Source of the DNA: a virus
Lineage: Duplodnaviria; Caudoviricetes
IMG/VR virus record: IMGVR_UViG_3300032799_000186
Coordinates: 1-63,662 of that record
Direction: 5' to 3' (one strand)
Length of the DNA: 63,662 nt
Position numbers and translations under genes: made by a program. Of this stretch, positions 1 through 63,662 are shown one piece after another. Every line of letters begins with the position of its first letter. Within the stretch, counting starts at the first letter, position 1. The notes below the pieces were generated by a model. That model was not told the origin of the DNA. It made no database searches and saw only the letters and a list, made by a program, of their open reading frames with translations.

Positions 1-1
1 C

Positions 2-3000
2 CTCCGAGATCGGAATGTCTGGAATCAGTACCTGGCTCTCCAGAAGAAATTCAAGGCCCGGTTCGATGGGGAGCGCAAGACGTGGTACATCCCCAAAAAC
101 GAGATGCCCTTTTTTGATTTCGATAAGTATCGGTCGGAAATGGAGGCCATTGGTCTGGAGGTTGAGGATCTTCCAGAAAAGCTGATGCGGGTCGCAGATC
201 CCAAGGGTCCATCCGACTCCCCCGGAGAATCCCATGTTCAAACCCACCCGATGACGGTTGAGCAGGCCATCAACGGGATCAAGACTCGCCGGCTCGATAG
301 CACGGTGGTGCTGACCCGTCGGCCGGACGGGGTGTTCGCTTTTTATACCCCCTACACCGACAAGCCGAAGTTTGAAAAAATCCGGGAATTGTTCAGCAAC
401 AAGACTGGGCAGCTCACGGGGATCTCCAAGTTCAACGAATCAGAGCACTCTCGGGACACCCATGAAATAGATTTGGCCGAGGAAGCTCTGGACAAATTGA
501 AGGCCATGTTTCCCGAGTGGGATTTCATCGTCGAGGGGCTTCGGGAAGGCCGTATCGAGCGGGATCAGGAGATTGCCGAGTCCCAGCTTCCCATTCCAGA
601 AGTTGCTGCGAAGATCAACCCGAAGTTCAAGTTGCTCCCTTACCAGAACGAAGGGGTTCGTTTCATCGACAAGGGGGAGGGGAACGCCATCATTGGGGAT
701 GAGATGGGTCTGGGTAAGACTCTCCAGGCCTTGGCTTGGGGGGCTATGCGGGGAAAGAAGATCCTGGTAGTTTGCCCGAAGGTGGTACGCCGAAACTGGC
801 TCCACGAAGCTACCAAGTTTTTTCCGGACTACTTCAAGGGCCACGAGTTGATGTCCAAGGATCTGCGGGCGGGCAAAATCCCTGACCTGGCCAACGTCAC
901 CATCGCCACCATAAACTATGAGGCGCTGGACAAGTTCAAAGACGTGATCGAAAAGGCTGGGTTCGATACCCTTGTGATCGATGAAAGCCACCGTGTAAAA
1001 AATCCCAAAGCTAAGCAGACCCAGGCCGTGCTCAAATTGGCCGAAGGGATGAAGCACCACATCCTACTTTCTGGAACGGCCATCAAGAACAAAAAGGAAG
1101 AGCTGTTCACCCAGTTGGCCATCGTGGCTCCGAATCAGTTCTCTCTGGCGAACCTTCGGTTCGGAACCATTGGTGGAGTTTGGCAGGGCATGCGGAAGGT
1201 GTACCTGGCCCGGCAGAAGAACAAGGTGCTGAAGGATCTGCCCGAAAAGTCCACTACCCAGGTGAGGGTCGATGTGCCGAACGCTCCCGACCTCACGGGC
1301 ATGTCCAGCATCGGGGACGTGTCCAAGATTCGGGGGCAAGTTGCTCTGGCCAAGGTGCCGGCCACCGCAGAGATGGTCAACGAGATTTTGGCATCTTCCG
1401 ATTCCAAGATCCTGGTGTTCACGGAGTCGGTGGCAGCGGCCAAGAGTTTGGCGGAGAAGTTTGGGGACAAGGCCATTCTCCATGGGGGCTGGGTGAGGGA
1501 TGAGGCCCGGGAAATATCCGTAGAAGAGTGGCAGCACAAGGATGAGCAGGGTAATTTCACGAGCCCCAAGCGGGTGTTCGTTACCACCCGGCCCTCTATG
1601 GCCGTGGGGGCGACCCTGACGGCAGCCGACAAGGTGGTGTTCAACGATCTGCCTTGGACGGCAGCGGACGTGCGCCAGGCCGAAGATAGGGCTCACCGAA
1701 TTGGCCAGAAGAAAAACGTCAACGTCTACTGGATTCAGGCGGATGGGAACGCCTTCGATGAGTCGGTGGCCACCATCTTGTTCCGGAAATACGAGCTGGG
1801 GCAGAAGGTCAACCAGGGCAAGCAACTCACCCCACAGGAGCGGGAGTGGATGGAAGCTGACATGACCGATGCGGAGGTCCTGGCTCACATCCGGGGGGCG
1901 TCAGCCGGCCCCCAGGCAATCGAGTCCACCTCCCCCCCGGTTACCCCCTTGACCAAGGCAACCCCCTTGAAGAAGTCTATGACCATGGCTGAGCGGGAAG
2001 ATCGGAAACAGGTAGCTCGGGAGCAGGAAGAGAAGGGTGACTTGCGGGTGGCGGCCACCTTGCCGTTGCTGGCCCACGCCGGAGACAACCCCAAGGAGCT
2101 GGAGAAGCGGGTGCGCGGCCAGCTCCACAAGTTGCGGGTCCGGAACGATTGGCGGACGGAACTTCTGGAATCGATCATGGGCGACCTGGCGGCGTTCAGG
2201 TACGCTCAGGACTCAGGCGAGATGAATGACCTGCCCATGTACCTGCACGAGCACCTGGTCACCGGTGGGGATCGGGCGGAAAAGTCTCTGGGGTCGATGT
2301 GGTCAGATCCGGAGTTCTCGGAGAGCGTTCCAGAAATGCCCTTCGATGAGACTGATGCCCTCTTGAAGTCCGAAGGCTGGATCCCCCTGGACGAAGAACT
2401 GGGGGACATTCTCTGGAAGTCCGAGCGCCCCCACAAGTACATCCGGCGGGTGCCCTACACCGACAACTTGGGGGTGCATAAGTATCGGTATTATTACAGG
2501 GAAAGCGCATCGGCCCGGGGTGCCCGTGCCGGCGAAGAGGTTACCCTGGGAGAGCACACGGCGCACATCAAGCACGTGGACGAAAGCGGTGCCGTGACCA
2601 TGGAGATCGGGGGAGAGGAAAAAACGGTCAACCACAACGAGTGGCACCAGATGATGGCCCACCACTACGGCGAGGGCTACTACCAGCACGTTGAGCACCG
2701 AGCCATTCAAGCCGTCAACGCGGTCCTTCGGAACGTCCCAGGGGACCTTCTGGAAGAGTTGAAGGGCGACGACTCGGCTCGGATGAACGTGCTGAAAACC
2801 CGGGTGCCAGAGGTCTACGCCAAACTCCAGGCGGCCTTCCAGCGGGTAGGGGTGGATGCCTTCCAGGCCAAGCAGATCATCGGGCACACCATGGAGCGCC
2901 GGGGCTGGGAAGCCGAGGCGCGGGCGGCGGTCATCGGGGCGGTGCTCTCCCCAGAAGGCGCCACGATAGCCAAGAACCACAGGCAGATTGTCGCAGGCGC

Positions 3001-6000
3001 TGAGAACCTGGCCGGCGGGATGAAGGTGGAAGCCAAGCACGTGGCGGCGGCCATCGACCTGCGGCGCCCCAGGTTTGAGGGGGACAACTTTGGCCTGAAG
3101 GTGACGGACATCGCCAAAAAGGCCGAGACCGAGCTGACCAAGCTCCAGCATCTTTTGCACGCGGCCAAGACCGAGGGTGGGACCCACGAGGCCCTGATGG
3201 CGCAGGCCCTGGCGTTTACCTCCACGACTTTGACCCAGCTCAACATGCTGGCGACGGCTTACCCGGGCATGCGGGACAAGCTGCTCGACCCGATGCGCCG
3301 GACGATGATGGAAGTGCCATCCATGGCTCCCAGGTCGGAGCCTACGGCCGAGGGGTCGGTGGCGACCTTGTTCGTGGCCGGTGAAGGTGGGAAGCCCCGG
3401 GCGCTGAAGGCGCGGTATCGGTTGATGGAAGCCAAGGATGTGATTCCCTCCCACGACCCAGAGTCTTTCCAGCCCAACGAGAAGTACCCAACGGGGGTTC
3501 AGGAGCGGGCCTATCACCGGGACAAGGATGAGCAGCAAAAGGTGATTCGGAACGCTACCCGGATGAACGCGGCTTTCCTGATCAACACCAACCCGGACGC
3601 CGTGAACGGCCCGCCCATTGTGACCTCGGACGGGGTGGTCTTGGGTGGTAACAGCCGCACCATGTCGATGCAAAGGGCGTTCAAGACCCAGCCCGACCAG
3701 GCCAAGACCCTGAAGGACTACTTGCGGGATCATGCCTCCGAAGTGGGGCTGACGGCCTACGACGTGGACGCCATGGAGAGCCCGATCTTGGTTCGGATGG
3801 TGGACCTGGAGGACAAGACTCCGAAGGCTTTGCGGACCATGGTCCGGCAGATGAATGAGAACTTTACCCAGGCTTTGGACCCCCGGACTTACCAGGTGGC
3901 GCTCGGGCGCCGGCTGGATACCGAGGCCCTGAATGCCTTGTCAAGCAACATGGTCGAGGATGAGAGCTTGAACGATTTCTTGGCTACCGGGCGGTCCAAG
4001 GTTTTCGTGGATCACCTGTCCAGGGTGGGGGTCATCGACGAGCGGAACAGTAACCAGTACATCAAAAAGGGCACCCGGCAGTTGAACGAAGATGGCAAGG
4101 TTCTGGTGTCCAGAATCTTGGTGGGCAACGTGGTGGACGATGCGGACGTGCTGTCCGACACCCCGCCGAAGTTGTTGACCAGCTTGGCCGGTTGTGTGCC
4201 GTACATGCTCCAGGCCAAGTCCTCTGGACCGGAGTTTGACCTGTCCAACGACCTCCAGACGGCTCTCCATGCCTACAATTATGCGAGGGATATGGCGGAC
4301 GCGGGGAAGGGTCCAGTCCTGGACGCCAACATGCCCGACTGGAGTTTCAATCAGCTATTCGCCCAGCAAAACGTGTTCGGTGAGATTCACCCGGTCACCA
4401 AGAGCGAGCGGGCGATGATCTTGCTGGAGTCCATGATCCGGAAGTCTGGCCCCAGGCAGATGACCCGGATCTTCCGGGAGTACACTAAGGCGGCGTCGTT
4501 GAATCGAACGGATCAGATGTCTCTGGCTGGGCCGGCATTGACCCCCGCGCAGGTGCTGACGTTCTCCATCGAGGCGGCCGGGAAGCGGGACAAGGCCGAG
4601 GCTGAAGCTAAGGCCCAGGCCAAGGCAAAGGCTAAAGCCGGAACAGAGCAGGAAGGATTGTTCAAGGCCCAGCCACAGGCCGGGCCGTTTATCGGACCCA
4701 AGGGTGGGAAGTACGCGGATCCCGAGTTGACCATTTCTTGGCGAGAGCGCACCGGGCGCCAGCCGGCAGCTCAGAAACCGATCCCGACACCTCGGGCACC
4801 GGCGGGTTCTCAGCCTCCAGCCAAGCAACCGATAACGGATGCGCCGGCGGAGGTTCACCAGCAGTACCAGCGGGAGGAAGCGAAAACTCGGGGGGGCCAG
4901 CAAGCGACCGAGAAGCCAAAGACCAAGCGGAACTGGGTAGATCACAAGCCGGGTTTGCCCAAGCAGACCATCGACAAGTACCGGATGGATGAGCCCGATG
5001 GGACGCATTCCTACGTGATGTCTCGGAAGCCGATTCACGACAAGATCCTAGAAGCGTTCATGGGTGGGAAACAACCGGTTCCCAAGGATCGGAAAAAAAC
5101 TGCTTTCGTGATGATGGGTGGACCGGCCAGCGGCAAAACTACTTTGGCAAAACTAATCGCCGGGAAGAAGTTTGGGAAGTTCATAAACGTCAACCCGGAC
5201 GATGTTCGGGAGATGCTGCCTGAATACCAGGAAGCCATTGACTTCAAGGACGATAGTGGCAAGCAGGTTTCGGCTAAGGACGCATCTGCCATGACCCACG
5301 AAGAGGCGTCCGACATCGCAGGTGAAGTTTACAACCGGGCCATTGATGGGAATTTCAATCTTGTGTTTGACGGTACAGGCAAGAACGTGGACAAGCATCG
5401 TGCTCGGGTGGCGTCTTTGAAGGATCATGGCTACCACGTAGTTTTGCTGATGCCTCACCTGGATCTGGAAACGGCCCTGGTGCGGGCTGGAGATCGAGCG
5501 GAGCACAGGGGGCGCACAGTACCTGAGCCTATGATGCGGGAAGCCTACCCCAAGATGCCTGGAAATTTTGAATCGGTAGCCCGAACGGCCGATGAGTTCC
5601 ACCTCTATCACAGTGGAGGCCCTGTTACCAAGCCCCCACAGATTGTCTGGAGCGGTGGAGAGGGCAAGAAGGATAAGGTTCACCACCCAGAGCTATTCCA
5701 GCAATTCCAGGAAGAGGCCAAGCGGTCTCGGGTACTCCAGGGTCGGAAGGAAAACCAAGTGGATCTGGGGCCACCGAAGGGTCCTGTGTCCAGGCATGAG
5801 GCTGGCCTGTCCTACAAGAACCTGAAAAAATCTGGGCCGGTCAGGAGCAAGCTGCCTCCCTTCATGTCCGGCGATGACATTTTGGCGAGATTGCAAGAAA
5901 CCAGCGTGGCCGATGCTGAGGACGATGAGGTGGATCTGAAGGGGACCAAGAAGGCCATGTTCGACCGGGATGTCGGGGCCGACACCCCCATGGGGGATGA

Positions 6001-7006
6001 TTTTGACCCAGACAACCGGCGGCTGAAGTACGCCAAGGAAAAGCCCACCATGCCGCCGAAGCAACCCCTGTCAAAGGCGGCCGGGCAAGGCCCCTTTATT
6101 GGCCCCAAGGGCGGGAAGTGGGCCAATCCAGAAATGACCATTCCTTGGGAGGAAGGCACAGGCCAGGGGCGGCCTCCGGCGGCCCAGGAGCAACCCTCTG
6201 CACCTAGACCCCCGGCTCAGCCCCAGCCACAGGCAGCAGGTAACCTGGCCCCCCAGACCCCGGCCCAGGCCCAGGCGCACCAGGCTACGGGGGATTTGGT
6301 TCCTTCTGCCCAAGGCCAGGCCCAGCAAGAAAAGCCAGCTCAGCCCCAGTCGGGGCACTCCGAGCCCAGTGAGGCGGAGATGCTCCAGCGCCTGGACGGT
6401 CAACTTCCAGGGGGCAAGACGACCCAGGAGCACTTCCAGATTGCCAAGGATTTTCTGGCTCAGCACAGGGCGGCGTTCGGGGCAACGATGAAAGCCATGC
6501 AGAACCTGGCCGGTGAGACGGGGGAGGTGTCGGCGCGGGTCAAAGACTTAGGCAGCGCCCTGAACAAGCTCGTAAGAAAACCCAAGTACGGAACGGCGGA
6601 CAAGCTCCAGGATGGGATGGGCGCTAGAATCCAGCACCAAACCGTCTCTCAGGTATGGGAGACGGTGAAGAAGGCCAAGTCCCAGTTCAAAGTGGTGACT
6701 GAGGATAACTACCTCGACACGCCCCTGGGGGACTATCGAAGCTACCACCTGATTCTGGAAGGCCCCACCGGGCTCCAGTTCGAGTTGCAGGTCCGTACCC
6801 ACAACCAGAACATCTTCGGGGACTGGGCGCACAAGGGCTACAAGCCCGAGACTGCGGAGCAGGAGAAGTACAAAGATCACCCAGACGTGAAGCGGTACTC
6901 CAAAGAGATGTCCGAGTATTTCTGGGAGGTAGACAACGAGCAAACACCCAAGTTCACCCCCGAATGCCCTCCGGTGGTTCAACAGGTCTTTGGGTGCATG
7001 GCGTAG
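2..7006 (+). CDS. Giant polyvalent protein, 5'-truncated: SNF2-family helicase/ATPase, DdrB-like ParB domain, zeta-toxin-like P-loop kinase, RelA/SpoT-type synthetase
   Basis: The frame is open from nt 2 (LRDRNVW...RFDGERKTWYIP), so the start is probably upstream. SNF2 motifs LLPYQ, GDEMGLGKT, DESH, LSGTAIKN, QAEDRAHRIGQ (~630-1740). DdrB-ParB-like ARYRLMEA..IPSHDP..QERAY..GPPIV..GGNSRT (~3400-3870). Zeta-like MGGPASGKT..INVNPDD..FDGTG (~5100-5610). Synthetase motifs RVK, QDGMGARI, YRSYH, ELQVRT (~6530-6840). Confidence 0.88.
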   Translation, partial: LRDRNVWNQYLALQKKFKARFDGERKTWYIPKNEMPFFDFDKYRSEMEAIGLEVEDLPEKLMRVADPKGPSDSPGESHVQTHPMTVEQAINGIKTRRLDSTVVLTRRPDGVFAFYTPYTDKPKFEKIRELFSNKTGQLTGISKFNESEHSRDTHEIDLAEEALDKLKAMFPEWDFIVEGLREGRIERDQEIAESQLPIPEVAAKINPKFKLLPYQNEGVRFIDKGEGNAIIGDEMGLGKTLQALAWGAMRGKKILVVCPKVVRRNWLHEATKFFPDYFKGHELMSKDLRAGKIPDLANVTIATINYEALDKFKDVIEKAGFDTLVIDESHRVKNPKAKQTQAVLKLAEGMKHHILLSGTAIKNKKEELFTQLAIVAPNQFSLANLRFGTIGGVWQGMRKVYLARQKNKVLKDLPEKSTTQVRVDVPNAPDLTGMSSIGDVSKIRGQVALAKVPATAEMVNEILASSDSKILVFTESVAAAKSLAEKFGDKAILHGGWVRDEAREISVEEWQHKDEQGNFTSPKRVFVTTRPSMAVGATLTAADKVVFNDLPWTAADVRQAEDRAHRIGQKKNVNVYWIQADGNAFDESVATILFRKYELGQKVNQGKQLTPQEREWMEADMTDAEVLAHIRGASAGPQAIESTSPPVTPLTKATPLKKSMTMAEREDRKQVAREQEEKGDLRVAATLPLLAHAGDNPKELEKRVRGQLHKLRVRNDWRTELLESIMGDLAAFRYAQDSGEMNDLPMYLHEHLVTGGDRAEKSLGSMWSDPEFSESVPEMPFDETDALLKSEGWIPLDEELGDILWKSERPHKYIRRVPYTDNLGVHKYRYYYRESASARGARAGEEVTLGEHTAHIKHVDESGAVTMEIGGEEKTVNHNEWHQMMAHHYGEGYYQHVEHRAIQAVNAVLRNVPGDLLEELKGDDSARMNVLKTRVPEVYAKLQAAFQRVGVDAFQAKQIIGHTMERRGWEAEARAAVIGAVLSPEGATIAKNHRQIVAGAENLAGGMKVEAKHVAAAIDLRRPRFEGDNFGLKVTDIAKKAETELTKLQHLLHAAKTEGGTHEALMAQALAFTSTTLTQLNMLATAYPGMRDKLLDPMRRTMMEVPSMAPRSEPTAEGSVATLFVAGEGGKPRALKARYRLMEAKDVIPSHDPESFQPNEKYPTGVQERAYHRDKDEQQKVIRNATRMNAAFLINTNPDAVNGPPIVTSDGVVLGGNSRTMSMQRAFKTQPDQAKTLKDYLRDHASEVGLTAYDVDAMESPILVRMVDLEDKTPKALRTMVRQMNENFTQALDPRTYQVALGRRLDTEALNALSSNMVEDESLNDFLATGRSKVFVDHLSRVGVIDERNSNQYIKKGTRQLNEDGKVLVSRILVGNVVDDADVLSDTPPKLLTSLAGCVPYMLQAKSSGPEFDLSNDLQTALHAYNYARDMADAGKGPVLDANMPDWSFNQLFAQQNVFGEIHPVTKSERAMILLESMIRKSGPRQMTRIFREYTKAASLNRTDQMSLAGPALTPAQVLTFSIEAAGKRDKAEAEAKAQAKAKAKAGTEQEGLFKAQPQAGPFIGPKGGKYADPELTISWRERTGRQPAAQKPIPTPRAPAGSQPPAKQPITDAPAEVHQQYQREEAKTRGGQQATEKPKTKRNWVDHKPGLPKQTIDKYRMDEPDGTHSYVMSRKPIHDKILEAFMGGKQPVPKDRKKTAFVMMGGPASGKTTLAKLIAGKKFGKFINVNPDDVREMLPEYQEAIDFKDDSGKQVSAKDASAMTHEEASDIAGEVYNRAIDGNFNLVFDGTGKNVDKHRARVASLKDHGYHVVLLMPHLDLETALVRAGDRAEHRGRTVPEPMMREAYPKMPGNFESVARTADEFHLYHSGGPVTKPPQIVWSGGEGKKDKVHHPELFQQFQEEAKRSRVLQGRKENQVDLGPPKGPVSRHEAGLSYKNLKKSGPVRSKLPPFMSGDDILARLQETSVADAEDDEVDLKGTKKAMFDRDVGADTPMGDDFDPDNRRLKYAKEKPTMPPKQPLSKAAGQGPFIGPKGGKWANPEMTIPWEEGTGQGRPPAAQEQPSAPRPPAQPQPQAAGNLAPQTPAQAQAHQATGDLVPSAQGQAQQEKPAQPQSGHSEPSEAEMLQRLDGQLPGGKTTQEHFQIAKDFLAQHRAAFGATMKAMQNLAGETGEVSARVKDLGSALNKLVRKPKYGTADKLQDGMGARIQHQTVSQVWETVKKAKSQFKVVTEDNYLDTPLGDYRSYHLILEGPTGLQFELQVRTHNQNIFGDWAHKGYKPETAEQEKYKDHPDVKRYSKEMSEYFWEVDNEQTPKFTPECPPVVQQVFGCMA
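4682..4741 (+). repeat. 20-aa tag copy 1 (GPFIGPKGGKYADPELTISW)
   Basis: Read directly. Preceded by LFKA (4658-4669) and followed by a P/Q/A-rich linker and the zeta-like domain. Confidence 0.95.
6089..6148 (+). repeat. 20-aa tag copy 2 (GPFIGPKGGKWANPEMTIPW)
   Basis: Preceded by LSKA (6068-6079) and followed by a P/Q/A-rich linker and the RelA/SpoT domain. Confidence 0.95.
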
Positions 7007-7015
7007 GAGCGGATC

Positions 7016-7450
7016 ATGGCCGAAGGAAACATGCTGGACAAGATTCTGGAGGCCAAGAAACGGGTCACTCCGGAGCAGGGGTTCAACGTGGTGGGGATCG
7101 ACACCTATGAGATGCCCGGAGAAGAGCCCTTTGTCATTGGGCACTACGATACCGTGGAAGAAGCCAATGCGATGGTGACGGCCTACAAACAGAGCTACCC
7201 TGACACGCCGGTTTACGTGTACGGCGTTCAGGCGGCTGAGCAGGAAGTCCAGAAAAGTGTTCTCCAGAAATTCCATGACTTCACAGTCCCTATCGTTCAG
7301 AGGGATACTCAGACTTATGAGCGGATCCAGAGAGTGCTCATCGCTCGGCACGGGTACGAAGAGGCCGACTTCGAAAAGGACGGAGAATTGTACGGCTGGA
7401 GTGCCAACGAATTGTTGGACCTAATCCTAGAGGACCTGCGGGGCAAGTAG
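7016..7450 (+). CDS. Hypothetical protein with an internal VQKS site
   Basis: AGGAG Shine-Dalgarno. Fills the gap between the two giant genes, and its stop abuts the next ATG. Confidence 0.75.
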   Translation: MAEGNMLDKILEAKKRVTPEQGFNVVGIDTYEMPGEEPFVIGHYDTVEEANAMVTAYKQSYPDTPVYVYGVQAAEQEVQKSVLQKFHDFTVPIVQRDTQTYERIQRVLIARHGYEEADFEKDGELYGWSANELLDLILEDLRGK

Positions 7451-10400
7451 ATGCTGTTGACACCGGAACAACTTCAGGAGATCCGCCGGATCATCCAGGA
7501 CTACCACAGTGCCTTTGTGGTCAACGTGGTCGGTCCAACGGCGGTGGCTCCAGAAATTCTGGCACGACTGAAGGCTAAGGGCCTGGTGGACATCCGGATC
7601 CAGTCCATTCAGGACGCCTACATCTACGGTCAGTTACTGGCCCACCTGGACAATCCGGCCATTGCCAGGATGACCTACACCCAGTTTCGGGACTTCATCA
7701 AGCGAAACCCCATCCCGATGACCTTGGTGGAGAAGCAAGCGGTCAAGATGGCCGAGGCCAGCGCCGGGCAGTATTGCGCCGGCTTGGGTAACCGGGTGGA
7801 CATGGCCACGGGGGCCACCCTGATCGAAGCCGATGCAGCCCTCCGAAATCAGCTCAAAGACGTGATCCGGACGGAAACGGCCGAGGCCATTTCTCGTCGG
7901 GAATCAGTCCAGAAATTGGCCAGCAACCTAGGGCACGCTACGGGGGACTGGTCCAGAGATTGGCGGCGGATCGCCAACACGGAAGTCCAGCAGGCCATGC
8001 AGACCGGCCTAGCTGACCGGTACCGGGAGGACTACGGCACGAGCGTTCGGGTGGCGAAAGTTCCGATGCCCGACGCTTGCGAGCACTGTAAACGCTTGTT
8101 CTTGGGGCCTGATGGGAAACCCAGGATCTGGAGGTTGGCTGACCTGCAAGCCTTCGGGACGAACGTCGGGCGCAAGACCCGGGACTGGGTGCCCACCGTG
8201 GGCACGGTTCACCCGCACTGCCAGTGCCAGCTCATCCGGGTTCCCAAGGGATTCGGGTTCGATGCTTTGGGGCGCATGGTGCCCGGCGGGAAACTGGGGG
8301 TCGAGGCAGACGCGGACGATTTCATGCGGTCCCTGCAACTGGAGGATGAGTTCCACAAGTCTGTCAGCTCCAATGATCTGGTGAATTTCCAGGGCATCAC
8401 GGTTCACGTCGAGAATCGAGCCGGCGAGCTTCGGCACTGGGAGAGTGCCACGGGCGAGCGCGGTATCACCCACATGCTGTGCGCCTATGGTGAAGTGGTG
8501 GGGACCAACGGGGCGGACGGGGACGGGCTTGACGTGTATCTGGGACCGGACCCCAAGGCCAACACCGTGTTCGTGGTTCACCAGCAGAATCCAGAGACTG
8601 GGGTGTACGACGAGGAGAAGGCCATGCTCGGCTTTCCCTCAGAAGAGTTCGCTCTCCAGGTCTACCGGGCGCACTTCAACAAGCCTGGGTTCGACGTGGC
8701 GGTTTCTCCGATGGGGGTCGAGCAGTTCAAGGTTTGGGCTGACGCTACCATCGCGGCGAAGGGCGAGGGCAAGAGCGAGACCATCCGGTTGGTTATTCCC
8801 CTGGAGAAGGCCCAGGCCGGTCCCTTCATCGGGCCGAGAGGTGGCAAGTGGGCTGACCCCGAGATGACCATTCACTGGGAGGATCGTCCGGAGAAGCCAG
8901 AGGCCCAGGCCCAGGAAGAACCGAGCGCGGCCCCCAGCGCAAAGCAACAGATCCCCGAGCACCTGGCCAAGCGGTTGGCTCGCCGGCAACCGGGGCATGG
9001 TGAGAAGATTGCTCTGAACAAAGAGGAGCTGGGCTTGGTTTTGGCCACGGGGAAGTATGCCCTGGTGAGCGCGGGGAAGAACCCCAACAGCCCGGAAGAT
9101 GCCAAGCTGACCCCAGCGGATTTTGCCAAGCGAACGGAACAGCTCCGGCAGCAGTTGGTGACCGACGGGTTCGCTTACTCTGACGTGGTGGGGCACTACG
9201 GGGAGATGGAAAACAGTTTCCTGGTCATGATCCACGACGCTGACCGAGAGCATGTGAGGAAGCTGGGGGAACTGTTCAACCAGGACACGATCCTCTACTC
9301 TGCGGGTGGGAAACACGAGTACCACTTCACCACCGGGCAAAAGAAAGGGCAGTACGTCAAGGGTGAGGGTCACCAGACTTTTGAGGTTGCCCCATCGGAC
9401 TATTACACGGAGTTCACTCACCCTGATGGTTCGATCACCAAGTTTTTGTTGAACCTGGACTTCGATCATGTGTTCCAGTCCGAGGTTGCGAAAGAGATAG
9501 CTCCAGAGGTTCCAGTTCAACCGGTGCCCCCCAAATCCGTTGGACGGGAGTCTCGGGATAGGCCAGCACCCGAGTGGGGTCCGGGCCGGGGGGTATGGCA
9601 CGCTGAGCGGTATTCCTTCGGGGAGAGCCCGGACGCCAAGCCGCTGGACACGATTTCAGTTGCTGACCTCCCCAAGGATTGGCTGGATCAAAACGCCTAC
9701 GATATGAGGGATGCGGTTCAGGCCAAATTTGGGAAGCTGGAAGCGCCCCCGGGGTACCAGATCATTTATCGGACAGGATCTGGCCCCAAGGGTCTGGCCA
9801 ACCGCAACGCTGGGAACTTGGAAGCGGTGGTGGATTTTGTCCGGCACTATGAGGATCGGGGCATCGAGTACGGCAACAAGATCACGGCCTACGCGGTTCG
9901 GATGCCAGAAGAGTTCGCGGACTACGAAAAGCGCAAGGGGGCTTACCTGAAAGAGGGCATGGACAAGGCCATGCCCCAGGCTGGTCCCTACATCGGTCCC
10001 CGAGGGGGGAAGTGGGCCAACCCGGAGTTGACCATTTCCTGGAAGGAGCACAAGGCACGCCAGCACGCAACAGCGGCATTGGCAGGAGGGTCATTCAACC
10101 AGGGTCACTGGCAACCACGTCCTGCCTCTGAATGGGAGGACGAAGAAGCCAAGCTCCGGGCCAAACTGACCGAGGCTCGAACGTCCGGCCTTCCTCGTTG
10201 GATGGAATTGTCCACCCCCTACTACCGCCCGGATTGGCCTCTTTCGGGGCCGGTGCAACCTGAGATGGACTTGAAGGTGGCCGAAGTAGCCATTGGTGCT
10301 GAGACCCTTGAGCATGCGGTGGCGTTCGATGGACAGGGCCGTCAACTGTTCCGGGCGACTTCAGACCAACGCGGCTACGTTCGTTTCAATGAAAAGCAGA

Positions 10401-11398
10401 TTGCGGCGTTTCGGGCTGATGGCAATGCCATTCTTTCGCACAACCACCCCACCAGCATGAGTTTCAGCGCAGAAGATATACACCTCATGGTAGCTTCCAA
10501 TCTGAAGGAAATTCGAGCCGTGGGGAAGAACGGGACGGTGTATTCCGCAACTCGGCCAAAGGGTGGTTGGAAGCAAGTACACGTGGATGAAATGGCTGTG
10601 ATTGCCAAGACAGTTTTGGAAACGGCTACCGATCTTGCCACCAGGGAGATGGATGCTATAATTTATGCTGCGGGTGGGATTCCTGGTACCGAAAATGCCA
10701 AGGGATATACTTACGAGGTGTGGCATGGAATCATCCTCGGATCACAAGAAAAAGCCCTCAAAGTCCTCTTCGACTCGTATGGTGTCGGATTCCGGAAAGA
10801 TAAAATTGTCCCCGGAGCTGCAAAAGATCGTGGACGAGGGGATAGACCTGGATCGGGAGAGCCCCGAGCCGAAGTACGGCAAGAGTTCCAGAAACCAGAA
10901 CAGCTCCAGCTCCTAGACGCGGCCGAGCGGGCCTACCGGCAGTTCAAGCAGAAGCAGCGCGGAGGTCAGGTAACGAAGTCCGATGAGCCGGGGATTGCTG
11001 CCATCGTGGCGGCCGGTAACAGCATGGCCGGTGCTCGCAACCCAGGGCGGGGGACTGCCCCCAACTTCCTGTTCAACGCCCCCATCCGGGGGCCAGCCCG
11101 GACTGACCCCCGGGTGTTCAAGGAGATGGTCGAGGACGAAAAGCGGGAAGAGGACATGGAGAATGCTAGGCGCCGCCGGCGTCGGGACCGACGGATCTAC
11201 AACGTGACCAAGCCGATCCCGGATCATGTTTTTGTTCTCCAGGCCCCGCTGGAGTGGCGGTCTTACGAGAAGATCCGGGATGGGAAGCACCTGGAGCGCC
11301 AGGCCAAGATAAAGAAGTTCGAGCGGGATAACACTGGCTTGCTGAATGAGGACCATGTGTTCATCCGCAAGTCCGAGAATGACCCGGAGGACCGATGA
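7451..11398 (+). CDS. MuF-like head morphogenesis protein fused to inorganic-pyrophosphatase-like, DUF3293-like and JAB/MPN-like domains
   Basis: MuF-type RIANTE..CEHC..HPHCQC (~7950-8230). InPase-like YGEVVGTNGADGDGLDVYLG..VVHQ..YDEEKAMLGF (~8380-8730). DUF3293-like VSAGKNP..GHYGEMENSFLV..GELFNQDTIL (~9050-9460). JAB-like EHAVAFD..HNHP..SFSAED (~10300-10560). Confidence 0.82.
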   Translation: MLLTPEQLQEIRRIIQDYHSAFVVNVVGPTAVAPEILARLKAKGLVDIRIQSIQDAYIYGQLLAHLDNPAIARMTYTQFRDFIKRNPIPMTLVEKQAVKMAEASAGQYCAGLGNRVDMATGATLIEADAALRNQLKDVIRTETAEAISRRESVQKLASNLGHATGDWSRDWRRIANTEVQQAMQTGLADRYREDYGTSVRVAKVPMPDACEHCKRLFLGPDGKPRIWRLADLQAFGTNVGRKTRDWVPTVGTVHPHCQCQLIRVPKGFGFDALGRMVPGGKLGVEADADDFMRSLQLEDEFHKSVSSNDLVNFQGITVHVENRAGELRHWESATGERGITHMLCAYGEVVGTNGADGDGLDVYLGPDPKANTVFVVHQQNPETGVYDEEKAMLGFPSEEFALQVYRAHFNKPGFDVAVSPMGVEQFKVWADATIAAKGEGKSETIRLVIPLEKAQAGPFIGPRGGKWADPEMTIHWEDRPEKPEAQAQEEPSAAPSAKQQIPEHLAKRLARRQPGHGEKIALNKEELGLVLATGKYALVSAGKNPNSPEDAKLTPADFAKRTEQLRQQLVTDGFAYSDVVGHYGEMENSFLVMIHDADREHVRKLGELFNQDTILYSAGGKHEYHFTTGQKKGQYVKGEGHQTFEVAPSDYYTEFTHPDGSITKFLLNLDFDHVFQSEVAKEIAPEVPVQPVPPKSVGRESRDRPAPEWGPGRGVWHAERYSFGESPDAKPLDTISVADLPKDWLDQNAYDMRDAVQAKFGKLEAPPGYQIIYRTGSGPKGLANRNAGNLEAVVDFVRHYEDRGIEYGNKITAYAVRMPEEFADYEKRKGAYLKEGMDKAMPQAGPYIGPRGGKWANPELTISWKEHKARQHATAALAGGSFNQGHWQPRPASEWEDEEAKLRAKLTEARTSGLPRWMELSTPYYRPDWPLSGPVQPEMDLKVAEVAIGAETLEHAVAFDGQGRQLFRATSDQRGYVRFNEKQIAAFRADGNAILSHNHPTSMSFSAEDIHLMVASNLKEIRAVGKNGTVYSATRPKGGWKQVHVDEMAVIAKTVLETATDLATREMDAIIYAAGGIPGTENAKGYTYEVWHGIILGSQEKALKVLFDSYGVGFRKDKIVPGAAKDRGRGDRPGSGEPRAEVRQEFQKPEQLQLLDAAERAYRQFKQKQRGGQVTKSDEPGIAAIVAAGNSMAGARNPGRGTAPNFLFNAPIRGPARTDPRVFKEMVEDEKREEDMENARRRRRRDRRIYNVTKPIPDHVFVLQAPLEWRSYEKIRDGKHLERQAKIKKFERDNTGLLNEDHVFIRKSENDPEDR
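8819..8878 (+). repeat. 20-aa tag copy 3 (GPFIGPRGGKWADPEMTIHW)
   Basis: Preceded by LEKA (8801-8812) and followed by a linker and the DUF3293-like domain. Confidence 0.95.
9983..10042 (+). repeat. 20-aa tag copy 4 (GPYIGPRGGKWANPELTISW)
   Basis: Preceded by MDKA (9959-9970) and followed by the JAB-like domain. Confidence 0.95.
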
Positions 11399-11856
11399 AG
11401 CAACTCACCTTTGTCATTCCCATGGAAGCTCCAGAAATTGAGCACCCCCAGGGATCGATGATCCAGGCTACCCCGGGCAGCGTGGACGCGGCCAAGATCG
11501 CCAAGATGGAACTTCCCCGGGGGGTGCCCCGGAGCCGGTTGACCGTGTGGCTGGTGGACGGAAAGCTGATTCGGGATTCTCTGGACACCGACTTCATCGG
11601 CGGAGGGCATTTCTTTCGGTACCAGTGGATCCCCGAAGGAGAGATTTGGCTGGAGAATGACACCCCCACCAACGACGTGAAGTTTTTCCTGCTCCACGAA
11701 TTGTGTGAACGGGCCTTGATGGTGGACGGTATGGAGTACGACGAAGCCCATTCCCACGCGGCTGAGAAGGAAGCCCTTTGCCGGAAGAGTCCAGAAACTC
11801 TGGATGAGTCCATTTCCCGGGCCATCGTGAAAAATATCAAGGCGGAGCGGAAATAA
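11395..11856 (+). CDS. Hypothetical protein, possible zincin-like metal-binding domain
   Basis: ATGA overlap with the upstream stop. Motif LLHELCE...YDEAH. Confidence 0.65.
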   Translation: MKQLTFVIPMEAPEIEHPQGSMIQATPGSVDAAKIAKMELPRGVPRSRLTVWLVDGKLIRDSLDTDFIGGGHFFRYQWIPEGEIWLENDTPTNDVKFFLLHELCERALMVDGMEYDEAHSHAAEKEALCRKSPETLDESISRAIVKNIKAERK

Positions 11857-11858
11857 GC

Positions 11859-12125
11859 ATGCGCTGCCCGCACTGCAAGAACAAGCTGATCCAGCGCCAG
11901 GGGGACACTATTCGGATTCGAGCCCGAACGGTTGAAGGCCCTTTGCTCATAAAATCCGATGGGTTTCATGGCCAGTGCTTCTGGTGCAAGGCAGATGTCG
12001 TGATTCCCATGTCTCTCGGGGTGGACGTGCCGGCCGAGCGGTTTTTTCTGGGAACCCCTCCGAGTCCAGAAAAGGACTTGACGCCAATTCCAGAATCAAG
12101 TACGTTCCAGAAAGACAGCAAGTAG
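11859..12125 (+). CDS. Small zinc-ribbon protein
   Basis: CPHC...CFWC pairs. Starts 2 nt after the upstream stop. Confidence 0.7.
   Translation: MRCPHCKNKLIQRQGDTIRIRARTVEGPLLIKSDGFHGQCFWCKADVVIPMSLGVDVPAERFFLGTPPSPEKDLTPIPESSTFQKDSK
12078..12106 (+). promoter_or_regulatory. sigma70-like promoter upstream of the prohead protease
   Basis: TTGACG-17 nt-TACGTT, surrounded by TCCAGAA motifs. Confidence 0.45.
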
Positions 12126-12157
12126 AGCCCGTTTGGACTGAGTGCCAGTCCGGTTGG

Positions 12158-12200
12158 GGCAGCGTGGAAGGGAAACTTCCGGCTGCCTCTTTTGTTTTTC
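12158..12200 (+). terminator. Intrinsic terminator-like hairpin
   Basis: GGCAGC-GT-GGAAG/GGAAA/CTTCC-G-GCTGCC followed by TCTTTTGTTTTT. Confidence 0.6.
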
Positions 12201-12210
12201 TGGAGTACAG

Positions 12211-13083
12211 ATGGCCCCACGGATTCCGTTCAACTTCCAATTCGGCGTTGACGTGTTCCACAAGGCCGGAGCCCCCGATGGCAAGCGGAAGCGCATCGGG
12301 GGGATCGTGTCCACGGAGACCCCCGACAAGCAGGGCGAGATTGTGCTCCAGTCCGGACTGGACTTCGGGGAGTTCATGTCTGGCGGCTGGTTCAACGACA
12401 ACCACTCCAAAGAGACCACGGACATCGTGGGATACCCTGAGCAAGTCCAGAAATTCCAGCGGGGGGAGACCCTTCCCAGCGGTAAGAAGGCGGCCTGGAA
12501 TGGCACTTGGGTCGAGGGGTACTTGCTGGACACCGAGAAGGGCCGGCGGATGTGGGAGCTGGGGGTGGCACTCCAGAAAACGAATCGGCGGCTTGGGTTT
12601 TCGGTCGAGGGCAAGGTGGAGCGTCGGGCGGGGCCGCGCACCGTGTTCCTGAAGGATCCCCAGACCGGGCAGGGCCAGTGGGTTGGCCGCGAGATCGTGC
12701 GGGCGGCCGTCCGAAACGTGGCCGTGACCAATGCCCCGGTCCAGGCGGATTCCAAGCTGGAGATTCTGGCGAAAAGCATGATGGCCATGGAACGGCAAGG
12801 GCAAGAGGAAGATGAACGCCTGGACAAGACCCTTGCAATGGGGACGGCAACCCCTGGGCAGAAGCCGGTTGGCCCCCAGACGGGCCGTGGTGCCGGGAAG
12901 GTGCTCACCAGGCAGCACCTGGAGGAGGAAGAGCGCGATCTACTGAAGCCAACCGTGAAAAAGTCCCTGACCGATGCCGAGGCGATTCGGTATGTCCAAG
13001 CCCGGGTTTCTGGAATTAGCTGGGAGGACGCGGGACGGATTGTTCGCCTCACCCGGATTTTGAAACAGCAAAACCGCTTGTAA
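12211..13083 (+). CDS. Prohead (capsid maturation) protease
   Basis: GGAG SD before ATG 12211. IGGIVST..DKQGE..NDNH..GFSVEG..VAVTNAPV matches HK97/SPO1-type prohead proteases. Position before scaffold and MCP. Confidence 0.9.
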   Translation: MAPRIPFNFQFGVDVFHKAGAPDGKRKRIGGIVSTETPDKQGEIVLQSGLDFGEFMSGGWFNDNHSKETTDIVGYPEQVQKFQRGETLPSGKKAAWNGTWVEGYLLDTEKGRRMWELGVALQKTNRRLGFSVEGKVERRAGPRTVFLKDPQTGQGQWVGREIVRAAVRNVAVTNAPVQADSKLEILAKSMMAMERQGQEEDERLDKTLAMGTATPGQKPVGPQTGRGAGKVLTRQHLEEEERDLLKPTVKKSLTDAEAIRYVQARVSGISWEDAGRIVRLTRILKQQNRL

Positions 13084-13097
13084 AAAGGAGAAGGAAA

Positions 13098-14177
13098 ATG
13101 AGCCGAAGAATGCAGAAGGCGGATCCCCCCGCCCTGGCGGATGAGAACGAGGGATCCAACGTGAAGCCGGGCAAGGCGCCCATCGACAACGAAGAGGCCA
13201 CCGAGGGCATCAGCGAAGAGACCGGTGAGCCCCCCGACTCCGAGAAATCGGAGGACCCTGCCAGTGACTCCGATCACATCTCCCACCCCCGTCCCGAGGA
13301 AGGGGAGGGCGAGCAGCGCGGTGGCCCCGGCATGGGCAAGTCCGACGACAACGACGAGGACGATTGGGGTGGCGACGAGGAAGAAGAGGACGATGCCGAG
13401 AAGGCCGAGAACACCGAAGAGGAAGAGGGCGCCTTGACCTCCGAGGCCAAGAAGGAGCGCAACGACGAGAGCATCAAGAGCCTGACCGCCGGCGACCTCA
13501 GCAAGAGCCTGGCCCGCCTCAAGCGGTACGCGGATCGCGGCGGGAGCCAGAGCCGGAAGGATGGCCTGCTCCAGAAGGCCCAGAAGGGCCACGACCTCAG
13601 CAAGTCCGAGAGGGCCGAGCTGTTCGACCTGTTGGGCAGCAAACCCCAGGGCAAGCCTCCCTTGGCCAAGTCGGTCACCCGGGGCCTTCGGAACAACGAC
13701 GGCCTTCAGAAGGCCCTCGACGTGTCAGAGTACCTGGCCGAGCAGCACAACGAGCTGACCAAGAGCCTGGGGGTCCTGTCCACCCACATCGAGCGGTCGG
13801 ACGGTCGGCAGCACGAGTTCAACCTGGTGCTGGCCAAGGCCCTGGCCGATGTGGGCAACCTCGTGACGGCCATGGCCGAGCAGATGGACGCCTTTGGCAG
13901 CCAGGCGGTTCGCGCCCCCAAGAGCAGGGGCTTGTCGGGGTCGGCGGCGCTCCAGAAGAGCATGGCCGGCAACGAGTCCCAGGGCGATGTCCTGTCCAAG
14001 TCCCAGGTGATGGACACCCTGGAGAGCATCCTGGTAGACAACATCCAGAAGGGCGGCACGGGCATCCTGAACGGCGAGGACATCAGCACGGCGATCACCA
14101 AGTACGAGAGCTTCAACCAGATCAGCCCGGTCATGCACCAGGCGGTGATGCAGCACGTGAAGGGCAAGGCGGCTTAG
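13098..14177 (+). CDS. Putative capsid scaffold protein
   Basis: Lies between protease and MCP. Very acidic N-terminal half, helical C-terminal half, 11 [LM]xK[SA] motifs. Confidence 0.75.
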   Translation: MSRRMQKADPPALADENEGSNVKPGKAPIDNEEATEGISEETGEPPDSEKSEDPASDSDHISHPRPEEGEGEQRGGPGMGKSDDNDEDDWGGDEEEEDDAEKAENTEEEEGALTSEAKKERNDESIKSLTAGDLSKSLARLKRYADRGGSQSRKDGLLQKAQKGHDLSKSERAELFDLLGSKPQGKPPLAKSVTRGLRNNDGLQKALDVSEYLAEQHNELTKSLGVLSTHIERSDGRQHEFNLVLAKALADVGNLVTAMAEQMDAFGSQAVRAPKSRGLSGSAALQKSMAGNESQGDVLSKSQVMDTLESILVDNIQKGGTGILNGEDISTAITKYESFNQISPVMHQAVMQHVKGKAA

Positions 14178-14256
14178 GGACGAAGGAGCCAGGCAAGAGG
14201 CGCTTGCGAACGGGCACAACAAACAAAAGCCCTGACGGGCTGCAAGGAGATTGAAA

Positions 14257-15699
14257 ATGAACGGTAACATGGTGTCTTGGCAGGACTACGAAGGGATCGA
14301 CGGATTCGGATCCGCGACCCAGAGTGACGTGGACGACTTGAACAAGGCCCTGAAGGCCGGTCAGTCCATCAACCCCCCGGGCGGGACGGCGGTCGCCGGC
14401 GACGGCTTCGCGTTGCGCGTCGAGTCGCTGGAGAGAACCCTGAAGAACCTGACCTTCCGGATGGAGCACATCAAGCTGTGGAAGGCCATCAGCAAGTTGG
14501 CCGCCTACAACACCGTGGAAGAACACAACATTCTGTCCTCGTATGGTCAGAATGCGGACGCGGGCTGGATCGATGAGGGCGACTTGCCGAGCGAGGATGA
14601 CTCGACCTACGAGCGGAAGTTCGCCGTGGTCAAGTACATCGGCACCGTCCGTCGGGTGACTCACGTGATGAGCCTGGTTCGCCCGGCCCACCAGAACGTG
14701 ATCGCGCAGGAAACTGTCAATGGAACCATGCACTTACTCCGTGTCCTGGAGAAGTCCCTGTTCAAGGCGCGGAGCGACCTGTCCGCCCTCCAGTTCGACG
14801 GGATCGAGAAGCTGTTGCTGGACAGCGCCCCGGCCGTCAACATCATCGACATGCGCGGCCGTCCCCTCAGCGAGGACGTGCTGACCGACGGCGCCCTGGT
14901 CATCTCGGACGCCCCGAACTACGGCCAGGCGACCGACCTGTTCGTGAACCCCCGCGTCAAGGCCGACCTGGTGAAGGCGTTCTTCCCCAAGGAGCGGTAC
15001 GACCTGTTCAACAAGAAAACCGACGGGCTCGTGGGCCTGGACATCGCGGGCTTCACCTCGCCGGCGGGCGACGTGCGCTTCCAGAGCGACGTGTTCATCG
15101 ACGACGGCGGCGGCGTGCCGGCGGCGGCGGTGGGCGATGTCACCAAGATCCCCGCCACCCCGAACCAGAGCACCCCGGCCACCTCCCCCGGGCCGGAAGC
15201 CCTGAGCTTGTTCGGTGCCGACGATGCCGGTGACTACTACTACCGGGTGGTCGCCTGCAATCGGTTCGGCAAGTCCGCCCCCAAGAGCATCGAAGTGGGC
15301 GTTGTCAACGTGTCGGCGCTCGACAAGGTGATTTTCGGCATGACCCCGGCCACCGCCGTGACGGTGAGCTGGTACGAGGTCTACCGGACCAAGAAGAACG
15401 CCGCCGCCGCGACCGCCCGGCTCATCCTCCGCGTGCCGAACGCGGGCGGGGCTGGGGAGCAGCTCATCAACGACTACAACAACTGGTTGCCCGGTTGCAC
15501 CACCGCGTACCTGCTCCAGCAGAACGCGGAGGCGGTGAGCTTCAAGCAGCTCGCCCCGATGGTCAAGATCCCGTTGGCCACCGTGGACTCCAGCATTCGC
15601 TGGATGCAGTTGATCTACGGCGTCCCGGTCATCTACGCCTACGGGCGTCACGTCCTCTACACGAACGTGGGCCGGGCCGAAGGAAGCGTGGGCGTCTAG
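14257..15699 (+). CDS. Major capsid protein (Herelleviridae-like)
   Basis: AGGAG SD before ATG 14257. LNKALKAG..ALRVESLERTLK, YNTVEE, EGDLP..DSTYER, LQFDG resemble Twort/A511 capsid proteins. Strong codon bias. Confidence 0.93.
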   Translation: MNGNMVSWQDYEGIDGFGSATQSDVDDLNKALKAGQSINPPGGTAVAGDGFALRVESLERTLKNLTFRMEHIKLWKAISKLAAYNTVEEHNILSSYGQNADAGWIDEGDLPSEDDSTYERKFAVVKYIGTVRRVTHVMSLVRPAHQNVIAQETVNGTMHLLRVLEKSLFKARSDLSALQFDGIEKLLLDSAPAVNIIDMRGRPLSEDVLTDGALVISDAPNYGQATDLFVNPRVKADLVKAFFPKERYDLFNKKTDGLVGLDIAGFTSPAGDVRFQSDVFIDDGGGVPAAAVGDVTKIPATPNQSTPATSPGPEALSLFGADDAGDYYYRVVACNRFGKSAPKSIEVGVVNVSALDKVIFGMTPATAVTVSWYEVYRTKKNAAAATARLILRVPNAGGAGEQLINDYNNWLPGCTTAYLLQQNAEAVSFKQLAPMVKIPLATVDSSIRWMQLIYGVPVIYAYGRHVLYTNVGRAEGSVGV

Positions 15700-15737
15700 C
15701 GGTTGACGCATGCGCCGCATTGTGATCTAGTATTCTG

Positions 15738-15779
15738 GAAGGGTGGCAGGCCCCTCTCGGCCTGCCACCCCTTCCCTTT
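15738..15779 (+). terminator. Hairpin/terminator after MCP
   Basis: GGGTGGCAGGCC/CCTCTC/GGCCTGCCACCC stem followed by a short pyrimidine run. Confidence 0.6.
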
Positions 15780-15808
15780 ACCGAGTCGAGAGGAGAGCGA
15801 GGACTGTC

Positions 15809-16264
15809 ATGCCTGTGGACGTTCAGAACATGCTGGCTCACATGAAAAACGAGTCGGTCAGCATCGACGGGCGGGTTTACAAGCTGGATGGCGAAGGCAT
15901 CATTCGGAAAATGCCCGAGACGGATGCCAAGCAACTGGTGGAGCGGAACAGTAGCCCTTGGCGCTACCTCACCGAGCGGAAGCCGGTGACTGCTTCGCTC
16001 TCCGATGCCCCAGTCCTACCCCCGCCCCCTCCCCCCAGTGTCACCCCGCCCCCTCCCCCGTTCTCCGAAGAACCGGCTGTGAAGGCCAAGGTCGAGGCTG
16101 GGGTCGAGCGGATTCCGGAGTCTGGCGAGGATTGGCCGGACCCCGTTGCGACCATGAGCCTGGGCTACCTGAGCAAGATGGCCGAGGCATACGGAGTGAA
16201 GTTTGACAAGAAAACGTCGAAGGTCATCTTGATCAAGAAGATCCTGGTGGCCATGTACGACTGA
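15809..16264 (+). CDS. Hypothetical protein with proline-rich linker and C-terminal Rho-N/HeH-like helical domain
   Basis: SD-like GAGGA upstream. C-terminal MSLGYLSKMAEAYGV..TSKVILIKKI pattern. Typical post-MCP position. Confidence 0.6.
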   Translation: MPVDVQNMLAHMKNESVSIDGRVYKLDGEGIIRKMPETDAKQLVERNSSPWRYLTERKPVTASLSDAPVLPPPPPPSVTPPPPPFSEEPAVKAKVEAGVERIPESGEDWPDPVATMSLGYLSKMAEAYGVKFDKKTSKVILIKKILVAMYD

Positions 16265-16277
16265 AAAGGAGCAAGCG

Positions 16278-16637
16278 ATGCAAGCTAAATCCAATTTCCC
16301 GAAGGATGCCCACCGACACATGCCGTTTTTAGCGGACCAGGGCATCCCGAACATGGCGGGCGCCTTCAAGCAGGGCGTGTCCATCCAGCATCTTTGCACC
16401 ACCATGCCCAATGGTGGGGTCATCGTGTTCTCGGCCAATGGGCTGGGCGACATGGAGAACGGCAACTACGCCATCATCATCCAGAACCACAGCGACGCGG
16501 CGGACGAAGCCACCGTGGCCAGGGTCGCCCGGTTGACCACCCAGTTCACCATCGTGGGTCCGGACAATGGCGATGAGCTGGACATCGTGGTGATTGGTCA
16601 GCTCAAGGGCCAGCTCAAGACGGCTCTGTCCGCGTAG
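16278..16637 (+). CDS. Hypothetical virion protein
   Basis: AGGAG SD and structural-gene codon bias. Confidence 0.65.
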   Translation: MQAKSNFPKDAHRHMPFLADQGIPNMAGAFKQGVSIQHLCTTMPNGGVIVFSANGLGDMENGNYAIIIQNHSDAADEATVARVARLTTQFTIVGPDNGDELDIVVIGQLKGQLKTALSA

Positions 16638-16704
16638 GACTTTGGAGTTCGAAAACCCATTGAGTCGGTAGGTGCTTTGCACCCACCGCACGAAGGATTC
16701 CGCC

Positions 16705-17316
16705 ATGGAAAATACCGTTAGCGACGTGGAAAAAGCCAGATTGCCTGGCGCGACAGAGAACGAATTGATCATGTTGTTGGGGACCGCTGCTTTCCCGATG
16801 GTCCTGGGCCAGCCCGTGATCGCAGACGTGGATCGCATCGTGACCACGGTGGACTGGACCGTTGTGGCTCTGACCATCGCGGCCCAGCCGGACTGCCCGC
16901 GCAACATCACCGCCACCCTGACCGACGCCGACAATTCGGTCACCGGTTTGCTCACCATCACCGGCGAAGATGCCCAAGGGCGTACCGTGGTCGAGACCAT
17001 GGCGCCGAATGGCGCCGGTGGGGGCAAGACCTTGGTGGGGACCAAAATCTTCGCCAAGGTGGTCAGCGCAGTCATCACCCTCGCCACCGGGGCCACGACC
17101 GACGACGAAGTGGTCATCGGTGTGGGCGACGTGATCGGGATCCCCATCGACCTGAGCTGGACGGTTTCGGTGACTCACACGTACCTGGGTGGTACCCGGA
17201 TCGCGTCCCCGACGTTGACCGCCGGGGTCTCCACCTCGGGCGTGAACGTGTCGGCAAGCACCTACAACGGAACGAAGGTGCTGCTCGTGTTCGTGAAGCC
17301 GACGAAGCGGGCGTAG
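16705..17316 (+). CDS. Hypothetical beta-rich virion (decoration-like) protein
   Basis: AAGGA SD before ATG 16705. T/V/G-rich, with a TITGEDAQG..ET..GTKIF motif. Confidence 0.65.
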   Translation: MENTVSDVEKARLPGATENELIMLLGTAAFPMVLGQPVIADVDRIVTTVDWTVVALTIAAQPDCPRNITATLTDADNSVTGLLTITGEDAQGRTVVETMAPNGAGGGKTLVGTKIFAKVVSAVITLATGATTDDEVVIGVGDVIGIPIDLSWTVSVTHTYLGGTRIASPTLTAGVSTSGVNVSASTYNGTKVLLVFVKPTKRA

Positions 17317-17335
17317 CACCCAGAGGGAGGACTTC

Positions 17336-17641
17336 ATGTCCGTTATGACCGTTCGCGGAGGTGTGCCGAGCGTCTTTCGCGACACCATCTCCATCACCGG
17401 GCGCGATCACAGCTTTCCCATGGCCATGTTTCTCATCATCCGGGTCATAACCAACCCCTGCAAGCTGTACTTCAAGCAAGCTGATTTCGACGCGGATCAG
17501 AACTACGTTCTGGTACCGGTGGCAGCCGCTACCACTCCCAACGGAGAGTGGGCCGGCCCGGTCGAGGTGGACAAGGTGTGGCTGAAGGGGTCCGGCGGAA
17601 ATTCTGCGGTTGAGCTTGTGACCTTCCAGCGCCGGGGATAA
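17336..17641 (+). CDS. Hypothetical protein
   Basis: GGAGG SD, in operon. Confidence 0.65.
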   Translation: MSVMTVRGGVPSVFRDTISITGRDHSFPMAMFLIIRVITNPCKLYFKQADFDADQNYVLVPVAAATTPNGEWAGPVEVDKVWLKGSGGNSAVELVTFQRRG

Positions 17642-17663
17642 CCTGGAGGTTGGGAGGTGACCG

Positions 17664-18233
17664 GTGGCACGCCAGCGCATTCGCCTGCGAGAGGTTCGGC
17701 GCAGCGACCAGTTTGAAGATCAACTCAATCCCGCTCAAATTCGGCAAGCTGAATTTCTTTCGGATGATGAACAAGATTTTTTGAAGTACCTGTTATCCCA
17801 GGTCCGCCAGATCCTGGGGACAGCCAAGTGGTATGACGCTGTACCCCCCACTTTGAGGGGCGTTGGTATTCTCCAGTGTGTTTGCACGGCTGTTGAGACC
17901 GTGGGGAGCTTGGTCTATATTTCTGGAAATATGACCGGCGGCCTCTATACAGTTCGAAAGACTGATCCCACGGACATAGCAAAAATGCCGGTCATGGGCC
18001 TGGTGGTGGCCAAAACTGACCTTTTGCATGCGAATGTTCAATACCATGGTCCTATTTCTGGAATCTGGTCTTTTGATCTGGTGCCAGGGAAACCTTACTT
18101 TGTCGGAACCGATGGGGAGGTGTCCTTGCATCCCCCCACCGGAAACGTGTATGTTCAAAAGGTAGGAGTTGCGATTGACCGGTCGGCAATGTTGGTGACC
18201 CCAGACCCGACCTTTATCCAACGGGTTACCTAA
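17664..18233 (+). CDS. Putative capsid decoration/cement-like protein
   Basis: GGAGG SD, GTG start. C-terminal GLVV..VQYHG..PGKPYFV..G..VQKVGVA pattern is shared with 18761..20422. Confidence 0.55.
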   Translation: MARQRIRLREVRRSDQFEDQLNPAQIRQAEFLSDDEQDFLKYLLSQVRQILGTAKWYDAVPPTLRGVGILQCVCTAVETVGSLVYISGNMTGGLYTVRKTDPTDIAKMPVMGLVVAKTDLLHANVQYHGPISGIWSFDLVPGKPYFVGTDGEVSLHPPTGNVYVQKVGVAIDRSAMLVTPDPTFIQRVT

Positions 18234-18248
18234 CGAGGAGAGCGAACC

Positions 18249-18740
18249 ATGGCGATGAAAAAGAAGAAGATTCTAGCAACACCAGAAATACCTACCCCTC
18301 CGTTGGGGTTCCCTCCACCCCACCCAGAGGGGTTGCCAACCGCGTTGCCAGTGCCGGCGGTAGATGCAAACCCACCCGAAGGGGTGCCCCATGCTTCTGG
18401 TGGCATCTCGGATCCGCTGATGGCTCTTCGCCTGGCCTTCCTGCAAGAGAAGGTTACGCGGCTCCAGGCTCAGCTTTCCGGCTATCAGCTTTTGTTTGAG
18501 CAGCGCCGCAAGGAGCTGGAGGAAATTCGTTTTGCCACATTGACCAAGGCTCAGCGGGATCTGAGCACGGTGGGCGCAGAGTACAAAGCAACGGTAGACG
18601 AAATCGAAAAGAAGCATGGAATCGTGATGGATCATTACACGTTCGACCCCGACACGGGGATGCTGAACTTGATTGCGGATTCGAAACCCGCTTCGGCGGA
18701 TACCGGAGAGGAAACAACGCCCAAGGAAGCGGTCCACTAG
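18249..18740 (+). CDS. Hypothetical coiled-coil protein
   Basis: GAGGAG SD. Proline-rich N-terminus and heptad-like middle. Confidence 0.65.
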   Translation: MAMKKKKILATPEIPTPPLGFPPPHPEGLPTALPVPAVDANPPEGVPHASGGISDPLMALRLAFLQEKVTRLQAQLSGYQLLFEQRRKELEEIRFATLTKAQRDLSTVGAEYKATVDEIEKKHGIVMDHYTFDPDTGMLNLIADSKPASADTGEETTPKEAVH

Positions 18741-18760
18741 ACGGACCAAAGGAGTGAGCC

Positions 18761-20422
18761 ATGGCTGGTGAGTACAAAGTTCTCAGGATTACCACGGACG
18801 GCTACCCGGCGGAAGTGAGCCCGTCGGGCGGCACCGCCATCGAAACCCCGGGCATTCTGCTCGGGGGCGATATCGACGCGGGGAGCGCGCATGTTGTCAA
18901 GAACCTCGCAGCGGCCGATGCCGACGGCGAGGCTCTGAGCTTCGGCCAGAGCGGCGGCAACCTGTCAGGTTTGAGCATCGACACCAGCCCGCTGAACATG
19001 AACGGGCAGGCGATCAACGACGTGGGCGCTCCGTCCGGGGCTGGTGACGCGACGAACAAGGCGTACGTGGACGCGATTGTGGTCGCAGGCGGGCCGGTCA
19101 AGGAGCCGCTGTTCGACGTGACCCAGATGAGCGACACCGAAGGCGTCCTGGCTGGCGAGGCGATCCATTTCGTTGCCCAGCCTGCGCTCAGCGATCATGT
19201 GAAGATCACCGACGGCACGAACAGTGAGGACTACGTGTTCGTGGCCAACGTCGGGGCCGAGGCGGGGCCACTCGATGTGTCCCGCGAGTCCAGCGCCGCG
19301 ACCGCGCTGAACCGGTTGTGCATCCGCATCAACGCGGGCAGCGCGTACTGGAAGGGTGCGTACCTGACCAGCCACGCGGACATCAACGCTTCTGTGGCGC
19401 TGATCTATGATAAGACCACCGACGCCAGCCCGAGCACGAGCCGTATCTTTGCGCCCACGGCGGGCAACGCCAACTTGAAGGTGGTCGAGTTCACCTCGGG
19501 GACCACCACCCTGGTGTTCCGCCCGTACACCTACAAGACGGCGGCTACCTCCTCGGCCACCGATCCTGGTTACAGGCGATTCGGCTTGAACCGCGACACG
19601 GCCAGCCTCACCGATGGTGAAATGCACCTGGATCTTTCCACGGACAATCTGTACTCCTGGAACGGCGACGCGAGTACCTGGTTCCAGATGTCCGGTCCGG
19701 GTAGCATCCCACTGGCCACCGCCGCTTCCGGTGGTGGTGTCGTCGGCCGGGTCGGGTTCGACAAGGACTTCGGCCTCGACGTGACCGTGGGCGGGCAGGC
19801 CAAGGTCGCCATCACGGCGAGCATGGGCTTGGTGTTCCATCCGGGGGCCGACGCCGACAAGGGCAAGCTGGAGATCCTGCTCGCCGGGACGCGCCGGTTG
19901 ATCCAGGGAGTCGCGGGTCTGGACGTGGAGGGGTTGCCCCTCCAGTTCTGGGTCAATGGCGTTCAGGTCAGTGCAAACGTCACAGCGGCTAATTTGACTG
20001 AGTTGACTGGCGCAGGTCCGACCGCCCTGCACAGCCACGCGGGTTCCACGTCGGCGCAGAACGTGTCGAACAGCTTCACGACCACGGGTGCCTGCAACAA
20101 GGGCGACCCAATGTACTGGTCGGGCACCAACGACAAGATCAGCGTGTGCAACGCCGCGACCGACGGCCAGCAGTGGGCCATCGGCGTGGCGATGGCGACT
20201 CTTGGTGCCGCAGGCGCGGTGACCGTGGTGTCCAATGGCCATGTCGCAGCGGCGGTTTTGCCGGGTGCTGTCACGGCTGGGATGCGTATCTTCTTGGCCA
20301 CGCCCAACGGCTTGACCAAGACTGCCCCCGTGGGCAGCGGGAACCACGTCGTGCAGATGGGGTTTGCCGAGAACACTGCGGATCTGTTCGTTCAGATCCA
20401 GTACATGGGCAAGAAGGCGTAG
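18761..20422 (+). CDS. Putative head fibre/decoration protein
   Basis: AGGAG SD. DATNKAYVD fibre-type motif. G/A/T-rich, with a C-terminal decoration-like domain. Confidence 0.6.
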   Translation: MAGEYKVLRITTDGYPAEVSPSGGTAIETPGILLGGDIDAGSAHVVKNLAAADADGEALSFGQSGGNLSGLSIDTSPLNMNGQAINDVGAPSGAGDATNKAYVDAIVVAGGPVKEPLFDVTQMSDTEGVLAGEAIHFVAQPALSDHVKITDGTNSEDYVFVANVGAEAGPLDVSRESSAATALNRLCIRINAGSAYWKGAYLTSHADINASVALIYDKTTDASPSTSRIFAPTAGNANLKVVEFTSGTTTLVFRPYTYKTAATSSATDPGYRRFGLNRDTASLTDGEMHLDLSTDNLYSWNGDASTWFQMSGPGSIPLATAASGGGVVGRVGFDKDFGLDVTVGGQAKVAITASMGLVFHPGADADKGKLEILLAGTRRLIQGVAGLDVEGLPLQFWVNGVQVSANVTAANLTELTGAGPTALHSHAGSTSAQNVSNSFTTTGACNKGDPMYWSGTNDKISVCNAATDGQQWAIGVAMATLGAAGAVTVVSNGHVAAAVLPGAVTAGMRIFLATPNGLTKTAPVGSGNHVVQMGFAENTADLFVQIQYMGKKA

Positions 20423-20457
20423 TAGTTCGACGCCTTTCGGTACAGATGGAATGAACC

Positions 20458-20490
20458 GGGCGTGGCGGAGTAATTCTCCGCCACGCCCTT
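20458..20490 (+). terminator. Perfect 13-bp hairpin
   Basis: GGGCGTGGCGGAG/TAATT/CTCCGCCACGCCC, with only a short U tail. Confidence 0.55.
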
Positions 20491-20507
20491 AGCCCTTGGA
20501 GCGCGGC

Positions 20508-21047
20508 GTGTCCCTGGACAAGATTCACCCCCTGAAAATAGAGTCCATCGCTTCCGGCGGTGATTCGGAGGATGACTACCCTACCAGTGCCGATTCCAAC
20601 AAGGACTACATCGACGTTCGCGGCGTGGTCATCCAGAACGACTTGTCTAGCGACGACACTGTTGTCGTTGGGCGCGACTCCTCGAACAACCTGACCCTCC
20701 AGGATGCGATCACGGGGGCCAAGACCCTGGCCCAACTTGCGGCTGGCACGGGCATGACTCCTGAAACCCATCGGGTGCTGGACCAGCTTGTTCATGAGCT
20801 GGCTGAGAACTTCTTCGAGGAGTACACCTACTCCTCGGGGAACGTCACCAACGCCACGACCTGGGAGACTTCGGGCAAGCTGAAGAAGATCCGCGAGGAG
20901 CAGTACACCTACTCCAGCGGCAAGGTGTCCCAAGCCGTCACCATCCAGTACGATGGAAGCGGGAACGAGGTGGAACGCTTGACTGAAACCTACACGTACT
21001 CTGGGAGCAAGATAGCCAGCGTGACGGCGGTGAGGGCCGCGCCATGA
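20508..21047 (+). CDS. Hypothetical virion protein (paralogous C-terminal domain with next gene)
   Basis: GGAG SD before GTG 20508. Repeated YTYSSG motifs and HRVLDQLVH motif. Confidence 0.65.
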   Translation: MSLDKIHPLKIESIASGGDSEDDYPTSADSNKDYIDVRGVVIQNDLSSDDTVVVGRDSSNNLTLQDAITGAKTLAQLAAGTGMTPETHRVLDQLVHELAENFFEEYTYSSGNVTNATTWETSGKLKKIREEQYTYSSGKVSQAVTIQYDGSGNEVERLTETYTYSGSKIASVTAVRAAP

Positions 21048-21568
21048 GCATAGTCCAAGTCATCATCGACGACAGCGCGAACAAGGTCATCACGGGCGTG
21101 TGGGTGTTCGATGGTGCGGGCAAGCTGGCCATACCCCACGGTACGAGCTTTCCAACTTCGCCAGAAGCCAACGAGGTTTTTTGGCGCGATGATGAATCTA
21201 CGCTGTATAAGCGGAACGCCGACAACGATGCCTGGATGGCGGTGACGGGTTCAGGAATTACCGAGGCGCAGCATAAGGCGCTGCGGCACCTGATTCATTT
21301 CATAGATAACGGCCCTGCTGAGAGCTTTGCTTCTGGCGCGTACCGCGAGATGACCGGGACGGTGTTTCCTACGGCGGTCATCTGGTACGACAAGGCTGGG
21401 GTTGGGAAGAAGAAGATCGTTGAGAAGCTAATTACCTGGACCGGGGTGAACCCGACAACTATCACTTGGAAAATATACGATGCCAGCGAGACCTTGTTGG
21501 CGACGGTCACAGACACGATTTCGTTTACCGGCGTGTTCGAGACTTCTCGGACCCGCACCATTGCGTGA
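21044..21568 (+). CDS. Hypothetical virion protein
   Basis: ATGA overlap. HKALRHLIH motif similar to the upstream gene. Confidence 0.65.
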   Translation: MSIVQVIIDDSANKVITGVWVFDGAGKLAIPHGTSFPTSPEANEVFWRDDESTLYKRNADNDAWMAVTGSGITEAQHKALRHLIHFIDNGPAESFASGAYREMTGTVFPTAVIWYDKAGVGKKKIVEKLITWTGVNPTTITWKIYDASETLLATVTDTISFTGVFETSRTRTIA

Positions 21569-21578
21569 GAGGTAGACC

Positions 21579-23798
21579 ATGGGCGACTCCCCTGCTGCGA
21601 TTTTACACAACACCAGTGGCACTGAGATTGCCACGGCGGCGAATCCAGCGCGGGTGGACCCGACTGGGACTACCACGCAACCTGTTTCTAATGCGGCTCT
21701 GACAAGCATCGACGGCAAGCTGGGCTCGCTTGGGCAGAAGGCTATGGCCGGATCTGCCCCGGTGGTCCTCGCTTCGGACCAGAGTGCGATTCCAGTAACG
21801 GGCTCGTTCGCGGCCAGCGTGATTCCCAACCCAGACGACACCACCGGGAACATTTCTGCTCTGAACGGAACAGTTTCGGCAGCGGTCGAGGGGTGGCAAT
21901 CGTGTGGGATCGTGCTGACCGGGACGTGGGTGGCGACCGTTGTGCCCGAAGTTTCGTACGACGGTGGCACTACCTGGATTTCGGTTGGGTTTGTTGTACC
22001 CGCGTCGGTGGCGAATGCACTTCCGGTTATCACCGGGTACGTTTCCGCGAATGGCTCGTACCAGATCATGGGTATGGGGCCGATGACCCATGTTCGGGTC
22101 CGGGCGCTGGCGTACACTTCGGGCACCGTGGCCGTTCGGCTGGTCTTTAGCGCCACCGCACCGGCGATGGGCTACTCGCTGACCCAGATGCTCCAGAACG
22201 TCATGGCCAGCGTGCTAAACAGTTCGACGGCGAACCTTGCGGCTTGGGCGTCTTTCACAGGCAATGCCGAGAGCACTTTGGGGATAGCTGGGATCCAGAT
22301 CAATATCAAAGCCAGCCAACCCGTAAACGTGCAGGTTCAGCAAAGTCAGGAAGGCACCAATTGGGACACAGTTGATGAACAGACTTTTCCGACTGGGGAA
22401 GGCGACGCCCGCACTTTCCAGGCCGTGGGCAGTTACTTTCGGGCGGTCGTGACAAATATCGGCAACGCCACCACGACCTACTTCCGGCTCCAGACGGCGC
22501 TGTGCCCGGTGGTCGAAGCTGTTCCCCGTGCGCTGACCCCCGCAGGCCGGTTGCGCTTGGCGTCGATGACCTCAAGTTGGTCCCCCGACCCAAATGACTT
22601 CCAGGACCGTTCACAGCATCGCGCCCTGCTCATGGACAGGGACCGGAACCTTCGGACTCGTGGTGGGGTGTTTACCGATGCCGCGTCTTTCCGGGATGAC
22701 TTCACGGTCGGGGAGAATTATTCGGATTTGACCGGGACGGTCTACTTCACCAATGGCAGCAAGATTGTAACGGGCGTGGGCACGGCGTTCGGCGCGGAAT
22801 TGAACAAGTGGCAGTACCTGAAACTCTCATCCCACGCGGACTCCGTGTACAACCATGTCATTGATATTGTCAACGACACCCAATTGGAATTGGAGGAACC
22901 TTACGCGGGGGCCACGGGGAGTGGTACTGGGCGGGCGTCGTTCTGGAGGTACGCTATTGGCACGGGCGGGTCGATTACCCAGACCAACTCCGAGATTGCG
23001 CTGGCGAGCGGGACCACCAGCGGAACCCTCGTCCAGGCCAAACGCACGGGGGATTACCTACCCTATGTTGGCGGGGCCAGGATCAAAGTTTCACAGCGGA
23101 TTGCGAACCAGGAAATGCACGTTGGTCTTGCTGACGGAGACATCGGGAGCGTCAACACGCAAGCTCTGATTGTGTTTACGGGGACCGACAACACCAAAGC
23201 GAAGCTCCGGACATCGTTCTCGGCGTCAGACGTCGAGGAGACAGAATTCACTCTTCCCAATGCGATTGTTTCCTCGACTTACGCCTACTACCAGATCGAG
23301 ATCGGCGCGGGAAAAGTCACCCTTTGGGTCAACGACGTAAAAATGGCGGAGCACCGGCTTCACATTCCTGGACCGTACACGCCGATGGACTGTCACGTTT
23401 GCATCAAGAACACGGCGGTCCCAGCCTCGACCACCACGTTGACCCTGGACACGTTCTACCTGACCAACTTCGACCAGGTGCAGGTGAGCGGTGCTCTCAA
23501 GGGCGATCCGCTTCCCACAAAAGAGATGCGGGCGTCGAAGGCCACCTGCGCGAACGTCGCGGCGGCGGTGGCAGACACTCTGGTGCTGGCGGCGAACGCC
23601 GACCGGCTTGGGGCCAGCGTAATGAACGACAGCAACGCGGTCCTGTACCTGAAGATGGGGACCGGCGCGAGCACGACGTCCTACTCGGTGCGAATGGTCC
23701 CCAACGCCTACTACGAAACGCCGTTTGGGTACACCGGGCAGTTGAACGGCTACTGGGCCAACGCCAACGGGGCCGCCCGTGTGACCGAGGTACAATAA
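21579..23798 (+). CDS. Large beta-rich virion appendage/fibre-like protein
   Basis: GAGG SD. 739 aa, T/G/A/V-rich, with GTVYFTNGSKIVTGVGTAF fibre-like motif and a lectin-like region. Confidence 0.6.
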   Translation: MGDSPAAILHNTSGTEIATAANPARVDPTGTTTQPVSNAALTSIDGKLGSLGQKAMAGSAPVVLASDQSAIPVTGSFAASVIPNPDDTTGNISALNGTVSAAVEGWQSCGIVLTGTWVATVVPEVSYDGGTTWISVGFVVPASVANALPVITGYVSANGSYQIMGMGPMTHVRVRALAYTSGTVAVRLVFSATAPAMGYSLTQMLQNVMASVLNSSTANLAAWASFTGNAESTLGIAGIQINIKASQPVNVQVQQSQEGTNWDTVDEQTFPTGEGDARTFQAVGSYFRAVVTNIGNATTTYFRLQTALCPVVEAVPRALTPAGRLRLASMTSSWSPDPNDFQDRSQHRALLMDRDRNLRTRGGVFTDAASFRDDFTVGENYSDLTGTVYFTNGSKIVTGVGTAFGAELNKWQYLKLSSHADSVYNHVIDIVNDTQLELEEPYAGATGSGTGRASFWRYAIGTGGSITQTNSEIALASGTTSGTLVQAKRTGDYLPYVGGARIKVSQRIANQEMHVGLADGDIGSVNTQALIVFTGTDNTKAKLRTSFSASDVEETEFTLPNAIVSSTYAYYQIEIGAGKVTLWVNDVKMAEHRLHIPGPYTPMDCHVCIKNTAVPASTTTLTLDTFYLTNFDQVQVSGALKGDPLPTKEMRASKATCANVAAAVADTLVLAANADRLGASVMNDSNAVLYLKMGTGASTTSYSVRMVPNAYYETPFGYTGQLNGYWANANGAARVTEVQ

Positions 23799-24211
23799 TG
23801 CCGCTGTATCCGCCAGGCAGCGATTCGGGTGGCCCGGTCTTCGGCAGCGACTTCACGCACCAGGCCGACGAATCCGAAACCAGCACGACCAGCGCGTCCT
23901 ATCAAGACAAGGTCACGCTGACTACCCCGGCTTGGACGGGGACCTACCGACTTGGGATGAACGGGATCCTACGGATGGGTGCGTCAAATAAGTTGGGCTG
24001 GATTCGGGTGTACAACGTGACGGACGCGGTGGTGGAATGGGAAGCCAACATTCGACCCCCGCTGAATACCGTGCAGAGTGCTTTTTCAGGATTCCACTAC
24101 GTCACACTGGCGGGTGTGGCCAAGGTCTACAAGATGCAGTACCGGTCTGACTCAGCCGGGGACACGACATACCTGAAGGACGCGCACCTGGAACTTTGGA
24201 GGGTGATCTGA
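23798..24211 (+). CDS. Hypothetical virion protein
   Basis: TAATG overlap with GAGG SD. The true start is MPLYPP inside the longer listed ORF. Confidence 0.6.
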   Translation: MPLYPPGSDSGGPVFGSDFTHQADESETSTTSASYQDKVTLTTPAWTGTYRLGMNGILRMGASNKLGWIRVYNVTDAVVEWEANIRPPLNTVQSAFSGFHYVTLAGVAKVYKMQYRSDSAGDTTYLKDAHLELWRVI

Positions 24212-25158
24212 TGCCAGCGCAGAAGTACACGTACTCGATAAGCATGGCTTTCCCAAACGCCAAAGTTGCGCCGGATCGCCTGACCCAGGAAGTGCGGGGG
24301 AGCAGCATCGTCACGGCGCTCGACTACATCAACACGGCTGGCGACGACTGCGACATCTGGTTCAAGGCGGCGCTTGCGTCCGGGGAGGAAGCTACCCTTG
24401 ATGCCCTTGTGGCGGCGCACAGCGGTGAGCCCCTGGCCGATCTGGTAGAGCCACGCGCGGCCGACGGCAAGCTCTACGTGAGCCCGGACATGTGGCCATT
24501 AGGTATCTTGACCAATTTCACAGGCGCAGCCGACGATGTGGCCAACGGGGTGGAGGGAACGGACTTCCTGGGGATCGAATCTACAGTCCAGGAGGACAAG
24601 ACCAAGACGCTACAGTTCATCGTGCCGAGCTACCTGGCTGGCGGGCACATCCAGTACAAGGGTGCGGTGCTTGGGGATCACATTTCGTTCCAGACTGTTG
24701 TTCCTGGGACAGTCGGCACGGACGTTGGCGCTGGTCAGGGGAGCTACGCTAAGTCTCCCATCGGCGGCGGGCTCAACGTGTTCGTGCCTTATCCGGGCGG
24801 CGGTTGGGATCTGAATCTGACTGAGAAGGAAAACGCCAACGTCGCGTTCACTAAAGTTCGCCCGGTGCCGTCGCCTGGGAGCGAGGGTTTCTTCGACTGG
24901 AACCCCACGACCGGAGCTGTGACCGTGAATGCCGCGCAGACAGGCGGATTCAACCTCATCGACGGCGACCTGCTGATCAATGAACTGGTCTGCAAGGTCG
25001 GGATCATCGGGGACGATCACTTTCCGCTGACCGTTCCTGCCGTGCGGCCAGTCCGTTTGCTGCCACACTGGCGGTTCGTGATGACGTTGCATAACAGCAC
25101 GGCCAAGACATTGCAAGTGGCGGCGATGCTTTACCGAGGAAAAGGGAACATCTTATGA
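24211..25158 (+). CDS. Hypothetical virion protein
   Basis: TGATG overlap and GGAGG SD. Confidence 0.65.
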   Translation: MPAQKYTYSISMAFPNAKVAPDRLTQEVRGSSIVTALDYINTAGDDCDIWFKAALASGEEATLDALVAAHSGEPLADLVEPRAADGKLYVSPDMWPLGILTNFTGAADDVANGVEGTDFLGIESTVQEDKTKTLQFIVPSYLAGGHIQYKGAVLGDHISFQTVVPGTVGTDVGAGQGSYAKSPIGGGLNVFVPYPGGGWDLNLTEKENANVAFTKVRPVPSPGSEGFFDWNPTTGAVTVNAAQTGGFNLIDGDLLINELVCKVGIIGDDHFPLTVPAVRPVRLLPHWRFVMTLHNSTAKTLQVAAMLYRGKGNIL

Positions 25159-25733
25159 AAGCCAAGCTCGCTTCGGTGACCCCTACCAAGATCCCTGCCC
25201 CTGTGCAGATCGAGGCCAGCCATGACGTGCGCTTGGTGTTTACCGCGAGCAAGACGTGGTTCGGCCGGTTGATCCGTTGGCTCACCGGGGGAAAGGTCTC
25301 GCACGTGTTCCTGGAGTACGACTCAACCCTCTGGGGCGGCCGGTGGGTGGCCGAGGCCACGGTGGGCGGGGTTCGGAAGGTGCCTGCCTACAAAGCACGG
25401 CACAACATCGTCTACGAGTACCAGGTGAAACAAGACCCGCGTGTGGCGTGCGAGTCCATCGCCAAGTTTTTCGGCAATGCTTACGACTACGCGGGCTTGT
25501 TCATCTTTGGGTGGTTTATCATCGCTTGGAAGTGGCTCAAGTTGAAGGCGCGGCGACCGCATCGAAGCACCAAGTCTCAGGTGTGCGCTGAACTAATAGC
25601 ACGATGGATGATCTCCTATGGGGTTCCAGGAACAGAGGGTTGGGACCCAGATCGCATTTCCCCTCAGAGCATCGCGGATAAGTGCTTTGCCAACCAGCCC
25701 AAGCGATTCGAGCGCATCGAAAAGGGGGCATGA
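25155..25733 (+). CDS. Permuted papain-like (YiiX/YebB-type NlpC/P60) enzyme
   Basis: SHV..EAT..YDY..CAELIA, with His before Cys as in permuted NlpC/P60. Confidence 0.75.
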   Translation: MKAKLASVTPTKIPAPVQIEASHDVRLVFTASKTWFGRLIRWLTGGKVSHVFLEYDSTLWGGRWVAEATVGGVRKVPAYKARHNIVYEYQVKQDPRVACESIAKFFGNAYDYAGLFIFGWFIIAWKWLKLKARRPHRSTKSQVCAELIARWMISYGVPGTEGWDPDRISPQSIADKCFANQPKRFERIEKGA

Positions 25734-26065
25734 TGCACTGGCAGGGATTCAGATGGGAGAACGATACCTGGTGGTGGGAGCGCGTGCGCCTCGATGAGGT
25801 GGGTTTCCCTGCTTCGTGGAACTTCGTGGTTCCTGACAAGCTCATGCACTTTTTGTCGGTGTTTTTATTGGCGTGGTTGCTCTCGCGCTGGCTTCCCCGC
25901 ACCTGGGCGGTTCTGATCGCTTGGGCCTTCATGATGGGACCATGGGAACTTTTGTGGGATGGATGTTTCCGCTACGGTGCAAGTTGGAAGGATATGGTGG
26001 CGAATACCCTGGGGGCTGTGGTTTGCTGGTGGTGGTTGAGCAACCCCACCATCGGGCAAGAATAG
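25730..26065 (+). CDS. Small membrane protein, VanZ/YfiM-like
   Basis: DKLMHF..WE..SWKDMVANTLG with hydrophobic helices. ATGA overlap. Confidence 0.6.
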   Translation: MMHWQGFRWENDTWWWERVRLDEVGFPASWNFVVPDKLMHFLSVFLLAWLLSRWLPRTWAVLIAWAFMMGPWELLWDGCFRYGASWKDMVANTLGAVVCWWWLSNPTIGQE

Positions 26066-26074
26066 AGGTGGGCA

Positions 26075-26299
26075 GTGGAAGGGTTGAAAGCCATCGTGGA
26101 AGTGCTGGCAGCGGGGGGTCCAACGGCCATGGCGGCGGTGTTTGCCCTGGCTTGGTTTTTGGAACGGCGGGAGAATCGGCGGATGCAGAAGGAGGTTCTG
26201 GACTTGGCGGTGGCTCAGGTCCAGGCCAACGTCAAGATGGAAACCACCATGTCTGGCCTGAAAGAAATAGCGGTCCAAGCCTTCAACCGGCTGAGGTGA
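26075..26299 (+). CDS. Small membrane-anchored protein (holin-like)
   Basis: GAGGT SD, GTG start. One transmembrane segment followed by a charged helical tail. Confidence 0.5.
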   Translation: MEGLKAIVEVLAAGGPTAMAAVFALAWFLERRENRRMQKEVLDLAVAQVQANVKMETTMSGLKEIAVQAFNRLR

Positions 26300-26302
26300 C
26301 CC

Positions 26303-26650
26303 ATGGTAAAAAAGGATCCGTCGAGAGACCCCACCAGCCTGGGGAGTTTACTTATGGAGAAGGGGGCGGTGAACAGCAAGCAGTTGGACGCTGCTTTGCA
26401 TTTCCAACAAAACAACACGGATCTTTTGTTGGGGGAGGCTCTGGTCCACATGGGGATCATCAGCCGGGAGGTTCTGGAAGCCACCTTGATCCAGCAAGAG
26501 CTGGCCCGGAACGGAGCATCCAGGCAGAGCAATGGCCAAGTTCGCAAGGTGGTCCGGATGGCTGCTCAGCATACCCTCGCCACAGCAGGGGCTGGGGACA
26601 CCTTGGTCCAGGTCCTGCAAAGTCTTGCTGCTAAGATGGGATCAAAGTGA
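26303..26650 (+). CDS. Stand-alone MshEN-like (T2SSE_N) domain protein
   Basis: Two tandem xLGxxLxxxGxxxxxxLxxxLxxQ motifs: SLGSLLMEKGAVNSKQLDAALHFQ and LLGEALVHMGIISREVLEATLIQQ. Confidence 0.8.
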   Translation: MVKKDPSRDPTSLGSLLMEKGAVNSKQLDAALHFQQNNTDLLLGEALVHMGIISREVLEATLIQQELARNGASRQSNGQVRKVVRMAAQHTLATAGAGDTLVQVLQSLAAKMGSK

Positions 26651-26889
26651 CCGTGGTGGTGAACAAGGATCCCACGAAGGAAGTTTTGACCCCGGATCCT
26701 GACGGAACCCGGGTTGAGTTCTACACTTCCAGAAATTACAAGCCGAGGTCTCTTTCAGTCTGGCTCAACGGCATGCGCCTTGACCCCTTTCTGGAAACAG
26801 GATACCTGGAGGGAAGTGGAAACCTCGTGACCATGAAGGAGCCCCCTGGGATTGGAGATAGCCTCCAGGCCCAGTACGATCCTCTATGA
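26647..26889 (+). CDS. Small beta-domain virion protein
   Basis: DG..F.T..Y...SLSVWLNG..VTMKEPP..GDSL motif. GTGA overlap. Confidence 0.65.
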   Translation: MTVVVNKDPTKEVLTPDPDGTRVEFYTSRNYKPRSLSVWLNGMRLDPFLETGYLEGSGNLVTMKEPPGIGDSLQAQYDPL

Positions 26890-27323
26890 TCCTCTTGAAG
26901 GAAACAGCCGGCGACACCTTGACGGGTGACATTGACGGATCGAATGTGGTGTTCACCACGAGTTTCGATTTCCAGTTTGAGAGCGTGAACGTCTACCTGA
27001 ACGGTCGGCTGAAGGTGCGGGATTGGGACGATGGTTTTTGGGTGACCGGAGTCCGGATCGTGACCATGAAGGAGCCCCCGCTACTGGGGGACACCCTGGA
27101 GGTGGAGTACCGATCCGACACACGCACAGGCGGAGGCGCTCTCGGGGGTGTGCCAGGCCCCGCGCAGGTTGAAGTGCTCCGCCCCGACGCGGAACCGGAG
27201 GGGGAGAGGACTCCAGAAACCTTGGCCGTCGAGTTGGCACCGGCAAGCACTTCCCGAGAGGACAAACCTGGGGTATCCTCCAGGGGCGAGTTGAAGCCAA
27301 TGATCGTCCGGGATGACGGATAG
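26886..27323 (+). CDS. Paralog of 26647..26889
   Basis: Same VYLNG..VTMKEPP..GDTL motif. Shares the DNA stretch TCGTGACCATGAAGGAGCCCC. Confidence 0.65.
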   Translation: MILLKETAGDTLTGDIDGSNVVFTTSFDFQFESVNVYLNGRLKVRDWDDGFWVTGVRIVTMKEPPLLGDTLEVEYRSDTRTGGGALGGVPGPAQVEVLRPDAEPEGERTPETLAVELAPASTSREDKPGVSSRGELKPMIVRDDG

Positions 27324-27332
27324 GAGACCGGC

Positions 27333-28355
27333 ATGGCGCTGATCAAATTGTCCATCGTGGTAGCTTCCCTGGATGAAGTCCGGGAAAATTTTGACCGGAT
27401 AAAAATTTACCGGAGCACCACGGGCGTCACTGGAGCTTACGTCGAGATCACGGATCCCACTTCCCGCCTGGTTCTGGAGTCAGGCAAGGTGGTGTACGAC
27501 TACACCGACTTGAGCGGCCACGAGGACTACTACTACCGGTCCAGCTACTACAACAGCATCACGTCTCTGGAGTCCAGCCAGTCCGATCCCCAGCAGGGGG
27601 AGGGCGACAGTGCCCTGGATGTCCTTTCGGTCGAGGAGCTGAAAACCAACTACCTCTTCGGCCTGGACATGACCGATGAAGCCGGCAACGCTTTCCCCAG
27701 TACCATGTTCGAGCACTACATCAAGACAGCCGTGAGCTGGGTGGAGCAGCGCCTGGACCTGCCCTTGCGCCCCAAGCGCATCGACGTAGAGAAGCACGAT
27801 TTCATAAGAGAGGATTATGACAAGTATATCTGGCTGGAAACGGATCTGTTCCCAGTCATCGACGTGGAAGAGATCAAGCTGGTTCTGCCCGGCAATCAGG
27901 TAGTCCAGAACTTCACCCGGGAATGGATCCACGTGACCAAGGAGTCGGGGCAGATTCAGATCGTCCCCGGAACAGGCTCAGCCGGGACCATCCTCTTGGG
28001 CGCGAGCGGAGCCTGGATCCCATTCATCTACGGGATCAACAGGCTGATCCCCGACGCCTTTTGGATCAAGTACACCGCCGGGTTCGAGAGCGGAAAGATT
28101 CCTTACCTCTTGAAAGACATGGTGGGGAAGGTGGCCAGTTACGGCCCGCTGTTCCTGGCCGGCGAGCTGCTTCTGGGAGCTGGCATCGTGTCGAGCAGCG
28201 TGGGCATCGACGGGCTTTCCCAGTCGGTTGGGACCATGGCCAGCCCCAGCGGAGGCGCCTACAGTTCCCGAATCAAGGCGTACCAGGAAGAGGTCAAGGA
28301 AGCCATCCCCGAGCTGATTCGCTACTACAAGGGCTTGCGGTTGAGGGTTCTGTAA
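27333..28355 (+). CDS. Head-tail adaptor/neck protein
   Basis: LSVEELKTNYLFG..YTAGF..SVGIDGLSQS pattern of Herelleviridae-like neck proteins, plus synteny. Confidence 0.7.
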   Translation: MALIKLSIVVASLDEVRENFDRIKIYRSTTGVTGAYVEITDPTSRLVLESGKVVYDYTDLSGHEDYYYRSSYYNSITSLESSQSDPQQGEGDSALDVLSVEELKTNYLFGLDMTDEAGNAFPSTMFEHYIKTAVSWVEQRLDLPLRPKRIDVEKHDFIREDYDKYIWLETDLFPVIDVEEIKLVLPGNQVVQNFTREWIHVTKESGQIQIVPGTGSAGTILLGASGAWIPFIYGINRLIPDAFWIKYTAGFESGKIPYLLKDMVGKVASYGPLFLAGELLLGAGIVSSSVGIDGLSQSVGTMASPSGGAYSSRIKAYQEEVKEAIPELIRYYKGLRLRVL

Positions 28356-28356
28356 C

Positions 28357-29178
28357 ATGGGCCTCGTACCCCTCATCCCAACGATTCGCCCCGCGTCCGG
28401 CATCGCCGGAAATACGGACACCAAGTACGAGAAGCGCCGGCCGGACATGAACGCCAAGCTGTTCGATGCCGTTATCGAGCAAAAGGGCTACAGATTGGCC
28501 TGGACCCGGGCAACCGAATGCCCGTGCGCGAGTGTCAACGACCAGACCAGGCAACCGGACCCCAACTGCGTTCTCTGCAAGGGGACAGGGTGGTTTTACT
28601 TTGCCCCCAGTGAGCCTGTGGTGTCCTCCAAGGTTGGGCCGCTCAATCCCCTCCAGCAGAGCATCGTGGCCAACAAGTGCGGTGTGATCCGGGGGATTAT
28701 CACCGGAATCCGCAGCAATCGTGAACCCTTCGGAGAAATCGGCAACTGGCAATGGGGTGACGTGACCATCACCGTCCGGCCACAAAACAGGTTGGGGCAT
28801 TACGACAAGCTGATCCACCTGGACAGCGAGATCGTCTACGTGGAAGCGTTTGACGCCGATGCCCCGACGCTCCCGATCAAGACCCGGTACCCCGTGAATC
28901 AGGTCAACCTGTTGAGATCCTTGGCAAAAGAATATGTTCCAGGGGTAGATTTCACCCTGGTCGCTGGGGTTCTCACCTGGCTACCCGGGAAGGGGCCGGT
29001 CAAGGGCTCCCGGCTCAGCCTCCACTACCTGACCCATCCGACCTGGCTGGTCATTGACCACCCCCACGCCATCCGGATGTCCATGCGGAAGGTGAAGGTC
29101 AAGGACCCCTTGACCCCCCAGGGAGACCCTCAGCAGCTCCCCATCCAGGCCCACGGCAGACTGGACTTCCTGCCATGA
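28357..29178 (+). CDS. Head closure/neck protein with Cys cluster
   Basis: CPC..PDPNCVLCKGTGWFY motif, plus synteny. Confidence 0.7.
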   Translation: MGLVPLIPTIRPASGIAGNTDTKYEKRRPDMNAKLFDAVIEQKGYRLAWTRATECPCASVNDQTRQPDPNCVLCKGTGWFYFAPSEPVVSSKVGPLNPLQQSIVANKCGVIRGIITGIRSNREPFGEIGNWQWGDVTITVRPQNRLGHYDKLIHLDSEIVYVEAFDADAPTLPIKTRYPVNQVNLLRSLAKEYVPGVDFTLVAGVLTWLPGKGPVKGSRLSLHYLTHPTWLVIDHPHAIRMSMRKVKVKDPLTPQGDPQQLPIQAHGRLDFLP

Positions 29179-30023
29179 TCGAAGTCAAGGGCCTGGAAAT
29201 CAGTTTGCCGGCTACCTTGGTGGCCAACCTGAGCGAGCAGGCCCTGATGGATGCCTTGAAAGACGTGGCTGAGGCCGCCAGAGCCGAGTGGATACGCTTG
29301 GCAGGTTCCACCCTCCACACTACCAGGCAAACCTATATTGACGGCATCCAGCCCGTAGCTATGGCCCCAGGAGTGGCAACCGTTTCACTCGTCGGGATGT
29401 TACCCAACATCATCGAGCAGGGCATGCCTGAAACCGACCTCCGGACCACCCTTTTGGGACCGAATGCCACGGGGAAGAAGAAAGCCAAGGATGGGCACTA
29501 CTACCGGGCCATCCCCTTCAGGCATGCGACCCCTGGGGGCAAGGGCCAGCAAGCGGCGGCAGAGGCCATGGGCGGGGTAGTTGGGGCCAATGTTGGCGTT
29601 CCGATGGGGAAGGCTTACACGGGCGTGGTGACCGATGCCAAGAAGTTGGGCCGGGATGTCTACAAGAAGGCCAAGACGCTGAAGGCTAGTGTAGGTGAAC
29701 CTCACACCCAGACACGGTGGGGGAAGCGCCTGGCCGAGCGGGTGGCGGGGACTCCCAAGCTGAAGGAGCACCACGCCACGGACATCTACGCCGGCATGGT
29801 CCGGATGGAGAAGGTCTACCACGCGGGGGGAAAGCCCCAGTCCAAGTACATGACCTTCCGGACCATCAGCGAGAAAGTGCCGGTGGGCTGGATTCGGCCG
29901 GCTACCGATGGAAAGCACCTGGTCGAGGACGTGGCCAAGTTCGTGGAAGAGATCGGGACGGCGACGTTCGTGGCCTACGTGGAAGGGCTGACCACGCCCG
30001 ACAACCCGGGAGCGCAAAGATGA
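29175..30023 (+). CDS. Tail completion/neck protein
   Basis: IPFRH..YMTFRTIS..WIRP motifs, plus synteny. Confidence 0.6.
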   Translation: MIEVKGLEISLPATLVANLSEQALMDALKDVAEAARAEWIRLAGSTLHTTRQTYIDGIQPVAMAPGVATVSLVGMLPNIIEQGMPETDLRTTLLGPNATGKKKAKDGHYYRAIPFRHATPGGKGQQAAAEAMGGVVGANVGVPMGKAYTGVVTDAKKLGRDVYKKAKTLKASVGEPHTQTRWGKRLAERVAGTPKLKEHHATDIYAGMVRMEKVYHAGGKPQSKYMTFRTISEKVPVGWIRPATDGKHLVEDVAKFVEEIGTATFVAYVEGLTTPDNPGAQR

Positions 30024-30685
30024 TCCAGCGGTACCTCTACACGGCCCTGGTGAACGGACTGGAAGCCATCCGGCGAGACCCTTCTATCCTGGATGAGCTG
30101 TTCGAGGACCTGTACGAGCTGGATTCGACTGAAATGACGGCCATTCGGAAGTGGTTCGCGGACAAACCCCCGTCGGTCTATCACGGGTACGCCAGGGCGG
30201 ACTACAAGTTCCCCCTCTACACCATCGTCCTCCAGAGCGAGGGCGAGGACAAGATGATGATCGGGGATGAGGCGGACCAGATCACGGACTCCGGAGATCC
30301 GGACTTCGGAGCGGATGCCTATGCGGCGCTGTGGCGGCACACCTATCACATCCTGTGCTATAGCGAACACCCGGACGCCACCCTCTATATGTACGAGGTG
30401 GTCAAGGCCATCATTCTCCGCTCTCACGACTACTTCATTCAGCGGGATCTTTGGGGGATCCAAGTTTCTGGAATGGACATCCACGTGGACCCCAAGTACA
30501 TTCCAGAATATCTGTTCGTCCGGCAACTGGTGTTTTCGTGTGAACGGGAGTTCCGGCAGGTGGATAAAGCAAGCCGAAAAGGTAAGGCTTTCAAGATAGG
30601 TGGACTTTTCGTTGACAAATCTGGAAGCCCCAGCGATGTTGGAGAAGTAAAAACGCTGGTCTACCCATACGTGCCCGAGGAGTAG
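30020..30685 (+). CDS. Tail terminator-like protein
   Basis: ATGA overlap at 30020. Position just before the sheath. Confidence 0.55.
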   Translation: MIQRYLYTALVNGLEAIRRDPSILDELFEDLYELDSTEMTAIRKWFADKPPSVYHGYARADYKFPLYTIVLQSEGEDKMMIGDEADQITDSGDPDFGADAYAALWRHTYHILCYSEHPDATLYMYEVVKAIILRSHDYFIQRDLWGIQVSGMDIHVDPKYIPEYLFVRQLVFSCEREFRQVDKASRKGKAFKIGGLFVDKSGSPSDVGEVKTLVYPYVPEE

Positions 30686-30688
30686 CCC

Positions 30689-30991
30689 ATGGCGAAGAAG
30701 CACCGAGACGAACCCGAGTCCGAATTTCTGGAACCTACACCCATCCCCGAAGTGGTCATTCCTGATCCAGTTCCAGAGACTGGGGGCGCTTTGAACCTGG
30801 TCGCTGGGGTCCCAAACCTTCCCGAGCCCCCCAAGCCGCTCATCTCGTTGCGTGTGTTCTCGGCCATGACTGGAGTCCGCTGGGATCAAGCGGCCGGTTT
30901 TCTGTCCTACGCCAAGATGAAAAAGATGGGACCCCTGACCATGGAAGAGTGGCAGGCCGAGTTCCAGAAATTCAACAACCGCCCCGTGTAA
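30689..30991 (+). CDS. Hypothetical protein
   Basis: GAGGAG SD. Small gene preceding the sheath. Confidence 0.65.
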   Translation: MAKKHRDEPESEFLEPTPIPEVVIPDPVPETGGALNLVAGVPNLPEPPKPLISLRVFSAMTGVRWDQAAGFLSYAKMKKMGPLTMEEWQAEFQKFNNRPV

Positions 30992-31003
30992 GGAGAAAAG
31001 AAC

Positions 31004-33319
31004 ATGCCCCCGACCTCGATTTTTTTCAACGGCAGGCTGATTTTTCGCCCCGGTTCCTATTCGGTGGTGGATGCCTCCGGTCTGGAGCAGGTGGGTCTTG
31101 GCGCGGCTGGCATCGTGGCCGTTCTGGGGACCGGTGAAGGTGGGCGCCCCACCAGCACCATCTCGGAGCTGAAGGACTTCATTGTCATCAACAAGCCCGA
31201 GCAGGGTCGCCAGACGTTCCGCAACGGCGACTTGCGCGAGGTGATGGACATGCTGTTCGCCCCAGCCAAGGATCCGAACATCCTTGGTGGTGCGGTCAGC
31301 GTGGTGGCCATGAAGGTCAACCCCGCCACCAAGTCGAGCGCGACCTTGGTCAACACCTCGGGCGACTGCATGCTGATCGAGTCCGCCGACTACGGGGCCT
31401 TCACCGCCCAGGACAACATCTCCATCGCGGATGGGACCCTCAAGGGCAAGAAGATCACGATCATGTTCGAGGACGTGACCGAAGCCGCCGACGACGTGGG
31501 CGGGGATCACCTGTTCACCCTCAAGTACACCAACCCGGGCAACGGCTGGACCACCATGACCGGCCAGGTGAAGGTTGGCGGCGTCATCGAGTGCCTGGCC
31601 ACCCGGACGGCATTGGCCGGCAAGGATGGGGACATCACCGATTCAGGCGGTGACCATACCGTCACGGTGGTGAGCGCCGCCGCCGGCGACCTTACCCAGC
31701 GGGTCACGATTTACGGTCTGGACGTGGCCCTCAACCCCCAGTTCGAGACCTTGACCCTGAATGGTGTCACCCCCGTGGTCGGAACCAAGGTGTTCAAGAC
31801 CGCAAGTGTTTGGGGTGGCAAGATCACCGGCACCACGGCGGGGGCAGTCACCGTGAGCGAAACCACCGCCGCGACGATTATGACCATCGGTGCGGGCGCG
31901 AACACCACCAAGGGTCTCCACCTCGGCCAGTGCATGTACGGGGCTGGTGTGGCCACCATCGTGGCCGGCGGAGCCTCCGTCAAGATCGCTCTCCTGGTGG
32001 GCACGAGTGCCACCGGTGCGGCCCAGATGGAGAAGCTGACCTTGGCTGGCGCAGTCCCCGTGGTGGGTACCGCCGTGTGGTCGGAAATCACAGCCATCGT
32101 GCTGGGTGACGTGGCCGCCGCAACCGTCGTGGCCGTCTCCGGTATCGCAGCCAATGCCAGCAAGACCTACCTGTCCACCCTCCAGAAGATGGCCGACTAC
32201 TTCAACGCCCGGTTCATCGCCACGGTGGGTGGCTTCGTGTTCACCATGGTCACCGGGATGACCGCCTTCGATCCGGCGAACTTGGATGTCCAGACCGTTG
32301 CGGTCAGCATCCTCGACCCGGCCAATCCGGGTTTCCATGCCGACCTGTGGGCTTGCATCAACTGGATCAACACCAACAGCCAGATCGGTGTGGCGTCGGC
32401 CATCGCCGGCGCCAAGGATGGAGCCCCCAGCAACACGAGCAGCCCGGTGTTCTTGGCTGGTGGGTCCGAGGGGACCACCCTGGCGAGTCACTGGCAGGCG
32501 GCCCTGAACCTGCTCAAGAAAGCCTACGTCAACAGCGTGGTAGTCCTGACCGGCGATCCGGCCGTTCACGCCATGCTGGACGCCCACGCTGCCTATATGT
32601 GCGGCATTGGGCGCATGGAGCGCGACGCACTCGCCGGGGCCATGAATGCCGGCCTGACCAACGTGCCCACCAAGACCGAGTTCAAGGCTCAGGCAGTCAA
32701 TCTGAACAGCCGGCACGTCCGGCTGGTTGGGCAGGCCGTCGAGCGGTACAACACCGCCGGAGAGCGGGCGGAGTTCATGCCCCCGTTCCAGGCAGCCATC
32801 TTGGCCGGCATGCAGGCCGGCGGCCCCATCGGCCAGAGCCTCACCCACAAGTACGCCAACGTCCTGAGCTTGCGACAGGACATCTCCTGGAACCCCACCG
32901 ACGACGCGGAAGAGCTGATCCAGGGCGGGTGCTGCTTCATGGAGTCCGTGGAGGGCATCGGTCGCCGGGTCGTGAGGAACACCACCACCTACCTGGTGGA
33001 CAGCAACATCGCCTACTGCGAGGCGAGCGTGAACCAGGCGGTGAACTTCGCGGTTTACAGCTTCCGCACGAACATGGAGTTCGCGGTCGGGAAGCGGGGC
33101 TTCATGGGGACCATCAATGCCACCAAGGGGCTGGCCATTGGCACCCTGGGGCTTCTGGTGGACGAAGGCATCCTGGTGGCCTACCGGTCCCTGGACATCG
33201 ACCTGATCGTCGATGTGCTGGAAGTGAGCCTGGAAATGGCCCCCATCATCCCGATCAATTTCGTGAAGAACACGATCCATTTGGTCACAATCCGCCAGTC
33301 GGCCGCCACTACCCGGTAG
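31004..33319 (+). CDS. Tail sheath protein
   Basis: IFFNGRLIFRPGSYSVVD, LGTGEGGRP, S.DYG, FLAGGSEG, C-terminal PIIPINF. Followed by the tube gene. Confidence 0.92.
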   Translation: MPPTSIFFNGRLIFRPGSYSVVDASGLEQVGLGAAGIVAVLGTGEGGRPTSTISELKDFIVINKPEQGRQTFRNGDLREVMDMLFAPAKDPNILGGAVSVVAMKVNPATKSSATLVNTSGDCMLIESADYGAFTAQDNISIADGTLKGKKITIMFEDVTEAADDVGGDHLFTLKYTNPGNGWTTMTGQVKVGGVIECLATRTALAGKDGDITDSGGDHTVTVVSAAAGDLTQRVTIYGLDVALNPQFETLTLNGVTPVVGTKVFKTASVWGGKITGTTAGAVTVSETTAATIMTIGAGANTTKGLHLGQCMYGAGVATIVAGGASVKIALLVGTSATGAAQMEKLTLAGAVPVVGTAVWSEITAIVLGDVAAATVVAVSGIAANASKTYLSTLQKMADYFNARFIATVGGFVFTMVTGMTAFDPANLDVQTVAVSILDPANPGFHADLWACINWINTNSQIGVASAIAGAKDGAPSNTSSPVFLAGGSEGTTLASHWQAALNLLKKAYVNSVVVLTGDPAVHAMLDAHAAYMCGIGRMERDALAGAMNAGLTNVPTKTEFKAQAVNLNSRHVRLVGQAVERYNTAGERAEFMPPFQAAILAGMQAGGPIGQSLTHKYANVLSLRQDISWNPTDDAEELIQGGCCFMESVEGIGRRVVRNTTTYLVDSNIAYCEASVNQAVNFAVYSFRTNMEFAVGKRGFMGTINATKGLAIGTLGLLVDEGILVAYRSLDIDLIVDVLEVSLEMAPIIPINFVKNTIHLVTIRQSAATTR

Positions 33320-33343
33320 CCGAGCTGAAAAGGAGAACGTGTC

Positions 33344-33790
33344 ATGGGTGAAAAAGGTCGCATCCTAACTGGAGCACGTGCCCGATTCAGCATCGGTGGG
33401 ACGAAGGTCGGGTATGCCAGAAACGTCAACATTTCCGAGGAAGTCCGCTATGACCCGGTGGAAGTCCTCGACAACATCGAGGTCCAGGAGTTCGTCCCGA
33501 TTGGCTACACCGTTCGGCTCCGGGCTTCCCAGTTCCGGATCGTGGGCGAGACCATCAAGTCCCTGGGGTACTTCCCCAGCGTTGGCGCCAACACCGAAGA
33601 GCACCTCAGCAACATCCTGACCAACGGCGACCTGGTGGCCACCATCGAGGACAGCAAGACGGGCAAGATCGTCGCCACGGTCGAGCAGGTCAAGGTGGCC
33701 TCCCACAACTACACCATCGACGCCCGAGGCGTGGTTGGGGAAGATGTCGAGTTCGTCGGAATCAGAGTGAAGGACGAGTCAGAAATATAA
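33344..33790 (+). CDS. Tail tube protein
   Basis: 148 aa directly after the sheath, with TGARA..KVGYA..EFVP motifs. Confidence 0.85.
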   Translation: MGEKGRILTGARARFSIGGTKVGYARNVNISEEVRYDPVEVLDNIEVQEFVPIGYTVRLRASQFRIVGETIKSLGYFPSVGANTEEHLSNILTNGDLVATIEDSKTGKIVATVEQVKVASHNYTIDARGVVGEDVEFVGIRVKDESEI

Positions 33791-33795
33791 ATAAT

Positions 33796-34398
33796 TCAAT
33801 GACTTGCTAGATAGCCCATGAGATTTTTGAGAACCTCTGGGTTGTCCTGCACCATCCCCAAAGCTGCATTGCAGCGATTACAGAGGATTCCGCGCACCTT
33901 GCCAGTAGCATGATCGTGATCAACATGAATGCGCCTTTGGGGTAGCTTTGAGAGAGATAGACCACACCCCGGGCAGCAATCGTTCTGCGTTTTTCTAATT
34001 TCAACTAGATTTTCCGAGGAGACCCCATAGCTTTTGGCCTTGATTTCGGCAGCATGGTTCTCTCTCCATTTTCTATTAGCTTCTCGGCACTTGATAGCGT
34101 TCTTTTTTCTCCAAGTTCTTTGGTAAATTCTGAGCTGATCCCGATTGGCATCACGACGCTTTTGCTCCTTAGCCAAGGTCCGGGCTAGATGTTTCATTCT
34201 GGATTTTTTGCTGTAAGCGTTATACCTAGCTGGATCGGTTTTACGAATCTCTGTTCTTCGAGCCTTGATTTTTGCCCCATGTTCAAGGTACCGTTTTTTC
34301 ATGGAAGCCAGTTTTTTGCTTCGGTGTTTTAGGTAATACGCTTTTCGCCTAAGACGTTCGGCTTCTCTTTTCTGGGGGGCCTCTTTTGGGGTATCCAT
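33796..34398 (-). CDS. Free-standing endonuclease VII-type (HNH-like) homing endonuclease
   Basis: CPGC..HVDHDHATGKVRGILCNRCN. Basic N-terminus, GGAG SD before ATG 34398, TATAAT on the minus strand at 34428-34433, low GC. Confidence 0.85.
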   Translation of the reverse strand: MDTPKEAPQKREAERLRRKAYYLKHRSKKLASMKKRYLEHGAKIKARRTEIRKTDPARYNAYSKKSRMKHLARTLAKEQKRRDANRDQLRIYQRTWRKKNAIKCREANRKWRENHAAEIKAKSYGVSSENLVEIRKTQNDCCPGCGLSLSKLPQRRIHVDHDHATGKVRGILCNRCNAALGMVQDNPEVLKNLMGYLASH

Positions 34399-34522
34399 TT
34401 TTTCTCCAGACAAAATTTCTCATTCACATTATACGGACTTTTTTTTCATCCCTTCCCCTCCCTTCTGGCTTTTGGCATGCTGTGGTGGTAACTTTCCAGA
34501 AACCCTGAAAGAGGAGAGCGAA

Positions 34523-35011
34523 ATGCCCCCGAAAACAGTGATCCCCGAGGACTTGGCAACGCTGGGCCACCTGAAGGCCGACATCCTGCAAGAGGAAGCC
34601 ACCAAGGCCATCGACCCCCCGGCCAAACCTTCCATTCCAGAAAACGATCCGAAGCTCAAGAAGGATTACATCTTTCAGTTCAAGTGGGCTGATGGCCGGG
34701 GGAAGGAGTGGGCCGGGGAGTTCACGAACCACGTTCTGGACATCCGCGAGCGCCAGATGGTGGGTCTGTTGCAGGCCAAGTTCAACGGCGGGATGCCCCA
34801 CGACTCCATCGACCCGGACATCAAAGCCCTCAACATGGTCATCGCCCACATGACCTACTCGTTGGGGAAGGATCGGCCGGAGTGGGCAAAGGACTTGCAG
34901 TCGCTGCTCGACATGCAGTTGATTCAGACGCTGTGGGCGGAGGTGCAGACCCACGAGGACACGTTTCGCGGATGGAAGGCACCTTCTGCGGGAGGCGATA
35001 CGAAGGCGTAG
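34523..35011 (+). CDS. Tail assembly chaperone (G-like)
   Basis: GAGGAG SD before ATG 34523. Lies between tube and tape measure. Confidence 0.75.
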   Translation: MPPKTVIPEDLATLGHLKADILQEEATKAIDPPAKPSIPENDPKLKKDYIFQFKWADGRGKEWAGEFTNHVLDIRERQMVGLLQAKFNGGMPHDSIDPDIKALNMVIAHMTYSLGKDRPEWAKDLQSLLDMQLIQTLWAEVQTHEDTFRGWKAPSAGGDTKA

Positions 35012-35333
35012 CACGCCGGAGGCTCAAGTCAGGCGATGGTGGGTGAACAAGTACAAGCTGCCCCCGAACCACGAGCTGTTCGTGACCCGGACCTTGGCCG
35101 ACCTCCAGTTGGAAATGCTGGAGGACCTGGCGCAGCGGCGCGAGGAGCTTCGTGTCCAACTGGAAGAGCGCGAGGCCAGCACGGACACGGGCCGCATCCT
35201 GGACCAGATCAACGTCATCAACGAGGTGTTCGACGATCAGCCCGAAGTGTGGGATCCGCTGATCGACAAGTGGGAGAAGGAACTGGCCGAAGGAAAAATC
35301 CCCGACCTGGATGAGCGACTGGAAGAGGAGTAG
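34965..35333 (+). CDS. Tail assembly chaperone T-like extension, probably reached by a +1 frameshift at TTT-CGC
   Basis: This frame is open from 34923 to 35333 and reads FADGRHLLREAIRRR..WWVNKYKLPPNHELF. There is no clear SD for GTG 35043. Confidence 0.65.
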   Translation, partial: FADGRHLLREAIRRRSTPEAQVRRWWVNKYKLPPNHELFVTRTLADLQLEMLEDLAQRREELRVQLEEREASTDTGRILDQINVINEVFDDQPEVWDPLIDKWEKELAEGKIPDLDERLEEE

Positions 35334-35336
35334 TCG

Positions 35337-37715
35337 ATGGCGAATCGGGAATCTCGCGTTGACCTCATATTGAAGGCGCGGGCCGAGGGCCTTCAACAGC
35401 TACAAGCCCAGACCGACCAGTTTGCCAAGTCCATGTCCCAGGCCCTGGACATGGCCACCAAGGGTTTTGGGGCTTCCAACGCTAGTCTCCAGAAATTCGG
35501 GCAAAGTTTTTCCCAGGTATCCAAGACCGTTGCGGGCGGGCTGATCGCCGCCCCCACCCAAGCAGGTGTTGCAGCCTTTGGGCAGCCTTCCCGGTTCATG
35601 CCTTCGGGGGGCGGGTGGCAAGGTGGAGCGGGAGGTTTTGGCGGCCGGCCTCCGGGGATGCCTCCAGGCGGGGGCGGTGGGCCTGGTGGGACAGGGGCTG
35701 GGGGTGGCTGGAATCCTGGGGACAAACTCCAGATTGATCTGGGGCCGGTGGTAGATGGGTTGAACGAGTTGAAGGCCGGCCTAGAAAAGCTACTCGGCCA
35801 GGCCGAAAAAAGTGCTGAATCCCAGAAGGAAACAAGGCAAAAACAAGAAGAATCCCAAAAGAAGAGGGAAGGTACTTTCACTCATGGGTTTCTTCAAAGC
35901 GCCCTTCCTTCGGAGGCGGCACCCCTCTTAGCCCGAGGCCCGGGTATGAAGCGCGAAGCCTTTGGCCAAGTGGTTGGTAAGGCGCTAAGTGGGGTGGCTA
36001 GTGGTTTGGGGAGCATACCTACATCGGGGATAGAGGGTCTAGCTCAAGCTATTTCGGCCCTTCCCGGGGGTGGGATACCGGGTGGGCTGATGAAGTCAGC
36101 AGCGTCGTATTCCCAAGGGGCCTTGCAGCGGCAGCGGACTCGCATGGAGTTGGCCCCCTACTTGAGGGGAGAGGGTGGTGGAGCTGAATTGGCAGCGGCT
36201 AGTGCGAATGTAAAAAAAGTGAGGGAATCACAACAGTACATTTCTTGGCCGGCGAATGATCCGAGATTGGCCGAAGTTGATCCAACGCTTGGGGCGCAAG
36301 GGAAGGATTTTATCCGGGGGGGGCAAGGGCGTCCTATTCGCAGGGATACCCCTCAAGGTCAAGTTCTTGTAGAAGAGGAGCGGTCAGCAGCTAGAAGATC
36401 CAAGCCGGGGGAAATGACGCAGTTGCCGTGGTCTCTTTCAACTCCTGGGGAGTCGGAAGAGCAGCGGAAAGCCCGAGTAGGGGGTGGAGAGAAGCGCATG
36501 GCCGACGCCCAGGCGCGGTTACAAGCCGCTCAGAGCAAGTATTATGGACAGCCCCGTGGGGTTGGCCAAGCCATGGGCATGACCGAAGTGGAGGCGTTGC
36601 AGTTCGCCGGCGGTGTGACTCAGGTGGGTGGTGGTGGACAGGCCGGGATGGAGCAGGCAGGTATGATGCAGGCAGGTTTTGCTGCCAAGCGTTTGTACGG
36701 AGTAGATGAAGGAACGTCCGGGGCCTTTCTGAAAGCACAACGTCGTGGTGGTTTGGCAGGATTGGAGGCAGGCAAAGAAGGGGGTGGTGGCGAGGCTCTG
36801 GCGGGAACCATTGGGGACGCCATGAAACTTGGGCTTGAAGGATCTGAGATCAACGACTACTTGAAAATAATGGCCGAGGGCATTCAGCAGTTTCAGCAAA
36901 CGGGTATTCCATTTCCGAAGGATGCCTTTTCTGGAATGGGGGATGAACTGGCAAAGATGGGGGTAAGCGGCCCTCGGGGAACCCACGTGGTTCGAGGTCT
37001 CACTCAGGCCGCGCAGGCGCTGAGCACACGAGGGCCGCAGAATGCCGCCGAGCTGATGATGATGCAGACCATGGGGGGCTACCAAGGGGGTGGTGCTGAG
37101 GGGTTTGAAGCCGCACAGTTACAGCTAGAACAAGGCAAGATGGACCCCAAGAACATGCAAAAACTGTTTGGTCGATTTATGCAAGCTGGGGGTGGCGGGG
37201 CGCAGGGAAGGATGTTGTTCAGGAACGTCATGGGTGGGATGGGCGTCCAGATAGGGGTCAAGGAATCTCAGCTCATGGAAGCCCAGATGTCGGGTACTCT
37301 CACCGGATCCCAAGAGAAGGAGCTGGCTGAGATCCAGGCGAATCGGGATCGCGTGGAAAAGGGGGGAGGGGTGGCAGGAATGGGGGCTCCAGGTGGGGCG
37401 GGGGCTATGTGGAAGCAAGCCGAAGTGGCCATGGAAAAATGGGGGGGCGCTGTTGCGTCCCAAGCGGCCATTGTGAACAAGCAAGCTGACGTAGGTGAAC
37501 GATTGATTGTGCCTATGCAGAATTTTGAACTTTCTACTACGGTACTGGCTGGGGCAATCACCACCTTGGCAGCGGGTCCTGTAAAAGCATTGTCGGTTGG
37601 AATGCTAGGTTTAGCCAATGTCGTTCAGGGGATCGCTGACACTTGGTCTGGAAAAACGAAGGGGAATTTACCGACCTCCCCCCCTGGGGACATCACCACC
37701 AACCAGACTCAATGA
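35337..37715 (+). CDS. Tape measure protein
   Basis: GAGGAG SD. Helical, G/A/Q/M-rich. Follows the chaperones. Confidence 0.8.
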   Translation: MANRESRVDLILKARAEGLQQLQAQTDQFAKSMSQALDMATKGFGASNASLQKFGQSFSQVSKTVAGGLIAAPTQAGVAAFGQPSRFMPSGGGWQGGAGGFGGRPPGMPPGGGGGPGGTGAGGGWNPGDKLQIDLGPVVDGLNELKAGLEKLLGQAEKSAESQKETRQKQEESQKKREGTFTHGFLQSALPSEAAPLLARGPGMKREAFGQVVGKALSGVASGLGSIPTSGIEGLAQAISALPGGGIPGGLMKSAASYSQGALQRQRTRMELAPYLRGEGGGAELAAASANVKKVRESQQYISWPANDPRLAEVDPTLGAQGKDFIRGGQGRPIRRDTPQGQVLVEEERSAARRSKPGEMTQLPWSLSTPGESEEQRKARVGGGEKRMADAQARLQAAQSKYYGQPRGVGQAMGMTEVEALQFAGGVTQVGGGGQAGMEQAGMMQAGFAAKRLYGVDEGTSGAFLKAQRRGGLAGLEAGKEGGGGEALAGTIGDAMKLGLEGSEINDYLKIMAEGIQQFQQTGIPFPKDAFSGMGDELAKMGVSGPRGTHVVRGLTQAAQALSTRGPQNAAELMMMQTMGGYQGGGAEGFEAAQLQLEQGKMDPKNMQKLFGRFMQAGGGGAQGRMLFRNVMGGMGVQIGVKESQLMEAQMSGTLTGSQEKELAEIQANRDRVEKGGGVAGMGAPGGAGAMWKQAEVAMEKWGGAVASQAAIVNKQADVGERLIVPMQNFELSTTVLAGAITTLAAGPVKALSVGMLGLANVVQGIADTWSGKTKGNLPTSPPGDITTNQTQ

Positions 37716-37727
37716 TGGGGCGCGACA

Positions 37728-39248
37728 ATGACCGAGGGCGGTGAGAGAAAACCCGGCCCAGGGTATCAGGGCTCGGAACGAAGCAGCGCGGACTTCACCA
37801 TTTACCCGCAGAAGGGTGACCCCATCCTGGTGTCCAGCCCGCTTTTAGGTCACATCAAAATGGCGAATACCCAGGGATACGATCCGATGTCGATGGCGCC
37901 GGCCCTGGTGAGTCTGAACACCTCGAAAAGCATGGGTGCCGCCTCGGGAACGTGGACCACAACGATCAAGCCCCCACGCAATCCGAAAGCCCGAGATCCT
38001 TTGTCCCAGATCGTGGACGATGACTGGGTGGACATCGTGTTCAAACGCCACGGGAAGGTGTGGCATGTGATGCGGGGCTTGATAGATGAGGTTCGGGTGA
38101 ACAAAAGCGTGGGCGGAAGTGGCGCTACGGTTCGCACCTACACGATCACCGGCCGTGACTTCGGAAGCATTTTTGAGCGAACCAACATTTGGTTCAGCCC
38201 GTACACCGATGAAAAGATCACGGGGGGTTTGGCCCTGCAAGTTTTTGGCGGGGAGATGAACGTCTACGGGAAACCAGGGAAGGTTGTTGACGGATTTTTG
38301 TTCGGGTTCATGCGTGAGCTGGCAGGGGTAGGCCGAGCAGTCTGGAAGATCCCAAGCAGTGTGCCGACGTATGGGGGGCTCAACTTTGCGGAAGCTCTGA
38401 ATTTAGATGCCAAAGGCATCCTCAACGAACCCAACCGAATTGCCATCAACGCAAACTACATGATGCCGGAGGGGAACATTTGGCAACTGGCCCAAGAATG
38501 GAGTGACCCCGCTTTTTGTGAATTGTTCTGTGACACTTTGCCCCCTGGGCCGTCGGCTAAAGTGGACGATGAACTAACCATGGGCCAGACTCTTATGAAA
38601 GTCATTTTGCGGGATCGCCCCTTCCCGGTGGTGGACGGTGGTTTGAGCCCCAACGGGATGGCCAGCCCATATTTCTCTCTGCCCTTGCACATCATCCCGG
38701 TGCAAGCCGTGGTGTCCTCGAACTTGGGGCGCAGTGGGACCGAGCGATTCAATTCGTTCCACCTCTCGCCTCAAATTGCTCAGGAGCTGACCGGGGCGGG
38801 GGCTCTCGACCTAGTGGCCCCCCTCTGGAACCCGGACGATATTTTGCACCATGGGATGAGGCGCTATGACATCCAGAGCCATTATGTGAGCGAGAAGGCC
38901 GAGCTGCTCATTTTGTCTAAGGCGCAGCGAACGCGGATCCGGGATTGGCATTGCATCGACTCCTACTTGCTGAACGGAACCATCAACCTGGGTCGGGGAT
39001 TTCCAGAAATTCGCATCGGAGAGCGTGTCCGCCTCGTTGGCCCTGGATCACCCCAGACCGACCAGACTTTCTACGTGGAGCAAGTATCCCACAACTGGCA
39101 ATTTGGCAGTTCCATCAAGACCAGCCTGGGAGTGACCCGGGGATGGACTGGGGATGACAACAGTTACCTGACTGCCTTGACCCAGTTGACCTCCAAGTAC
39201 AAAGAAGCAAGGAAGGGTCAGCCTTCCCAGGTGGGGATATCCGTATGA
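37728..39248 (+). CDS. Baseplate hub-like protein
   Basis: MRGLIDEV..TITGRDFG..FYVEQVSHNW..LGVTRG pattern, plus synteny. Confidence 0.7.
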   Translation: MTEGGERKPGPGYQGSERSSADFTIYPQKGDPILVSSPLLGHIKMANTQGYDPMSMAPALVSLNTSKSMGAASGTWTTTIKPPRNPKARDPLSQIVDDDWVDIVFKRHGKVWHVMRGLIDEVRVNKSVGGSGATVRTYTITGRDFGSIFERTNIWFSPYTDEKITGGLALQVFGGEMNVYGKPGKVVDGFLFGFMRELAGVGRAVWKIPSSVPTYGGLNFAEALNLDAKGILNEPNRIAINANYMMPEGNIWQLAQEWSDPAFCELFCDTLPPGPSAKVDDELTMGQTLMKVILRDRPFPVVDGGLSPNGMASPYFSLPLHIIPVQAVVSSNLGRSGTERFNSFHLSPQIAQELTGAGALDLVAPLWNPDDILHHGMRRYDIQSHYVSEKAELLILSKAQRTRIRDWHCIDSYLLNGTINLGRGFPEIRIGERVRLVGPGSPQTDQTFYVEQVSHNWQFGSSIKTSLGVTRGWTGDDNSYLTALTQLTSKYKEARKGQPSQVGISV

Positions 39249-40312
39249 GAAGCCAGTACGAAGCCACAGAGATCGGTGCGGGGACTTTGATGCAGTCCGG
39301 TGTGCCCAAGCGGGTACTCCGGGCCTCGGGGTTCAACCGGGCCGGCGGGTTGTTGCTTCGTGGGGTTGTGCTCAACACGTGGGTGCTCGACGACCCAAAG
39401 CATCCCTTTGCCAGCGACCTCAATGGGACACCGGTGGCCGTCTACTGCGACGTGCTGTGCTATGGCCCCCGCTGGCGCTTCATCACCAACTGCCTGGTGA
39501 GCCAAGAAGTGGGTGGCATGCAGCGGGGGCGAGTCTGGAAACCTAGAGCTACTGGGCTGGACAAGACGGCGCTTCCGGTGGACCCCAACAAGGGTAGCAA
39601 CCCGGCCAACTGGGACGGGGATCACGTTCTGGTTGGGTTCATCGAGGACAACCTAAATCAGCCGATCATCTTGCGGAGCATTCCGCACCCCAGCGTTGAT
39701 ACGGGCAACGAGGCTAAAACTCCAGGCCACCGAATGACCTTGAAGCTGGCCGATGGGGATCCCGATTTCTGGAAACACCACGGATCCTTTTATGGGGTGA
39801 AGAACAACGGCGACTTCGTGGTGGATACCACCTGGGCCAATGATGGCAGCCTTCTCCCTGATTGCAAAGAGAGCCCGAACGCCATGGACGGATCTGGTGC
39901 TCATCTTCACCAGCTTCCTGAGACGGCGACCTGGAAGGTCAAGCTGATGGACGTGGGGGGCACCATCCCGTCGGTTGAGATGACCGTCTCGAAAACCGAG
40001 CTGAAGCACGTCATCATGGACGCCCTGGGCGATCTCTTGCTTCAGATTGGTGGTGGGGCTACGTTGAAGGTCGAGGGCCAGGATTCTCAGGCCAAGTTGA
40101 CCTTGGGAGACGGAGCAAAGCACGTGGCCATTGGCGAACAGCTACAGACTTGGTGGGGAACCGTGAAGGCGGTCCTGGATGCGTTCGGGGCGCACACCCA
40201 TACGGGTGTGACTCCAGGTCCTGGCCTGACGGGGACCCCGGTGGCCCCGTTGATCACCCCGGGATATGCGTCCACCAACACCTCCACCAAAGTAGCCATT
40301 CCGGACCTGTGA
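39245..40312 (+). CDS. Baseplate central spike (gpV/gp5-like)
   Basis: OB-fold-like GDHVLVGFIE..PII and C-terminal HTHTGVTPGPGLTGTP metal-binding tip motif. Confidence 0.8.
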   Translation: MRSQYEATEIGAGTLMQSGVPKRVLRASGFNRAGGLLLRGVVLNTWVLDDPKHPFASDLNGTPVAVYCDVLCYGPRWRFITNCLVSQEVGGMQRGRVWKPRATGLDKTALPVDPNKGSNPANWDGDHVLVGFIEDNLNQPIILRSIPHPSVDTGNEAKTPGHRMTLKLADGDPDFWKHHGSFYGVKNNGDFVVDTTWANDGSLLPDCKESPNAMDGSGAHLHQLPETATWKVKLMDVGGTIPSVEMTVSKTELKHVIMDALGDLLLQIGGGATLKVEGQDSQAKLTLGDGAKHVAIGEQLQTWWGTVKAVLDAFGAHTHTGVTPGPGLTGTPVAPLITPGYASTNTSTKVAIPDL

Positions 40313-40321
40313 GGTCGATTC

Positions 40322-42268
40322 ATGCCGAGCTTGATGGCTTACCTCAAAGAAACTGTCCGGAGAGAAATCACCAAGGATGACAAGTTCTACAAGAGCTTTC
40401 TCTATTTCTTTGAGCTGAAGGTCCCGGTTGAAATTTCCCCCCTGGGTTCATTTTTGTTTCCCCTGGTGCTGAACCCGGAGAGCATCACCTTGGATGAGCC
40501 GTTTTCCTTGGAGACCACCCAGACCCAGGGCGGTGGCGTCATCGTGGAGGAAAACGGGATCGTTATCCGGCGCCTCAACATCAGGGGGCACACGGGGTTC
40601 AAGCCCCGCAAGCTGCTCGGGGGGAGCGCCCTGACTAGCTTGGCGTCGATTCCGGCGAGCAAGCGGTCTTACGACCGGACTCTCCCGGGGTACGTGCTGG
40701 CTGCAATTTCTGGACAGCGGCATTTCCAGTACCTCCAGGATTCGGTTTTCCGAGCTTACGCGGACCTGAAACGAGATCCCGACACGTCCCAGGATACCAG
40801 GCTCATCTTCCACAACCCCAAAGACGACGAGCACTGGGAAGTGGTACCCCAGTCCTTCAGGTTGGAACGGTCGAGCGCCAAGCCCATATCCTACCAGTAC
40901 GCCATCGAACTGGTGGTGGTGGGCAAGGCATCGGCTTGCGAGACGGACTTCTCGGAGGACAAAGGCTGGCTGGATGGGCTCAAGAGCATGTTGCGAACGG
41001 TGAACAACGCCATTCTTTTGGCCCAAGGGGCAATCCGGGATTTGACGGCGGCGGTGGCTGAGATCAAGGGGTTTATCACCAACATCGCCACCATTCTGAC
41101 CAACGCCGTGGGGATCCTGAATGCGGCTTCGGACTTCGTGAACGGAGTCACCGACTTGATCCAGACCACCAAGTCGGCGGCGTTGAACCTGGTGGAGGAG
41201 TGCGAGCAGGCATGGGGGAATTTTGAGGATTCCTTTGACCGGCTGGCGGCCTCCCTGGGGTTCCCATATACCACGGGGACCATAGAGGATCCTTTGCCGG
41301 CGCAGGTTCACCAGGCCCTCAAAGACATCGCCACGGCGGCTGAGCTGCTACTGACCCAGCCAATGGCTTTCGAGACCCCCCTGCAACAGCAGCTTCGCAA
41401 TCTGGCCCAGAAGCAATCTCTGGACACCGTGGCGTCCACCGATGAATTGGCAGCGGCCGAGGCGGCTTCCAGCCCGACCAGCCTGACCGAGATTGCCGGC
41501 AAGGGTACGGGTCTGATGCCGGGGGACTACGAACGGTCTCTGGTGAAGCTCACGGACGCCGGCGGGGACGTGCCTGGGTACACCAGCCTCCAGGAAGTGG
41601 TGGTCGAGCAGGGGGACACCTTGATGAGCCTGGCGGCCAAGTTCATGGGGGATGCCCGGAAGTGGCAGGAGCTGGCGGTAGTGAACGGACTCAAGCCCCC
41701 CTTTATTTCTGGACAAGCCGGCTCGAACATCACCGAGGCGACGGACCAAGAAGCCTTACCGGGGGCGTTGGGAGTGGGGAAGAAACTGCTCGTGCCGGCG
41801 TACAAGATCCCGCCCGAAGCCCAGCCTCTGCTTCCTGTGCTCGGGGTGTCCCCCGAGAAATCTCTGGAACACCGGTTGCTGGGCGGGGACCTGGCCCTGA
41901 TTCGATACCCTGGGGAAGAACCCCGATTCGACGTGGAAATCGACGTGGCCCTGGGGAGCGTGGATGCCAAGAAAGTCATTGGCTTGAATTGCCTTCGCCA
42001 GGCCATCGAGCTGAGGTTGGTCATCGAGAAGGGGACGGACCTGCTCTACAAGAACTTGGGCCTGGAGCGGGTGGTCGGGCTGAACTGGGCACCGCTGGAC
42101 AGAGAGCTGATTCAGTACCGGGTGATGAAGTCCATCCAAGAGGACCCGCGCATCCTGGGAGTTCGAAAGCTGGTATTGACCTCCCAAGGGGAGGATGATG
42201 TGGAAATCGAAGTGGAAGCCGTGGTGGCTGGGTTCTCCCAGCCGGCGACGGTGAAGGCTACGATTTAG
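40322..42268 (+). CDS. Tail tube initiator/baseplate protein with LysM-like and C-terminal gp25-like domains
   Basis: VLNPESI N-terminal motif, VVEQGDTLMSLAAKFMGD..ELAVVNGL (LysM), C-terminal EDPRI. Confidence 0.72.
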   Translation: MPSLMAYLKETVRREITKDDKFYKSFLYFFELKVPVEISPLGSFLFPLVLNPESITLDEPFSLETTQTQGGGVIVEENGIVIRRLNIRGHTGFKPRKLLGGSALTSLASIPASKRSYDRTLPGYVLAAISGQRHFQYLQDSVFRAYADLKRDPDTSQDTRLIFHNPKDDEHWEVVPQSFRLERSSAKPISYQYAIELVVVGKASACETDFSEDKGWLDGLKSMLRTVNNAILLAQGAIRDLTAAVAEIKGFITNIATILTNAVGILNAASDFVNGVTDLIQTTKSAALNLVEECEQAWGNFEDSFDRLAASLGFPYTTGTIEDPLPAQVHQALKDIATAAELLLTQPMAFETPLQQQLRNLAQKQSLDTVASTDELAAAEAASSPTSLTEIAGKGTGLMPGDYERSLVKLTDAGGDVPGYTSLQEVVVEQGDTLMSLAAKFMGDARKWQELAVVNGLKPPFISGQAGSNITEATDQEALPGALGVGKKLLVPAYKIPPEAQPLLPVLGVSPEKSLEHRLLGGDLALIRYPGEEPRFDVEIDVALGSVDAKKVIGLNCLRQAIELRLVIEKGTDLLYKNLGLERVVGLNWAPLDRELIQYRVMKSIQEDPRILGVRKLVLTSQGEDDVEIEVEAVVAGFSQPATVKATI

Positions 42269-42277
42269 GAGCTGCTC

Positions 42278-43690
42278 ATGGGTAAGTTCCAGATTCGCCG
42301 GCAGCAACAGATCCTGACCGAGATGGTCGCCCAGGTGGTGGCCCGGACGGACATGAATGACGTGTCCGACACCTCTGTCACCAAGCACATCCTGGCGGCA
42401 GCGGCGAGGCAAGATGCGGAGCAGTATTTTCAGATGTACCAGCTCCGGCAGCTTTTCGACATGGACACGGCCACGGGAGACGATCTGGACGCCCGAGCAG
42501 CCGAGGTTCAGCCGGGGCCGATCACCCGGATTCCAGCGGCTAAGGCGGTGGGGGAGGTGGTGTTCTCCCGAGCTGGCACCACGGGGACGGTGACTATCGC
42601 TCTCGGCACTCAGGTCAAGACCTCCGATGGGGTGGCTTTCACTACCACAGAAATTGGATCGATCACCCCTACCAGCCCCGAGCAGATCACGGGGCATGGT
42701 GTCGGCCGAGATTCGGACCCGGTGTCTGTGGTGGCGAGTCTCCCCGGGGCGAATGGCAACGTGGTGGCAGGAACGGTGGTCAAGTTCAGTACCAAGCCCC
42801 CCGGGGTGGATGAGGTAACCAACCCATCCTTGTTCAGCTTGGGGTTCGACAAAGAATCCGATGATGTTTTTCGGGCTCGAATCAATACGTATATGCAGTC
42901 CCTGGCCCGGTCCACCATCACGGCACTGGAAGCGGGGGTGCTGGGGAGGGGAGCTTCGGACGTGTCCGGGGTCATCCGATACTCCAAGGTGGTAGAGGAC
43001 CTCATCCTTCGGGGAAATGTCACCCTCTACATCGACGATGGCACCGGTTCGGCTGAGGTCATCGAGGTGGTTACCGGCGAAGTTGTGACGGAAGGATTGT
43101 CCGGGCCACCCCCGGGGTCGGCCGTGGGCGGGGAAACCCAGCTCTGGCTGAACTATGGGGCGGTCAAGGATAACGCCACCTTCACCGTGACCAGTTCTAC
43201 TCGGGGGGTTTTGACCAGGGACACCCACTACTTCTTGAACCCCGCTACTGGCCAGATCAACTTCGATCCGGCTCTGGTGGCCAGCGAGATTATCACGGCC
43301 ACCTACACCCGCTTCACTGGGCTGGTGGCTGAGGCCCAGAAAATCGTGGATGGGGATCCCGACGACCCCGAGAACTACCCAGGGTTGCGAGCGGCTGGCA
43401 TCATGGTGGTTGTGCGGGTGCCCCAGGTGCTGTTGCAGAGCGTGAGCGTGGTGCTTACGATCATGGATGGGTACTCCCTGGTGAACACCCGTGCGGCGGC
43501 AAAGCAAGCCATCCTTGACTACATCAACACCCTGGCCATTTCTGGAGACGTGATTCGGTCAGAGATGATCCGGCGCGTCATGGCAGTGCCTGGGGTGTAC
43601 GATGTTTTGGTCACCACGCCGGCGGCCAACGTGGCATTGCTCGATGACCAGTTGGCCAGGACTACAAACGGCAATATCACGGTGAGCTAG
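42278..43690 (+). CDS. Baseplate J-like wedge protein
   Basis: ATGDDLD, PGANGN, GFDKESDDVFRARI, RAAGI, AILDYINTL. Confidence 0.9.
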   Translation: MGKFQIRRQQQILTEMVAQVVARTDMNDVSDTSVTKHILAAAARQDAEQYFQMYQLRQLFDMDTATGDDLDARAAEVQPGPITRIPAAKAVGEVVFSRAGTTGTVTIALGTQVKTSDGVAFTTTEIGSITPTSPEQITGHGVGRDSDPVSVVASLPGANGNVVAGTVVKFSTKPPGVDEVTNPSLFSLGFDKESDDVFRARINTYMQSLARSTITALEAGVLGRGASDVSGVIRYSKVVEDLILRGNVTLYIDDGTGSAEVIEVVTGEVVTEGLSGPPPGSAVGGETQLWLNYGAVKDNATFTVTSSTRGVLTRDTHYFLNPATGQINFDPALVASEIITATYTRFTGLVAEAQKIVDGDPDDPENYPGLRAAGIMVVVRVPQVLLQSVSVVLTIMDGYSLVNTRAAAKQAILDYINTLAISGDVIRSEMIRRVMAVPGVYDVLVTTPAANVALLDDQLARTTNGNITVS

Positions 43691-43701
43691 GAGAAACGAC
43701 C

Positions 43702-44793
43702 ATGGCACGCGGAGTTATTTCTTACAGTTCGGGGACCATTGCCGCCGCCGTATCCGGAGTTCGGTACGCCTTCCTGAACATCATTCGCAGTACGCTGAAG
43801 GCGTATATCAGCAATGGCGAGGCGGCCTGGGAGGACTATGACATCATCAGCAACACTCCTGGATCCTGCAACTACGTCATGCACAGCGTTGGGGATCGCG
43901 CCTTGGGCAGTGGGGTCACTAAAGGGGATTCTGAGATTTACAACAGGTTCTATGAATCTAGTAATTCCCAATTCTTTGTGAATCTACAGGATTGGTCACA
44001 GGTCGGTCACGCTGGGAACCGGGCAAGTGCCGCTGCCTCAATCTCCTTGAACGACACCGATGCCCTGGAATGGTGGATGGTGTGCAACGAGTATGTGTGG
44101 CTCATCGCAGCCCACCAGTCTGGATCCTGGTTCACCGCATGCGGTGGGCAGCTTACCCGCCCCTACGCTCCAACCATGAACGGGTTGGCCAGACTGTCTG
44201 TGGCCACGGCGGGCACGGGTATCTTGACCTTGAGCGTGGATCGGGATTGCCAGACCACCCTGCGAGTGGGGCAGAAAGTGATTCTGATGAACTTCACACC
44301 TGATGGGCAGGCGTTGAAGTCGGCCTACTACGATTTGGTCACAATTTTGGCCGTCACGTCCGGAACGATCCAAGTGAGTGGCGTTACCAATACCCCCTAC
44401 GAGATCGGATCCATCATTGGCATAGAGCCTTCCCCGAACTACGCGGGGGCAGCAACCGGTAGTGCGCCAACCAGCTTGTATATGTCCAACTTGCGCGACG
44501 GGTCGGCAACGATTGTTGCTCAGAGTTTGACCGCCTACGGATCGTTTGTGGAAGCGGACGAAGATCCAGGATTCGATGGCGCCTACATTGCAGTGCCTAC
44601 ATGGCTCAACGGTACTTCTCCCGCCGGCTTCCGAGGAGATTTCGGGGAGCATGCTTTGTGTTTTGCCAATGGGCTTCAAGCTGATAAAGACATCATGCGG
44701 ATGGATTACGACGACGCCCGAAAGTACAAAATCTTTCCCTCTCTTTCCTTTCTTTCTACCTGGATTCTTGGGATTGGCCCGGGGGCAAGCTAA
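43702..44793 (+). CDS. Hypothetical tail-associated protein
   Basis: AGGAG SD, within the baseplate/fibre region. Confidence 0.6.
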   Translation: MARGVISYSSGTIAAAVSGVRYAFLNIIRSTLKAYISNGEAAWEDYDIISNTPGSCNYVMHSVGDRALGSGVTKGDSEIYNRFYESSNSQFFVNLQDWSQVGHAGNRASAAASISLNDTDALEWWMVCNEYVWLIAAHQSGSWFTACGGQLTRPYAPTMNGLARLSVATAGTGILTLSVDRDCQTTLRVGQKVILMNFTPDGQALKSAYYDLVTILAVTSGTIQVSGVTNTPYEIGSIIGIEPSPNYAGAATGSAPTSLYMSNLRDGSATIVAQSLTAYGSFVEADEDPGFDGAYIAVPTWLNGTSPAGFRGDFGEHALCFANGLQADKDIMRMDYDDARKYKIFPSLSFLSTWILGIGPGAS

Positions 44794-44796
44794 ACG

Positions 44797-45852
44797 ATGA
44801 ACGTCCGCGACCACGCCACGCTTCCGACTGGTTTGATGTCCTACCATCGCCTGGAATGGGATGGTGTGGATGCTACGGGTCGGGGGCACACGGGCACGCT
44901 GGGGGCCACCCCCACGGAAGATTATGGGCAGGTCCAGAAGTGCCTTCGCTTCAATGGCACAACCCAGTACGTGAGCGTACCAGCGCATGCCGATTTTGAA
45001 ATGACCGCTGGGCTTACTATCGCTTTCTGGACAGACTATGGATCGGGCACGGCCAAGAAACTTGTCTGCAAAAGAAACAACACCACCATCCAATGGTCGG
45101 TCGAGCAAAAAGCGGCGCTGACCCAGCTTCAATTCCTGATCACCATCGGGGGTGCGCTCTACACCGTGCTGGGGACCACCCCTTCGGCCGGGGCAAAGTG
45201 GGATCACATCGTCGCCCGGTACGACGGGAGCGAGATTTCGATCTGGACCAACGGGGTGAAAACCAACTTCGCGCTCCAGACTGGCTCTATCAATTCCTAT
45301 GCCACAATGCCGGTGACTTTTGCTTGCCGATGCGCCAACGGTGTGGTGGTCCCCGGAGCTGACTTCTACGCCGGGGCGTTGGATGACATAGGGATCTGGA
45401 ACCGGGGTTTGACCGACGCTGAGATCGGGGACCTTTATCAAGGGGGCATCGGGATCATCTACGGGGACCTGGGACAGTTCGAGGCCCGAAAGGACCGCCA
45501 GGAAGGTTGGTCGGTGCTGAAGTCCGAGATGATCGAGCAGACCCACCCGACGCATCAAGGTCGGCTGGCCAGTCCCCGGTTTATCGGAGAGGCGGCTCCC
45601 GAAGGATTGTCCCCCGAGATTTCATCCATCGTGGCGATCAATTCAATCCGAATCCGGGTGAATTTTGTTCACCCCGCCACGAACAACCAGGCCCTGACTG
45701 CCCCGGGGAACTACAAGATCACTCCTGTCCTGGGGGTCTATACCGTGACCCCCGAAGGGGTTACCAATCCGACCTATGTGTTTCTGGACATCGACGAGCA
45801 AGAAGATGGCATGCTGTACCAACTGGACTTGCTCCGGATCGTGAGGGCGTAA
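44797..45852 (+). CDS. LamG/concanavalin-A-like domain virion protein
   Basis: LRFNGT..TIAFW..WDHIVARYDG..GALDDIGIWNRGLTDAEI. Confidence 0.8.
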   Translation: MNVRDHATLPTGLMSYHRLEWDGVDATGRGHTGTLGATPTEDYGQVQKCLRFNGTTQYVSVPAHADFEMTAGLTIAFWTDYGSGTAKKLVCKRNNTTIQWSVEQKAALTQLQFLITIGGALYTVLGTTPSAGAKWDHIVARYDGSEISIWTNGVKTNFALQTGSINSYATMPVTFACRCANGVVVPGADFYAGALDDIGIWNRGLTDAEIGDLYQGGIGIIYGDLGQFEARKDRQEGWSVLKSEMIEQTHPTHQGRLASPRFIGEAAPEGLSPEISSIVAINSIRIRVNFVHPATNNQALTAPGNYKITPVLGVYTVTPEGVTNPTYVFLDIDEQEDGMLYQLDLLRIVRA

Positions 45853-45855
45853 GGC

Positions 45856-46485
45856 ATGGCAGATTTTGGGACATGGGTAGGCGTCGGGGTAAAGCCCTCT
45901 CTGGCCAGCGTGGTGGTGACCGGGAATTTGGTGCGGGCGACTTTCAGCGAAGCCATGCTGAACAACAGCGATTTCATTGACCCCACCCACTACGTTTTCA
46001 CGGTTCTGGATGGTTTATCGGTGGCGGTGACAGCGATAAGCGTGACCCCAGGTCCTGGCGTAAACCCCACCTACGTGGACATTGCTCTGGACAAGTCCAT
46101 GACCATTGGGACAGCGAATTATCGTTTGACGGTGGACACGACCTTGAAGGACAAGGCCAGCAACCCCATCGATCCCGCTGGCCGGACGCAGGACTTCAAT
46201 GGCAACGCGGTCAGGACCACCATCACGGCCCAGAGCTTCCCGACTAACCTGGAGCGGGTGCAAGTCACCTACAGCAAGGCGGTCAAACAGACCAACCCTG
46301 CGGATCTGGATGATGCCTTGCGGGTGGCCAACTATTCCATTTCTGGAGGGGTGCTAGTTTCTGGAGTGGCCTCTCTTTCCTCGTCGGTTGTGGTGCTTCA
46401 AGTTTCTGGACAGCAAAATGGGCACACCTATGTTCTGACTGTGCTGAATGTGAAGGACCTGTCCAAAAATGAGGTAGCCCCCTAA
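45856..46485 (+). CDS. Ig-like domain virion protein
   Basis: ATFSEAM..YRLTVDTTLKDKASN and a second YVLTVLNVKDLSKN unit. Confidence 0.65.
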   Translation: MADFGTWVGVGVKPSLASVVVTGNLVRATFSEAMLNNSDFIDPTHYVFTVLDGLSVAVTAISVTPGPGVNPTYVDIALDKSMTIGTANYRLTVDTTLKDKASNPIDPAGRTQDFNGNAVRTTITAQSFPTNLERVQVTYSKAVKQTNPADLDDALRVANYSISGGVLVSGVASLSSSVVVLQVSGQQNGHTYVLTVLNVKDLSKNEVAP

Positions 46486-46952
46486 TGGCAACGACGATCT
46501 ACACCATCGGGCCTGCAATCTTTCCACCGACTGGCGGGGGGCCGGTCCTGATCGAATCGGTGTTCCAGCAAAGAGTACCTTCCAACGGGGGATACCGGCT
46601 GGACTTGCATGGTACGTTTCCGGTGGGGCAACGACTCCGGGTGTACGTCGGGGTGACGGGTTCCTCGGCGGATGCCAAGTGCCTATCGGGGAAAGCTGGG
46701 CAAGGATCGATCATCTATGCCGTGGATGATTCCAACTTGCACTGTTACACCCCTCTCCTACCCGTCGGTGGGCCGTTCGCAGTTACAGTGCAATCTCTGG
46801 ACACCGGAAACGCTTCGTGCTTACCCCAAGCGGTGGCAACCATCAAGCCAGACTTCAAAACTTCGGTGTTTGCTTTGAAGTCTATGCTCCCGACAGTTTT
46901 GCTGGTTGGTCCTCGAAAGGTCGAGGACGTGCCCCCGATACCTAACCCGTAG
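46485..46952 (+). CDS. Hypothetical protein (IPT/Ig-like)
   Basis: TAATG overlap, beta-rich sequence. Confidence 0.55.
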   Translation: MATTIYTIGPAIFPPTGGGPVLIESVFQQRVPSNGGYRLDLHGTFPVGQRLRVYVGVTGSSADAKCLSGKAGQGSIIYAVDDSNLHCYTPLLPVGGPFAVTVQSLDTGNASCLPQAVATIKPDFKTSVFALKSMLPTVLLVGPRKVEDVPPIPNP

Positions 46953-46962
46953 GAGCTGACCC

Positions 46963-47370
46963 ATGGGATTCTCGACAGCCAACAAGAACGTGGTGCTGGA
47001 CAAACTATTTGGGGCGGCGAACTTCACCCCGTCAGCCACCCTTTACCTGGGTTTGAGCACTACCCTGCCCACCGACGCGGGGGCCAATGTGAGCGAACCC
47101 TCGGGGGGCGGGTATGTCAGGATCGCGATCACCAACGACGGCACTCACTGGTCAGCAGCCAGCGCCGGCGAGAAGTCCAACGCCCTGGACATCATCTTTG
47201 CCGCCGCGTCCGGGCTGTGGGGGACCATCGGCTGGTGGGTGCTGTACGACGCAGCCTCTGGGGGTGTCTTTCAGCACTGGGGGATTCTCCAAACCCCCAG
47301 GACTATCGACATTGGAGATGTGTTTCGGTTCATGGCGGGGGATCTGGCGATTCAGCTTCGCAGCGAGTAG
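46963..47370 (+). CDS. Phage tail/baseplate accessory protein
   Basis: LYLGLST..EPSGGGYVR..IIF..WGTI..LYDAASGG, a common phage tail motif. Confidence 0.7.
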   Translation: MGFSTANKNVVLDKLFGAANFTPSATLYLGLSTTLPTDAGANVSEPSGGGYVRIAITNDGTHWSAASAGEKSNALDIIFAAASGLWGTIGWWVLYDAASGGVFQHWGILQTPRTIDIGDVFRFMAGDLAIQLRSE

Positions 47371-47379
47371 GAGAGCATC

Positions 47380-49740
47380 GTGGCCTACGTGGACGCCCTG
47401 GGGTTGTTGCTGGAGATGTCGAGCGGGGGGAGCACCCCCGAGATAATCTATTCGGCAACGGGGCTCCTGGCCGAGACCCACGAGGCTGTGGGGATGGGTC
47501 GATTCGACGATGTGGCCCCAGGGGAAATGGGGTGGTTGTCGGCAGTCCTGGAAGCTATTGGGGAAGCAGACAACAAGATTGGCGGCTACCGAGAATCCCG
47601 GCTGATGGACCCGGTGAACGTAGGCGAGGACATCTTCCCTGTTGAGAATGCCCAGGATTGGGAACCTACCGGGCGAGTGGCCATCGACGGGGTGGTCTAT
47701 ACCTACACCTCCAGGGGACCGGGGCGGCTTTCTGGGATCACCCACATCTACCACGGGGACGTGGTGCGCGGCGCCCGGAAGCTACACTACCGGGACGCCC
47801 CGGTGCTGGACTTGCAGAACCCCTACAACGCCATCCAACTCCTTCGTCGGGCCTTCCTGGTGGGGACAGCCGAAGGCGACGACCTGAACGCTGTGGGGCG
47901 CAATCTGGGGGTGTTCCGTTACGCCTTCCTGGGGGACGATGAAGTCTACCGGGCGATTGTCCAGGCCCTGGCTTACAACCCCCGGGGAACGATGCACGGG
48001 ATCCGCCTGGCCTTGGACGCCATGGTGGGCGCCGGCAAGTACGAATTGGTGGAGGACCTGGTTCGCCACCCTTGCACCCTGTACGTGAAGCTGATCGCCG
48101 CTTTGCTGATCCAGGGTAAAGCCATCGGGCACGCTTACCTTCAGAACGCCTCCGAAAGCCCCTTGATGGTATTGGGCGGGGTCAATCAGATCCCCATGGT
48201 AGCCTTGCCTTGCGACCGAGGGGTCCAGGAAACGGCCTTCTGGCGGGACATGCGGTTTCTGCACGAGTTCAAGAACGTCCGGCCCAGTGCCGTTCTGGAG
48301 GTGGACTACGAAGGGGATTTGGGAACCGCTCTCTGGTTCTACCCAGGATCCAACGAGAACGCCAATGTAACCCCCGGCGCAGACTACGTAACGATCACCG
48401 ACAACGATCCGGCCGACGATCTCATCCACTACCGGATTCGCACCCGGCCGGACAGATTCGGGGATGAGCAGGGCTGGAAGGTCAGCATGCTGTTTTGCAT
48501 TCCTGCTGGGTACTGCACCAACGCTGACCCCAACCAGTGGGGCATGCGGATGAACGACGGTTGGAAAGAAGTGGATTGTGGGGTTTGGGTGGATGGCGGA
48601 AACTTCTACCTGACTCTGGTGGACAACTTTGCCCCAACGGGTGACCAGACCAGCATCAACAGAGACACCTGGTATGAGGTCACGCTGGAAAAGCGGGTGG
48701 TGAGCCGAGGTACCATTCCCTGGGGTGGGCTCGACACCCCCCAGCACGAGATCGTTCTGTCCCTGAATGGTCGGGAGGTTTCTCGACGACCTTATTGGCT
48801 ATTCATGGACATCCCGGGTGGAGAAGATCCCTTCGCATCCTTTGGGAGTTTCCCTGGTTTGATCGGCCCGATGTCCAACATCCGGGGGTACGTGAAGCAC
48901 GTGGGGCTCCAGGTCGAGGCCCGGCAGGACTTCGTGGACGGGATGTTCTTGGGTGACGTAGGATCTGTGGGACCCACCGTCCTGAGCAACGCCCCCGCGC
49001 TGACTTTCGAGGCCGACGACATCGGAAAGAGGGTCATTACAAAGTGGAGTGGGGTAGCCAACGCCTACGGAGGCAACAACAACGGGGTCTGGACCATTCA
49101 CTCTAGGACCTCGGCTACCGAAGTGGTGCTGTGGGGGGAGATTCAGACCGGGGCATCGGTGGACACCGGGCACCCCAAGCGGATTGTGGTGCCTTTCTCC
49201 ACGGCGGCTTTCACCTTCCCGGATGATCTGGGCAAGAAGATCGTGGTCACCAACAGCGTGCATGGGAACAACGGTACTTATACCATCGAGAAATTGCTCC
49301 AGATGGGGACGGAGCTGGACCTGGCGACCGAGTTCAATACCCTCCTTCGGGAGAAAACCAACTTGTGCGAGGTCGTGGAGGCGGTGGCGTTTGTGACCGA
49401 GGGCGGTCTGGAGTTTCACCTGGAGCCCAACTTTGACGCGGAGGTCGGGGTGTACTTCATCCTGAGCGCCGCTTCAAACGTCGAGGCAGGTCCTGTATTG
49501 CAGGTTCGCGGGGAATTTTGGGAAGGTGGGGCCATCAACCCTTCCGTCTACGTGGGCTACTCTCGGGTGTTGACGGCACAGGTGCTTCTGGAATCTACTC
49601 CAGTTGTGGAAAAAATATCTGACGTTCCCCTGGTCTACAACTGGTATCCGTTCTACCTGACGGATCCCCTCGGGTTCATTCGAGACTACCTGGACGAACT
49701 GACTGCGGCCGGCGTGATTGCCGAGTACCTGGTCGAGTAG
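47380..49740 (+). CDS. Baseplate wedge (gpI-like) protein with extension
   Basis: TAEGDDLNAVG..DDEVYR..PRGT and C-terminal LDELTAAGV. Confidence 0.65.
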   Translation: MAYVDALGLLLEMSSGGSTPEIIYSATGLLAETHEAVGMGRFDDVAPGEMGWLSAVLEAIGEADNKIGGYRESRLMDPVNVGEDIFPVENAQDWEPTGRVAIDGVVYTYTSRGPGRLSGITHIYHGDVVRGARKLHYRDAPVLDLQNPYNAIQLLRRAFLVGTAEGDDLNAVGRNLGVFRYAFLGDDEVYRAIVQALAYNPRGTMHGIRLALDAMVGAGKYELVEDLVRHPCTLYVKLIAALLIQGKAIGHAYLQNASESPLMVLGGVNQIPMVALPCDRGVQETAFWRDMRFLHEFKNVRPSAVLEVDYEGDLGTALWFYPGSNENANVTPGADYVTITDNDPADDLIHYRIRTRPDRFGDEQGWKVSMLFCIPAGYCTNADPNQWGMRMNDGWKEVDCGVWVDGGNFYLTLVDNFAPTGDQTSINRDTWYEVTLEKRVVSRGTIPWGGLDTPQHEIVLSLNGREVSRRPYWLFMDIPGGEDPFASFGSFPGLIGPMSNIRGYVKHVGLQVEARQDFVDGMFLGDVGSVGPTVLSNAPALTFEADDIGKRVITKWSGVANAYGGNNNGVWTIHSRTSATEVVLWGEIQTGASVDTGHPKRIVVPFSTAAFTFPDDLGKKIVVTNSVHGNNGTYTIEKLLQMGTELDLATEFNTLLREKTNLCEVVEAVAFVTEGGLEFHLEPNFDAEVGVYFILSAASNVEAGPVLQVRGEFWEGGAINPSVYVGYSRVLTAQVLLESTPVVEKISDVPLVYNWYPFYLTDPLGFIRDYLDELTAAGVIAEYLVE

Positions 49741-49749
49741 GAGACCCCC

Positions 49750-52377
49750 ATGACCGACCTTTTGAGAGTCGAAACCAACGAGCGGATGGACCTGGAAGAT
49801 TTTGAGTTCCTGGCGGCATCGTTGGGGCAGTCGGAACAAGAGAAACTCGCCAACTTTGACACCAACCCCGCCGGCCAGCGGATGTGGATCCTGAATGGCT
49901 TCGGGATCACCAACCCAGCGGGGAAGCAGCTTACCATCACCCGAGGTCGAGCGATCTTGGCGTATCGGGATAAGGGGATCGTCAAATACGGTGCGTTCTC
50001 CATTGGTGGGGATGCCACCAAGACCGTAGACTTGACCGCTTACGTCTCCGCCACCTACGGAATTTATGTTCGGTTCGAGTACGTGGACAGCGAATCCCGA
50101 TCCAGGGTTTTCTGGAATCCTTCAGGGGACGGTTCAGAGTTTGCCCAGACCATCGCCACTCGGAAGGCAGCCAACTGGAGTATGCGGGTTGAGGCCACCA
50201 ATCCCGGGGCCGAGTGGTTGCAGATCGGGACGGTGGTTCAGTCCACCATGGTCATCACCGACATGCGCCCCTTCTTTTTCGAGGGGGAAGCCAACAACAG
50301 CTACCGCTCCGGATGGAGCACCGATGGTGGGGGCGCTTCTACCGACCGGAACGCCAACCGGGCATTGTACGGGGTCAGCGACCTCCAGAAATTCACGGCG
50401 GCGATGCGCCAGTGCCTCAAGGACATCAAGGGCCGGGGCTTGCGCGAGTGGTACAGCCGGGACATCGGGGGCATGAACATTGGGTTCGATGCGGCGCCTG
50501 TGGAGGACGCTCTGGCGGTGGGAGATCAGAATTTCAACCTCTACAACGACGTGGGCGGTGGCTATAGGTACCTCAACTTCAATGATGACAATGCCATCTA
50601 CTGTCAGCCTGCCACCAACCAGATCACGTTCAAGGTGGATGGGAGTTCTCAAGCCCATCTTGACGGGGAGGGGATGAGCATAGCTAAAGGACTCAATGTA
50701 GGTTTCCTGGCCGATGACCCTTCCGTAGATACCGTGGCCATCGGGGATGTGGAGTTCTACTTGCAGCTCGGCAGTTATGGGCTCCTCACTTTGAATTTTG
50801 ATGCTGATGACTACATGGAGTATGACCGGGGTGCCAACGCCCTAGCGTTCATGATCGGAGGAGTTTTTGCGTTTAGGTCGAAAGCTACTGGCTTTTGGGC
50901 GTACCCGGCGACGTTCCTGAAAAACCTGGCCGGCCCAGCAAACAAATCGAACTGGAAATGGGCGGTCGAGACCGCCGAAGGCGAGCTGGAGTTGTTCACG
51001 GTGGACGATGCTGGTGGCACACCGGTACTCCAGCATCACTGGGAAAAAGACGGGAGCGGGGTGGTCGAGTGGGTGTCTTTCGAGGGTGGCGCAGCAGGGG
51101 TCGGAATGGGTTTGGACCTCCACCATTCGGGCGGGGTGGGGTCGTTCAATCGCTGGCAGTTCCAAGCCTTCAATGACATCCTGAAGTTCAACCTCCGGAA
51201 CCCCACGGGATCGGCTACCACCAATGTCTGCGAGCTGAGGCATGCGGCCAGTGGGGCCAAGGGCAATTACTGGATGGAGAGCGATTGCGCTTTCGGGCAC
51301 ACGGCAGCTCGCTGGATGATCTATGGGGCCACCGTGGATACCACCGTCCTGAAAACCGGGACGGGGGCCAGCGCCGGTGTCGAATGCGACCTGGAGCCCT
51401 TTGCCAACAGCTCCAGTTACAACCTGGGTGGGGCAACGAAAGCGTGGTACCGGGCGTACCTGGATCGGATTTCGTTGGGCGAGGGCGCCGGCGAGGGGTT
51501 TGTGTCCAACCTGTACCCGGATGCGTCGGCCAGCAACCGGTCCATCGGGTCCGCTGCTCGAAAGTGGTACGACGCCCAGTTCAGTCACAAGCTGTGGATC
51601 ACCCCCGACACGGTTGTGGATGTGAATCTCGTTATGGGGGCCGCTGATAACGCCTATGCCTGGAATTGGCGGGCCACCAGCGACAATCTGTACCTGGACG
51701 TTTACAACGCTTCCTATGTCTACCAGAACTGGCTGATTCGGTTCATCCGGAACGGTATAGCGCCCGTCGGTATCGAGGTCCAGGGGCGCGGCACGTTCGA
51801 CGTGGATTCTGGGTTCTCCGGGACCAAGAACGCCACGCTGGTATCCACGGGAATCGATCCGATTGTGAAGGTCGAGAACCAGCACACCGGGCTGGATGCC
51901 GACAACCGAAACTGGTACCTGATGAATGAGCGGGTGGCGGCCAAGGGGCATTTTTCCTTCCGGTCAGCCAATGCCGGCTACACCAGTGACTATGAGTGGC
52001 TGATGGCTGAAGCGCGGGGTGGGTCCTCCGGGAATGAGTGGCTGGTGGATTACGTGTCTCTGGCTTCTGAAGTAGCCGTGGTTTTTGACACCCCGCTAGT
52101 CAGACCGTCTGACATAGCTGGGGGTTCCGATCTCGGAGACGATACCAATTTCTGGGGGTACTTGTTCAGCATGGGACCCCGGGCCAAAGTGAGCACGGCG
52201 GTGGGGGTTGCGGGATGGGTAACGTACACTGGGAATGCGTTCCCTGGGGCTACGGGGGTGGCCTACACCGTCAAGGGCACCTCTGGCAGCACAGCCCGGG
52301 ACAGTGCCGGGTTCCTCAAGATTTTCGTGGGAACGAACGTCTACTACATTCCGTACTTTGTGGGCTATGACGGCTAA
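49750..52377 (+). CDS. Tail fibre protein
   Basis: 875 aa at the end of the baseplate module. Repeated NLGGATKAW/SIGSAARKW/DLGDDTNFW fibre motifs. Confidence 0.75.
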   Translation: MTDLLRVETNERMDLEDFEFLAASLGQSEQEKLANFDTNPAGQRMWILNGFGITNPAGKQLTITRGRAILAYRDKGIVKYGAFSIGGDATKTVDLTAYVSATYGIYVRFEYVDSESRSRVFWNPSGDGSEFAQTIATRKAANWSMRVEATNPGAEWLQIGTVVQSTMVITDMRPFFFEGEANNSYRSGWSTDGGGASTDRNANRALYGVSDLQKFTAAMRQCLKDIKGRGLREWYSRDIGGMNIGFDAAPVEDALAVGDQNFNLYNDVGGGYRYLNFNDDNAIYCQPATNQITFKVDGSSQAHLDGEGMSIAKGLNVGFLADDPSVDTVAIGDVEFYLQLGSYGLLTLNFDADDYMEYDRGANALAFMIGGVFAFRSKATGFWAYPATFLKNLAGPANKSNWKWAVETAEGELELFTVDDAGGTPVLQHHWEKDGSGVVEWVSFEGGAAGVGMGLDLHHSGGVGSFNRWQFQAFNDILKFNLRNPTGSATTNVCELRHAASGAKGNYWMESDCAFGHTAARWMIYGATVDTTVLKTGTGASAGVECDLEPFANSSSYNLGGATKAWYRAYLDRISLGEGAGEGFVSNLYPDASASNRSIGSAARKWYDAQFSHKLWITPDTVVDVNLVMGAADNAYAWNWRATSDNLYLDVYNASYVYQNWLIRFIRNGIAPVGIEVQGRGTFDVDSGFSGTKNATLVSTGIDPIVKVENQHTGLDADNRNWYLMNERVAAKGHFSFRSANAGYTSDYEWLMAEARGGSSGNEWLVDYVSLASEVAVVFDTPLVRPSDIAGGSDLGDDTNFWGYLFSMGPRAKVSTAVGVAGWVTYTGNAFPGATGVAYTVKGTSGSTARDSAGFLKIFVGTNVYYIPYFVGYDG

Positions 52378-52404
52378 ACCAGAGGGGAAAGAGGAGAGCG
52401 AACC

Positions 52405-52749
52405 ATGAAAGGTGCAATGGGTCTGAAGATGTCGAACGAAGAGATCGATGAGTACATGAGTGGTTTGATCACGGCCAAGGAGTCCACGCTGGAGGGGCTG
52501 GAGGCCGAGTGCCTGGACCGCTGGAAAGCCCTGACCGCTGACATCTCGAAAGCGTCCGAAGAACTGACTCGGGCTCGGGGGCTGATCGAACGGTTGCAGG
52601 CAGGTGTCCAGGACATGCACGGCCAGCGGAAGGCTCACGTCCAGCTCCTCATCGCGGCCGAGGAAAGCCGGCGGAACGCAAAGAACCCCAACCTGGAAGT
52701 CGTGAAGGACTTGCCCAAGGGCGAGACCAAGGTGGCTTCCGAGAAATGA
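52405..52749 (+). CDS. Hypothetical coiled-coil protein (possible fibre chaperone)
   Basis: GAGGAG SD. Follows the fibre gene. Confidence 0.55.
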   Translation: MKGAMGLKMSNEEIDEYMSGLITAKESTLEGLEAECLDRWKALTADISKASEELTRARGLIERLQAGVQDMHGQRKAHVQLLIAAEESRRNAKNPNLEVVKDLPKGETKVASEK

Positions 52750-53114
52750 GGCGGGTCATGGCAAAGGTGTGGCTCTGGGTAAAGAACTATCTCTGGAAGT
52801 TCGTTGGCGGCTTGTTCATGGAGGACCGAGCGGGCACTTCGGTCATCTCCCTGGGACGGGTCTTGTTGCTGGCTGTGTTCGTTACCATGATCACCTTCTG
52901 GCACAAGGAACGGCCCGAGCTGCCTGGTGGGCTCATGGAAGCGTTCTATGCCCTCTTGGGCTACGTGTTCGGCAGCAAGGCTGTAGGAACTGCCAGGGAG
53001 TGGCTCGGCAACGGCAAGGGTATTGGCTTAGACGGTATCCCGATCAATCAAGCACCCAGCGGTGCCCGTGAGTCTGGGGCGCCCGAGACCCCACCCCCGG
53101 GGGCCAAGCCGTGA
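52746..53114 (+). CDS. Holin-like membrane protein
   Basis: Two hydrophobic helices (SLGRVLLLAVF.., FYALLGYVFGSK). ATGA overlap. Confidence 0.6.
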   Translation: MRRVMAKVWLWVKNYLWKFVGGLFMEDRAGTSVISLGRVLLLAVFVTMITFWHKERPELPGGLMEAFYALLGYVFGSKAVGTAREWLGNGKGIGLDGIPINQAPSGARESGAPETPPPGAKP

Positions 53115-53452
53115 CCAAGGTCAAGGCGTTCTGGACTTGGACCAAGCAAAACTGGAAGATCCCGGTCATCATCGTGGGGATCATCCTGGGGTGGTTGCTG
53201 TTCCGAAGCCGGCGGGAGAAGGGGACCCCGCTCGCCCAGACCAAGGTCGAGCTTCAAGCTCTGGAAGCGGCCGGCCAGGCCCGAGCCAAGGAAGCGGAAC
53301 TGGGGGCGGCCCAGGCGCGGGCTTGGGTGGAGGTTCGGTACCAGGTCGAGTTGAAGGCCCTGGATAACAAGAAGGCAGCCCAGGCAAAGGAACTCCGCGA
53401 TGACCCAGCTAAATTGGCGGCTTTTCTGGTCCGTGCTGGTTCTGGTCAGTAG
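53111..53452 (+). CDS. Inner-membrane spanin-like (Rz-like) protein
   Basis: N-terminal transmembrane segment then an Ala/Glu/Lys coiled coil. Overlaps the next gene. Confidence 0.55.
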   Translation: MTKVKAFWTWTKQNWKIPVIIVGIILGWLLFRSRREKGTPLAQTKVELQALEAAGQARAKEAELGAAQARAWVEVRYQVELKALDNKKAAQAKELRDDPAKLAAFLVRAGSGQ

Positions 53453-53876
53453 CCTGACACTCTGGGGAGCCCCAGGAAGGGCCGGGGATACTACCCCCGT
53501 CTGTTCTCCCGGAGACCCCACCCGATGTGCCCAGCCCCTGTCCCTTGGCCAGCCAGCCCCATTCCCAGGGCAACTGCTCAGCCCGACCTTGGCGTTGGAC
53601 CTGGGGCAGAAGGCCAGTTTCTGCGATGAGCGGTTGGATCTGGAGCTGAAGCACGTCAAGGCCGAGGCCAGCATCGACCTGACTCTGGAAAAGCAGCTCC
53701 GGGGAAACGACAAGATCACCTGGGATGCCGAGAAGGCGCTGCTCCTGGATCGCCTGGCCGAAGCCAAAAAGCCGCCCCCCTGGTACACCCATCCAGCTTT
53801 TATTGTCACGATGAGCGTCCTCGCAACTATCGGGTTATCTTACGGAATGTTCGAGTTGGCTACCCGAATCAAGTAG
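53400..53876 (+). CDS. Exported membrane protein, possible second spanin component
   Basis: Signal-peptide-like N-terminus, Cys residues, coiled coil, PPPWY and a C-terminal hydrophobic helix. Confidence 0.5.
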   Translation: MTQLNWRLFWSVLVLVSSLTLWGAPGRAGDTTPVCSPGDPTRCAQPLSLGQPAPFPGQLLSPTLALDLGQKASFCDERLDLELKHVKAEASIDLTLEKQLRGNDKITWDAEKALLLDRLAEAKKPPPWYTHPAFIVTMSVLATIGLSYGMFELATRIK

Positions 53877-53885
53877 GACCCCCAA

Positions 53886-53932
53886 AAAAAAGCTGGACCA
53901 ATCTGGTCCAAACGGAGTTATATGGGGTGAGG
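53886..53932 (+). promoter_or_regulatory. 47-bp promoter-like element, copy 1
   Basis: AAAAAAGCTGGACCAA-N9-AACGGAGTTATATGGGGTGAGG, an ungapped match to 55839-55885. Confidence 0.55.
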
Positions 53933-54070
53933 ACTTGGAGTCCTCCAGCACCCCAACAGCGTCAGTCAGGGTTGGCTTCCATCGAGCGGCGATTGGACCG
54001 TTAGCGGTCACTAAGCGCCGACAGCGCACCGAAGCCGGAGTTTGAAAGAGGTTGACTACTTTAGGTTTTT
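53924..54070 (+). ncRNA. Candidate structured non-coding RNA A
   Basis: Nested stems: GGGGTG/CACCCC, GAGGACT/AGTCCTC, AGTCA/TGACT, GGCTTC/GAAGCC, CGGCG/CGCCG, GACCG-TTAG-CGGTC. Confidence 0.4.
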
Positions 54071-54255
54071 ACAACCCACGGTGATCAGATCAGAGATCAT
54101 TTTGATTTTGATCTAGTAATCTATATGAGCTAAAGCACGGGATCAAAAGTCAAGTGGTTGATATTGCAAGAGAAAATGGAAATTGAGAAATGAGTAGAAA
54201 GGCTAGATAAAAGGTTGATTATACAAAGAAATTTGTACTTGAAAATGTGCTAAAA

Positions 54256-55878
54256 ATGGACATAAATTCCAGAGAAAACAAGGTGGAGATCAGCGGGTTT
54301 GGCCCCTTCGGGGCCAACCCGCAGGGCTTCGCCCCACCTGATTCTACTTACCATCTCGGGACTGGGGAAGATGTAGAGTTCCAGGTAGAGAACGGGTGGA
54401 CCCATATCTTGCACGCCCCTCCCTTCCTGCTGAGTGTGTTCGACCAGGAACTTCGCTACCCAACCCAGGTCGCTTTGGCCATGGAAGCCGGCTTCGTCGC
54501 TCAGGACGGGTGGGACGGCTGGATCCGGTTGCTTCGAAAGCCCACCCAGACCAACCCTTCCCCCAGGGTGCCCACAGGATTGCTTTCCGCTTTGATCAGG
54601 TTGTGCGGAAAGTTTGGGTTTACCTACCGGATCCATGATTCCAGAAACAAGCCCGCCGGAGACGTTCCAGAAATGGTGACGATCCCGCTTCGTGACTACC
54701 AGGAAGCGGCAGTCGAGGCGGCCTTGAAAGCAGGCCGTGGGGTTCTGGACATGCCACCCAGGTCTGGAAAGACCAGGACCATGGCTGAGATTCATCGGCG
54801 CCTGGCGCTTCCCACAGCTTGGCTGGCCCCGACAACCCGGATCGTGACTCAAACGGCCGAGGTGCTGGCCGGGTTTTTCGGGGAGAACTATGCTTTCACC
54901 CTGGTGGGATCGAAAGACTGGAAAGCGGCTTCCAGAAAAAAGATCGTGGTTTGCACAGCGGCGACGGCTGGGAACTTGCCGGCCGATTTCTGGAAAAGCC
55001 GGCAAGTGGTGGTGGTCGATGAATGGCATCACGCGGCAGCCAAGACCTACCGGGAAATACTCGATCATTGCGAGCACGTCTACTATAGGTTTGGGATGAC
55101 CGGTACTTTTTACCGCTCGGGCCTGGATGAACTGGCTATGCACGCTCTGCTCTCGAACGCGGTCTACAAGATCACAAGTCGGGAACTGTTGGCTCGGGGG
55201 TTCTTGATCCCGGTGAAGGTGGTGTTTATCCCGGTCCTCGGACACGTGCGGGGGTGCGGAACTGGATTCCAGACGGGACACGGGAAGGCGGGGATCCACG
55301 AGCACACCTACCGCCAGTCGATGGTGGCCCACGTTGCTCACTACCTCCAGAGCACCGGCCGGCGAGTCCTGGTGCTGGTTGGGACCAAGAAACAGGGCCG
55401 GGATCTGGAGACGGTCATCCGAACCCTGGTGCCCCGGGCGCCGGATGGATGCCAGCGCAAGTCGGTGGAGTTCATCTGTCACGACACCCCCAAGACGATC
55501 CAGGGGGAGATTCTGGAATCGTTCGTGGCTGGTCGGGAGGTGAAGGTGCTCATCGGGACCTCAATCGTGGGTGAGGGAGTGGACTTGCCAACGACCGACA
55601 GTTTGGTGTACGCCAAGGGGGAGAAGGCCGAGGTCACCTTGGTGCAGAACGCTTACCGGGTGGCGACGGCGGCCGAGGGAAAGGATTCTGCAATCATCGT
55701 GGACTTCGCTGACCGACACCACCGGAAACTGTTGCAGCACGCCCTGGAGCGGTTGAGAATCTACCACGAGGAACCAAGTTTTGAGGTGAAGGTGCTTCAA
55801 GATCCGCAGGAATTTCCCCAGTGGCTACAGGCGCAGGGAAAAAAGCTGGACCAAAATCTCTGGAACGGGGTTATCTAG
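54256..55878 (+). CDS. Superfamily 2 DNA helicase (UvsW/Rad25-like)
   Basis: LRDYQ, MPPRSGKT, DEWHH, MTGT, GEGVDLP, IVDFAD. The start position is uncertain. Confidence 0.88.
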   Translation: MDINSRENKVEISGFGPFGANPQGFAPPDSTYHLGTGEDVEFQVENGWTHILHAPPFLLSVFDQELRYPTQVALAMEAGFVAQDGWDGWIRLLRKPTQTNPSPRVPTGLLSALIRLCGKFGFTYRIHDSRNKPAGDVPEMVTIPLRDYQEAAVEAALKAGRGVLDMPPRSGKTRTMAEIHRRLALPTAWLAPTTRIVTQTAEVLAGFFGENYAFTLVGSKDWKAASRKKIVVCTAATAGNLPADFWKSRQVVVVDEWHHAAAKTYREILDHCEHVYYRFGMTGTFYRSGLDELAMHALLSNAVYKITSRELLARGFLIPVKVVFIPVLGHVRGCGTGFQTGHGKAGIHEHTYRQSMVAHVAHYLQSTGRRVLVLVGTKKQGRDLETVIRTLVPRAPDGCQRKSVEFICHDTPKTIQGEILESFVAGREVKVLIGTSIVGEGVDLPTTDSLVYAKGEKAEVTLVQNAYRVATAAEGKDSAIIVDFADRHHRKLLQHALERLRIYHEEPSFEVKVLQDPQEFPQWLQAQGKKLDQNLWNGVI

Positions 55879-55885
55879 GTTGAGG
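55839..55885 (+). promoter_or_regulatory. 47-bp promoter-like element, copy 2
   Basis: AAAAAAGCTGGACCAA-N9-AACGGGGTTATCTAGGTTGAGG. Overlaps the helicase stop codon. Confidence 0.55.
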
Positions 55886-56077
55886 CAAACGATAGTCCCC
55901 TTCCGGGTGGCTGGGCGGAGTAACCCCCCCCCCTACTTCGACCGCCCCCGGAAGGGGACCTTGAAATCAAAGGGTTTCCTTGAGGACTTAGCTGTGCTAC
56001 AGAGAAACTTGCTTGCCTTGAGTAGCAGGCGCCACGCCCCGTAGATCAACGTCCCTTGGTCTACGGGGCCTTCTTTT
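55880..56077 (+). ncRNA. Candidate structured non-coding RNA B ending in a terminator
   Basis: 13-bp stem 55895-55907/55947-55959 enclosing inner stems and a C10 loop, further small hairpins, and a terminal terminator hairpin. Confidence 0.5.
56036..56077 (+). terminator. Intrinsic terminator
   Basis: GCCCCGTAGATCAA/CGTCCC/TTGGTCTACGGGGC followed by CTTCTTTT. Confidence 0.7.
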
Positions 56078-56087
56078 GGGAGGATCC

Positions 56088-56495
56088 ATGGCTGACTTGC
56101 TGACCGCCGACGCCAAAAAGATGACTGCCCAGCAACGGAGCGAGGCCATGATGCGGGTGGCCATGCAGAGCCCAGACCACCTGCGACAGTGGCTGGAGGC
56201 GAGCGGCCGGCGCTGGTTGGTGTTCGATGCGTCGGCTTTGGTGGAGTCGCTGCCCTGGCCCGGAGGGGTCGAGGCGTTGACCCAGATCGTGGCGTGCTAT
56301 CGAGACCACCGGTCAGTTCAGCCCAGCGGGAGGACGGAGCCGTTGCAGGATCCCATGACCGGGGAGACCATCAACGTGCCGGTGATGAAGGGTGAGACCC
56401 TGGAAGTCGAGGAGCTGGATCGGGTGATTCGGTACCTCATTGGGCAAGCCACGGAGAGGGATCCGTCATGGAAGCTGGAAAACCCGCCGATGTGA
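56088..56495 (+). CDS. Hypothetical protein
   Basis: GGAGG SD before ATG 56088. Confidence 0.7.
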   Translation: MADLLTADAKKMTAQQRSEAMMRVAMQSPDHLRQWLEASGRRWLVFDASALVESLPWPGGVEALTQIVACYRDHRSVQPSGRTEPLQDPMTGETINVPVMKGETLEVEELDRVIRYLIGQATERDPSWKLENPPM

Positions 56496-56719
56496 GCAAG
56501 GGTAAGTATGGCCCCGAGAGCAGGATGTTCGATGCTCTGAAGGGGGCCGAAGTTCTGATTTCCTGGAATAACGGAGACCCGGGGATGCGTGCTAAGCTGA
56601 TTTGGGTGGACCGTTATACTCTGGGAGTGAAACTTCGGAATGGGTCTATGGCGATGGTCTACAAACTTGCCATCAAGTTCATCGAGGCTGGAGATCAGAA
56701 GGACTCACCTCAACCATGA
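56492..56719 (+). CDS. Hfq/Sm-like small protein
   Basis: EVLISWNNG..MRAKLIWVDRYTLGVK..AMVYKLAIKFIE aligns by eye to Hfq Sm1/Sm2 (VSIYLVNG..GQIESFDQFVILLK..QMVYKHAISTV). GTGA overlap. Confidence 0.7.
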   Translation: MSKGKYGPESRMFDALKGAEVLISWNNGDPGMRAKLIWVDRYTLGVKLRNGSMAMVYKLAIKFIEAGDQKDSPQP

Positions 56720-56734
56720 CCAAAGGGACGAAAC

Positions 56735-57358
56735 ATGCCAATGGCGCAACTGCTGCTCAGGGACTACAGTGACTATTTTCTCCAAACCGCGTACATCAAA
56801 AAGCTGAAAGCCTCCGGTGGGTACATTACCGGGGTCAAGATAACACCAGAGCGGATCCAGGCCATAGAGCGGATGGCGATCTGGTGTCGTGAGCGTCGGC
56901 TGGATCCCAGGCACTGGCTCCAGAGCCTGTTCGAATCCCGCCGATGGATCTTCCCGCCGCAGTGGAACCAGTTGACCTCAGCCAAGCACCTCGCAAAGTA
57001 CCCAACCATCCCCGTGAGCCAACCGTACCAGCAGAAGATGCAGAATGAGCTGTTGGTCGGCCAAACGAGGAGGGGGGCCACGTTCGACGTGAACCGGGAC
57101 CTTTCCCCAGCAACCGAGGCCATCAAGGCCAGGCATCTTTACCACCAGGAGTCTGACCGGTGCCAGGCCGGGATGAAGTCTGAGACCATGGGGTACCACC
57201 CCTTGAGCACTGTTTGCGCCAGGTGCCCCCGGGCGAGAGAGTGCGAGCAGGCGTTGAGGGCGCTGGCGAACTTTGACATTGTGGCCTTGCGCCAGGGGGC
57301 GATCTCTCTGGAGCAGGCAGCGGCGCAGGAGCGCAAACGATTCTATGAACGCCATTGA
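56735..57358 (+). CDS. Hypothetical replication-module protein with C-terminal Cys cluster
   Basis: CARCPRAREC. Directly upstream of and overlapping the helicase. Confidence 0.65.
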   Translation: MPMAQLLLRDYSDYFLQTAYIKKLKASGGYITGVKITPERIQAIERMAIWCRERRLDPRHWLQSLFESRRWIFPPQWNQLTSAKHLAKYPTIPVSQPYQQKMQNELLVGQTRRGATFDVNRDLSPATEAIKARHLYHQESDRCQAGMKSETMGYHPLSTVCARCPRARECEQALRALANFDIVALRQGAISLEQAAAQERKRFYERH

Positions 57359-58781
57359 CCGGCAGCCTGTTGCCAGGCAGCCGGCCAATGTCGAGGCCCA
57401 GCCGAACCTTCCCTTCGGTTCGGACTTCCAGGCTTCGCTGTTGCGGTTGCTGCTAGAGGATTCTGGGTTCGCCCATGCGGTCAGCGAACACCTGAACCCG
57501 TCCTACTTTGAGAGTCCCCCGTTGGCCTGGGCGTGGGCTTTCTGCCAGCGGTATCAATCCCAATACGGCAGCATGCCCACCACCCGGTTGCTGTTCGAGC
57601 AATCCCGGAGCGTGGACCAGCGCATCCGACCCCTTTATACGGCCACCATCGAGGTAGTGGCCGCCGCCAGCCTTCGAGAGGAAAAATGGATCCGTGACCA
57701 GGTGCTGGAGTTCATTCGGAGGAACGTGTTCGTCGCGGCGTTCCGGGACTGCAAGGATCTCTACAACGCCGGCAAGGCCACCGAAGCCTACGATTTGATG
57801 ATGGAGCGGATGGAACGGATCCGGATCACGGTTTTTGAACAGGTGGATCGGGAGTGGGTGTGCGCTGGTTTGCCGGCACGGCAATCGGCTCGGCTGGGGG
57901 TTGACGGGCGGAGCGATACGATCACGACTGGGCTCCGGTCGCTGGACAAGGTTCTGGAGGGTGGGTTGCACCTGGGTGAACTGGGGATCTGGATCGCGGA
58001 GCCCAAGACCGGCAAAACCACGATGCTGGTGAACCATGGGATTGCCGGCGCCCGGCTGGCCTTCAAAAACGTCCTGCATTGCGTGTTCGAGGGGTCCAGG
58101 AAACAGGTCGTGAATCGGTATGACGCGGCTTTCAGCGAAGAACTTTACAGTCGGGTGAAGGCCGGCGAGATGGGGGACAAGAAGTACGAGGTCTTGCTGG
58201 CTGAGTACAAGATGCTGTCTAGCAAGCTGGTGGTCCGAGCCTTCACCGAGCGGTGGGATTATTCGGTGGTCGATGTCCACGAGGAAATTCGCACGCTCAA
58301 GCGGGAGCACGGCTGGGAGCCCCAGCTTGTTGTCGTGGACTACGGGGACCTGCTGCGCGGCCGGGAGAAGCACTACAACAGCGAGACCGAAAAGCAGCGG
58401 GCGGCTTATCGGGATCTGAAGTCCCTGGCTAACAGGGGGTATGCGGTCTGGAGCGCCACCCAGAGCAAGCGGCCGAAGGAAGGGGATGAGAACAAGCCCC
58501 GGTGGCTCAGGAGCCGGGACGTGGCGGACTGCTACGACAAAATTCGGGTGTCGGATTTTGGGGGTAGCATCAACCTGACCCTGGAGGAAAAGAACCTGGG
58601 ACTGGCCCGGTTGCTGTTTGAATACTACCGGGATAACGAGGCTGAGAATAGCGTCGTGGTTCGAGCTGACTTTTCGCGGATGCTGATCAAAGAGGAGTTG
58701 GGGTTGACCAGCCCGGCGGTGCCCGGGATGGAATCGAGTAAACTAGGCCAGCTTCCCAGACAGGCACTGGCCCCAATATGA
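57345..58781 (+). CDS. Replicative DnaB/T4 gp41-like helicase
   Basis: AGGAG upstream of ATG 57345. TGLRSLD..GG..GEL, AEPKTGKTT, VVVDYGDLL, WSATQ. Confidence 0.9.
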   Translation: MNAIDRQPVARQPANVEAQPNLPFGSDFQASLLRLLLEDSGFAHAVSEHLNPSYFESPPLAWAWAFCQRYQSQYGSMPTTRLLFEQSRSVDQRIRPLYTATIEVVAAASLREEKWIRDQVLEFIRRNVFVAAFRDCKDLYNAGKATEAYDLMMERMERIRITVFEQVDREWVCAGLPARQSARLGVDGRSDTITTGLRSLDKVLEGGLHLGELGIWIAEPKTGKTTMLVNHGIAGARLAFKNVLHCVFEGSRKQVVNRYDAAFSEELYSRVKAGEMGDKKYEVLLAEYKMLSSKLVVRAFTERWDYSVVDVHEEIRTLKREHGWEPQLVVVDYGDLLRGREKHYNSETEKQRAAYRDLKSLANRGYAVWSATQSKRPKEGDENKPRWLRSRDVADCYDKIRVSDFGGSINLTLEEKNLGLARLLFEYYRDNEAENSVVVRADFSRMLIKEELGLTSPAVPGMESSKLGQLPRQALAPI

Positions 58782-58978
58782 GGGAGGATGCAATGACCCT
58801 GGTCGAGATCGACGCCGAAATTCGTCGCCTGCAAGCGGAGCGGGATCTGATGCGTGAGGCCATTTGGGCGCGGCAGCAACAAGAGTTCGAACGGGAACGC
58901 CAGGAGCGGATGCAGTTGCGGATCGCGGCGGAGACTGGGGGTCGAAACGAACCGGAACCGGAGGGACTGCGGGTGTGA
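58778..58978 (+). CDS. Small coiled-coil hypothetical protein
   Basis: Overlaps both neighbours by 4 nt. An alternative start at 58793 has a GGAGG SD. Confidence 0.55.
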   Translation: MREDAMTLVEIDAEIRRLQAERDLMREAIWARQQQEFERERQERMQLRIAAETGGRNEPEPEGLRV

Positions 58979-60003
58979 ACCCCCTCATCACCCGAGCCAT
59001 CGAGCTGTTCGACCTGTTGGGCTACGTGATCGATCACGGGGGTGAGGAAGCCCAGGTCAACCAGTGGGCGCTGGTGTGCCCAACTTGTGGAAAAAAGAAA
59101 CTGGTGGTGGATCTCGGGCGGCGGGCTTGGCATTGCTGGGTGTGTGAGCAGTACGGGGCAGCGGATGCCCGCACTGGGAAGCGCCAGGTACTCCAGGGCG
59201 CCGGCGGGCTCATCGACCTGGTGCAATTTCTGGAGGGATGGGATCGAAAACGGGCGGCTGAGTTTGTGCTGGCTCAGACCAATCTCCAGCCCCCAAATCT
59301 GGGGCATATCGACGGGGATCTCCGGGCCAGCGTGGCGAAGGAGCTAGATGGGCTGAGAACATTGCCACAACTTTCTTGCCCAGAATGCACGAAAAAGATT
59401 GACGGCGCTATGCCGTATATGGTACAACGAGGGATAAGCATGGAGGACGTTCGGATGTTCGGTCTGTTTTATTGCGACGGAGGGCGTTACCGGGGAAGGC
59501 TGATCTTCCCGGTGTACGAGGACGGCCGGTTGGTCTACTTCCAGGGCCGGGCGATGTGGGAGTCGAAAGAGCCTGGATTTTTGAAGTCGTTGAACCCGGT
59601 GCGAGAAGAGGGCGCGGGGGTGAGCAGTGAGGTGTTGTTCAACTTGGATCAGGCGCGGTTCGCCGCGAGAGTGGCCATCACCGAAGGCCCCATCGACGCG
59701 GTTCACGTTGGGCCGGATGCGGTTTGTACCTTCGGGAAGAAAATCTCCGCGACCCAGATCGCCAAGATGCTGCGGGCTGGGGTCAAGGCGGTGGATTTGA
59801 TCTGGGATGGCCCGAGTGAGCGGGAGCCCCAGGGCGCCTGGCCGGAGATGTTTGCGGTAGCCCCGACGCTGGCCACGCTGTTCGACACCAGGCTGGTGTT
59901 TGTGCCTCAGAAGGATCCGGGGAGCTGGTCTCGGGCTGAGAACGCTTTTTTCAGGACACAGGGGCGTCCTGTGTCCTCTTTCGCCCAAGTGGCCCGACTC
60001 TAG
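58975..60003 (+). CDS. DNA primase (Zn finger + TOPRIM)
   Basis: CPTC..WHCWVC, RLIFP..YFQGR, LFN, ITEGPIDA, IWD. GTG start overlaps the upstream stop. Confidence 0.88.
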   Translation: MNPLITRAIELFDLLGYVIDHGGEEAQVNQWALVCPTCGKKKLVVDLGRRAWHCWVCEQYGAADARTGKRQVLQGAGGLIDLVQFLEGWDRKRAAEFVLAQTNLQPPNLGHIDGDLRASVAKELDGLRTLPQLSCPECTKKIDGAMPYMVQRGISMEDVRMFGLFYCDGGRYRGRLIFPVYEDGRLVYFQGRAMWESKEPGFLKSLNPVREEGAGVSSEVLFNLDQARFAARVAITEGPIDAVHVGPDAVCTFGKKISATQIAKMLRAGVKAVDLIWDGPSEREPQGAWPEMFAVAPTLATLFDTRLVFVPQKDPGSWSRAENAFFRTQGRPVSSFAQVARL

Positions 60004-60022
60004 GGCCTGAGAGGAGAGCGCC

Positions 60023-60283
60023 ATGACCAAGGAAGCGATTTTGGGACCCAGTGCTGACCGAGTAAAAACTGATATGCGAATGCCCCAGTTGCTGGTGAAG
60101 CGGGTCAAGGAGATGTCCGAGGTGCTGGGGGTGCCCCAAAACGCCCTCTACGCCATGGGGGTAGCTTTGTTGCTGGTGACCATGGTCCCGATGGTTCATC
60201 CTGGGAAAAAGCGGATCCAGATGCTCCGGGAGCTGGGGGAACTGTTTCGGAACGTGATTTCTGGGGCTGAAAAAACAGCATAG
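60023..60283 (+). CDS. Small putative ribbon-helix-helix DNA-binding protein
   Basis: GAGGAG SD. RVKTDMRMPQLLVKRVKEMSEVLGVPQNAL fits a beta-alpha-G-alpha pattern. Confidence 0.5.
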   Translation: MTKEAILGPSADRVKTDMRMPQLLVKRVKEMSEVLGVPQNALYAMGVALLLVTMVPMVHPGKKRIQMLRELGELFRNVISGAEKTA

Positions 60284-60328
60284 TTATCTTGTAGTTGCAA
60301 AGAATCGACATCAACCGTCGTTTTTTTG

Positions 60329-60357
60329 TTGACAAGTACGGCATTATGCCGTACAAT
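60329..60357 (+). promoter_or_regulatory. sigma70 promoter with palindromic operator, copy 1
   Basis: TTGACA-17-TACAAT with inverted repeat GTACGGCAT-T-ATGCCGTAC (60336-60354). Confidence 0.85.
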
Positions 60358-60393
60358 GGGATCGGAAGGTAGGAAACAAGAACGGAGGATCCC

Positions 60394-61680
60394 ATGAATC
60401 GCTTTTCCGGTCACGACAAGCGGGTGACGCTGCACCTGGCGCTGCACAGTGCGGTCGCCAGAACTATTCCGGGACTCATCGAGGCCCTGGGGGCGACGGA
60501 GGCGGCTGGCTGGGACCTGGCGCTTGTCCCCCAGGCGGCGGTCGAGGTGATTTACGCCACTTTCGATGAGGCTTTCGAGAAACTGGTGGTGTCGGAGTTC
60601 GAGGCCGATCCCAGTTACCTCATCGACCTGGGTACTGGGTGCCCGGGAACGTGCCCCCTTTGCGGGCACAACCCCATTCGCTGGGTGTTCCGCGTGGTGA
60701 ACCACCGAGAGGGTGGCAGCGCGGTGGAGTGCGGGTCCGAGTGCATCGTGACTTGGGGAATTTCGGTGAAAGGTGCTGAGACCGCTGAGGCGGCTCGGGC
60801 CATCCTGGAGTCCCAGATTCGCAAGGCGATTCGCCGCCTGCTCATCGAGGGGTGGCACAAAGAGACAGGGTTCAGCGCCGGGTGGTTTGCGGCAACTTTC
60901 GAGTCCCTGGAGCGGATCCGGGCGCATCGGGAGCTGCCCTACAACGTGAGGAATGGCGCCTGGCACAAGCGGCGTGACATGCGGAAACTGGAGCGGTTCT
61001 ACAACAGGACTGGCTGGTTGAACACCGAGATCCGGTGGAATGAGCTGGCCAGAATCGTGAACTTCTGCCGGGCCAACGACACGGAGATCAAGCTGCCTTT
61101 CCTGGCCCCCTTTGTTCCCAAGGCGGCGGCCACCAAGGCGGCCATCGAGGCGGGGACGATCAAGACCGAGGCTCTGGCCCCCAAGGGCAAGCCGGTGGAT
61201 GTCAGACCGGTGGGTACACTGGAGTTGCCGCTGTCTCCGAAGGTCGAGGCGGCGCCGGAGGTCGAGATGGTGCCCGAGATTATCACCCCCATCTATCCCG
61301 AGCCCGAGATGGACGCGGAGGCGGCGGCTCGGGAGGCCGAGCTGGCTTGGGTGCGGGAGCAGGCGGCGAAGGACGAGCCCATCAACGACGGTGCCCCTTA
61401 TGCCCCGGGTGAGGAGGCCAAAGTGGTGGCGGCGTTTGAAGTGACGGACGTGATGAGCATTCTGGGCAAGGCCCTGGTGGACGCGGCGGATGCGGCCTTG
61501 ACCCAGGCGGCGGACCTGGCCGAGTGCAAGCTGGCGAAACTGGAGTCCGAGGCCGATGGCGGGATCACCCTGGATGACAGGGTTCCCGAGTATGCCCCCC
61601 CGCCGTCGGTTCCGAAGTCGGCCCAGTTGGCTCTGGACTTCAGCGCGGTGTGCCGGGAACTGGTTTTTCGTGCTAAGTAA
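60394..61680 (+). CDS. Hypothetical protein with Zn-binding motif and acidic tail
   Basis: GGAGG SD. CPLCGHNPIRW..CGSECI. Confidence 0.7.
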   Translation: MNRFSGHDKRVTLHLALHSAVARTIPGLIEALGATEAAGWDLALVPQAAVEVIYATFDEAFEKLVVSEFEADPSYLIDLGTGCPGTCPLCGHNPIRWVFRVVNHREGGSAVECGSECIVTWGISVKGAETAEAARAILESQIRKAIRRLLIEGWHKETGFSAGWFAATFESLERIRAHRELPYNVRNGAWHKRRDMRKLERFYNRTGWLNTEIRWNELARIVNFCRANDTEIKLPFLAPFVPKAAATKAAIEAGTIKTEALAPKGKPVDVRPVGTLELPLSPKVEAAPEVEMVPEIITPIYPEPEMDAEAAAREAELAWVREQAAKDEPINDGAPYAPGEEAKVVAAFEVTDVMSILGKALVDAADAALTQAADLAECKLAKLESEADGGITLDDRVPEYAPPPSVPKSAQLALDFSAVCRELVFRAK

Positions 61681-61725
61681 CCGTAACAACTGTGAAACAA
61701 ATCTTCCAGAAAGTGCATTTTTTCC

Positions 61726-61755
61726 TTGACAAGTGACGGCATTATGCCGTATATT
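61726..61755 (+). promoter_or_regulatory. sigma70 promoter with palindromic operator, copy 2
   Basis: TTGACA-18-TATATT with ACGGCAT-T-ATGCCGT (61736-61750). Confidence 0.85.
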
Positions 61756-61785
61756 GAAGGTGGAGAGAGAAAGGGAGGTCACACC

Positions 61786-62712
61786 ATGGATCGCAAGCCC
61801 GTCGCCATCAAGGTCGAGACCGTCATCATCCCGGGGACCACCGTCCAGATGGAGCGTCTGGTGGGTTTCAGCCACCCGATGATTCCGAAGGTGGATCCGA
61901 CCTACGTATTCCGCCAGGATCTCTGCGAAGAGGTGGGCTACGCCCTCAAGAATGGAACCAACTGCCTTCTGGTGGGTGACACCGGTGACGGCAAGACCTC
62001 GTTGATCGTCCAGCTTGCGGCGTTCCTGAACCGACCTTGCTGTCGCATCAACGTCAACGGCCAGAGCGACCCGGCCATCCTGATCGGTCGGGACATGCCG
62101 GCCGAGGTGGATGGCACCCGGATGCTGACTTACCGCTGGGGTCCGCTGGCCAAGATGATGACTCAGCCTTACGGCTGGTTCATCCTGGACGAGATGGACG
62201 CGGCTCAGCCCGGGGTTCTCCTGGTGCTCCAACAAATGCTGGAGCGTGGCGGGAAGCTGACCCTGGAGGACGCGGCGGCGACTGTGGTCGAGCGGGCTGC
62301 GGGCTTCATGTTCTTCGCCACGGGTAACACGATGGGGATCGCCGGCCGGCACCGGACAATGTACGCCGGGACCAACAGGTGCAACGAGGCCACCCTGGAT
62401 CGGTTTGATTGTGTTATCCACGTGACTGAGATGGATGCCAAATTGGAGGAAGAGGTGGTGGCGGCCAACGCCCCCGGGCTCGACCGGGACTTCGTGAAGG
62501 CTATCATTCGGATCGCCAAGGAGGTCCGGGACCAGCTCCGGGATGACCAGCTCTCTTGCACGTTCTCAACCCGGCGCTGCATCCAGTGGGCTCAGGCGAT
62601 GCGGACGTTCCACCCCCTCCGGGCCGCCAGGCTGAGCGTGCTCAACAAGCTAAACGCTGAGGACTGCAAGGTTCTGGAGGGTGTGATTCAGCGGTACTTC
62701 GGAACCCCCTAG
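61786..62712 (+). CDS. AAA+ ATPase, CobS/CbbQ/MoxR-like
   Basis: GGAGG SD before ATG 61786. GDTGDGKT, ILDEMD, FATGNT, NEATLDRF, FSTR. Confidence 0.88.
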   Translation: MDRKPVAIKVETVIIPGTTVQMERLVGFSHPMIPKVDPTYVFRQDLCEEVGYALKNGTNCLLVGDTGDGKTSLIVQLAAFLNRPCCRINVNGQSDPAILIGRDMPAEVDGTRMLTYRWGPLAKMMTQPYGWFILDEMDAAQPGVLLVLQQMLERGGKLTLEDAAATVVERAAGFMFFATGNTMGIAGRHRTMYAGTNRCNEATLDRFDCVIHVTEMDAKLEEEVVAANAPGLDRDFVKAIIRIAKEVRDQLRDDQLSCTFSTRRCIQWAQAMRTFHPLRAARLSVLNKLNAEDCKVLEGVIQRYFGTP

Positions 62713-62722
62713 GGAGGGCGCC

Positions 62723-63229
62723 ATGAACAGCAGAGAGGGCACCATGAATGCGCTGCTACGATATGATTTGGGGGATGATGCCACTTGGGTAGCCAAGGTG
62801 GAAAAGGTGGGGGAGGACTTTAGACTGAAGATTGCCCACTTTCGGAAGATAGGTTCGCCTGGGGATTCTGATATGGGGGACAAATGGCAGGAAGCTGGTG
62901 TGTTCAAGACTGGGGTGGCGGTGGTCAAGTATGTGCGAGACCTGGCCGCCAAGAAGTTCCCGGATTGGAAACCCACGGTGGACACCTTGGACACGATCAA
63001 GCACCGGACGGCCCAGAGCGTGACCCCGGATTGCTACAGCCCCGTTCCCGAGGGGTCAAAGGCTGGTGGTCGGGGTGACATCGGATGCAAGACTTGCCCT
63101 TACCGCTCGGGGTGCGGTGACCCGGCGTTGGTGAATTTGGGGGCGAAGTTGACGGATCAGGAGAATGAAGGAGATTTCCTGACTCGTTTGCAGCGTAAGG
63201 TGGCGAAAGCCTACGGAAAGAAAAGTTGA
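62723..63229 (+). CDS. Hypothetical protein with Cys cluster
   Basis: GGAGG SD. DCY..CKTCPYRSGC. Confidence 0.6.
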   Translation: MNSREGTMNALLRYDLGDDATWVAKVEKVGEDFRLKIAHFRKIGSPGDSDMGDKWQEAGVFKTGVAVVKYVRDLAAKKFPDWKPTVDTLDTIKHRTAQSVTPDCYSPVPEGSKAGGRGDIGCKTCPYRSGCGDPALVNLGAKLTDQENEGDFLTRLQRKVAKAYGKKS

Positions 63230-63248
63230 GTTTCTAGAACGATTTTTC

Positions 63249-63278
63249 TTGACAAGTGCCGGCATTATGCCGTATATT
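63249..63278 (+). promoter_or_regulatory. sigma70 promoter with palindromic operator, copy 3
   Basis: TTGACA-18-TATATT with CGGCAT-T-ATGCCG (63260-63272). Confidence 0.85.
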
Positions 63279-63301
63279 GATACTGGATGGAGGGACTGAC
63301 C

Positions 63302-63662
63302 ATGGCTACCGGCACAGCACTTTTGGAAAACACCCTAGAGAAGGTGGCTCGCATTATCGCTAGGCGGCGAGGTGTGAAGGTGACACTCCGGGGCGGGGCT
63401 GCCTACGTGGACCTGGACAAGATGGAAGTGGTTCTCCCCCAGGTCACCGACGATCAATACAAACACATGGCCCCCTATCTCGATGGGATCTGCGACCACG
63501 AGACCGGGCACATCTTGTGGACGGATCCAAAGGTCTCCAAAGAGGCGGCGGAAGGAAAGGAGACCAACGGCAAGACCCGGCACATCTTCTGGAACCTGCT
63601 GGAAGATTTCCGGACTGAGAAGTTGACCAGTGAGCAGTACATCGGCTGCGCCCAGAACTTGA
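63302..63662 (+). CDS. CobT-like protein N-terminus (HExxH domain), truncated by the window end
   Basis: Not in the ORF track. GGAGG SD. Translates MATGTALLENTLEKVAR..GICDHETGHILWTD..WNLLEDFRTE and is open to the window end. Confidence 0.75.
   Translation, partial: MATGTALLENTLEKVARIIARRRGVKVTLRGGAAYVDLDKMEVVLPQVTDDQYKHMAPYLDGICDHETGHILWTDPKVSKEAAEGKETNGKTRHIFWNLLEDFRTEKLTSEQYIGCAQNL

Follow-up and report, generated by a model that had tools for sequence, protein, structure and literature searches.

A conserved peptide behind predicted head protease sites in giant polyvalent proteins of uncultured phages

Two giant genes and four copies of a tag

The window, that is, the whole stretch of DNA analysed here, covers positions 1 to 63,662 of the IMG/VR record IMGVR_UViG_3300032799_000186, which stems from an uncultured phage of the Caudoviricetes. 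Two giant genes for polyvalent proteins lie at its start, delimited as open reading frames and characterized by domain searches; these and all other features described below are on the + strand. Gene A (2..7006) is open at its 5' end and encodes 2334 aa in the window, in the order DUF5710-like, SNF2 helicase, unknown, ddrB-ParB, unknown, tag 1, Zeta kinase, tag 2 and RelA/SpoT. Its SNF2-type helicase module (aa 175-618; 524..1855) was matched by phrog_62 (E 6.1e-74) and by Pfam SNF2-rel_dom (E 1.5e-25) and Helicase_C (E 2.8e-8), and its ddrB-like ParB domain (aa 1134-1267; 3401..3802) by PF18763 (E 6.1e-19). The Zeta-toxin-like kinase domain (aa 1690-1863; 5069..5590) and the RelA/SpoT-type nucleotidyltransferase domain (aa 2179-2281; 6536..6844) matched PF06414 (Zeta_toxin, E 3.8e-27) and PF04607 (RelA_SpoT, E 1.1e-12), respectively. 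In the closest relative, L025, a portal gene lies directly upstream, and one more tag stands ahead of the SNF2 domain.

Gene B (7451..11398) encodes 1315 aa in the order MuF-like, InPase, tag 3, DUF3293/SAM lyase, tag 4 and JAB-like. The MuF-like region (aa 138-261; 7862..8233) is a weak match to PF04233 (E 0.0021; 19.2 bits against a cut-off of 29.6). The InPase domain (aa 310-430; 8378..8740), preceded by a further candidate site, EFHK|S, at aa 301-304, matched PF18823 (E 1.8e-31), and the DUF3293/S-AdoMet lyase-like domain (aa 548-646; 9092..9388) matched both PF23780 (S-AdoMet_lyase, E 4e-7) and PF11697 (DUF3293, E 6.3e-6). The JAB/MPN-like domain (aa 921-1150; 10211..10900) has no sequence match in Pfam, NCBIfam or PDB; its tentative assignment draws on AlphaFold2 (AF2), Foldseek and an invariant E...HNHP...S..D pattern. 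Its model, built from an 11-row alignment, has a pLDDT of 83, and the best Foldseek matches were homologues of JAMM1, RadC and CSN5 (E 0.01-0.04) and of Rpn11, none reaching 0.001; residues E34, H77, N78, H79, P80, S86 and D89 are unchanged across 11 homologues. A Pfam search found no MPTase domain in the window's giant proteins.

The tag, GP[FY]IGP[KR]GGK[WY]A[DN]PE[LM]TIxW, gave exactly four matches in a six-frame regex scan of the 63,662 bases, with no fifth copy elsewhere: GPFIGPKGGKYADPELTISW (4682..4741), GPFIGPKGGKWANPEMTIPW (6089..6148), GPFIGPRGGKWADPEMTIHW (8819..8878) and GPYIGPRGGKWANPELTISW (9983..10042). The copies were further compared by alignment, profile and codon usage. Seventeen columns are invariant across the four 40-residue stretches. 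Over the 20 core codons, any two copies have 16-17 identical residues, 7-10 of them encoded by synonymous but different codons, and most nucleotide differences fall at third positions; nucleotide identity is 73-80%, and the longest exact DNA run in common is 8-14 nt. What is conserved across the four copies is the peptide and not the DNA. Chance is excluded by the scores of a four-copy profile (79-95 bits at each copy) together with recurrence of the motif in hundreds of unrelated contigs.

A predicted protease site precedes each copy: LFK|A (4658..4669), which has the same motif as the scaffold and major capsid protein (MCP) sites discussed below, and, from a site scan, LSK|A (6068..6079), LEK|A (8801..8812) and MDK|A (9959..9970). 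Between the A of the site and the GP of the tag lie 4, 3, 2 and 4 residues, respectively. In AF2 models the tag is a small beta hairpin (pLDDT 87-90), and the L-x-K stretch before it has a pLDDT of about 60. The initial annotation of this DNA had reported the four copies, the conservation of peptide rather than DNA and the hydrophobic-x-K-A ahead of each copy, and all three observations held. It had also placed a different domain after each copy, which Pfam bears out for Zeta, RelA/SpoT and DUF3293/SAM-lyase and the predicted fold suggests for the JAB-like domain (best E 0.01); of the upstream domains that it named, SNF2/Helicase_C, ddrB-ParB and InPase were recovered, while MuF stayed below its cut-off.

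Head genes and the predicted protease site

The gene order is portal, gene A, gene B, protease, scaffold and MCP. The head maturation protease, the predicted cutter (12142..13083, ATG at 12211), matched phrog_1028 (E 3.7e-29) and is 34% identical to the SPO1 gp3.2 protease (E 1e-31); candidate self-sites, LAK|S and VKK|S, lie in its C-terminal part. The scaffolding protein (13098..14177; phrog_15087, E 7.6e-5) contains 12 [LIVMF]xK[AGS] sites against 1.5 expected, a number matched by 0 of 300 shuffles. The SPO1-like MCP (14251..15699; phrog_752, E 5.6e-85) is 37-38% identical to the MCPs of SPO1 and CP-51. A conserved candidate maturation site near its N-terminus, LNK|A (14338..14349), was recognized from an L-x-K-A alignment column and from its match in SPO1, DALNK|A being common to the window's MCP and SPO1 gp6.1 (MCP).

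All 27 of the 27 aligned MCPs have L-x-K-A in the same alignment column near the N-terminus. In 24 distinct scaffold proteins, 276 sites were counted against 36.2 expected (about 8-fold), each protein lying above all 300 shuffles, and 25 proteases had 163 against 36.8 (about 4-fold). SPO1 itself has 11 sites in its scaffold (1.4 expected) and 8 in its protease (1.6 expected). Sites beside tags and sites in head proteins agree in having acidic residues at P4-P5, L at P3 and a small P1' residue. Scaffold enrichment, N-terminal conservation in the MCP and presence in SPO1 indicate that [LIVMF]xK[AGS] is very probably the site of the head protease; the protease-site reading proposed at the outset thereby gains independent support. 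The literature yielded no experimentally determined MCP cleavage site for an SPO1-like phage, and the predicted L-x-K| specificity thus rests on enrichment statistics and the analogy with T4.

At least one head gene (a portal, MuF, protease, scaffold or MCP homologue) lies within about 6 kb in 69 of 77 tag loci; portal was found in 60, MuF in 45, and homologues of the N-terminal 300 aa of protein B also in 45. The tag stays within a single lineage of uncultured myoviruses, whose heads are SPO1-like and whose portal, MuF, protease and MCP genes are related to one another.

Spread and direction of the site-tag unit

Among 1.84 billion protein clusters searched, 800 match the tag profile. The tag was not found in 50,697 cultured phage records and has no matching model in Pfam or NCBIfam. 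The design of site, tag and enzyme is common to hundreds of uncultured phage proteins, and no earlier description of it was found in family databases or the literature, in agreement with the first reading of the tag as undescribed. Downstream of the tags, 132 modules fall into 54 clusters, only about a quarter of the modules being assigned to a Pfam family; DarA_C and ddrB-ParB domains are among them, and the same families recur in varying orders and hosts. One protein of 459 aa, P0084, consists of a leader, a site, a tag and a Zeta domain; the Zeta cassette is thus internal in the window's polyprotein and a separate protein in P0084. A few proteins begin M-S-A-G-P-F without any site. The tag is near-invariant although MAG labels, which are weak host evidence, hint at hosts of several phyla.

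In 195 proteins, 385 of 426 tags follow an [LIVMF]xK[AGS] site with its K 3-8 residues before the aromatic residue of the tag (2.7% by chance), and about 10% of tags have no preceding site. Among the IMG/VR loci, 126 of 138 non-redundant tags are preceded by K[AGS] at a distance of 3-8 residues, and P3 is L in 91 of 128 scored sites. An additional site 7-18 residues further upstream accompanies 103 of 329 tags, against about 17 expected. Ahead of K, two semi-conserved patterns occur, h-h-V-I-P-L-x-K and S-M-D-x-I-x-x-L-x-x-F-x-K, so this stretch could belong to a folded unit and not be a free cutting site. The initial annotation had predicted, as support for its reading, confinement to the head region, a preceding x-x-K-[SA] and variable downstream domains, and these are what the 77 loci, the 426 tags and the 54 module clusters display; the lack of a K[SA] association in homologues, which it had named as a possible refutation, did not come about.

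The unit also has a direction. Of 194 proteins, 53 have their first tag no more than 30 residues from the N-terminus, and none has its last tag that near to the C-terminus (minimum distance 48). Likewise, in open reading frames of the loci, 20 of 85 first tags are 4-24 residues from the first start codon and 0 of 72 last tags are closer than 110 residues to the end. Sites per tag number 0.96, 0.28 and 0.16 in the three 10-residue bins before the tag and 0-0.027 per bin over the first 80 residues after it, with about 0.045 expected by chance, and the depletion extends some 100 residues downstream. Linker composition could partly explain this depletion (hydrophobic fraction 0.21 in the first 40 residues after the tag vs 0.26 further on). 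A tag that is never C-terminal, is often N-terminal and is followed by site-poor sequence fits one that stays with its downstream effector.

Role of the tag and known packaging systems

The explanation towards which we incline, with modest confidence, is that a mini-domain of about 22 residues, with an L-x-K|[A/G/S] site 0-5 residues before it, forms the N-terminal border of each cargo module in polyvalent proteins that are packaged and cleaved, and that the tag serves as a handle. Giant proteins A and B, encoded between the portal and protease genes, would enter the procapsid during assembly, protein B probably via its MuF-like part. The head maturation protease would degrade the scaffold, trim the capsid protein at L-x-K| sites and cut the giant proteins at the same sites, freeing the SNF2 helicase, ParB-like nuclease, Zeta kinase, RelA/SpoT, InPase, SAM-lyase-like and JAB-like enzymes. 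In each, the tag would form the new N-terminus or lie only a few residues from it, with a linker without cutting sites leading on to the enzyme, and this common handle may keep or position cargo in the head or take it out with the DNA. To judge from its arrangement, the site-tag-linker-enzyme unit is a portable cassette, found inside polyproteins as well as at the beginning of proteins that have a gene of their own. A handle for loading alone would need no repetition within one polyprotein, which counts against this explanation. The initial interpretation, in which a protease frees effectors that each keep the tag for packaging, DNA binding or ejection, is partly supported.

T4 and P1 are known to use portable targeting peptides of 10-30 residues at protein N-termini (PMC9024508), and separately encoded cassette proteins would require their own entry ticket. 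Together with confinement to one head lineage, this would suit a tag whose role ends with cleavage: as a capsid-targeting signal it would dock cassettes to the scaffold core, capsid interior, portal or protease, and then stay on the cargo as a mere leftover because the cut falls on its N-terminal side. We consider this unlikely, if the most credible of the alternatives: the T4 signal lies on the other side of its cut, the next 100 or so residues here are site-poor as if attachment mattered, the scaffold proteins (27-47% identical) are much less conserved than the tag, and SPO1-type phages have the head genes in common but, in the cultured phage records searched, not the tag.

Improbable, too, is a reading in which the giant proteins remain uncleaved, and tag and L-x-K lead-in together make up a small domain that binds nucleic acid or serves as a structural spacer between the enzymes. 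The tag is predicted to fold alone (AF2), contains a basic turn, P-[RK]-G-G-K, often has Lys-rich stretches behind it, and follows semi-conserved residues; an invariant ligand such as DNA would explain its near-invariance across diverged phages. However, the lead-in is the same motif that peppers scaffolds and marks the MCP N-terminus, AF2 is unsure of it, the site recurs without a tag in the 103 upstream cases, its distance from the tag varies from 3 to 8 residues, and such strict avoidance of the C-terminus would be unexpected of a spacer.

By the bacterial N-end rule, an N-terminal A, G or S counts as stabilising. This, the presumed retention of the tag on a flexible linker ahead of enzymes whose targets differ widely, and near-invariance across the suggested host phyla would suit a tag that acts after injection, as an address to host DNA, membrane or a hub protein, or as a refolding aid for threaded cargo. 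That role is doubtful, however, as searches gave no likeness to a known host-binding motif or fold, the MAG labels are weak, and the data do not separate a role in the host from one inside the capsid. Conserved motifs precede variable domains in polymorphic toxins (VENN in CdiA, DPxGL in Rhs), and the varied modules in differing orders and hosts could suggest that the peptide is mainly a recombination or demarcation junction for swapping effectors between phages, but copies with so few identical bases in a row and with third-position differences are a poor substrate for homologous recombination, and peptide-level conservation requires selection on the protein, so that this reading is very improbable.

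T4 gp21 cleaves after I/L-x-E (PMC12991175), which, like the L-x-K| predicted here, is a hydrophobic-x-charged site. T4 also loads cargo for injection into the prohead by a short N-terminal peptide, the capsid-targeting sequence (CTS); such sequences are described in T4 IPIII and P1 DarB, and the T4 CTS is portable to foreign proteins (PMC9024508). The comparison of protease families covered SPO1. The T4 CTS precedes the cut and is removed, whereas here the conserved peptide follows the cut, should be kept, and is repeated in polyproteins with one consensus across dozens of cargo families.

[quoted passage not shown] DarA_C and ddrB-ParB are also found behind tags. The cut in the P1 capsid protein, E120|S121, does not follow a K. 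Ejection proteins of phiKZ and SPN3US have the cleavage motif A/S/G-x-E. Many head-internal proteins of these two phages undergo cleavage by the prohead protease during maturation and are delivered to the cell by ejection, but they are separate gene products that lose propeptides, and the available parts of the reports mention no shared retained tag (PMC10052503, PMC7411985). MuF polymorphic toxins of temperate phages join MuF to variable C-terminal effectors such as RelA/SpoT-like domains (Jamet et al., 2017, PMC5576092). They have one MuF and one toxin per protein and come from prophages of cultured bacteria, whereas no tag was found in cultured phage records; the main text of that paper does not contain the words conserved motif, cleavage, cleaved, linker or junction.

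Similar in content are the polyvalent proteins of Iyer et al. (2017), giant late or virion proteins that combine SNF2, DdrB-ParB, InPase, Zeta, RelA/SpoT, ART, JAB and MuF and for which packaging, injection and processing into units were predicted (PMC5512222); a polyvalent protein has been detected in phi24B virions (preprint 10.64898/2026.04.10.717836). Splitting into units has thus already been proposed, through other peptidases, namely built-in MPTase or C-terminal assemblin-like domains, and the available text describes no inter-module tag or trans-acting head protease site (PMC5512222). Against this background, the site-tag units may be regarded as a variant of capsid targeting and polyprotein processing.

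Conservation and distribution of the tag

A six-frame scan of the window placed the ~22-residue tag exactly where the initial annotation had put it, at 4682 and 6089 in gene A (2..7006) and at 8819 and 9983 in gene B (7451..11398), and nowhere else. Aligned over 40 residues, the four copies have 17 columns without variation. Pairs of tags are identical at 16-17 of 20 residues and use different codons at 7-10 of those identical residues; their nucleotide differences fall mainly in third positions, and the longest common exact DNA run is 8-14 nt. These synonymous differences show that the peptide is under selection. Third-position differences and short exact runs also rule out a recent DNA duplication as the origin of the copies, while chance or low-complexity repetition is ruled out by profile scores and by recurrence across many contigs and protein clusters.

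A search of IMG/VR with back-translated patterns returned 121 stretches, 111 of which were confirmed; the best 80 were kept and represent 77 tag loci. A profile built from 134 non-redundant tags, compared with 1.84 billion cluster representatives, matched 800 proteins at E up to 0.001, 506 at E up to 1e-10 and 42 at E up to 1e-30, the best of which carry 2-5 tags each. A word-indexed search retrieved 91 tag proteins, none with an informative name for the tag. Pfam domains in these proteins include InPase, ddrB-ParB, SAM lyase, GGDEF, PAPS reductase, topoisomerase IB, RelA_SpoT, Zeta, GNAT, ART-PolyVal, DarA_C, SNF2 and Hint/intein.

The tag itself matched no family when 47-residue stretches were compared with Pfam-A (four stretches) and NCBIfam (seven stretches) at E up to 10. 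The Pfam LPD models derived from Iyer et al. (2017) gave no tag match either; the LPD alignments of that paper may cover it. Among 8.4 million searchable papers, tag motif strings occurred in only two, both on human proteins and unrelated. With the low-complexity filter on, BLAST searches with two natural 30-residue tags found no real match among 50,697 cultured phage records (tblastn; one chance match, E 6) and no match among 72,556 plasmids. In 185,579 species genomes, the tag was present in only eight loci, all in MAGs, from Lentisphaeria, Myxococcales, Acidimicrobiia, Sedimentisphaerales and Omnitrophota. One tag locus (CP070713.1, 557,936-574,001) lies inside a 3.5-Mb Myxococcales MAG chromosome and may be an integrated relative that hints at the host.

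Head-gene neighbourhood and modules of the giant proteins

The record is linear, with 63,662 bases and a CheckV-estimated completeness of 59%, and every ORF listed in its first 16 kb is on the + strand. Gene A, open at its 5' end, encodes 2334 aa and gene B 1315 aa. Two small ORFs separate gene B from the gene for a head maturation protease (12142..13083; phrog_1028, E 3.7e-29), which is 34% identical to SPO1 gp3.2 (E 1e-31). A scaffolding protein (13098..14177) and the major capsid protein (14251..15699; phrog_752, E 5.6e-85) follow. The capsid protein matched 774 phage records and has 37-38% identity to those of SPO1, CP-51 and other Herelleviridae. A tail sheath gene lies at 31004..33319, and genes for a DNA helicase (phrog_16) and a DnaB-like helicase (phrog_19) lie at the far end of the window (54247-58781); thus, the record spans the head, tail and replication modules.

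Locus L025, which holds the closest relative of gene A (65-82% identity), has a portal gene directly upstream (phrog_12, E 1.4e-58), and the portal and protease genes are adjacent in SPO1. With the protease downstream, genes A and B therefore occupy the slot between portal and protease. A head gene was present within the fetched flank of 69 of the 77 tag loci from the best 80 of 111 stretches; portal genes were found in 60 of these 77, MuF-like genes in 45, protease genes in 13 and capsid protein genes in 7. On several long contigs, the tag genes are 10-20 kb away from the capsid gene.

Two further ORFs of this region were noted. The 144-aa ORF between the giant genes (7016-7450, + strand) has one VQK↓S site (L-x-K↓S type, the arrow marking the predicted cut), no family match in PHROG, Pfam or NCBIfam, and homologues in 8 of the 77 loci from the best 80 of 111 stretches. 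The 88-aa ORF between gene B and the protease gene (11859-12125, + strand) has two C-x-x-C pairs resembling a zinc ribbon, no family match except a weak one to DUF3797, and homologues in 5 of the same 77 loci (best 80 of 111).

Like polyvalent proteins, both giant proteins unite in a single chain several effector or enzymatic domains that are unrelated to one another: SNF2, ddrB-ParB, Zeta and RelA_SpoT in gene A, and InPase, SAM-lyase/DUF3293 and a JAB-like module in gene B. Their virion or late gene position, just upstream of protease, scaffold and capsid protein, is also a polyvalent trait. The location of gene B after the portal fits a MuF/SPP1 gp7 minor head protein, and its MuF-like part gave a weak match to Phage_Mu_F (PF04233; E 0.0021, 19.2 bits against a curated cut-off of 29.6). 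P0005, a tag protein ~300 residues longer than that of gene B, shares 98.6% identity with it over aa 210-1315; its extra stretch lies inside the MuF-like part and matches Hint_2 and Intein_splicing in Pfam, so a near-identical phage has an intein in this head gene that the phage of the window lacks. Before the SNF2 domain of gene A, window 44-103 (aa 15-34) gave a weak match to DUF5710 (E 0.0026, below cut-off). This stretch contains a K-T-W-Y-I-P motif and is a further short, hairpin-like element at the start of a module. A regular tag lies ~100 residues further upstream in L025, so a fifth tag is probably located just beyond the 5' end of the window.

Long stretches rich in Pro, Gln and Ala separate each tag of the window from its enzyme. 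Three of the four enzymes named in the initial annotation were recovered by Pfam behind their tags: Zeta (E 3.8e-27), RelA_SpoT (E 1.1e-12) and DUF3293/S-AdoMet lyase (E 6e-6 and 4e-7). The fourth, annotated as JAB-like, gave no sequence-family or profile match. A model based on 11 homologues (pLDDT 83) had JAMM1, RadC, CSN5 and Rpn11 homologues as its top fold matches; these top matches were all to JAB/MPN folds and weak (E 0.01-0.04, TM 0.2-0.5). An E...H-N-H-P...S..D pattern is invariant in the 11 homologues, and the canonical JAB/MPN (JAMM) metal site is E...HxH...S..D. The label 'JAB-like' is reasonable for this module but not firm.

The cargo is varied in other phages as well. The 132 non-redundant stretches behind tags form 54 sequence clusters, and only about a quarter of these modules match Pfam, including InPase (7), Zeta (5), Topoisom_I (3), DarA_C (3), ART-PolyVal (2) and SAM lyase (2). 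About three-quarters lack a Pfam family, so that, if the cassette reading given below holds, the tag would point to many unexplored proteins as candidate enzymes of host takeover or anti-defence.

The upstream site as a predicted head protease target

The sites LFKA, LSKA, LEKA and MDKA precede the four tags, as originally described. In the 77-locus set (best 80 of 111 stretches), K followed by A, G or S occurs 3-8 residues before the aromatic residue of the tag in 126 of 138 non-redundant tags; of the 128 sites scored, 91 have L two residues before K and 119 have L, F, I, M or V there. A second set of 195 proteins with 426 tags has [LIVMF]xK[AGS] 3-8 residues upstream of 385 tags (90%), against a shuffled expectation of 2.7%. 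An additional site 7-18 residues further upstream was found for 103 of 329 tags (~17 expected), a recurrence to be expected if these are cutting sites but not if they are part of a fold. The 195 proteins contain 1857 sites in all against ~1082 expected, and with 1464 not adjoining a tag, the extra sites are modestly enriched.

Untagged sites in the window lie on domain borders or close to them. PLTK↓A and PLKK↓S (1949-1975) directly follow the helicase, EFHK↓S (8351-8362) lies between MuF and InPase, and VTK↓S and IRK↓S (10970-10981 and 11363-11374) are located in the C-terminal tail of gene B.

The same site is enriched in scaffold proteins and head proteases. The window scaffold has 12 sites against 1.5 expected. 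Across 26 fetched loci around related capsid genes, 24 distinct scaffold proteins contain 276 sites (36.2 expected), the observed count being reached in 0 of 300 shuffles for each protein, and 25 proteases contain 163 (36.8 expected). The 26 capsid proteins are not enriched overall (73 against 42.4), and L-x-K-A occupies one column ~30 residues from the N-terminus in all 27 aligned sequences, window included. In SPO1, the scaffold has 11 sites (1.4 expected) and the protease 8 (1.6 expected), and the capsid protein has D-A-L-N-K↓A-L-E. A site-rich scaffold, sites in the protease tail and a single conserved site near the N-terminus of the capsid protein are, by analogy, the classic prohead protease signature known from T4, whose gp21 cuts after I-x-E or L-x-E (PMC12991175). 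Scaffold and tag-proximal sites agree in acidic residues at P5-P4 and in L at P3 (63-67%); at P1', scaffold sites favour S > A > G, and those before tags A > G > S. Since the searched literature yielded no experimentally measured capsid protein cleavage site or N-terminus for SPO1-like phages, we infer the specificity of the head protease from these statistics, which point to L-x-K↓[AGS].

The N-terminal ~130 residues of the window scaffold (13098-13500) are extremely acidic and of low complexity, and Lys-rich runs follow many tags in relatives. An electrostatic contact between scaffold and cargo is conceivable from this composition.

A putative cargo cassette and its relation to known systems

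The position of the tag in its proteins is directional. Of 194 proteins, 53 have their first tag within 30 residues of the N-terminus, and none has its last tag within 30 residues of the C-terminus, the smallest distance being 48. Among locus ORFs (loci from the best 80 of 111 stretches), the first start codon is 4-24 residues away for 20 of 85 first tags, and the ORF end is at least 110 residues away for all 72 last tags. Leaders before N-terminal tags comprise 5-28 residues with the site at their end, and a few proteins that open with M-S-A-G-P-F lack the site altogether. For 328 tags, sites per tag number 0.96, 0.28 and 0.16 in the three upstream 10-residue bins and 0 to 0.027 per bin throughout residues 0-79 downstream (chance ~0.045), a depletion that may partly result from linker composition. 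A stand-alone protein of 459 aa (P0084) consists of leader, site, tag and Zeta domain. Position thus indicates that the tag belongs to what comes after it.

AlphaFold2 (134-row alignment) predicts a small beta hairpin around the P-[RK]-G-G-K turn, with pLDDT 87-90 over 20 core residues and ~60 over the L-x-K lead-in. Foldseek found no PDB match to this model at E 0.001 or better, which gives no support to a WW-domain-like fold. A predicted complex of capsid protein and tag scored 0.00 against a mark of 0.32; run without controls, it counts neither way. The tag is near-invariant across phages whose scaffolds are only 27-47% identical, and this speaks for a partner that is itself invariant, which might be DNA or a highly conserved surface. 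The invariant P-R/K-G-G-K (e.g. window 8834-8848) also resembles the R-G-G end of ubiquitin-like proteins, and a JAB-like module is present in the same protein. Cutting of the tag at R-G-G by such modules was judged unlikely, as they occur in 3 of 77 loci (best 80 of 111) and ~12 fetched proteins, and was further set aside because the G-G is predicted to lie inside a confidently folded hairpin.

The best reading of these sequences is a cassette of site, tag, linker and enzyme, in which the head protease would free the enzymes from the giant proteins and each freed enzyme would keep its tag. Several rivals can be weighed against it. The tag could be a targeting signal that acts only before cleavage; its position is on the retained side of the predicted cut. 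It could be an uncleaved spacer or DNA-binding domain; DNA is among the partners suggested by its invariance, and the repeated upstream sites are those expected of cutting. An address used inside the host would agree with a tag kept on the enzymes. A recombination junction is set against a conserved peptide with differing codons.

Returning to the cassette, it is possible, if on balance doubtful, that a single large lineage of uncultured phages uses the tag as a universal, portable address for its cargo, serving in head loading, protease release, retention and delivery with the DNA. If so, it would be a plug-in system for injected effectors, in which any protein placed behind L-x-K↓A, tag and linker becomes cargo, and the roughly one hundred unknown modules that follow tags would amount to a list of new enzymes that act early against the host or its defences. 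Should the cassette reading hold, it would also provide a sequence-level rule for phage-injected proteins, since an ORF or module headed by the cassette would be virion cargo, and loading and separation of polyvalent proteins would become testable through one defined protease, site and peptide. Interest in the tag is high because the idea is directly testable and flags many candidate injected enzymes. Protein delivery by phage particles, as explored with T4 and P1, is a practical field in which a short, portable signal for loading and release is of interest too.

Parts of this scheme are already known. Packaged polyvalent proteins and their presumed processing (PMC5512222), portable capsid-targeting peptides (PMC9024508) and prohead-protease maturation of ejection proteins (PMC10052503) have all been described, and a preprint reports the detection of a polyvalent protein in phi24B virions (10.64898/2026.04.10.717836). 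The searched literature gave no description of a near-invariant peptide common to dozens of cargo families, of its repetition within polyproteins, of its coupling to the site of a trans-acting head protease or of its place on the retained side of the cut.

Polyvalent proteins frequently, but not obligatorily, contain a built-in processing peptidase of the MPTase or assemblin-like type (Iyer et al., 2017). None was found in the proteins of genes A and B, which gave no MPTase-PolyVal or prohead-protease Pfam match at E up to 0.1; a JAB-like domain is present in gene B. The motif that scaffold and capsid protein statistics suggest as the head protease site occurs in both proteins and precedes 90% of tags. 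The T4-type capsid-targeting sequence is a short N-terminal peptide that is sufficient for loading and is removed by the protease. The tag shares the N-terminal position in the 53 of 194 proteins; unlike the T4 signal, it is placed after the predicted cut, so its removal by the protease would not be expected.

Follow-up and report, generated by a model that had tools for sequence, protein, structure and literature searches.

Copies of the word in the window

The window analysed here, 63,662 bp of an uncultured sediment phage (Caudoviricetes), contains 47 exact copies of the 8-mer TCCAGAAA/TTTCTGGA, 26 as TCCAGAAA (+) and 21 as TTTCTGGA on the plus strand (−). An earlier note had counted at least 46 in both orientations (about 26 and about 20), and all 20 of its example coordinates were recovered in the orientation it gave; its remark that the copies lie mostly inside genes was likewise borne out, with 45/47 within called genes. 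The gene at 2-7006 contains 172..179 (+, P-E), 1068..1075 (−, S-G), 2329..2336 (+, P-E) and 6127..6134 (+, P-E), where letters denote the peptide at the copy. The gene at 7016-7450 contains 7248..7255 and 7263..7270 (both +, Q-K); the gene at 7451-11398, 7549..7556 (+, P-E), 7908..7915 and 10887..10894 (both +, Q-K); and the gene at 11395-11856, 11430..11437 and 11790..11797 (both +, P-E). Copies at 12065..12072 (+, P-E) and 12106..12113 (+, Q-K) lie in the ORF at 11859-12125, and the protease gene at 12142-13083 holds 12197..12204 and 13007..13014 (both −, S-G) together with 12446..12453 and 12572..12579 (both +, Q-K). The gene at 17664-18233 follows with 17920..17927 and 18055..18062 (both −, S-G), and, beyond a stretch lacking the 8-mer, the gene at 26647-26889 with 26728..26735 (+, S-R-N) and 26788..26795 (−, F-L-E), and the gene at 26886-27323 with 27212..27219 (+, P-E).

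The copy at 30465..30472 (−) lies outside called genes, within the uncalled ORF 29717-30685, next to the gene at 30689-30991 with 30725..30732 (−, F-L-E) and 30963..30970 (+, Q-K). Further copies are found at 34495..34502 and 34636..34643 (both +, P-E; gene 34472-35011), 35488..35495 (+, Q-K) and 36928..36935 (−, S-G; both gene 35337-37715), 39002..39009 (+, P-E; gene 37728-39248), 39766..39773 (−, F-W; gene 39245-40312), 40707..40714 and 41706..41713 (both −, S-G; gene 40322-42268) and 43539..43546 (−, S-G) in the baseplate J gene at 42278-43690. The gene at 44797-45852 carries 45024..45031 (−, F-W) and 45781..45788 (−, F-L-D), and the gene at 45856-46485 carries 46340..46347, 46358..46365 and 46403..46410 (all −, S-G). 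Copies at 50109..50116 (−, F-W) and 50384..50391 (+, Q-K) lie in the gene at 49750-52377; 54640..54647 (+, S-R-N), 54666..54673 (+, P-E), 54931..54938 (+, S-R-K) and 54987..54994 (−, F-W) in the helicase gene at 54247-55878; and 59227..59234 (−, F-L-E) in the primase gene at 58864-60003. The last copy, 61705..61712 (+), is intergenic, between the genes at 60394-61680 and 61726-62712.

Enrichment and selection on the DNA

Base composition predicts 1.1 copies of the word, in agreement with the single copy estimated earlier, and its frequency is about 40 times chance, the highest rank among the 8-mers of the window. Dinucleotide shuffles (n=100) gave a mean of 2.22 copies (s.d. 1.52, maximum 7; 0/100 reached 47), and the reversed-word control occurs once. 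Shuffling of synonymous codons, with all proteins and per-gene codon usage preserved, yielded 6.59±1.96 copies (maximum 15), and shuffling of codon order yielded 4.10±1.40 (maximum 9). Since 0/1000 replicates reached 47 in either case, the enrichment persists, and the earlier note's observation thus survives the codon-preserving null. The 7-mer TCCAGAA occurs 81 times in the window against 5.6 expected. The 5' five letters of the word are sharp and the tail is progressively softer; T is favoured in the flanks (24/47 at −1 and 23/47 at +8), and the full form TTTCCAGAAA accounts for only 6 copies.

All six frame/orientation classes are represented among the 45 genic copies, and the codons within the word are rare elsewhere (TCT 11%, GGA 14%, CCA 13%, AGA 5%, AAA 23%). 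A peptide artefact was unsupported, the protein-preserving null giving 6.6±2.0 copies vs 47 and six frame classes being used. The word occupies 43% of the silent opportunities of the window and 33-52% of those of six genomes, and reversed words or the words of other genomes fill 0-7.5%. The absence of the 8-mer from the scaffold, MCP, sheath and tube genes and from about 18.1-26.7 kb, noted previously, was confirmed for the 8-mer itself. Those four genes together contain 0 copies vs 3.9 expected (P=0.017), and the 8,665-bp gap at 18063..26727 contains 0 vs 6.4 expected, such a gap arising in 5% of random placements. The shorter cores are thinned about 2-fold in this gap rather than missing (7-mer, 5 vs 11.0 expected; 6-mer, 10 vs 20.4). 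These results support the conclusion that TCCAGAAA is maintained by selection acting at the level of DNA rather than through its peptides or codons, and the word is very probably a selected recognition word held at high density.

A mutational or repair drive, in which VSP-like mismatch repair or biased gene conversion turns near-cognates into the word, would account for the very high saturation of silent opportunities and for the equally fast installation of the word in accessory genes. The word also contains CCAG, the VSP-type context, and TCTAGA is rare (2 copies). However, a single-position T-to-C bias cannot give a 40-fold excess of an 8-mer, the T-variants TCTAGAAA and TTCAGAAA occur at expectation (1 vs 0.8 each) without depletion, and a C5 methylase was not found in the genomes scanned. 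The protein sequences themselves are also shifted, those of G001 and G003 offering 221-240 opportunities vs 98-206 for control words, and we therefore regard such a drive as very unlikely.

Dialects and distribution among related phages

The earlier note had suggested a check in related phages. Related myoviruses of about 100 kb bear the word as dialects, namely TCCAGAA(A), TCCAGAC(G), TCCGGA(A) and TCCAGC(W)(W), in which TCC is invariant and followed by a purine and then G, and the 3' tail varies. TCCAGAAA is a family-wide trait, each relative having its own version, although word-less lineages exist among the relatives (G006, G008 and G009). The TCCAGA core is present in 14/29 related loci over phage GC contents of 0.44-0.62; its sister words, TCCGGA and TCCAGC, extend to GC 0.64-0.65. 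Most dialects are asymmetric, whereas TCCGGA, the word of G002, is a 6-bp palindrome. Irrespective of dialect, the five complete genomes have one 7-mer per 467-559 bp, which corresponds to about 1 kb per strand, and genes unique to a lineage carry the word as densely as core genes do (349/1000 vs 459/1331, p=0.86). The word is not conserved in position, only 7/46 and 8/47 aligned sites being homologous, and at 79% nucleotide identity about half of the word sites are shared. The copies are not more evenly spaced than by chance (CV about 1 in 5/6 genomes, G002 alone being more even), and neither inverted pairs nor intergenic placement is in excess for the word.

Among known systems, the stoperators of Cluster A mycobacteriophages (13 bp, about 24-36 copies, intergenic and oriented with transcription) are also asymmetric sites scattered in large number and read by a single phage protein, whose specificity diverges between subclusters, but the present words are intragenic and occur in either orientation. 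Promoter or stoperator geometry was unsupported. HIP1 of cyanobacteria, a methylase-linked palindrome of the cellular genome, is likewise an 8-mer of sub-kb density found in all frames with lineage variants; here, in contrast, the dialects are mostly asymmetric, and scans for a methylase (three Pfam families, 5 genomes) were negative. The DNA uptake sequences of Neisseriaceae (DUS) and Pasteurellaceae (USS; Frye et al. 2013, PMC3630211) resemble the family words in being short, in occurring roughly once per kb, in either orientation and in all frames within genes, and in having lineage dialects with an invariant core, density rather than position being kept. They differ in that they lie in the genomes of competent bacteria and are read by a pilus receptor, whereas the present word is in a lytic-type phage genome, no word-bearing cellular genome was found among those sampled, and there is no inverted-pair or intergenic excess.

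A Chi-type word read by the host would attenuate a host RecBCD, AddAB-like or other nuclease and would be gathered by the phage as protection, the dialects then corresponding to different hosts. Lambdoid Chi as described in PMC12315714 is a non-palindromic 8-mer, about 20- to 40-fold enriched at near one per 1-2 kb, and phages without recombination modules gather host Chi at about one per 1.9 kb in that account; according to PMC8022716, Chi variants combine a common core with a variable end. Furthermore, CTGG is common to the complement of the family words and GCTGGTGG, an unrelated phage lineage (L119, G139) has nearly the same word, and accessory genes match core genes in word density. However, Chi is the host's word and is defined by polarity (PMC8022716), and the Chi-rich phages of PMC12315714 are strongly orientation-biased (20/23; 32 vs 0) and end-clustered, whereas the family word is non-polar and even: its orientations are equal and without orientation domains (26:21, 64:71 and 78:70; runs-test z 0.11, -0.48 and -1.71), and Chi-like polarity was thus unsupported. 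The Chi-rich lambdoids are also described there as lacking recombination modules, while this family encodes SbcC/Rad50-like and RuvC proteins, and a single core, TCCAGA, is found across phage GC 0.44-0.62. Moreover, 0/182 sampled cellular genomes approach the phage word density, the best outlier (G124) being codon-driven. We thus consider a Chi-type word unlikely, although a host factor is possible as the reader, and a shared host reader would explain more simply the nearly identical word in the L119/G139 lineage.

Candidate readers of the word

What reads TCCAGAAA is not yet accounted for by any known protein or system. The earlier note had inferred a genome-wide protein-binding or modification site; the genome-wide site stands, as a family-wide trait under DNA-level selection, and the modification site and the ParB-like and SNF2 cargo proposed with it are unsupported. 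Type IIL and Type III sites are short and asymmetric, as are most of the words, and a modification or restriction-related target, host- or phage-encoded, could be a site of a Type IIL/III/BREX-like single-strand methylase or of hypermodification. The G002 word is a palindrome of the restriction-site type, and anti-restriction functions, a SAM-lyase domain among them, are injected by the phage. However, three Pfam families of methyltransferases (N6/N4, C5 and Dam-type) were absent from 5/5 genomes, four of which are at least 91% complete, with control genomes positive, and no modification module was present among 10 annotated replication genes of G003. A phage-encoded methyltransferase reader is thus unsupported. 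Host restriction targets are normally avoided, unlike this 40-fold enriched word, and a modification target appears distinctly unlikely.

The packaged polyvalent protein considered for the ParB-like and SNF2 cargo is a 2334-aa ORF with SNF2, ddrB-ParB, Zeta-toxin and RelA/SpoT domains, and ParB-family HTH proteins read TTTC-containing half-sites. The ParB-like segment (residues 1134-1267) nevertheless has a BLAST counterpart in G002, which has a different word, and none in same-word G001 and G003, and the SNF2 segment is kept at 48-51% identity in word-less G008 and G009. In addition, the Pfam domain in this ORF is of the ParB N-terminal type and not a sequence-reading HTH, and sites of the parS type are long palindromes present in small number, which the words here do not resemble, so that binding sites for this protein are exceedingly unlikely. 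An HU-type protein was also tested as the reader and found unsupported.

In a BLAST-level presence/absence screen for an accessory gene tracking the word, no family combined presence in at least 5/6 genomes that have the word with absence from the 3 that lack it, and the sole candidate, 7016-7450, proved to share its conserved module with word-less G006. This bears on the unlikely explanation that the word marks the phage's own DNA for another phage-encoded reader, such as a small terminase or packaging factor with a preference for phage over host DNA, or a protein protecting DNA that bears the word from a phage nuclease degrading host DNA; each extra copy would bring a small benefit, and the word must be rare in the host. 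Small, fast-evolving proteins would slip past such a screen, and the word is frequent, shows no polarity, is spaced at random and is not tied to position, its dialects drift fast, no sampled cellular genome is dense in it, and L119, an unrelated contig that bears the word, represents a terminase-portal module. On the other hand, no candidate protein emerged, the small proteins tested matching no Pfam family and the 7016-7450 module being shared with G006, and we found no published case of a phage in which dispersed words serve packaging or self-marking.

A phage-encoded reader has a roughly even chance, and is favoured by the GC span of the TCCAGA core, the lack of a word-tracking accessory family, the equal word density of lineage-unique and core genes and the 0/182 cellular genomes. 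Tentatively, and with low confidence, we propose the phage's own zinc-ribbon DnaG-type primase (58864..60003, +; phrog_47 DNA primase, E 3.1e-35; weak Pfam DNAG_N), whose alignment reveals an N-terminal zinc ribbon CPxCG...WHCWxC and which adjoins a DnaB-like replicative helicase (57273..58781, +; phrog_19, E 1.7e-42; Pfam DnaB_C) in 10/10 genomes. Primase words are short and lineage-specific, and the sharp 5' letters and soft tail of the word resemble a recognition triplet leading into primer positions. Primase template recognition sequences, such as those of the T7 5'-GTC-3' family and of AtTwinkle (5'-(G/C)GGA-3'; PMC5737085), are similarly short, strand- and lineage-specific and read by a zinc ribbon, with sharp recognition bases and softer primer positions, and the GGA of the template 5'-(G/C)GGA-3', used by one T7-gp4-type primase with GA cryptic (PMC5737085), is the complement of the invariant TCC. 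This match could be fortuitous, several different trinucleotides being known to serve as primase sites. Characterised primase sites in the published work consulted have 3-5 bases and need no genomic enrichment, vs 7-8 bases and 40-fold here. Against the primase are also the random spacing and the per-strand gaps of 5-8 kb. Its co-variation with the word was absent, whole-protein identities of the G000 primase (49, 49, 48 and 50%) being equal to same- and other-word genomes; the zinc ribbon likewise shows no visible co-variation with dialect, that of G000 being most like the one of G004, a different-word genome, and the same ribbon is retained in word-less G006, G008 and G009. The family primase was not found in the L119/G139 lineage over the 25 kb covered of a record only 42% complete.

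If the primase is the reader, it would act with the DnaB-like helicase on the complementary strand, 5'-TTTCTGGA-3', as the template, where the invariant GGA (TCC in the word) would supply the recognition and cryptic bases and the variable tail (AGAAA, AGACG, GGAA or AGC..) the first few primer nucleotides. The relatives encode a T4-like recombination set (SbcC/Rad50-like, RuvC and PolA), and copies on both strands would provide priming sites for the lagging strand, with replication driven by recombination as in T4 and forks running in no set direction. The reader would then be a core protein of the phage DNA machinery whose specificity drifts between lineages. Whatever its reader, the word is kept dense enough for some sequence-specific DNA-handling protein to encounter it roughly every kb per strand, anywhere on the genome.

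Abundance of the word and selection at the DNA level

The word, the 8-mer TCCAGAAA dispersed through the window, occurs 47 times (26 copies on the plus strand and 21 on the minus strand), whereas 1.1 copies are expected from base composition and 100 dinucleotide shuffles gave a mean of 2.22 and a maximum of 7. It is the highest-ranked 8-mer of the window, while the reversed word used as a control occurs once, and the 7-mer TCCAGAA reaches 81 copies against 5.6 expected. The over-representation counted by eye in the earlier note is real and far stronger than its reader could see. Letters 1–5 are sharp, every substitution there cutting the 47 copies to 7 or fewer, whereas the three terminal A's are softer, with 14 copies of the variant TCCAGAGA and 15 of TCCAGAAC. 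Both flanks favour T, and the information content is limited to positions -1 to about +9. The word is therefore not part of a longer repeat, and the lack of conserved sequence past these positions sets it apart from MITE- or REP-like repeats.

Forty-five of the 47 copies are genic and spread over all six frame/orientation classes, the peptides at these copies being P-E (12), S-G (12), Q-K (10), F-L-E/D (4), F-W (4) and S-R-K/N (3). The word thus differs from a repressor-stoperator array, as it lies inside genes and runs in both orientations while every gene is on the plus strand. Since the earlier note had named a codon-preserving null model as the test of its proposal, we ran such shuffles. 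The enrichment survived: a within-gene synonymous-codon shuffle, which keeps proteins and codon usage, yielded 6.59 ± 1.96 copies (maximum 15) and a codon-order shuffle 4.10 ± 1.40, and 0 of 1000 shuffles reached 47 in either case. In addition, the word is made of codons that these genes otherwise use rarely (share of the synonymous set: TCT 11%, GGA 14%, CCA 13%, AGA 5%, AAA 23%), and 43 of the 99 silent opportunities for the 8-mer in the window are filled, as compared with 1 of 59 for the reversed word. The frame spread, the codon-preserving shuffles, the realised silent opportunities and the rare codons rule out a peptide or codon artefact, and we consider the word very probably a selected recognition signal.

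Dialects, spacing and turnover in the phage family

We sampled the family as 26 related viral contigs, gathered by capsid protein (38–71% identity), and three loci in bacterial MAG records. Whole-record counts of TCCAGAAA were 135 and 148 in the relatives G001 and G003, and only 1–16 in eight others. De novo k-mer ranking of the relatives' genomes revealed further words, namely TCCGGAA in G002 (228 copies vs 13 expected), CGTCTGGA (= TCCAGACG) in G005 and G007 (129 and 112 copies vs about 4) and a weaker TCCAGC(A/T)(A/T) in G004, and found no own word in G006, G008 and G009. In these dialects, TCC is invariant, letter 4 is a purine, letter 5 is G and the tail is variable; the core TCCGGA of the G002 word is a perfect palindrome. 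In each word genome its own 8-mer fills 33–52% of the silent opportunities, whereas reversed or foreign words fill 0–7.5%. When mapped on the capsid tree, a TCCAGA core at 5-fold expectation or more marks 14 of the 29 loci (GC 0.44–0.62), and word-less lineages are scattered among those that bear it. The searched literature held no description of a phage-family-wide word with dialects, and motif text in papers gave primer matches only.

Other repeats were also observed. In the genome with the weaker dialect (G004, L038–L043), a further repeat, AGGAGAGCG, reaches 25 copies vs 1.4 under an order-3 Markov model and could serve as a promoter or ribosome-site element. In the word-less G006 (L065–L069), CGATCGC, the HIP1-like palindrome GCGATCGC and A-tract words (e.g. 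CGAAAAA) exceed the expectation from base composition but are not outstanding under an order-3 Markov model. The signals ATCCGGAT and GATCCAGA of a low-GC clade were mostly effects of single-frame peptides and were set aside.

The own 7-mer occurs once per 467, 484, 523, 551 and 559 bp in five complete word genomes, irrespective of dialect, and once per 785 bp in the window. Orientation is balanced (26:21 in the window, 64:71 in G001 and 78:70 in G003), and a runs test detected no orientation domains in these three (z = 0.11, -0.48 and -1.71, respectively); the domains apparent in the 8-mer list were not significant once the 7-mer was used. Gaps between neighbouring copies are approximately exponential with no favoured pair geometry, and regular spacing was rejected, the coefficient of variation of the gaps being about 1, i.e. 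random. The exception is G002 (L044–L049), the only dialect with per-strand spacing more even than random (largest gaps of 3.3–3.5 kb vs a random median of 4.6–5.2 kb). The word is used roughly in proportion in coding and non-coding DNA, with an intergenic share of 9.6–19.6% vs 7.8–15.2% non-coding DNA.

Individual sites turn over. Only about 10 kb of the genomes can be aligned as DNA, with an identity of about 67%, and in codon-aligned orthologues only 7 of 46 window sites in G001 and 8 of 47 in G003 lie at homologous positions; in the same alignments with other-dialect genomes, 0–1 homologous positions bear that genome's own word. In a contig pair at 79% identity, 8 TCCAGA sites are common, of 15 and 14, and elsewhere one contig has a one-letter variant. 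Opportunities are realised equally in lineage-unique genes (349 of 1000) and core genes (459 of 1331; p = 0.86), so the idea that recently acquired genes are word-poor was rejected.

Copies per kb are low in capsid (0.70) and tube (0.37) genes vs 1.82, but the realised fraction is ordinary, at 29% and 20% vs 34%. The remark in the earlier note that structural genes are free of the word is thus explained, because capsid and tube genes offer few opportunities. This combination implies that amino-acid changes helped to install the word in less constrained genes; own-word opportunities in G001 and G003 number 221–240, compared with 98–206 for control words. A repair drive as the source of the word is very improbable in our estimation.

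Candidate readers of the word

The window, an entire and linear IMG/VR virus record of 63,662 bases (genome about 59% complete), carries 56 called genes and three added ORFs, all on the plus strand. They identify the phage as a myovirus and include genes for a major head protein (phrog_752, E 5.6e-85), sheath, protease, baseplate J and tail-tube initiator, and replication genes for a DnaB-like helicase (57273–58781, phrog_19), a DnaG-type primase (58864–60003, phrog_47) and a ResIII helicase. A gap in the gene calls at 30024–30688 is touched by an ORF (29717–30685) that overlaps the preceding gene in a different frame and holds the word copy at 30465. The cumulative GC skew of the window climbs monotonically, with no visible replication origin signal.

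The window also encodes two giant polyvalent proteins that are probably injected as anti-defence cargo and whose domain order varies among relatives. The first (2–7006) combines SNF2 helicase, ddrB-ParB, Zeta-toxin and RelA/SpoT domains, and the second (7451–11398) InPase, SAM-lyase and DUF3293 domains. The earlier note had suggested that ParB-like or SNF2 cargo binds the word. This proposal did not hold up and is now hardly credible, as the word-less G008 and G009 also conserve the SNF2 segment, and the ParB-like segment does not track the word, having gone undetected in G001 and G003, which use the word of the window. Furthermore, parS/ParB and NBS/Noc sites are a few long palindromes, whereas the word is an asymmetric 8-mer scattered in 47 copies.

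The reading of the word as a DNA modification target, also raised in the earlier note, appears improbable. Unlike a restriction-modification target, the word has no cognate methyltransferase among PF01555, PF00145 and PF02086, all absent in 5 of 5 genomes with control genomes positive, and the annotated genes of the complete relative G003 include no modification module. G003 also encodes PolA with an intein, an SbcC/Rad50-like protein, RuvC, PHP and a T4-type terminase; its family A DNA polymerase (L031:13893–16709) is split by the intein, which bears an HNH endonuclease.

A host reader acting on the word as on Chi, which is likewise over-represented (here 47 copies vs 2.2 and 6.6 expected), is rather unlikely. 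Chi is recognised in part by its polarity, and its known variants are G-rich (PMC8022716), whereas the family word has no strand polarity (26:21, 64:71 and 78:70). Chi-rich phages are orientation-biased (20:3, i.e. 20 of 23, and 32:0), end-clustered and without recombination modules (PMC12315714); in contrast, the word family encodes recombination functions. The word resembles DNA uptake sequences (DUS/USS) in having about one copy per kb in both orientations and all frames and dialects around an invariant core. However, uptake sequences belong to competent bacteria (PMC3630211), whereas the carrier is a virus record with no cellular carrier among those sampled, and the word forms no frequent inverted terminator pairs between genes, its neighbour gaps being near exponential.

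The chances that the reader is encoded by the phage are about even, and its primase is a possible, still doubtful candidate. Primase template words are short and lineage-specific, and one T7-gp4-type enzyme reads 5'-(G/C)GGA-3' with GA cryptic (PMC5737085). The GGA of this site complements the invariant TCC of the family, and the window encodes a zinc-ribbon TOPRIM primase together with a replicative helicase. Such a primase, with the DnaB-like helicase, would act on the template strand carrying 5'-TTTCTGGA-3'. The CPxCG...WHCWxC zinc ribbon is kept in 10 of 10 genomes, and the classes differ in the residues near its second Cys pair (WHCWVCE, WHCWHCL, WRCFRCE) in a comparison of only 10 genomes. 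On the other hand, the ribbon does not clearly track dialect: among the same 10 genomes, that of the window phage resembles the ribbon of G004, which has a different word, and word-less genomes retain it. Whole-protein identity of the window primase is equal toward same-word and other-word genomes.

Another phage-encoded protein by which the virus marks its own DNA is unlikely, if less so than the Chi-like host reader. No gene cluster combined presence in five or more of the six word genomes with absence from all three word-less ones. The best earlier candidate, the accessory gene at 7016–7450, failed because it contains a conserved module that also exists in the word-less G006, and an HU/IHF-type, TF1-like DNA-binding protein was rejected as determinant since it is present only in G007 (G007:C1:51394-51660, E 3.2e-18; 1 of 10 genomes). 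The protein atlas returned viral look-alikes only. No known protein yet accounts for the reading of the word.

Carriers outside the family and meaning of the word

The closest cultured capsids are those of SPO1-like Herelleviridae at only about 38% identity, so there is no cultured host to work with; megablast of 20 kb of the window against cultured phages gave no match. The phage is found in assembled contigs of three 2019 sediment-metagenome runs, which contain at least half of the sampled words. On the cellular side, the word was mostly 1–3 times the reversed control in 121 Gemmatimonadota genomes, a result that stands without G075 and G115, and 0.2–3.9 times control in 61 Myxococcota genomes. 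Thus, none of the 182 sampled genomes from these two phyla was word-dense. The strongest cellular outlier, G124 (476 vs 50 copies, about 9-fold), showed long runs of one orientation, and the family capsid gene was not found in it. It was rejected as a carrier, since its count is codon-driven: the word ranks 356th in a 400-kb sample, where its opposite strand spells Phe-Leu-Asp/Glu codons. Among the family members, the three linked to MAGs (L062, L063 and L064) lacked the sharp word, and the MAG of L062 was rejected as host, since the word CGAGCTC is equally dense in locus and genome and exceeds the control by a factor of only about 1.4.

When viral and metagenome collections were scanned for pairs and triples of words, the matches listed were mainly chance pairs or tandem arrays in a single orientation, and none of them was a cellular contig dense in the word. 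In loci L198–L277, from unrelated metagenome and giant-virus contigs, TCCAGAAA recurs in many tandem arrays of one orientation, whose periods are divisible by 3; these arrays are probably coding repeats. The exception was L119, a 4.2-kb terminase-portal fragment (best BLAST E vs the family 0.38) with 9 copies vs 0.14 expected, which occupy all frames and both orientations and show the same 3' T preference. Its 25-kb relative G139 carries 26 copies of CCAGAAA vs 0 for the control, end to end, where CCAGAAA is merely one among several CCAG-containing words enriched about 20-fold. These data indicate a nearly identical word, with weaker specificity, in at least one unrelated phage lineage. In the second lineage, the 9-kb contig L455 carries about 39 copies of a different dense repeat, ATACACAA(AAG).

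A pressure that fills a third to half of the silent opportunities and visibly shifts proteins is among the strongest DNA-level constraints seen in a phage genome. If the reader is host-encoded, the word would be a new host-prediction signal pointing to an undescribed host nuclease or defence. If it is phage-encoded, the word would represent a novel means by which a virus marks or services its own DNA, the dialects would form a recombination barrier, and the word would provide a simple signature for classing uncultured phages, with co-variation as a handle on the reader. We tentatively suggest, at somewhat less than even chances, that many virus lineages keep such a private genome word, installed throughout their genes at about one copy per kb by silent substitutions and even by substitutions of amino acids, and read by their own replication or packaging machinery so that it prefers viral DNA, with dialects arising by co-evolution of word and reader. 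If so, the present family, in which four dialects surround an invariant TCC, would offer a clean example. The word would then be the phage equivalent of Chi and of bacterial uptake sequences, and would place a hidden limit on how phage proteins evolve and on how lineages recombine with one another.

What the first reader, a model, noticed from the sequence alone, without database searches (positions are those of the whole stretch)
55880..56719. Phage Hfq/Sm-like gene beside a candidate sRNA with a poly-C loop
Seen: a ~200-nt non-coding region with a perfect 13-bp basal stem presenting a C10 loop (55924-55933) and ending in a terminator, then two genes, the second an ~75-aa protein with an Hfq-like MVYKLAI motif. 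Known: Hfq binds terminator U tails and promotes sRNA-mRNA pairing, and C-rich loops in sRNAs target G-rich ribosome-binding sites. The canonical YKHAI His is Leu here, so proximal U binding may differ. Inference: a phage-encoded riboregulation module, or an Hfq mimic that poisons host hexamers, embedded in the replication operon. The terminator could instead attenuate the helicase-primase genes.
Basis: partly seen in the sequence, partly recalled or inferred. Interest (0 to 1): 0.72.

Follow-up and report, generated by a model that had tools for sequence, protein, structure and literature searches.

The report
Phage Hfq-like gene behind conserved leader hairpin
An uncultivated phage carries a real but diverged copy of the bacterial RNA-binding protein Hfq inside its DNA-replication genes, and the folded non-coding stretch in front of it looks like a built-in control hairpin of that gene block, not a free-standing small RNA.

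Summary
Observation confirmed. The 13-bp stem with a C10 loop, the terminator-like hairpin and the ORF with MVYKLAI are all at the stated coordinates. The ORF is 83 aa.

The protein is a genuine, diverged Hfq-family protein. Family profiles match Hfq, the AlphaFold2 model superposes on Hfq crystal structures, and copies dock through the Sm strand-4/strand-5 edge. No PHROG family or isolate-phage record contains it.

It is an optional gene in a conserved cassette: helicase, leader, ORF135, ±Hfq-like, Cys-rich ORF207, DnaB-type helicase, primase. On a DnaB tree of 32 cassettes it was gained or lost at least 6 times.

The key RNA feature is the 3' hairpin at 56036-56069, not the C10 loop. It has a covarying 9-17 bp stem, a C-rich loop (GUCCC here) and a U tract. 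It ends 17-31 nt before the SD-preceded start codon in 18 of 20 cassettes, leaving no room for a promoter.

The hairpin occurs in 15 of 20 cassettes with the Hfq-like gene and 8 of 9 without it. It therefore reads as a cis-acting leader (attenuator or operator), not an Hfq-dependent sRNA. The C-rich 5' hairpin is seen only in the closest relatives (C10, C7, C6).

Earlier notes of this scan reported similar phage Hfq-like genes on other DNA.

The parts
54247..55878 (+). Superfamily-2 helicase gene (543 aa), the first gene of the replication block and upstream neighbour of the leader
   Evidence: Pfam ResIII 3.3e-20, DEAD and Helicase_C. PHROG 16 'DNA helicase' 1.1e-59.
55879..56087 (+). Structured non-coding leader (209 nt) between the helicase and ORF135
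   Evidence: Fold z = -4.77. Conserved and non-coding in relative L001: indels of 6 and 1 nt break any reading frame. No Rfam family: the best match is mraW RNA at 22.2 bits against a gathering score of 50, E = 0.28.
55895..55959 (+). 5' hairpin with a 13-bp perfect basal stem and a C10 apical loop (55924-55933)
   Evidence: (I6). In L001 the stem is kept through 2 both-side changes and 2 one-side changes, and the loop is C6. A near-identical contig in run X1 has the C run 3 nt shorter. Not found in more distant relatives.
56011..56030 (+). Small hairpin GCTTGC / GCAGGC with loop CTTGAGTA
   Evidence: Predicted (columns 133-152). The sequence TTGAGTAGCAGGC is shared only with L001 and L011. 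The stem never varies, so there is no covariation evidence.
56036..56069 (+). Conserved terminator-type hairpin: 14-bp stem, loop CGTCCC (GTCCC at 56051-56055)
   Evidence: It is the only hairpin of this kind in the 63.7-kb window. dG = -24.4 kcal/mol on the + strand, -21.2 on the reverse complement.
56070..56087 (+). U tract (CTTCTTTT, 56070-56077), Shine-Dalgarno GGGAGG (56078-56083) and spacer before ATG 56088
   Evidence: Read. The same order (hairpin, T-rich tract, GGAG-type SD, start) appears in relatives.
56088..56495 (+). ORF135, a conserved protein of unknown family and usually the first gene after the leader
   Evidence: 8-sequence alignment at 40-71% identity to the window protein. 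No Pfam hit, and only a weak PHROG hit (E 0.015), at E <= 0.1. No PDB hit at E <= 10. No ESM Atlas hit reaches 0.9.
56468..56719 (+). Hfq-like (Sm-fold) protein gene, 83 aa, overlapping ORF135 by 28 nt with its own SD (GAGAGGGA)
   Evidence: The N-terminus ME-x-x-K is shared with relatives, which supports ATG 56468 as the start.
56735..57358 (+). ORF207, a conserved Cys-rich protein directly upstream of the DnaB-type helicase
   Evidence: 14-sequence alignment with invariant C51, C143, C161, C164 and C170 and the motif GYHPxSxVCxxCP. No Pfam family.
57273..58781 (+). DnaB-type replicative helicase gene (the longest ORF; the true start may lie further downstream)
   Evidence: Pfam DnaB_C 6.8e-15. 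PHROG 19 at 1.7e-42.
58864..60003 (+). DnaG/T7-type primase gene
   Evidence: PHROG 47 'DNA primase' 3.1e-35. Pfam DNAG_N 2.5e-4, below the curated cut-off.

Best explanation
Two separable things are here.

(1) ORF 56468-56719 encodes a real, diverged Hfq-family protein: Sm fold, probably a ring. It is an optional member of a conserved phage replication cassette: helicase | leader | ORF135 | +/-Hfq-like | Cys-rich ORF207 | DnaB-type helicase | primase.

(2) The 209-nt non-coding stretch is the cassette's 5' leader, not a free sRNA. Its conserved part is a terminator-type hairpin with a C-rich loop and a U tract, sitting directly in front of the Shine-Dalgarno sequence. RNA polymerase must read through it to express the cassette.

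The most likely working is a cis-acting attenuator or translational operator that sets how much of the replication cassette is made. The Hfq-like ring is the best available candidate for a factor that binds the hairpin and U tract next to the ribosome-binding site and tunes this. It would be a modulator, not an obligatory partner.

Shown: the fold and family of the protein; conservation and covariation of the hairpin; its position; its independence from the Hfq-like gene.
Inferred: termination or read-through, any protein binding, and the direction of regulation.
For: PROTEIN
- Pfam Hfq: 28 of 44 family members at E <= 0.1, best 6.5e-8. Hfq_1: 23 of 44.
- Family profile against PDB: M. jannaschii Hfq-like 5dy9 at 7.4e-7, Caulobacter Hfq 6gwk at 4.1e-5.
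- hhalign against E. coli Hfq: 93% probability, E 3.4e-7, 65 columns.
- AlphaFold2: pLDDT 79, one helix plus five strands.
- Foldseek: the 11 matches at E <= 0.001 are all Hfq chains; for 1kq2_H, rmsd 1.1 A over 62 columns.
- Four copies dock with ipSAE 0.47 against a best control of 0.00. The runs agree in at least 86% of contacts and the partner pLDDT is at least 71. The calibration mark was reached by 20 of 30 solved pairs and 1 of 23 single chains, and those counts hold only roughly here. The interface pairs strand 5 (residues 69-72) with strand 4 (62-65). This may be passed by likeness to solved Hfq rings.

LEADER
- 11 distinct loci carry a perfect 9-15 bp stem with GTCCC in the loop and a T-rich tail, against 1 hit in 3300 shuffles. 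The outer stems are only 44% identical between loci.
- Of 29 distinct cassettes, a CCC-loop hairpin is present in 15 of 20 with the Hfq-like gene and 8 of 9 without it.
- 26 of 285 stem pairs are G-U, which would be A-C mismatches on the other strand. The + strand fold is the more stable in 20 of 23.
- In one search the first in-frame start lies 5-57 nt after the hairpin (median 21). Taking the SD-preceded start instead, the gap is at most 31 nt in 18 of 20.
- It is the only such hairpin in the window.
- In L008 a divergent upstream gene and a TTGACG-17-TAGGAT match 18 nt before the hairpin place the hairpin in a 5' leader.
Against: - No transcript data: no RNA run holds the stretch. Termination, read-through and RNA ends are all unobserved.
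- The hairpin is as frequent without the Hfq-like gene as with it, and independent-pair tests show no link: 0.5 pairs the same way against 0.6 the other. A functional tie between protein and hairpin therefore has no comparative support.
- The exact GUCCC loop tracks the gene (13 of 20 against 1 of 9). Only 4 independent pairs exist, 3 the same way and 0.5 the other, p about 0.25. L043 and L036 are counter-examples.
- The protein lacks most canonical Hfq RNA-contact residues: Q8 is an invariant Glu, His57 is Leu, distal Tyr25 is not kept, and only one of three rim arginines is basic.
- Five of 20 Hfq-like cassettes show no CCC-loop hairpin (L017, L042, L047, L050, L052). L045 counts as positive only if two top pairs of its stem are open.
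- The conserved loop sequence remains unexplained.
Confidence: 0.5

Rival explanations
1. The leader, or the 3' UTR of the helicase mRNA, is released as a discrete small RNA ending at the 56036-56069 terminator. The phage Hfq-like ring binds its hairpin and U tail. The C-rich loops (C10 and GUCCC) pair with G-rich ribosome-binding sites of host or phage mRNAs in trans.
For: - The architecture fits an Hfq-binding RNA: structured body, GC-rich terminator hairpin, U tract.
- Two C-rich loops lie in one RNA, and the C-rich apical loop persists as C10, C7 and C6 in close variants.
- The GUCCC loop is invariant in 13 cassettes that carry the Hfq-like gene.
- C-rich loops that target Shine-Dalgarno sequences are known from staphylococcal sRNAs (recalled, not from a call).
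Against: - No promoter-like site in the window's non-coding stretch.
- The hairpin abuts the next gene's SD, so it is part of that mRNA.
- The hairpin occurs in 8 of 9 cassettes without the Hfq-like gene.
- The C10-type hairpin is absent beyond the closest relatives.
- His57, which in Hfq contacts the RNA 3' end (recalled), is not conserved.
- The window's U tail is interrupted.
Confidence: 0.15
2. The Hfq-like ring works on DNA replication itself. It might help load or regulate the DnaB-type helicase, handle RNA primers or R-loops, or coat single-stranded DNA. Under this reading it has no regulatory link to the leader hairpin, which is a separate expression signal.
For: - The gene always sits between ORF135 and ORF207, immediately before DnaB and primase, in all 20 cassettes that have it.
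- No other position was seen, except for one distant C-terminal fusion in L019.
- Canonical RNA-face residues are poorly kept.
- Family N-terminal tails are basic: net charge of +3 or more in 26 of 44.
- E. coli Hfq is discussed as a DNA-binding protein (PMC12029325; search listing and start of abstract only).
Against: - The gene is dispensable for the cassette: at least 6 gains or losses among 32 rows.
- In gene-less cassettes ORF135 and ORF207 are 18-138 nt apart, or overlap (L039).
- No interaction was tested.
- The proximal-pocket aromatic residue and Lys, which bind RNA in Hfq, are the best-kept residues: Y/F50 in 44 of 44 and K66 in 44 of 44.
Confidence: 0.25
3. The hairpin acts as single-stranded DNA: an origin or priming signal in the replication module. 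The loop would present a primase recognition site (GTC/CCC).
For: - It lies inside the replication module.
- The loop sequence is conserved on a stable hairpin.
- T7-type primases recognise 5'-GTC-3' (recalled), and the phage has a T7/DnaG-type primase.
Against: - The T tract is always 3' of the stem on the coding strand and is followed by SD and a start codon.
- G-U wobble pairs favour RNA of the + strand.
- GTC is not kept in the 7 gene-less cassettes whose loops are ATCCCC, TACCC, TTCCC, GCCC or GACCCC.
- No iterons or AT-rich unwinding element lie nearby.
Confidence: 0.05
4. The protein is an Hfq mimic that co-assembles with, and poisons, the host's Hfq hexamers.
For: - It keeps the Sm fold and a predicted Sm-type subunit interface.
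- It has lost several RNA-face residues.
Against: - The host is unknown, so nothing could be tested.
- Identity to Hfq chains is only about 20%, which makes mixed rings unlikely.
- Its fixed position in the replication cassette, not among early host-takeover genes, does not suggest this role.
Confidence: 0.05

Closest known systems
Bacterial Hfq (Pfam PF17209, TIGR02383; E. coli, S. aureus 1kq1/1kq2, Listeria 4nl3, Caulobacter 6gwk)
   Same: - Sm fold with an N-terminal helix and five bent strands.
- Sm2-like motif Y-K-x-A-I with invariant Lys.
- An aromatic residue at the F42 position and Asp at D40.
- Predicted strand-4/strand-5 subunit interface.
   Different: - The window protein scores 13.8 bits against the curated 27.
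- Gln8 is replaced by Glu in 44 of 44 members.
- His57 is Leu here.
- Distal Tyr25 and two of three rim arginines are missing.
- It has an extra basic N-terminal tail with a conserved GPES motif and an invariant W-V-D.
- It is encoded in a phage replication cassette.
Methanocaldococcus jannaschii Hfq-like protein MJ1435 (2qtx, 5dy9)
   Same: Best sequence-profile match in the PDB, aligned over nearly the full length including the N-terminal part: E = 7.4e-7, query 7-73 to chain 6-70.
   Different: It is a cellular archaeal protein with the FKHAI motif. Its structural match to the model is weaker than that of the bacterial Hfq chains: rank 30, TM 0.57 normalised by the query.
Cyanobacterial Hfq-related proteins (NF047718; Synechocystis 3hfo, Anabaena 3hfn)
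   Same: A diverged Hfq with altered RNA-contact residues. 12 of 44 family members hit NF047718. 3hfo matches the model with a TM of 0.87 normalised by the target.
   Different: No sign of close kinship with the window protein itself, which matches no NCBIfam model. These are cellular genes in a different genomic context.
Autogenous leader control of Hfq and of phage replication genes: the E. coli hfq 5' UTR, the T4 gene 32 and gene 43 translational operators, and lambda tR1 with N antitermination (all recalled, not from a call)
   Same: A hairpin with a conserved loop and a U-rich tract directly upstream of the ribosome-binding site of a replication gene block. The terminator must be read through to reach the replication genes.
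   Different: No trans-acting factor is identified. The loop motif (GUCCC/NCCC) matches none of these. It is not in Rfam.

Membership tests
Hfq (PF17209 / TIGR02383) | Sm fold: N-terminal alpha-helix followed by five strongly bent beta-strands | tested here: met
   AlphaFold2 model: H16-24, E28-33, E40-47, E51-55, E61-65, E69-74; pLDDT 79. Top Foldseek PDB matches are all Hfq chains, with TM 0.75-0.87 normalised by the target.
Hfq (PF17209 / TIGR02383) | Sequence score above the curated family threshold | tested here: not met
   Window protein: PF17209 at 13.8 bits against a cut-off of 27, E = 0.044. No NCBIfam hit. At family level homology is clear: 28 of 44 members hit PF17209, hhalign to E. 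coli Hfq gives 93% probability, and the PDB profile E is 7.4e-7.
Hfq (PF17209 / TIGR02383) | Sm2 motif [YF]KHAI with Lys56 and His57 lining the proximal uridine pocket (residue roles recalled) | tested here: inconclusive
   The window has YKLAI. Lys is present in 44 of 44 members. His is present in 16 of 44, and Leu only in the window protein.
Hfq (PF17209 / TIGR02383) | Proximal-face Gln8 and aromatic residue 42 (roles recalled) | tested here: inconclusive
   The aromatic residue is kept: Y in 39 and F in 5 of 44. Gln8 is replaced by an invariant Glu, 44 of 44. In the oligomer model Glu17 contacts residues 48-51 and 63 of the neighbouring copy.
Hfq (PF17209 / TIGR02383) | Distal-face Tyr25 (A-rich RNA binding) and the rim arginine patch R16/R17/R19 (roles recalled) | tested here: not met
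   The Tyr25 position is variable (V, E, W, S and others). The rim has K25 (K or R in 42 of 44), G26 (40 of 44), and a variable position 28.
Hfq (PF17209 / TIGR02383) | Homo-hexameric ring | tested here: inconclusive
   Four copies: ipSAE 0.47 against a best control of 0.00, with a strand-4/strand-5 interface. Ring size was not modelled, and the pass may reflect likeness to solved Hfq rings.
Hfq (PF17209 / TIGR02383) | Binds U-rich and A-rich RNA and promotes RNA pairing | not testable with these tools
   Needs EMSA or annealing assays with purified protein.
Hfq-dependent trans-acting sRNA | Own transcription start, giving a discrete short transcript | tested here: not met
   No sigma-70-like site in 55879-56035. 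The host's promoter type is unknown and no RNA run is listed, so this is a weak negative.
Hfq-dependent trans-acting sRNA | Rho-independent terminator with a U tail as the Hfq-binding module | tested here: met
   14-bp hairpin followed by CTTCTTTT. The tail runs straight into the SD and start of the next gene.
Hfq-dependent trans-acting sRNA | Seed region conserved among relatives, and co-occurrence with the chaperone gene | tested here: not met
   The C-rich 5' loop is seen only in the window, L001 and one X1 contig. The 3' hairpin occurs in 8 of 9 cassettes without the gene.
Intrinsic terminator used as leader attenuator | GC-rich stem-loop followed by a U tract on the transcribed strand | tested here: met
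   23 hairpins with median dG -24.9 kcal/mol and 4-9 T in the next 10 nt. 26 G-U pairs show the structure is specific to the + strand.
Intrinsic terminator used as leader attenuator | Lies between the promoter and the regulated genes, with no promoter downstream of it | tested here: met
   The gap from hairpin to the SD-preceded start is at most 31 nt in 18 of 20 cassettes. In L008 a promoter-like site lies 18 nt upstream of the hairpin.
Intrinsic terminator used as leader attenuator | Conditional termination, through an alternative structure or a bound factor | not testable with these tools
   No conserved antiterminator pairing was recognised. Needs in vitro transcription or reporter assays.

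The most novel reading that the evidence does not exclude
The phage carries a self-contained ribonucleoprotein switch for its replication genes. A virus-encoded Hfq-family ring recognises the GUCCC-loop hairpin and adjacent U tract in the cassette leader. By doing so it controls read-through and translation of ORF135, itself, the DnaB-type helicase and the primase. This would be the first virus-encoded Hfq with a dedicated cis target. The tracking of the exact GUCCC loop with the gene (13 of 20 against 1 of 9 cassettes) would be its footprint.
Probability: 0.22. Interest if true: 0.75.

Novelty: new variant of a known kind. Interest (0 to 1): 0.55.

Why it matters
Hfq is a central RNA chaperone of bacteria, yet virus-encoded Hfq proteins are essentially undescribed. 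Five full-text searches found no paper on a phage-encoded Hfq or on one in a replication module. No PHROG family and no record among 50,697 isolate phages contains this family.

Here a compact, expressible 83-aa protein sits next to a short conserved RNA hairpin that can be tested directly against it. If they interact, phages would be shown to bring their own Sm-type post-transcriptional control for replication gene dosage. If they do not, the fixed place of an Sm ring beside DnaB and primase points to a DNA-side role for the Hfq fold.

Either way, the leader hairpin is a new, well-supported RNA motif: 23 cassettes, a covarying stem and an invariant C-rich loop.

Tried and rejected
- RNA evidence: the look-up of sequencing runs listed no RNA holder, only three DNA runs. 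Expression is untested.
- Covariance model R1, seeded from two hairpins. It recovered 9 of the 11 hairpins known then, missed L008 and L013, and also returned reverse-strand and spurious matches. Its alignment A10 was not used for any count. Counts come from my own stem-anchored scripts.
- MAFFT alignments of the hairpins (A6, A7) were not structure-consistent and were not used.
- Giant proteins hit by the single-sequence search (P0004, P0009, P0017, P0024, P0027). None matches the family profile, and P0009 consists of unrelated repeats, so they are spurious.
- Cellular homologues: genome contigs gave no relative. The host is therefore unknown.
- Coding potential of the leader: ORF 55880-56044 is broken by indels in L001. 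Rejected.
- Rfam: only a sub-threshold mraW RNA match. Rejected as chance.
- Loop-to-SD pseudoknot: the loop pairs over 4 bp with the SD in the window but only 3 bp in L001 (read). Not conserved, so rejected.
- Iterons or an origin-like repeat array in the leader: none.
- Obligate ORF135/Hfq-like complex: not modelled, because each gene occurs without the other. L009 and L013 lack ORF135, and nine cassettes lack the Hfq-like gene.
- ORF135 function: no hit in Pfam, PDB or the ESM Atlas.
- First metagenome scan with the 44-row alignment failed because no stretch was conserved enough. It was repeated with a 12-row alignment.
Full report
WHAT THE WINDOW IS

The window is a 63,662-base virus record, estimated 59% complete. 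All gene-like ORFs lie on the + strand. PHROG matches identify a major head protein, protease, tail sheath and baseplate proteins, so this is a contractile-tailed phage. After a group of small ORFs with no family match (52405-53876) and a 370-nt gap, a replication block begins. Its order is: superfamily-2 helicase (54247-55878), the non-coding stretch in question, ORF135, the Hfq-like ORF, ORF207, a DnaB-type helicase and a primase. No isolate-phage record resembles the region in DNA or encodes the small protein (tblastn at E <= 1).

THE OBSERVATION

- The 13-nt arms 55895-55907 and 55947-55959 are 100% complementary.
- The C10 run is 55924-55933.
- The 56036-56069 hairpin is followed by CTTCTTTT.
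- The 215-nt stretch folds at -99 kcal/mol, against -75.6 +/- 4.9 for 200 shuffles, none of which folds as well.
- The second ORF is 83 aa and carries MVYKLAI at residues 63-69. It overlaps ORF135 by 28 nt and has its own Shine-Dalgarno sequence.

THE PROTEIN

Close relatives are rare: 3 clusters, including its own, among 5.8 billion. An exhaustive search of 1.84 billion representatives gave 47 hits at E <= 1e-3. Five of these are giant repeat proteins. None of the five matches the family profile, and the one printed (P0009) consists of unrelated repeats, so I dropped them. I also dropped P0003, whose C-terminus departs after residue 58. The remaining 41 representatives, together with the window protein, L001 and P0002, form alignment A4 of 44 rows. 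Its consensus is GPESxFxDxLKG ... LLWVDRYTxG ... YKxAI.

Evidence that this is an Hfq family:
- 28 of 44 members match Pfam Hfq (best 6.5e-8) and 23 of 44 match Hfq_1.
- 18 of 44 match TIGR02383 and 12 of 44 match the cyanobacterial Hfq-related model.
- The family profile finds Hfq structures in the PDB: 5dy9 at 7.4e-7, 6gwk at 4.1e-5.
- It aligns to E. coli Hfq with 93% probability.
- The AlphaFold2 model (pLDDT 79) has one helix and five strands. Its best PDB matches are all Hfq chains.
- Four copies dock with ipSAE 0.47 against 0.00 for the best of three controls, through the classical strand-4/strand-5 edge. The runs agree in at least 86% of contacts and the partner pLDDT is at least 71. 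The calibration mark was reached by 20 of 30 solved pairs and 1 of 23 single chains, roughly applicable here. The pass may come from likeness to solved Hfq rings.

The window protein alone stays below Pfam's threshold: 13.8 bits against 27.

Residue mapping:
- The Phe42 equivalent is aromatic in 44 of 44 members.
- Lys56 and Asp40 are invariant.
- Gln8 is an invariant Glu.
- His57 is His in only 16 of 44, and Leu only in the window protein.
- The distal Tyr25 is not kept.
- The rim has one basic residue instead of three.
- Family N-terminal tails are basic, with net charge of +3 or more in 26 of 44.

This is therefore an Hfq-fold protein with a retained core pocket but altered RNA faces. No PHROG family contains it. 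Viral structure matches are uncharacterised proteins.

THE CASSETTE

Relatives were fetched through the small protein, ORF207 and DnaB. They keep the order helicase, ORF135, Hfq-like, ORF207, DnaB, primase across 43-65% G+C.

The Hfq-like gene is optional. Of 29 distinct cassettes with enough upstream sequence, 20 have it and 9 do not. In eight of those nine, ORF135 and ORF207 are 18-138 nt apart or overlap. In the ninth, L043, an unrelated 90-aa ORF takes the place.

I built a DnaB tree of 32 rows. Left out were duplicates, contig pieces without DnaB (L011, L012, L024) and three distant or partial loci (L055, L057, L058). On this tree, presence of the gene needs 8 changes, at least 6 of them forced by well-supported branches.

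THE RNA

Only the closest relative, L001, shares the whole leader. There the 5' hairpin is kept through 2 both-side and 2 one-side changes, and its loop is C6. A near-identical contig in run X1 has C7. More distant relatives have other 5' hairpins without a C-rich loop rule.

The 3' hairpin, in contrast, is general.
- In 11 distinct loci a perfect 9-15 bp stem carries GTCCC in its loop and is followed by a T-rich tract. Dinucleotide shuffles of the same regions gave 1 hit in 3300, and the outer stem halves are only 44% identical between loci.
- Over the 29 cassettes, a terminator-type hairpin with a CCC-containing loop stands before the first gene after the helicase in 15 of 20 cassettes with the Hfq-like gene. 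L045 counts only if two top pairs of its stem are open. L009 has one small ORF in between.
- The same is true of 8 of 9 cassettes without the gene. L023 has one ORF in between.
- Exact GUCCC occurs in 13 of 20 with the gene, against 1 of 9 (L043) without.
- Cassettes with no CCC-loop hairpin: L017, L042, L047, L050, L052 and L039.
- The stems contain 26 G-U pairs among 285, and fold better on the + strand in 20 of 23. The structure is therefore selected in the transcript, not as a symmetric DNA cruciform.
- The window contains only this one hairpin of the kind, so it is not the phage's general terminator.
- Rfam has no match.

POSITION AND MEANING

In one search the first in-frame start codon follows the hairpin by 5-57 nt (median 21). 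Taking the start that is preceded by a Shine-Dalgarno sequence, the gap is 17-31 nt in 18 of 20 cassettes; the exceptions are L037 (45 nt) and L013 (57 nt). That leaves no room for a promoter, so every mRNA for ORF135 and the genes behind it must carry the hairpin in its leader.

In L008 two extra genes separate the helicase from the hairpin. One is a divergent gene with a good ribosome-binding site. A TTGACG-17-TAGGAT match lies 18 nt before the hairpin. So the hairpin belongs to the downstream cassette, not to the end of the helicase gene. In L013 and L009, which lack ORF135, the hairpin precedes the Hfq-like gene, directly or after a 31-codon ORF.

I therefore read it as a cis-acting leader element. 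Most simply, it is a terminator that has to be read through (an attenuator). Alternatively or additionally, it is a translational operator, because the U tract and hairpin abut the ribosome-binding site. The invariant loop implies a sequence-specific partner that I could not identify.

IS THE HFQ-LIKE PROTEIN THAT PARTNER?

A hairpin followed by a U tract is what Hfq and Sm rings bind (established knowledge, recalled), and E. coli Hfq represses its own mRNA through its leader (recalled). The comparative data do not support an obligatory link.
- Presence of the hairpin is unrelated to presence of the gene: independent pairs go 0.5 the same way and 0.6 the other.
- The exact GUCCC loop does follow the gene: 3 pairs the same way and 0.5 the other, among 4 independent pairs. 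This cannot reach significance (p about 0.25).
- L043 has GUCCC but no gene, and L036 has the gene with an ACCCC loop. Both are exceptions.

I keep the interaction as the most interesting open reading, at about 0.2.

RIVALS

- Discrete sRNA working with the phage Hfq in trans (0.15). Disfavoured by the missing promoter, the position, and the gene-less cassettes.
- A DNA-side role for the ring beside DnaB and primase (0.25). This fits the fixed gene position and the altered RNA faces, but the gene is dispensable.
- A single-stranded-DNA priming signal (0.05). This conflicts with the T tract/SD arrangement, the G-U pairs and the loss of GTC in other loops.
- A host-Hfq poison (0.05). Untestable without the host.

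RELATION TO EARLIER NOTES OF THIS SCAN (AI notes, leads only)

Three notes describe Hfq-like genes at the head of, or inside, phage helicase-primase operons on other DNA. One describes a structured leader read as self-pairing, not as an sRNA. They agree with my reading but are not independent evidence. A look-up by sequence found none of them close to this protein.

LITERATURE

Five full-text searches returned no paper describing a phage-encoded Hfq or an Hfq in a phage replication module. I saw only search listings and the starts of abstracts. No paper was read in full.

VERDICT

The Hfq call is right at the level of fold and family. The sRNA-module interpretation is replaced by a conserved cis-acting leader hairpin, whose link to the protein is open. 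Novelty: a new variant of known kinds, namely a diverged virus-encoded Hfq and an undescribed leader hairpin motif. Interest: 0.55.

Noticed in passing
window 53886-53901 and 55839-55854: An exact 16-nt direct repeat (AAAAAAGCTGGACCAA) brackets the helicase gene, 1953 nt apart (D6). The first copy overlaps a hairpin that reads as a terminator with a T8 tail on the minus strand, although all genes are on the + strand.
   Followed up: no
window 56735-57358 and relatives (alignment A11): ORF207 is a conserved protein of no known family. It has five invariant cysteines and the motif GYHPxSxVCxxCP, and always lies directly before the DnaB-type helicase. It may be a zinc-binding helicase-loading or regulatory protein.
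   Followed up: partly
window 56088-56495 and relatives (alignment A8): ORF135 is well conserved (40-71% identity to the window protein across 8 cassettes). It matches nothing in Pfam or the PDB, only weakly in PHROGs (E 0.015), and no ESM Atlas hit reaches 0.9. It is usually the first gene behind the leader hairpin.
   Followed up: partly
window 55924-55933; L001 3904-3911; run X1 contig: The poly-C loop varies in length among close variants: C10, C7 and C6. This is homopolymer slippage, or an assembly effect, in a non-coding loop.
   Followed up: partly
L017 192-1241 and 3432-3737: In this relative the helicase ORF carries a sequence that I recall as intein-like (...CTEVYDLEVEDNHNYFAEGVLVSNS...). 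The Hfq-like protein has an N-terminal CPQC-containing extension. Several extra genes separate the helicase from the cassette.
   Followed up: no
window 104-7006: An ORF of at least 2300 aa, open at the contig's 5' end. It combines a helicase-like region (PHROG 62, 5.9e-74) with ATPase and polynucleotide-kinase-like matches.
   Followed up: no
L008 4124-4423 (minus strand): One relative has a divergently oriented 99-aa gene with a strong ribosome-binding site inserted between the helicase and the leader hairpin. This gives the cassette its own promoter region.
   Followed up: partly
L043 3162-3434: In one cassette an unrelated 90-aa ORF occupies the slot where the Hfq-like gene usually sits, between ORF135 and ORF207. 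The leader hairpin there still has a GUCCC loop.
   Followed up: no
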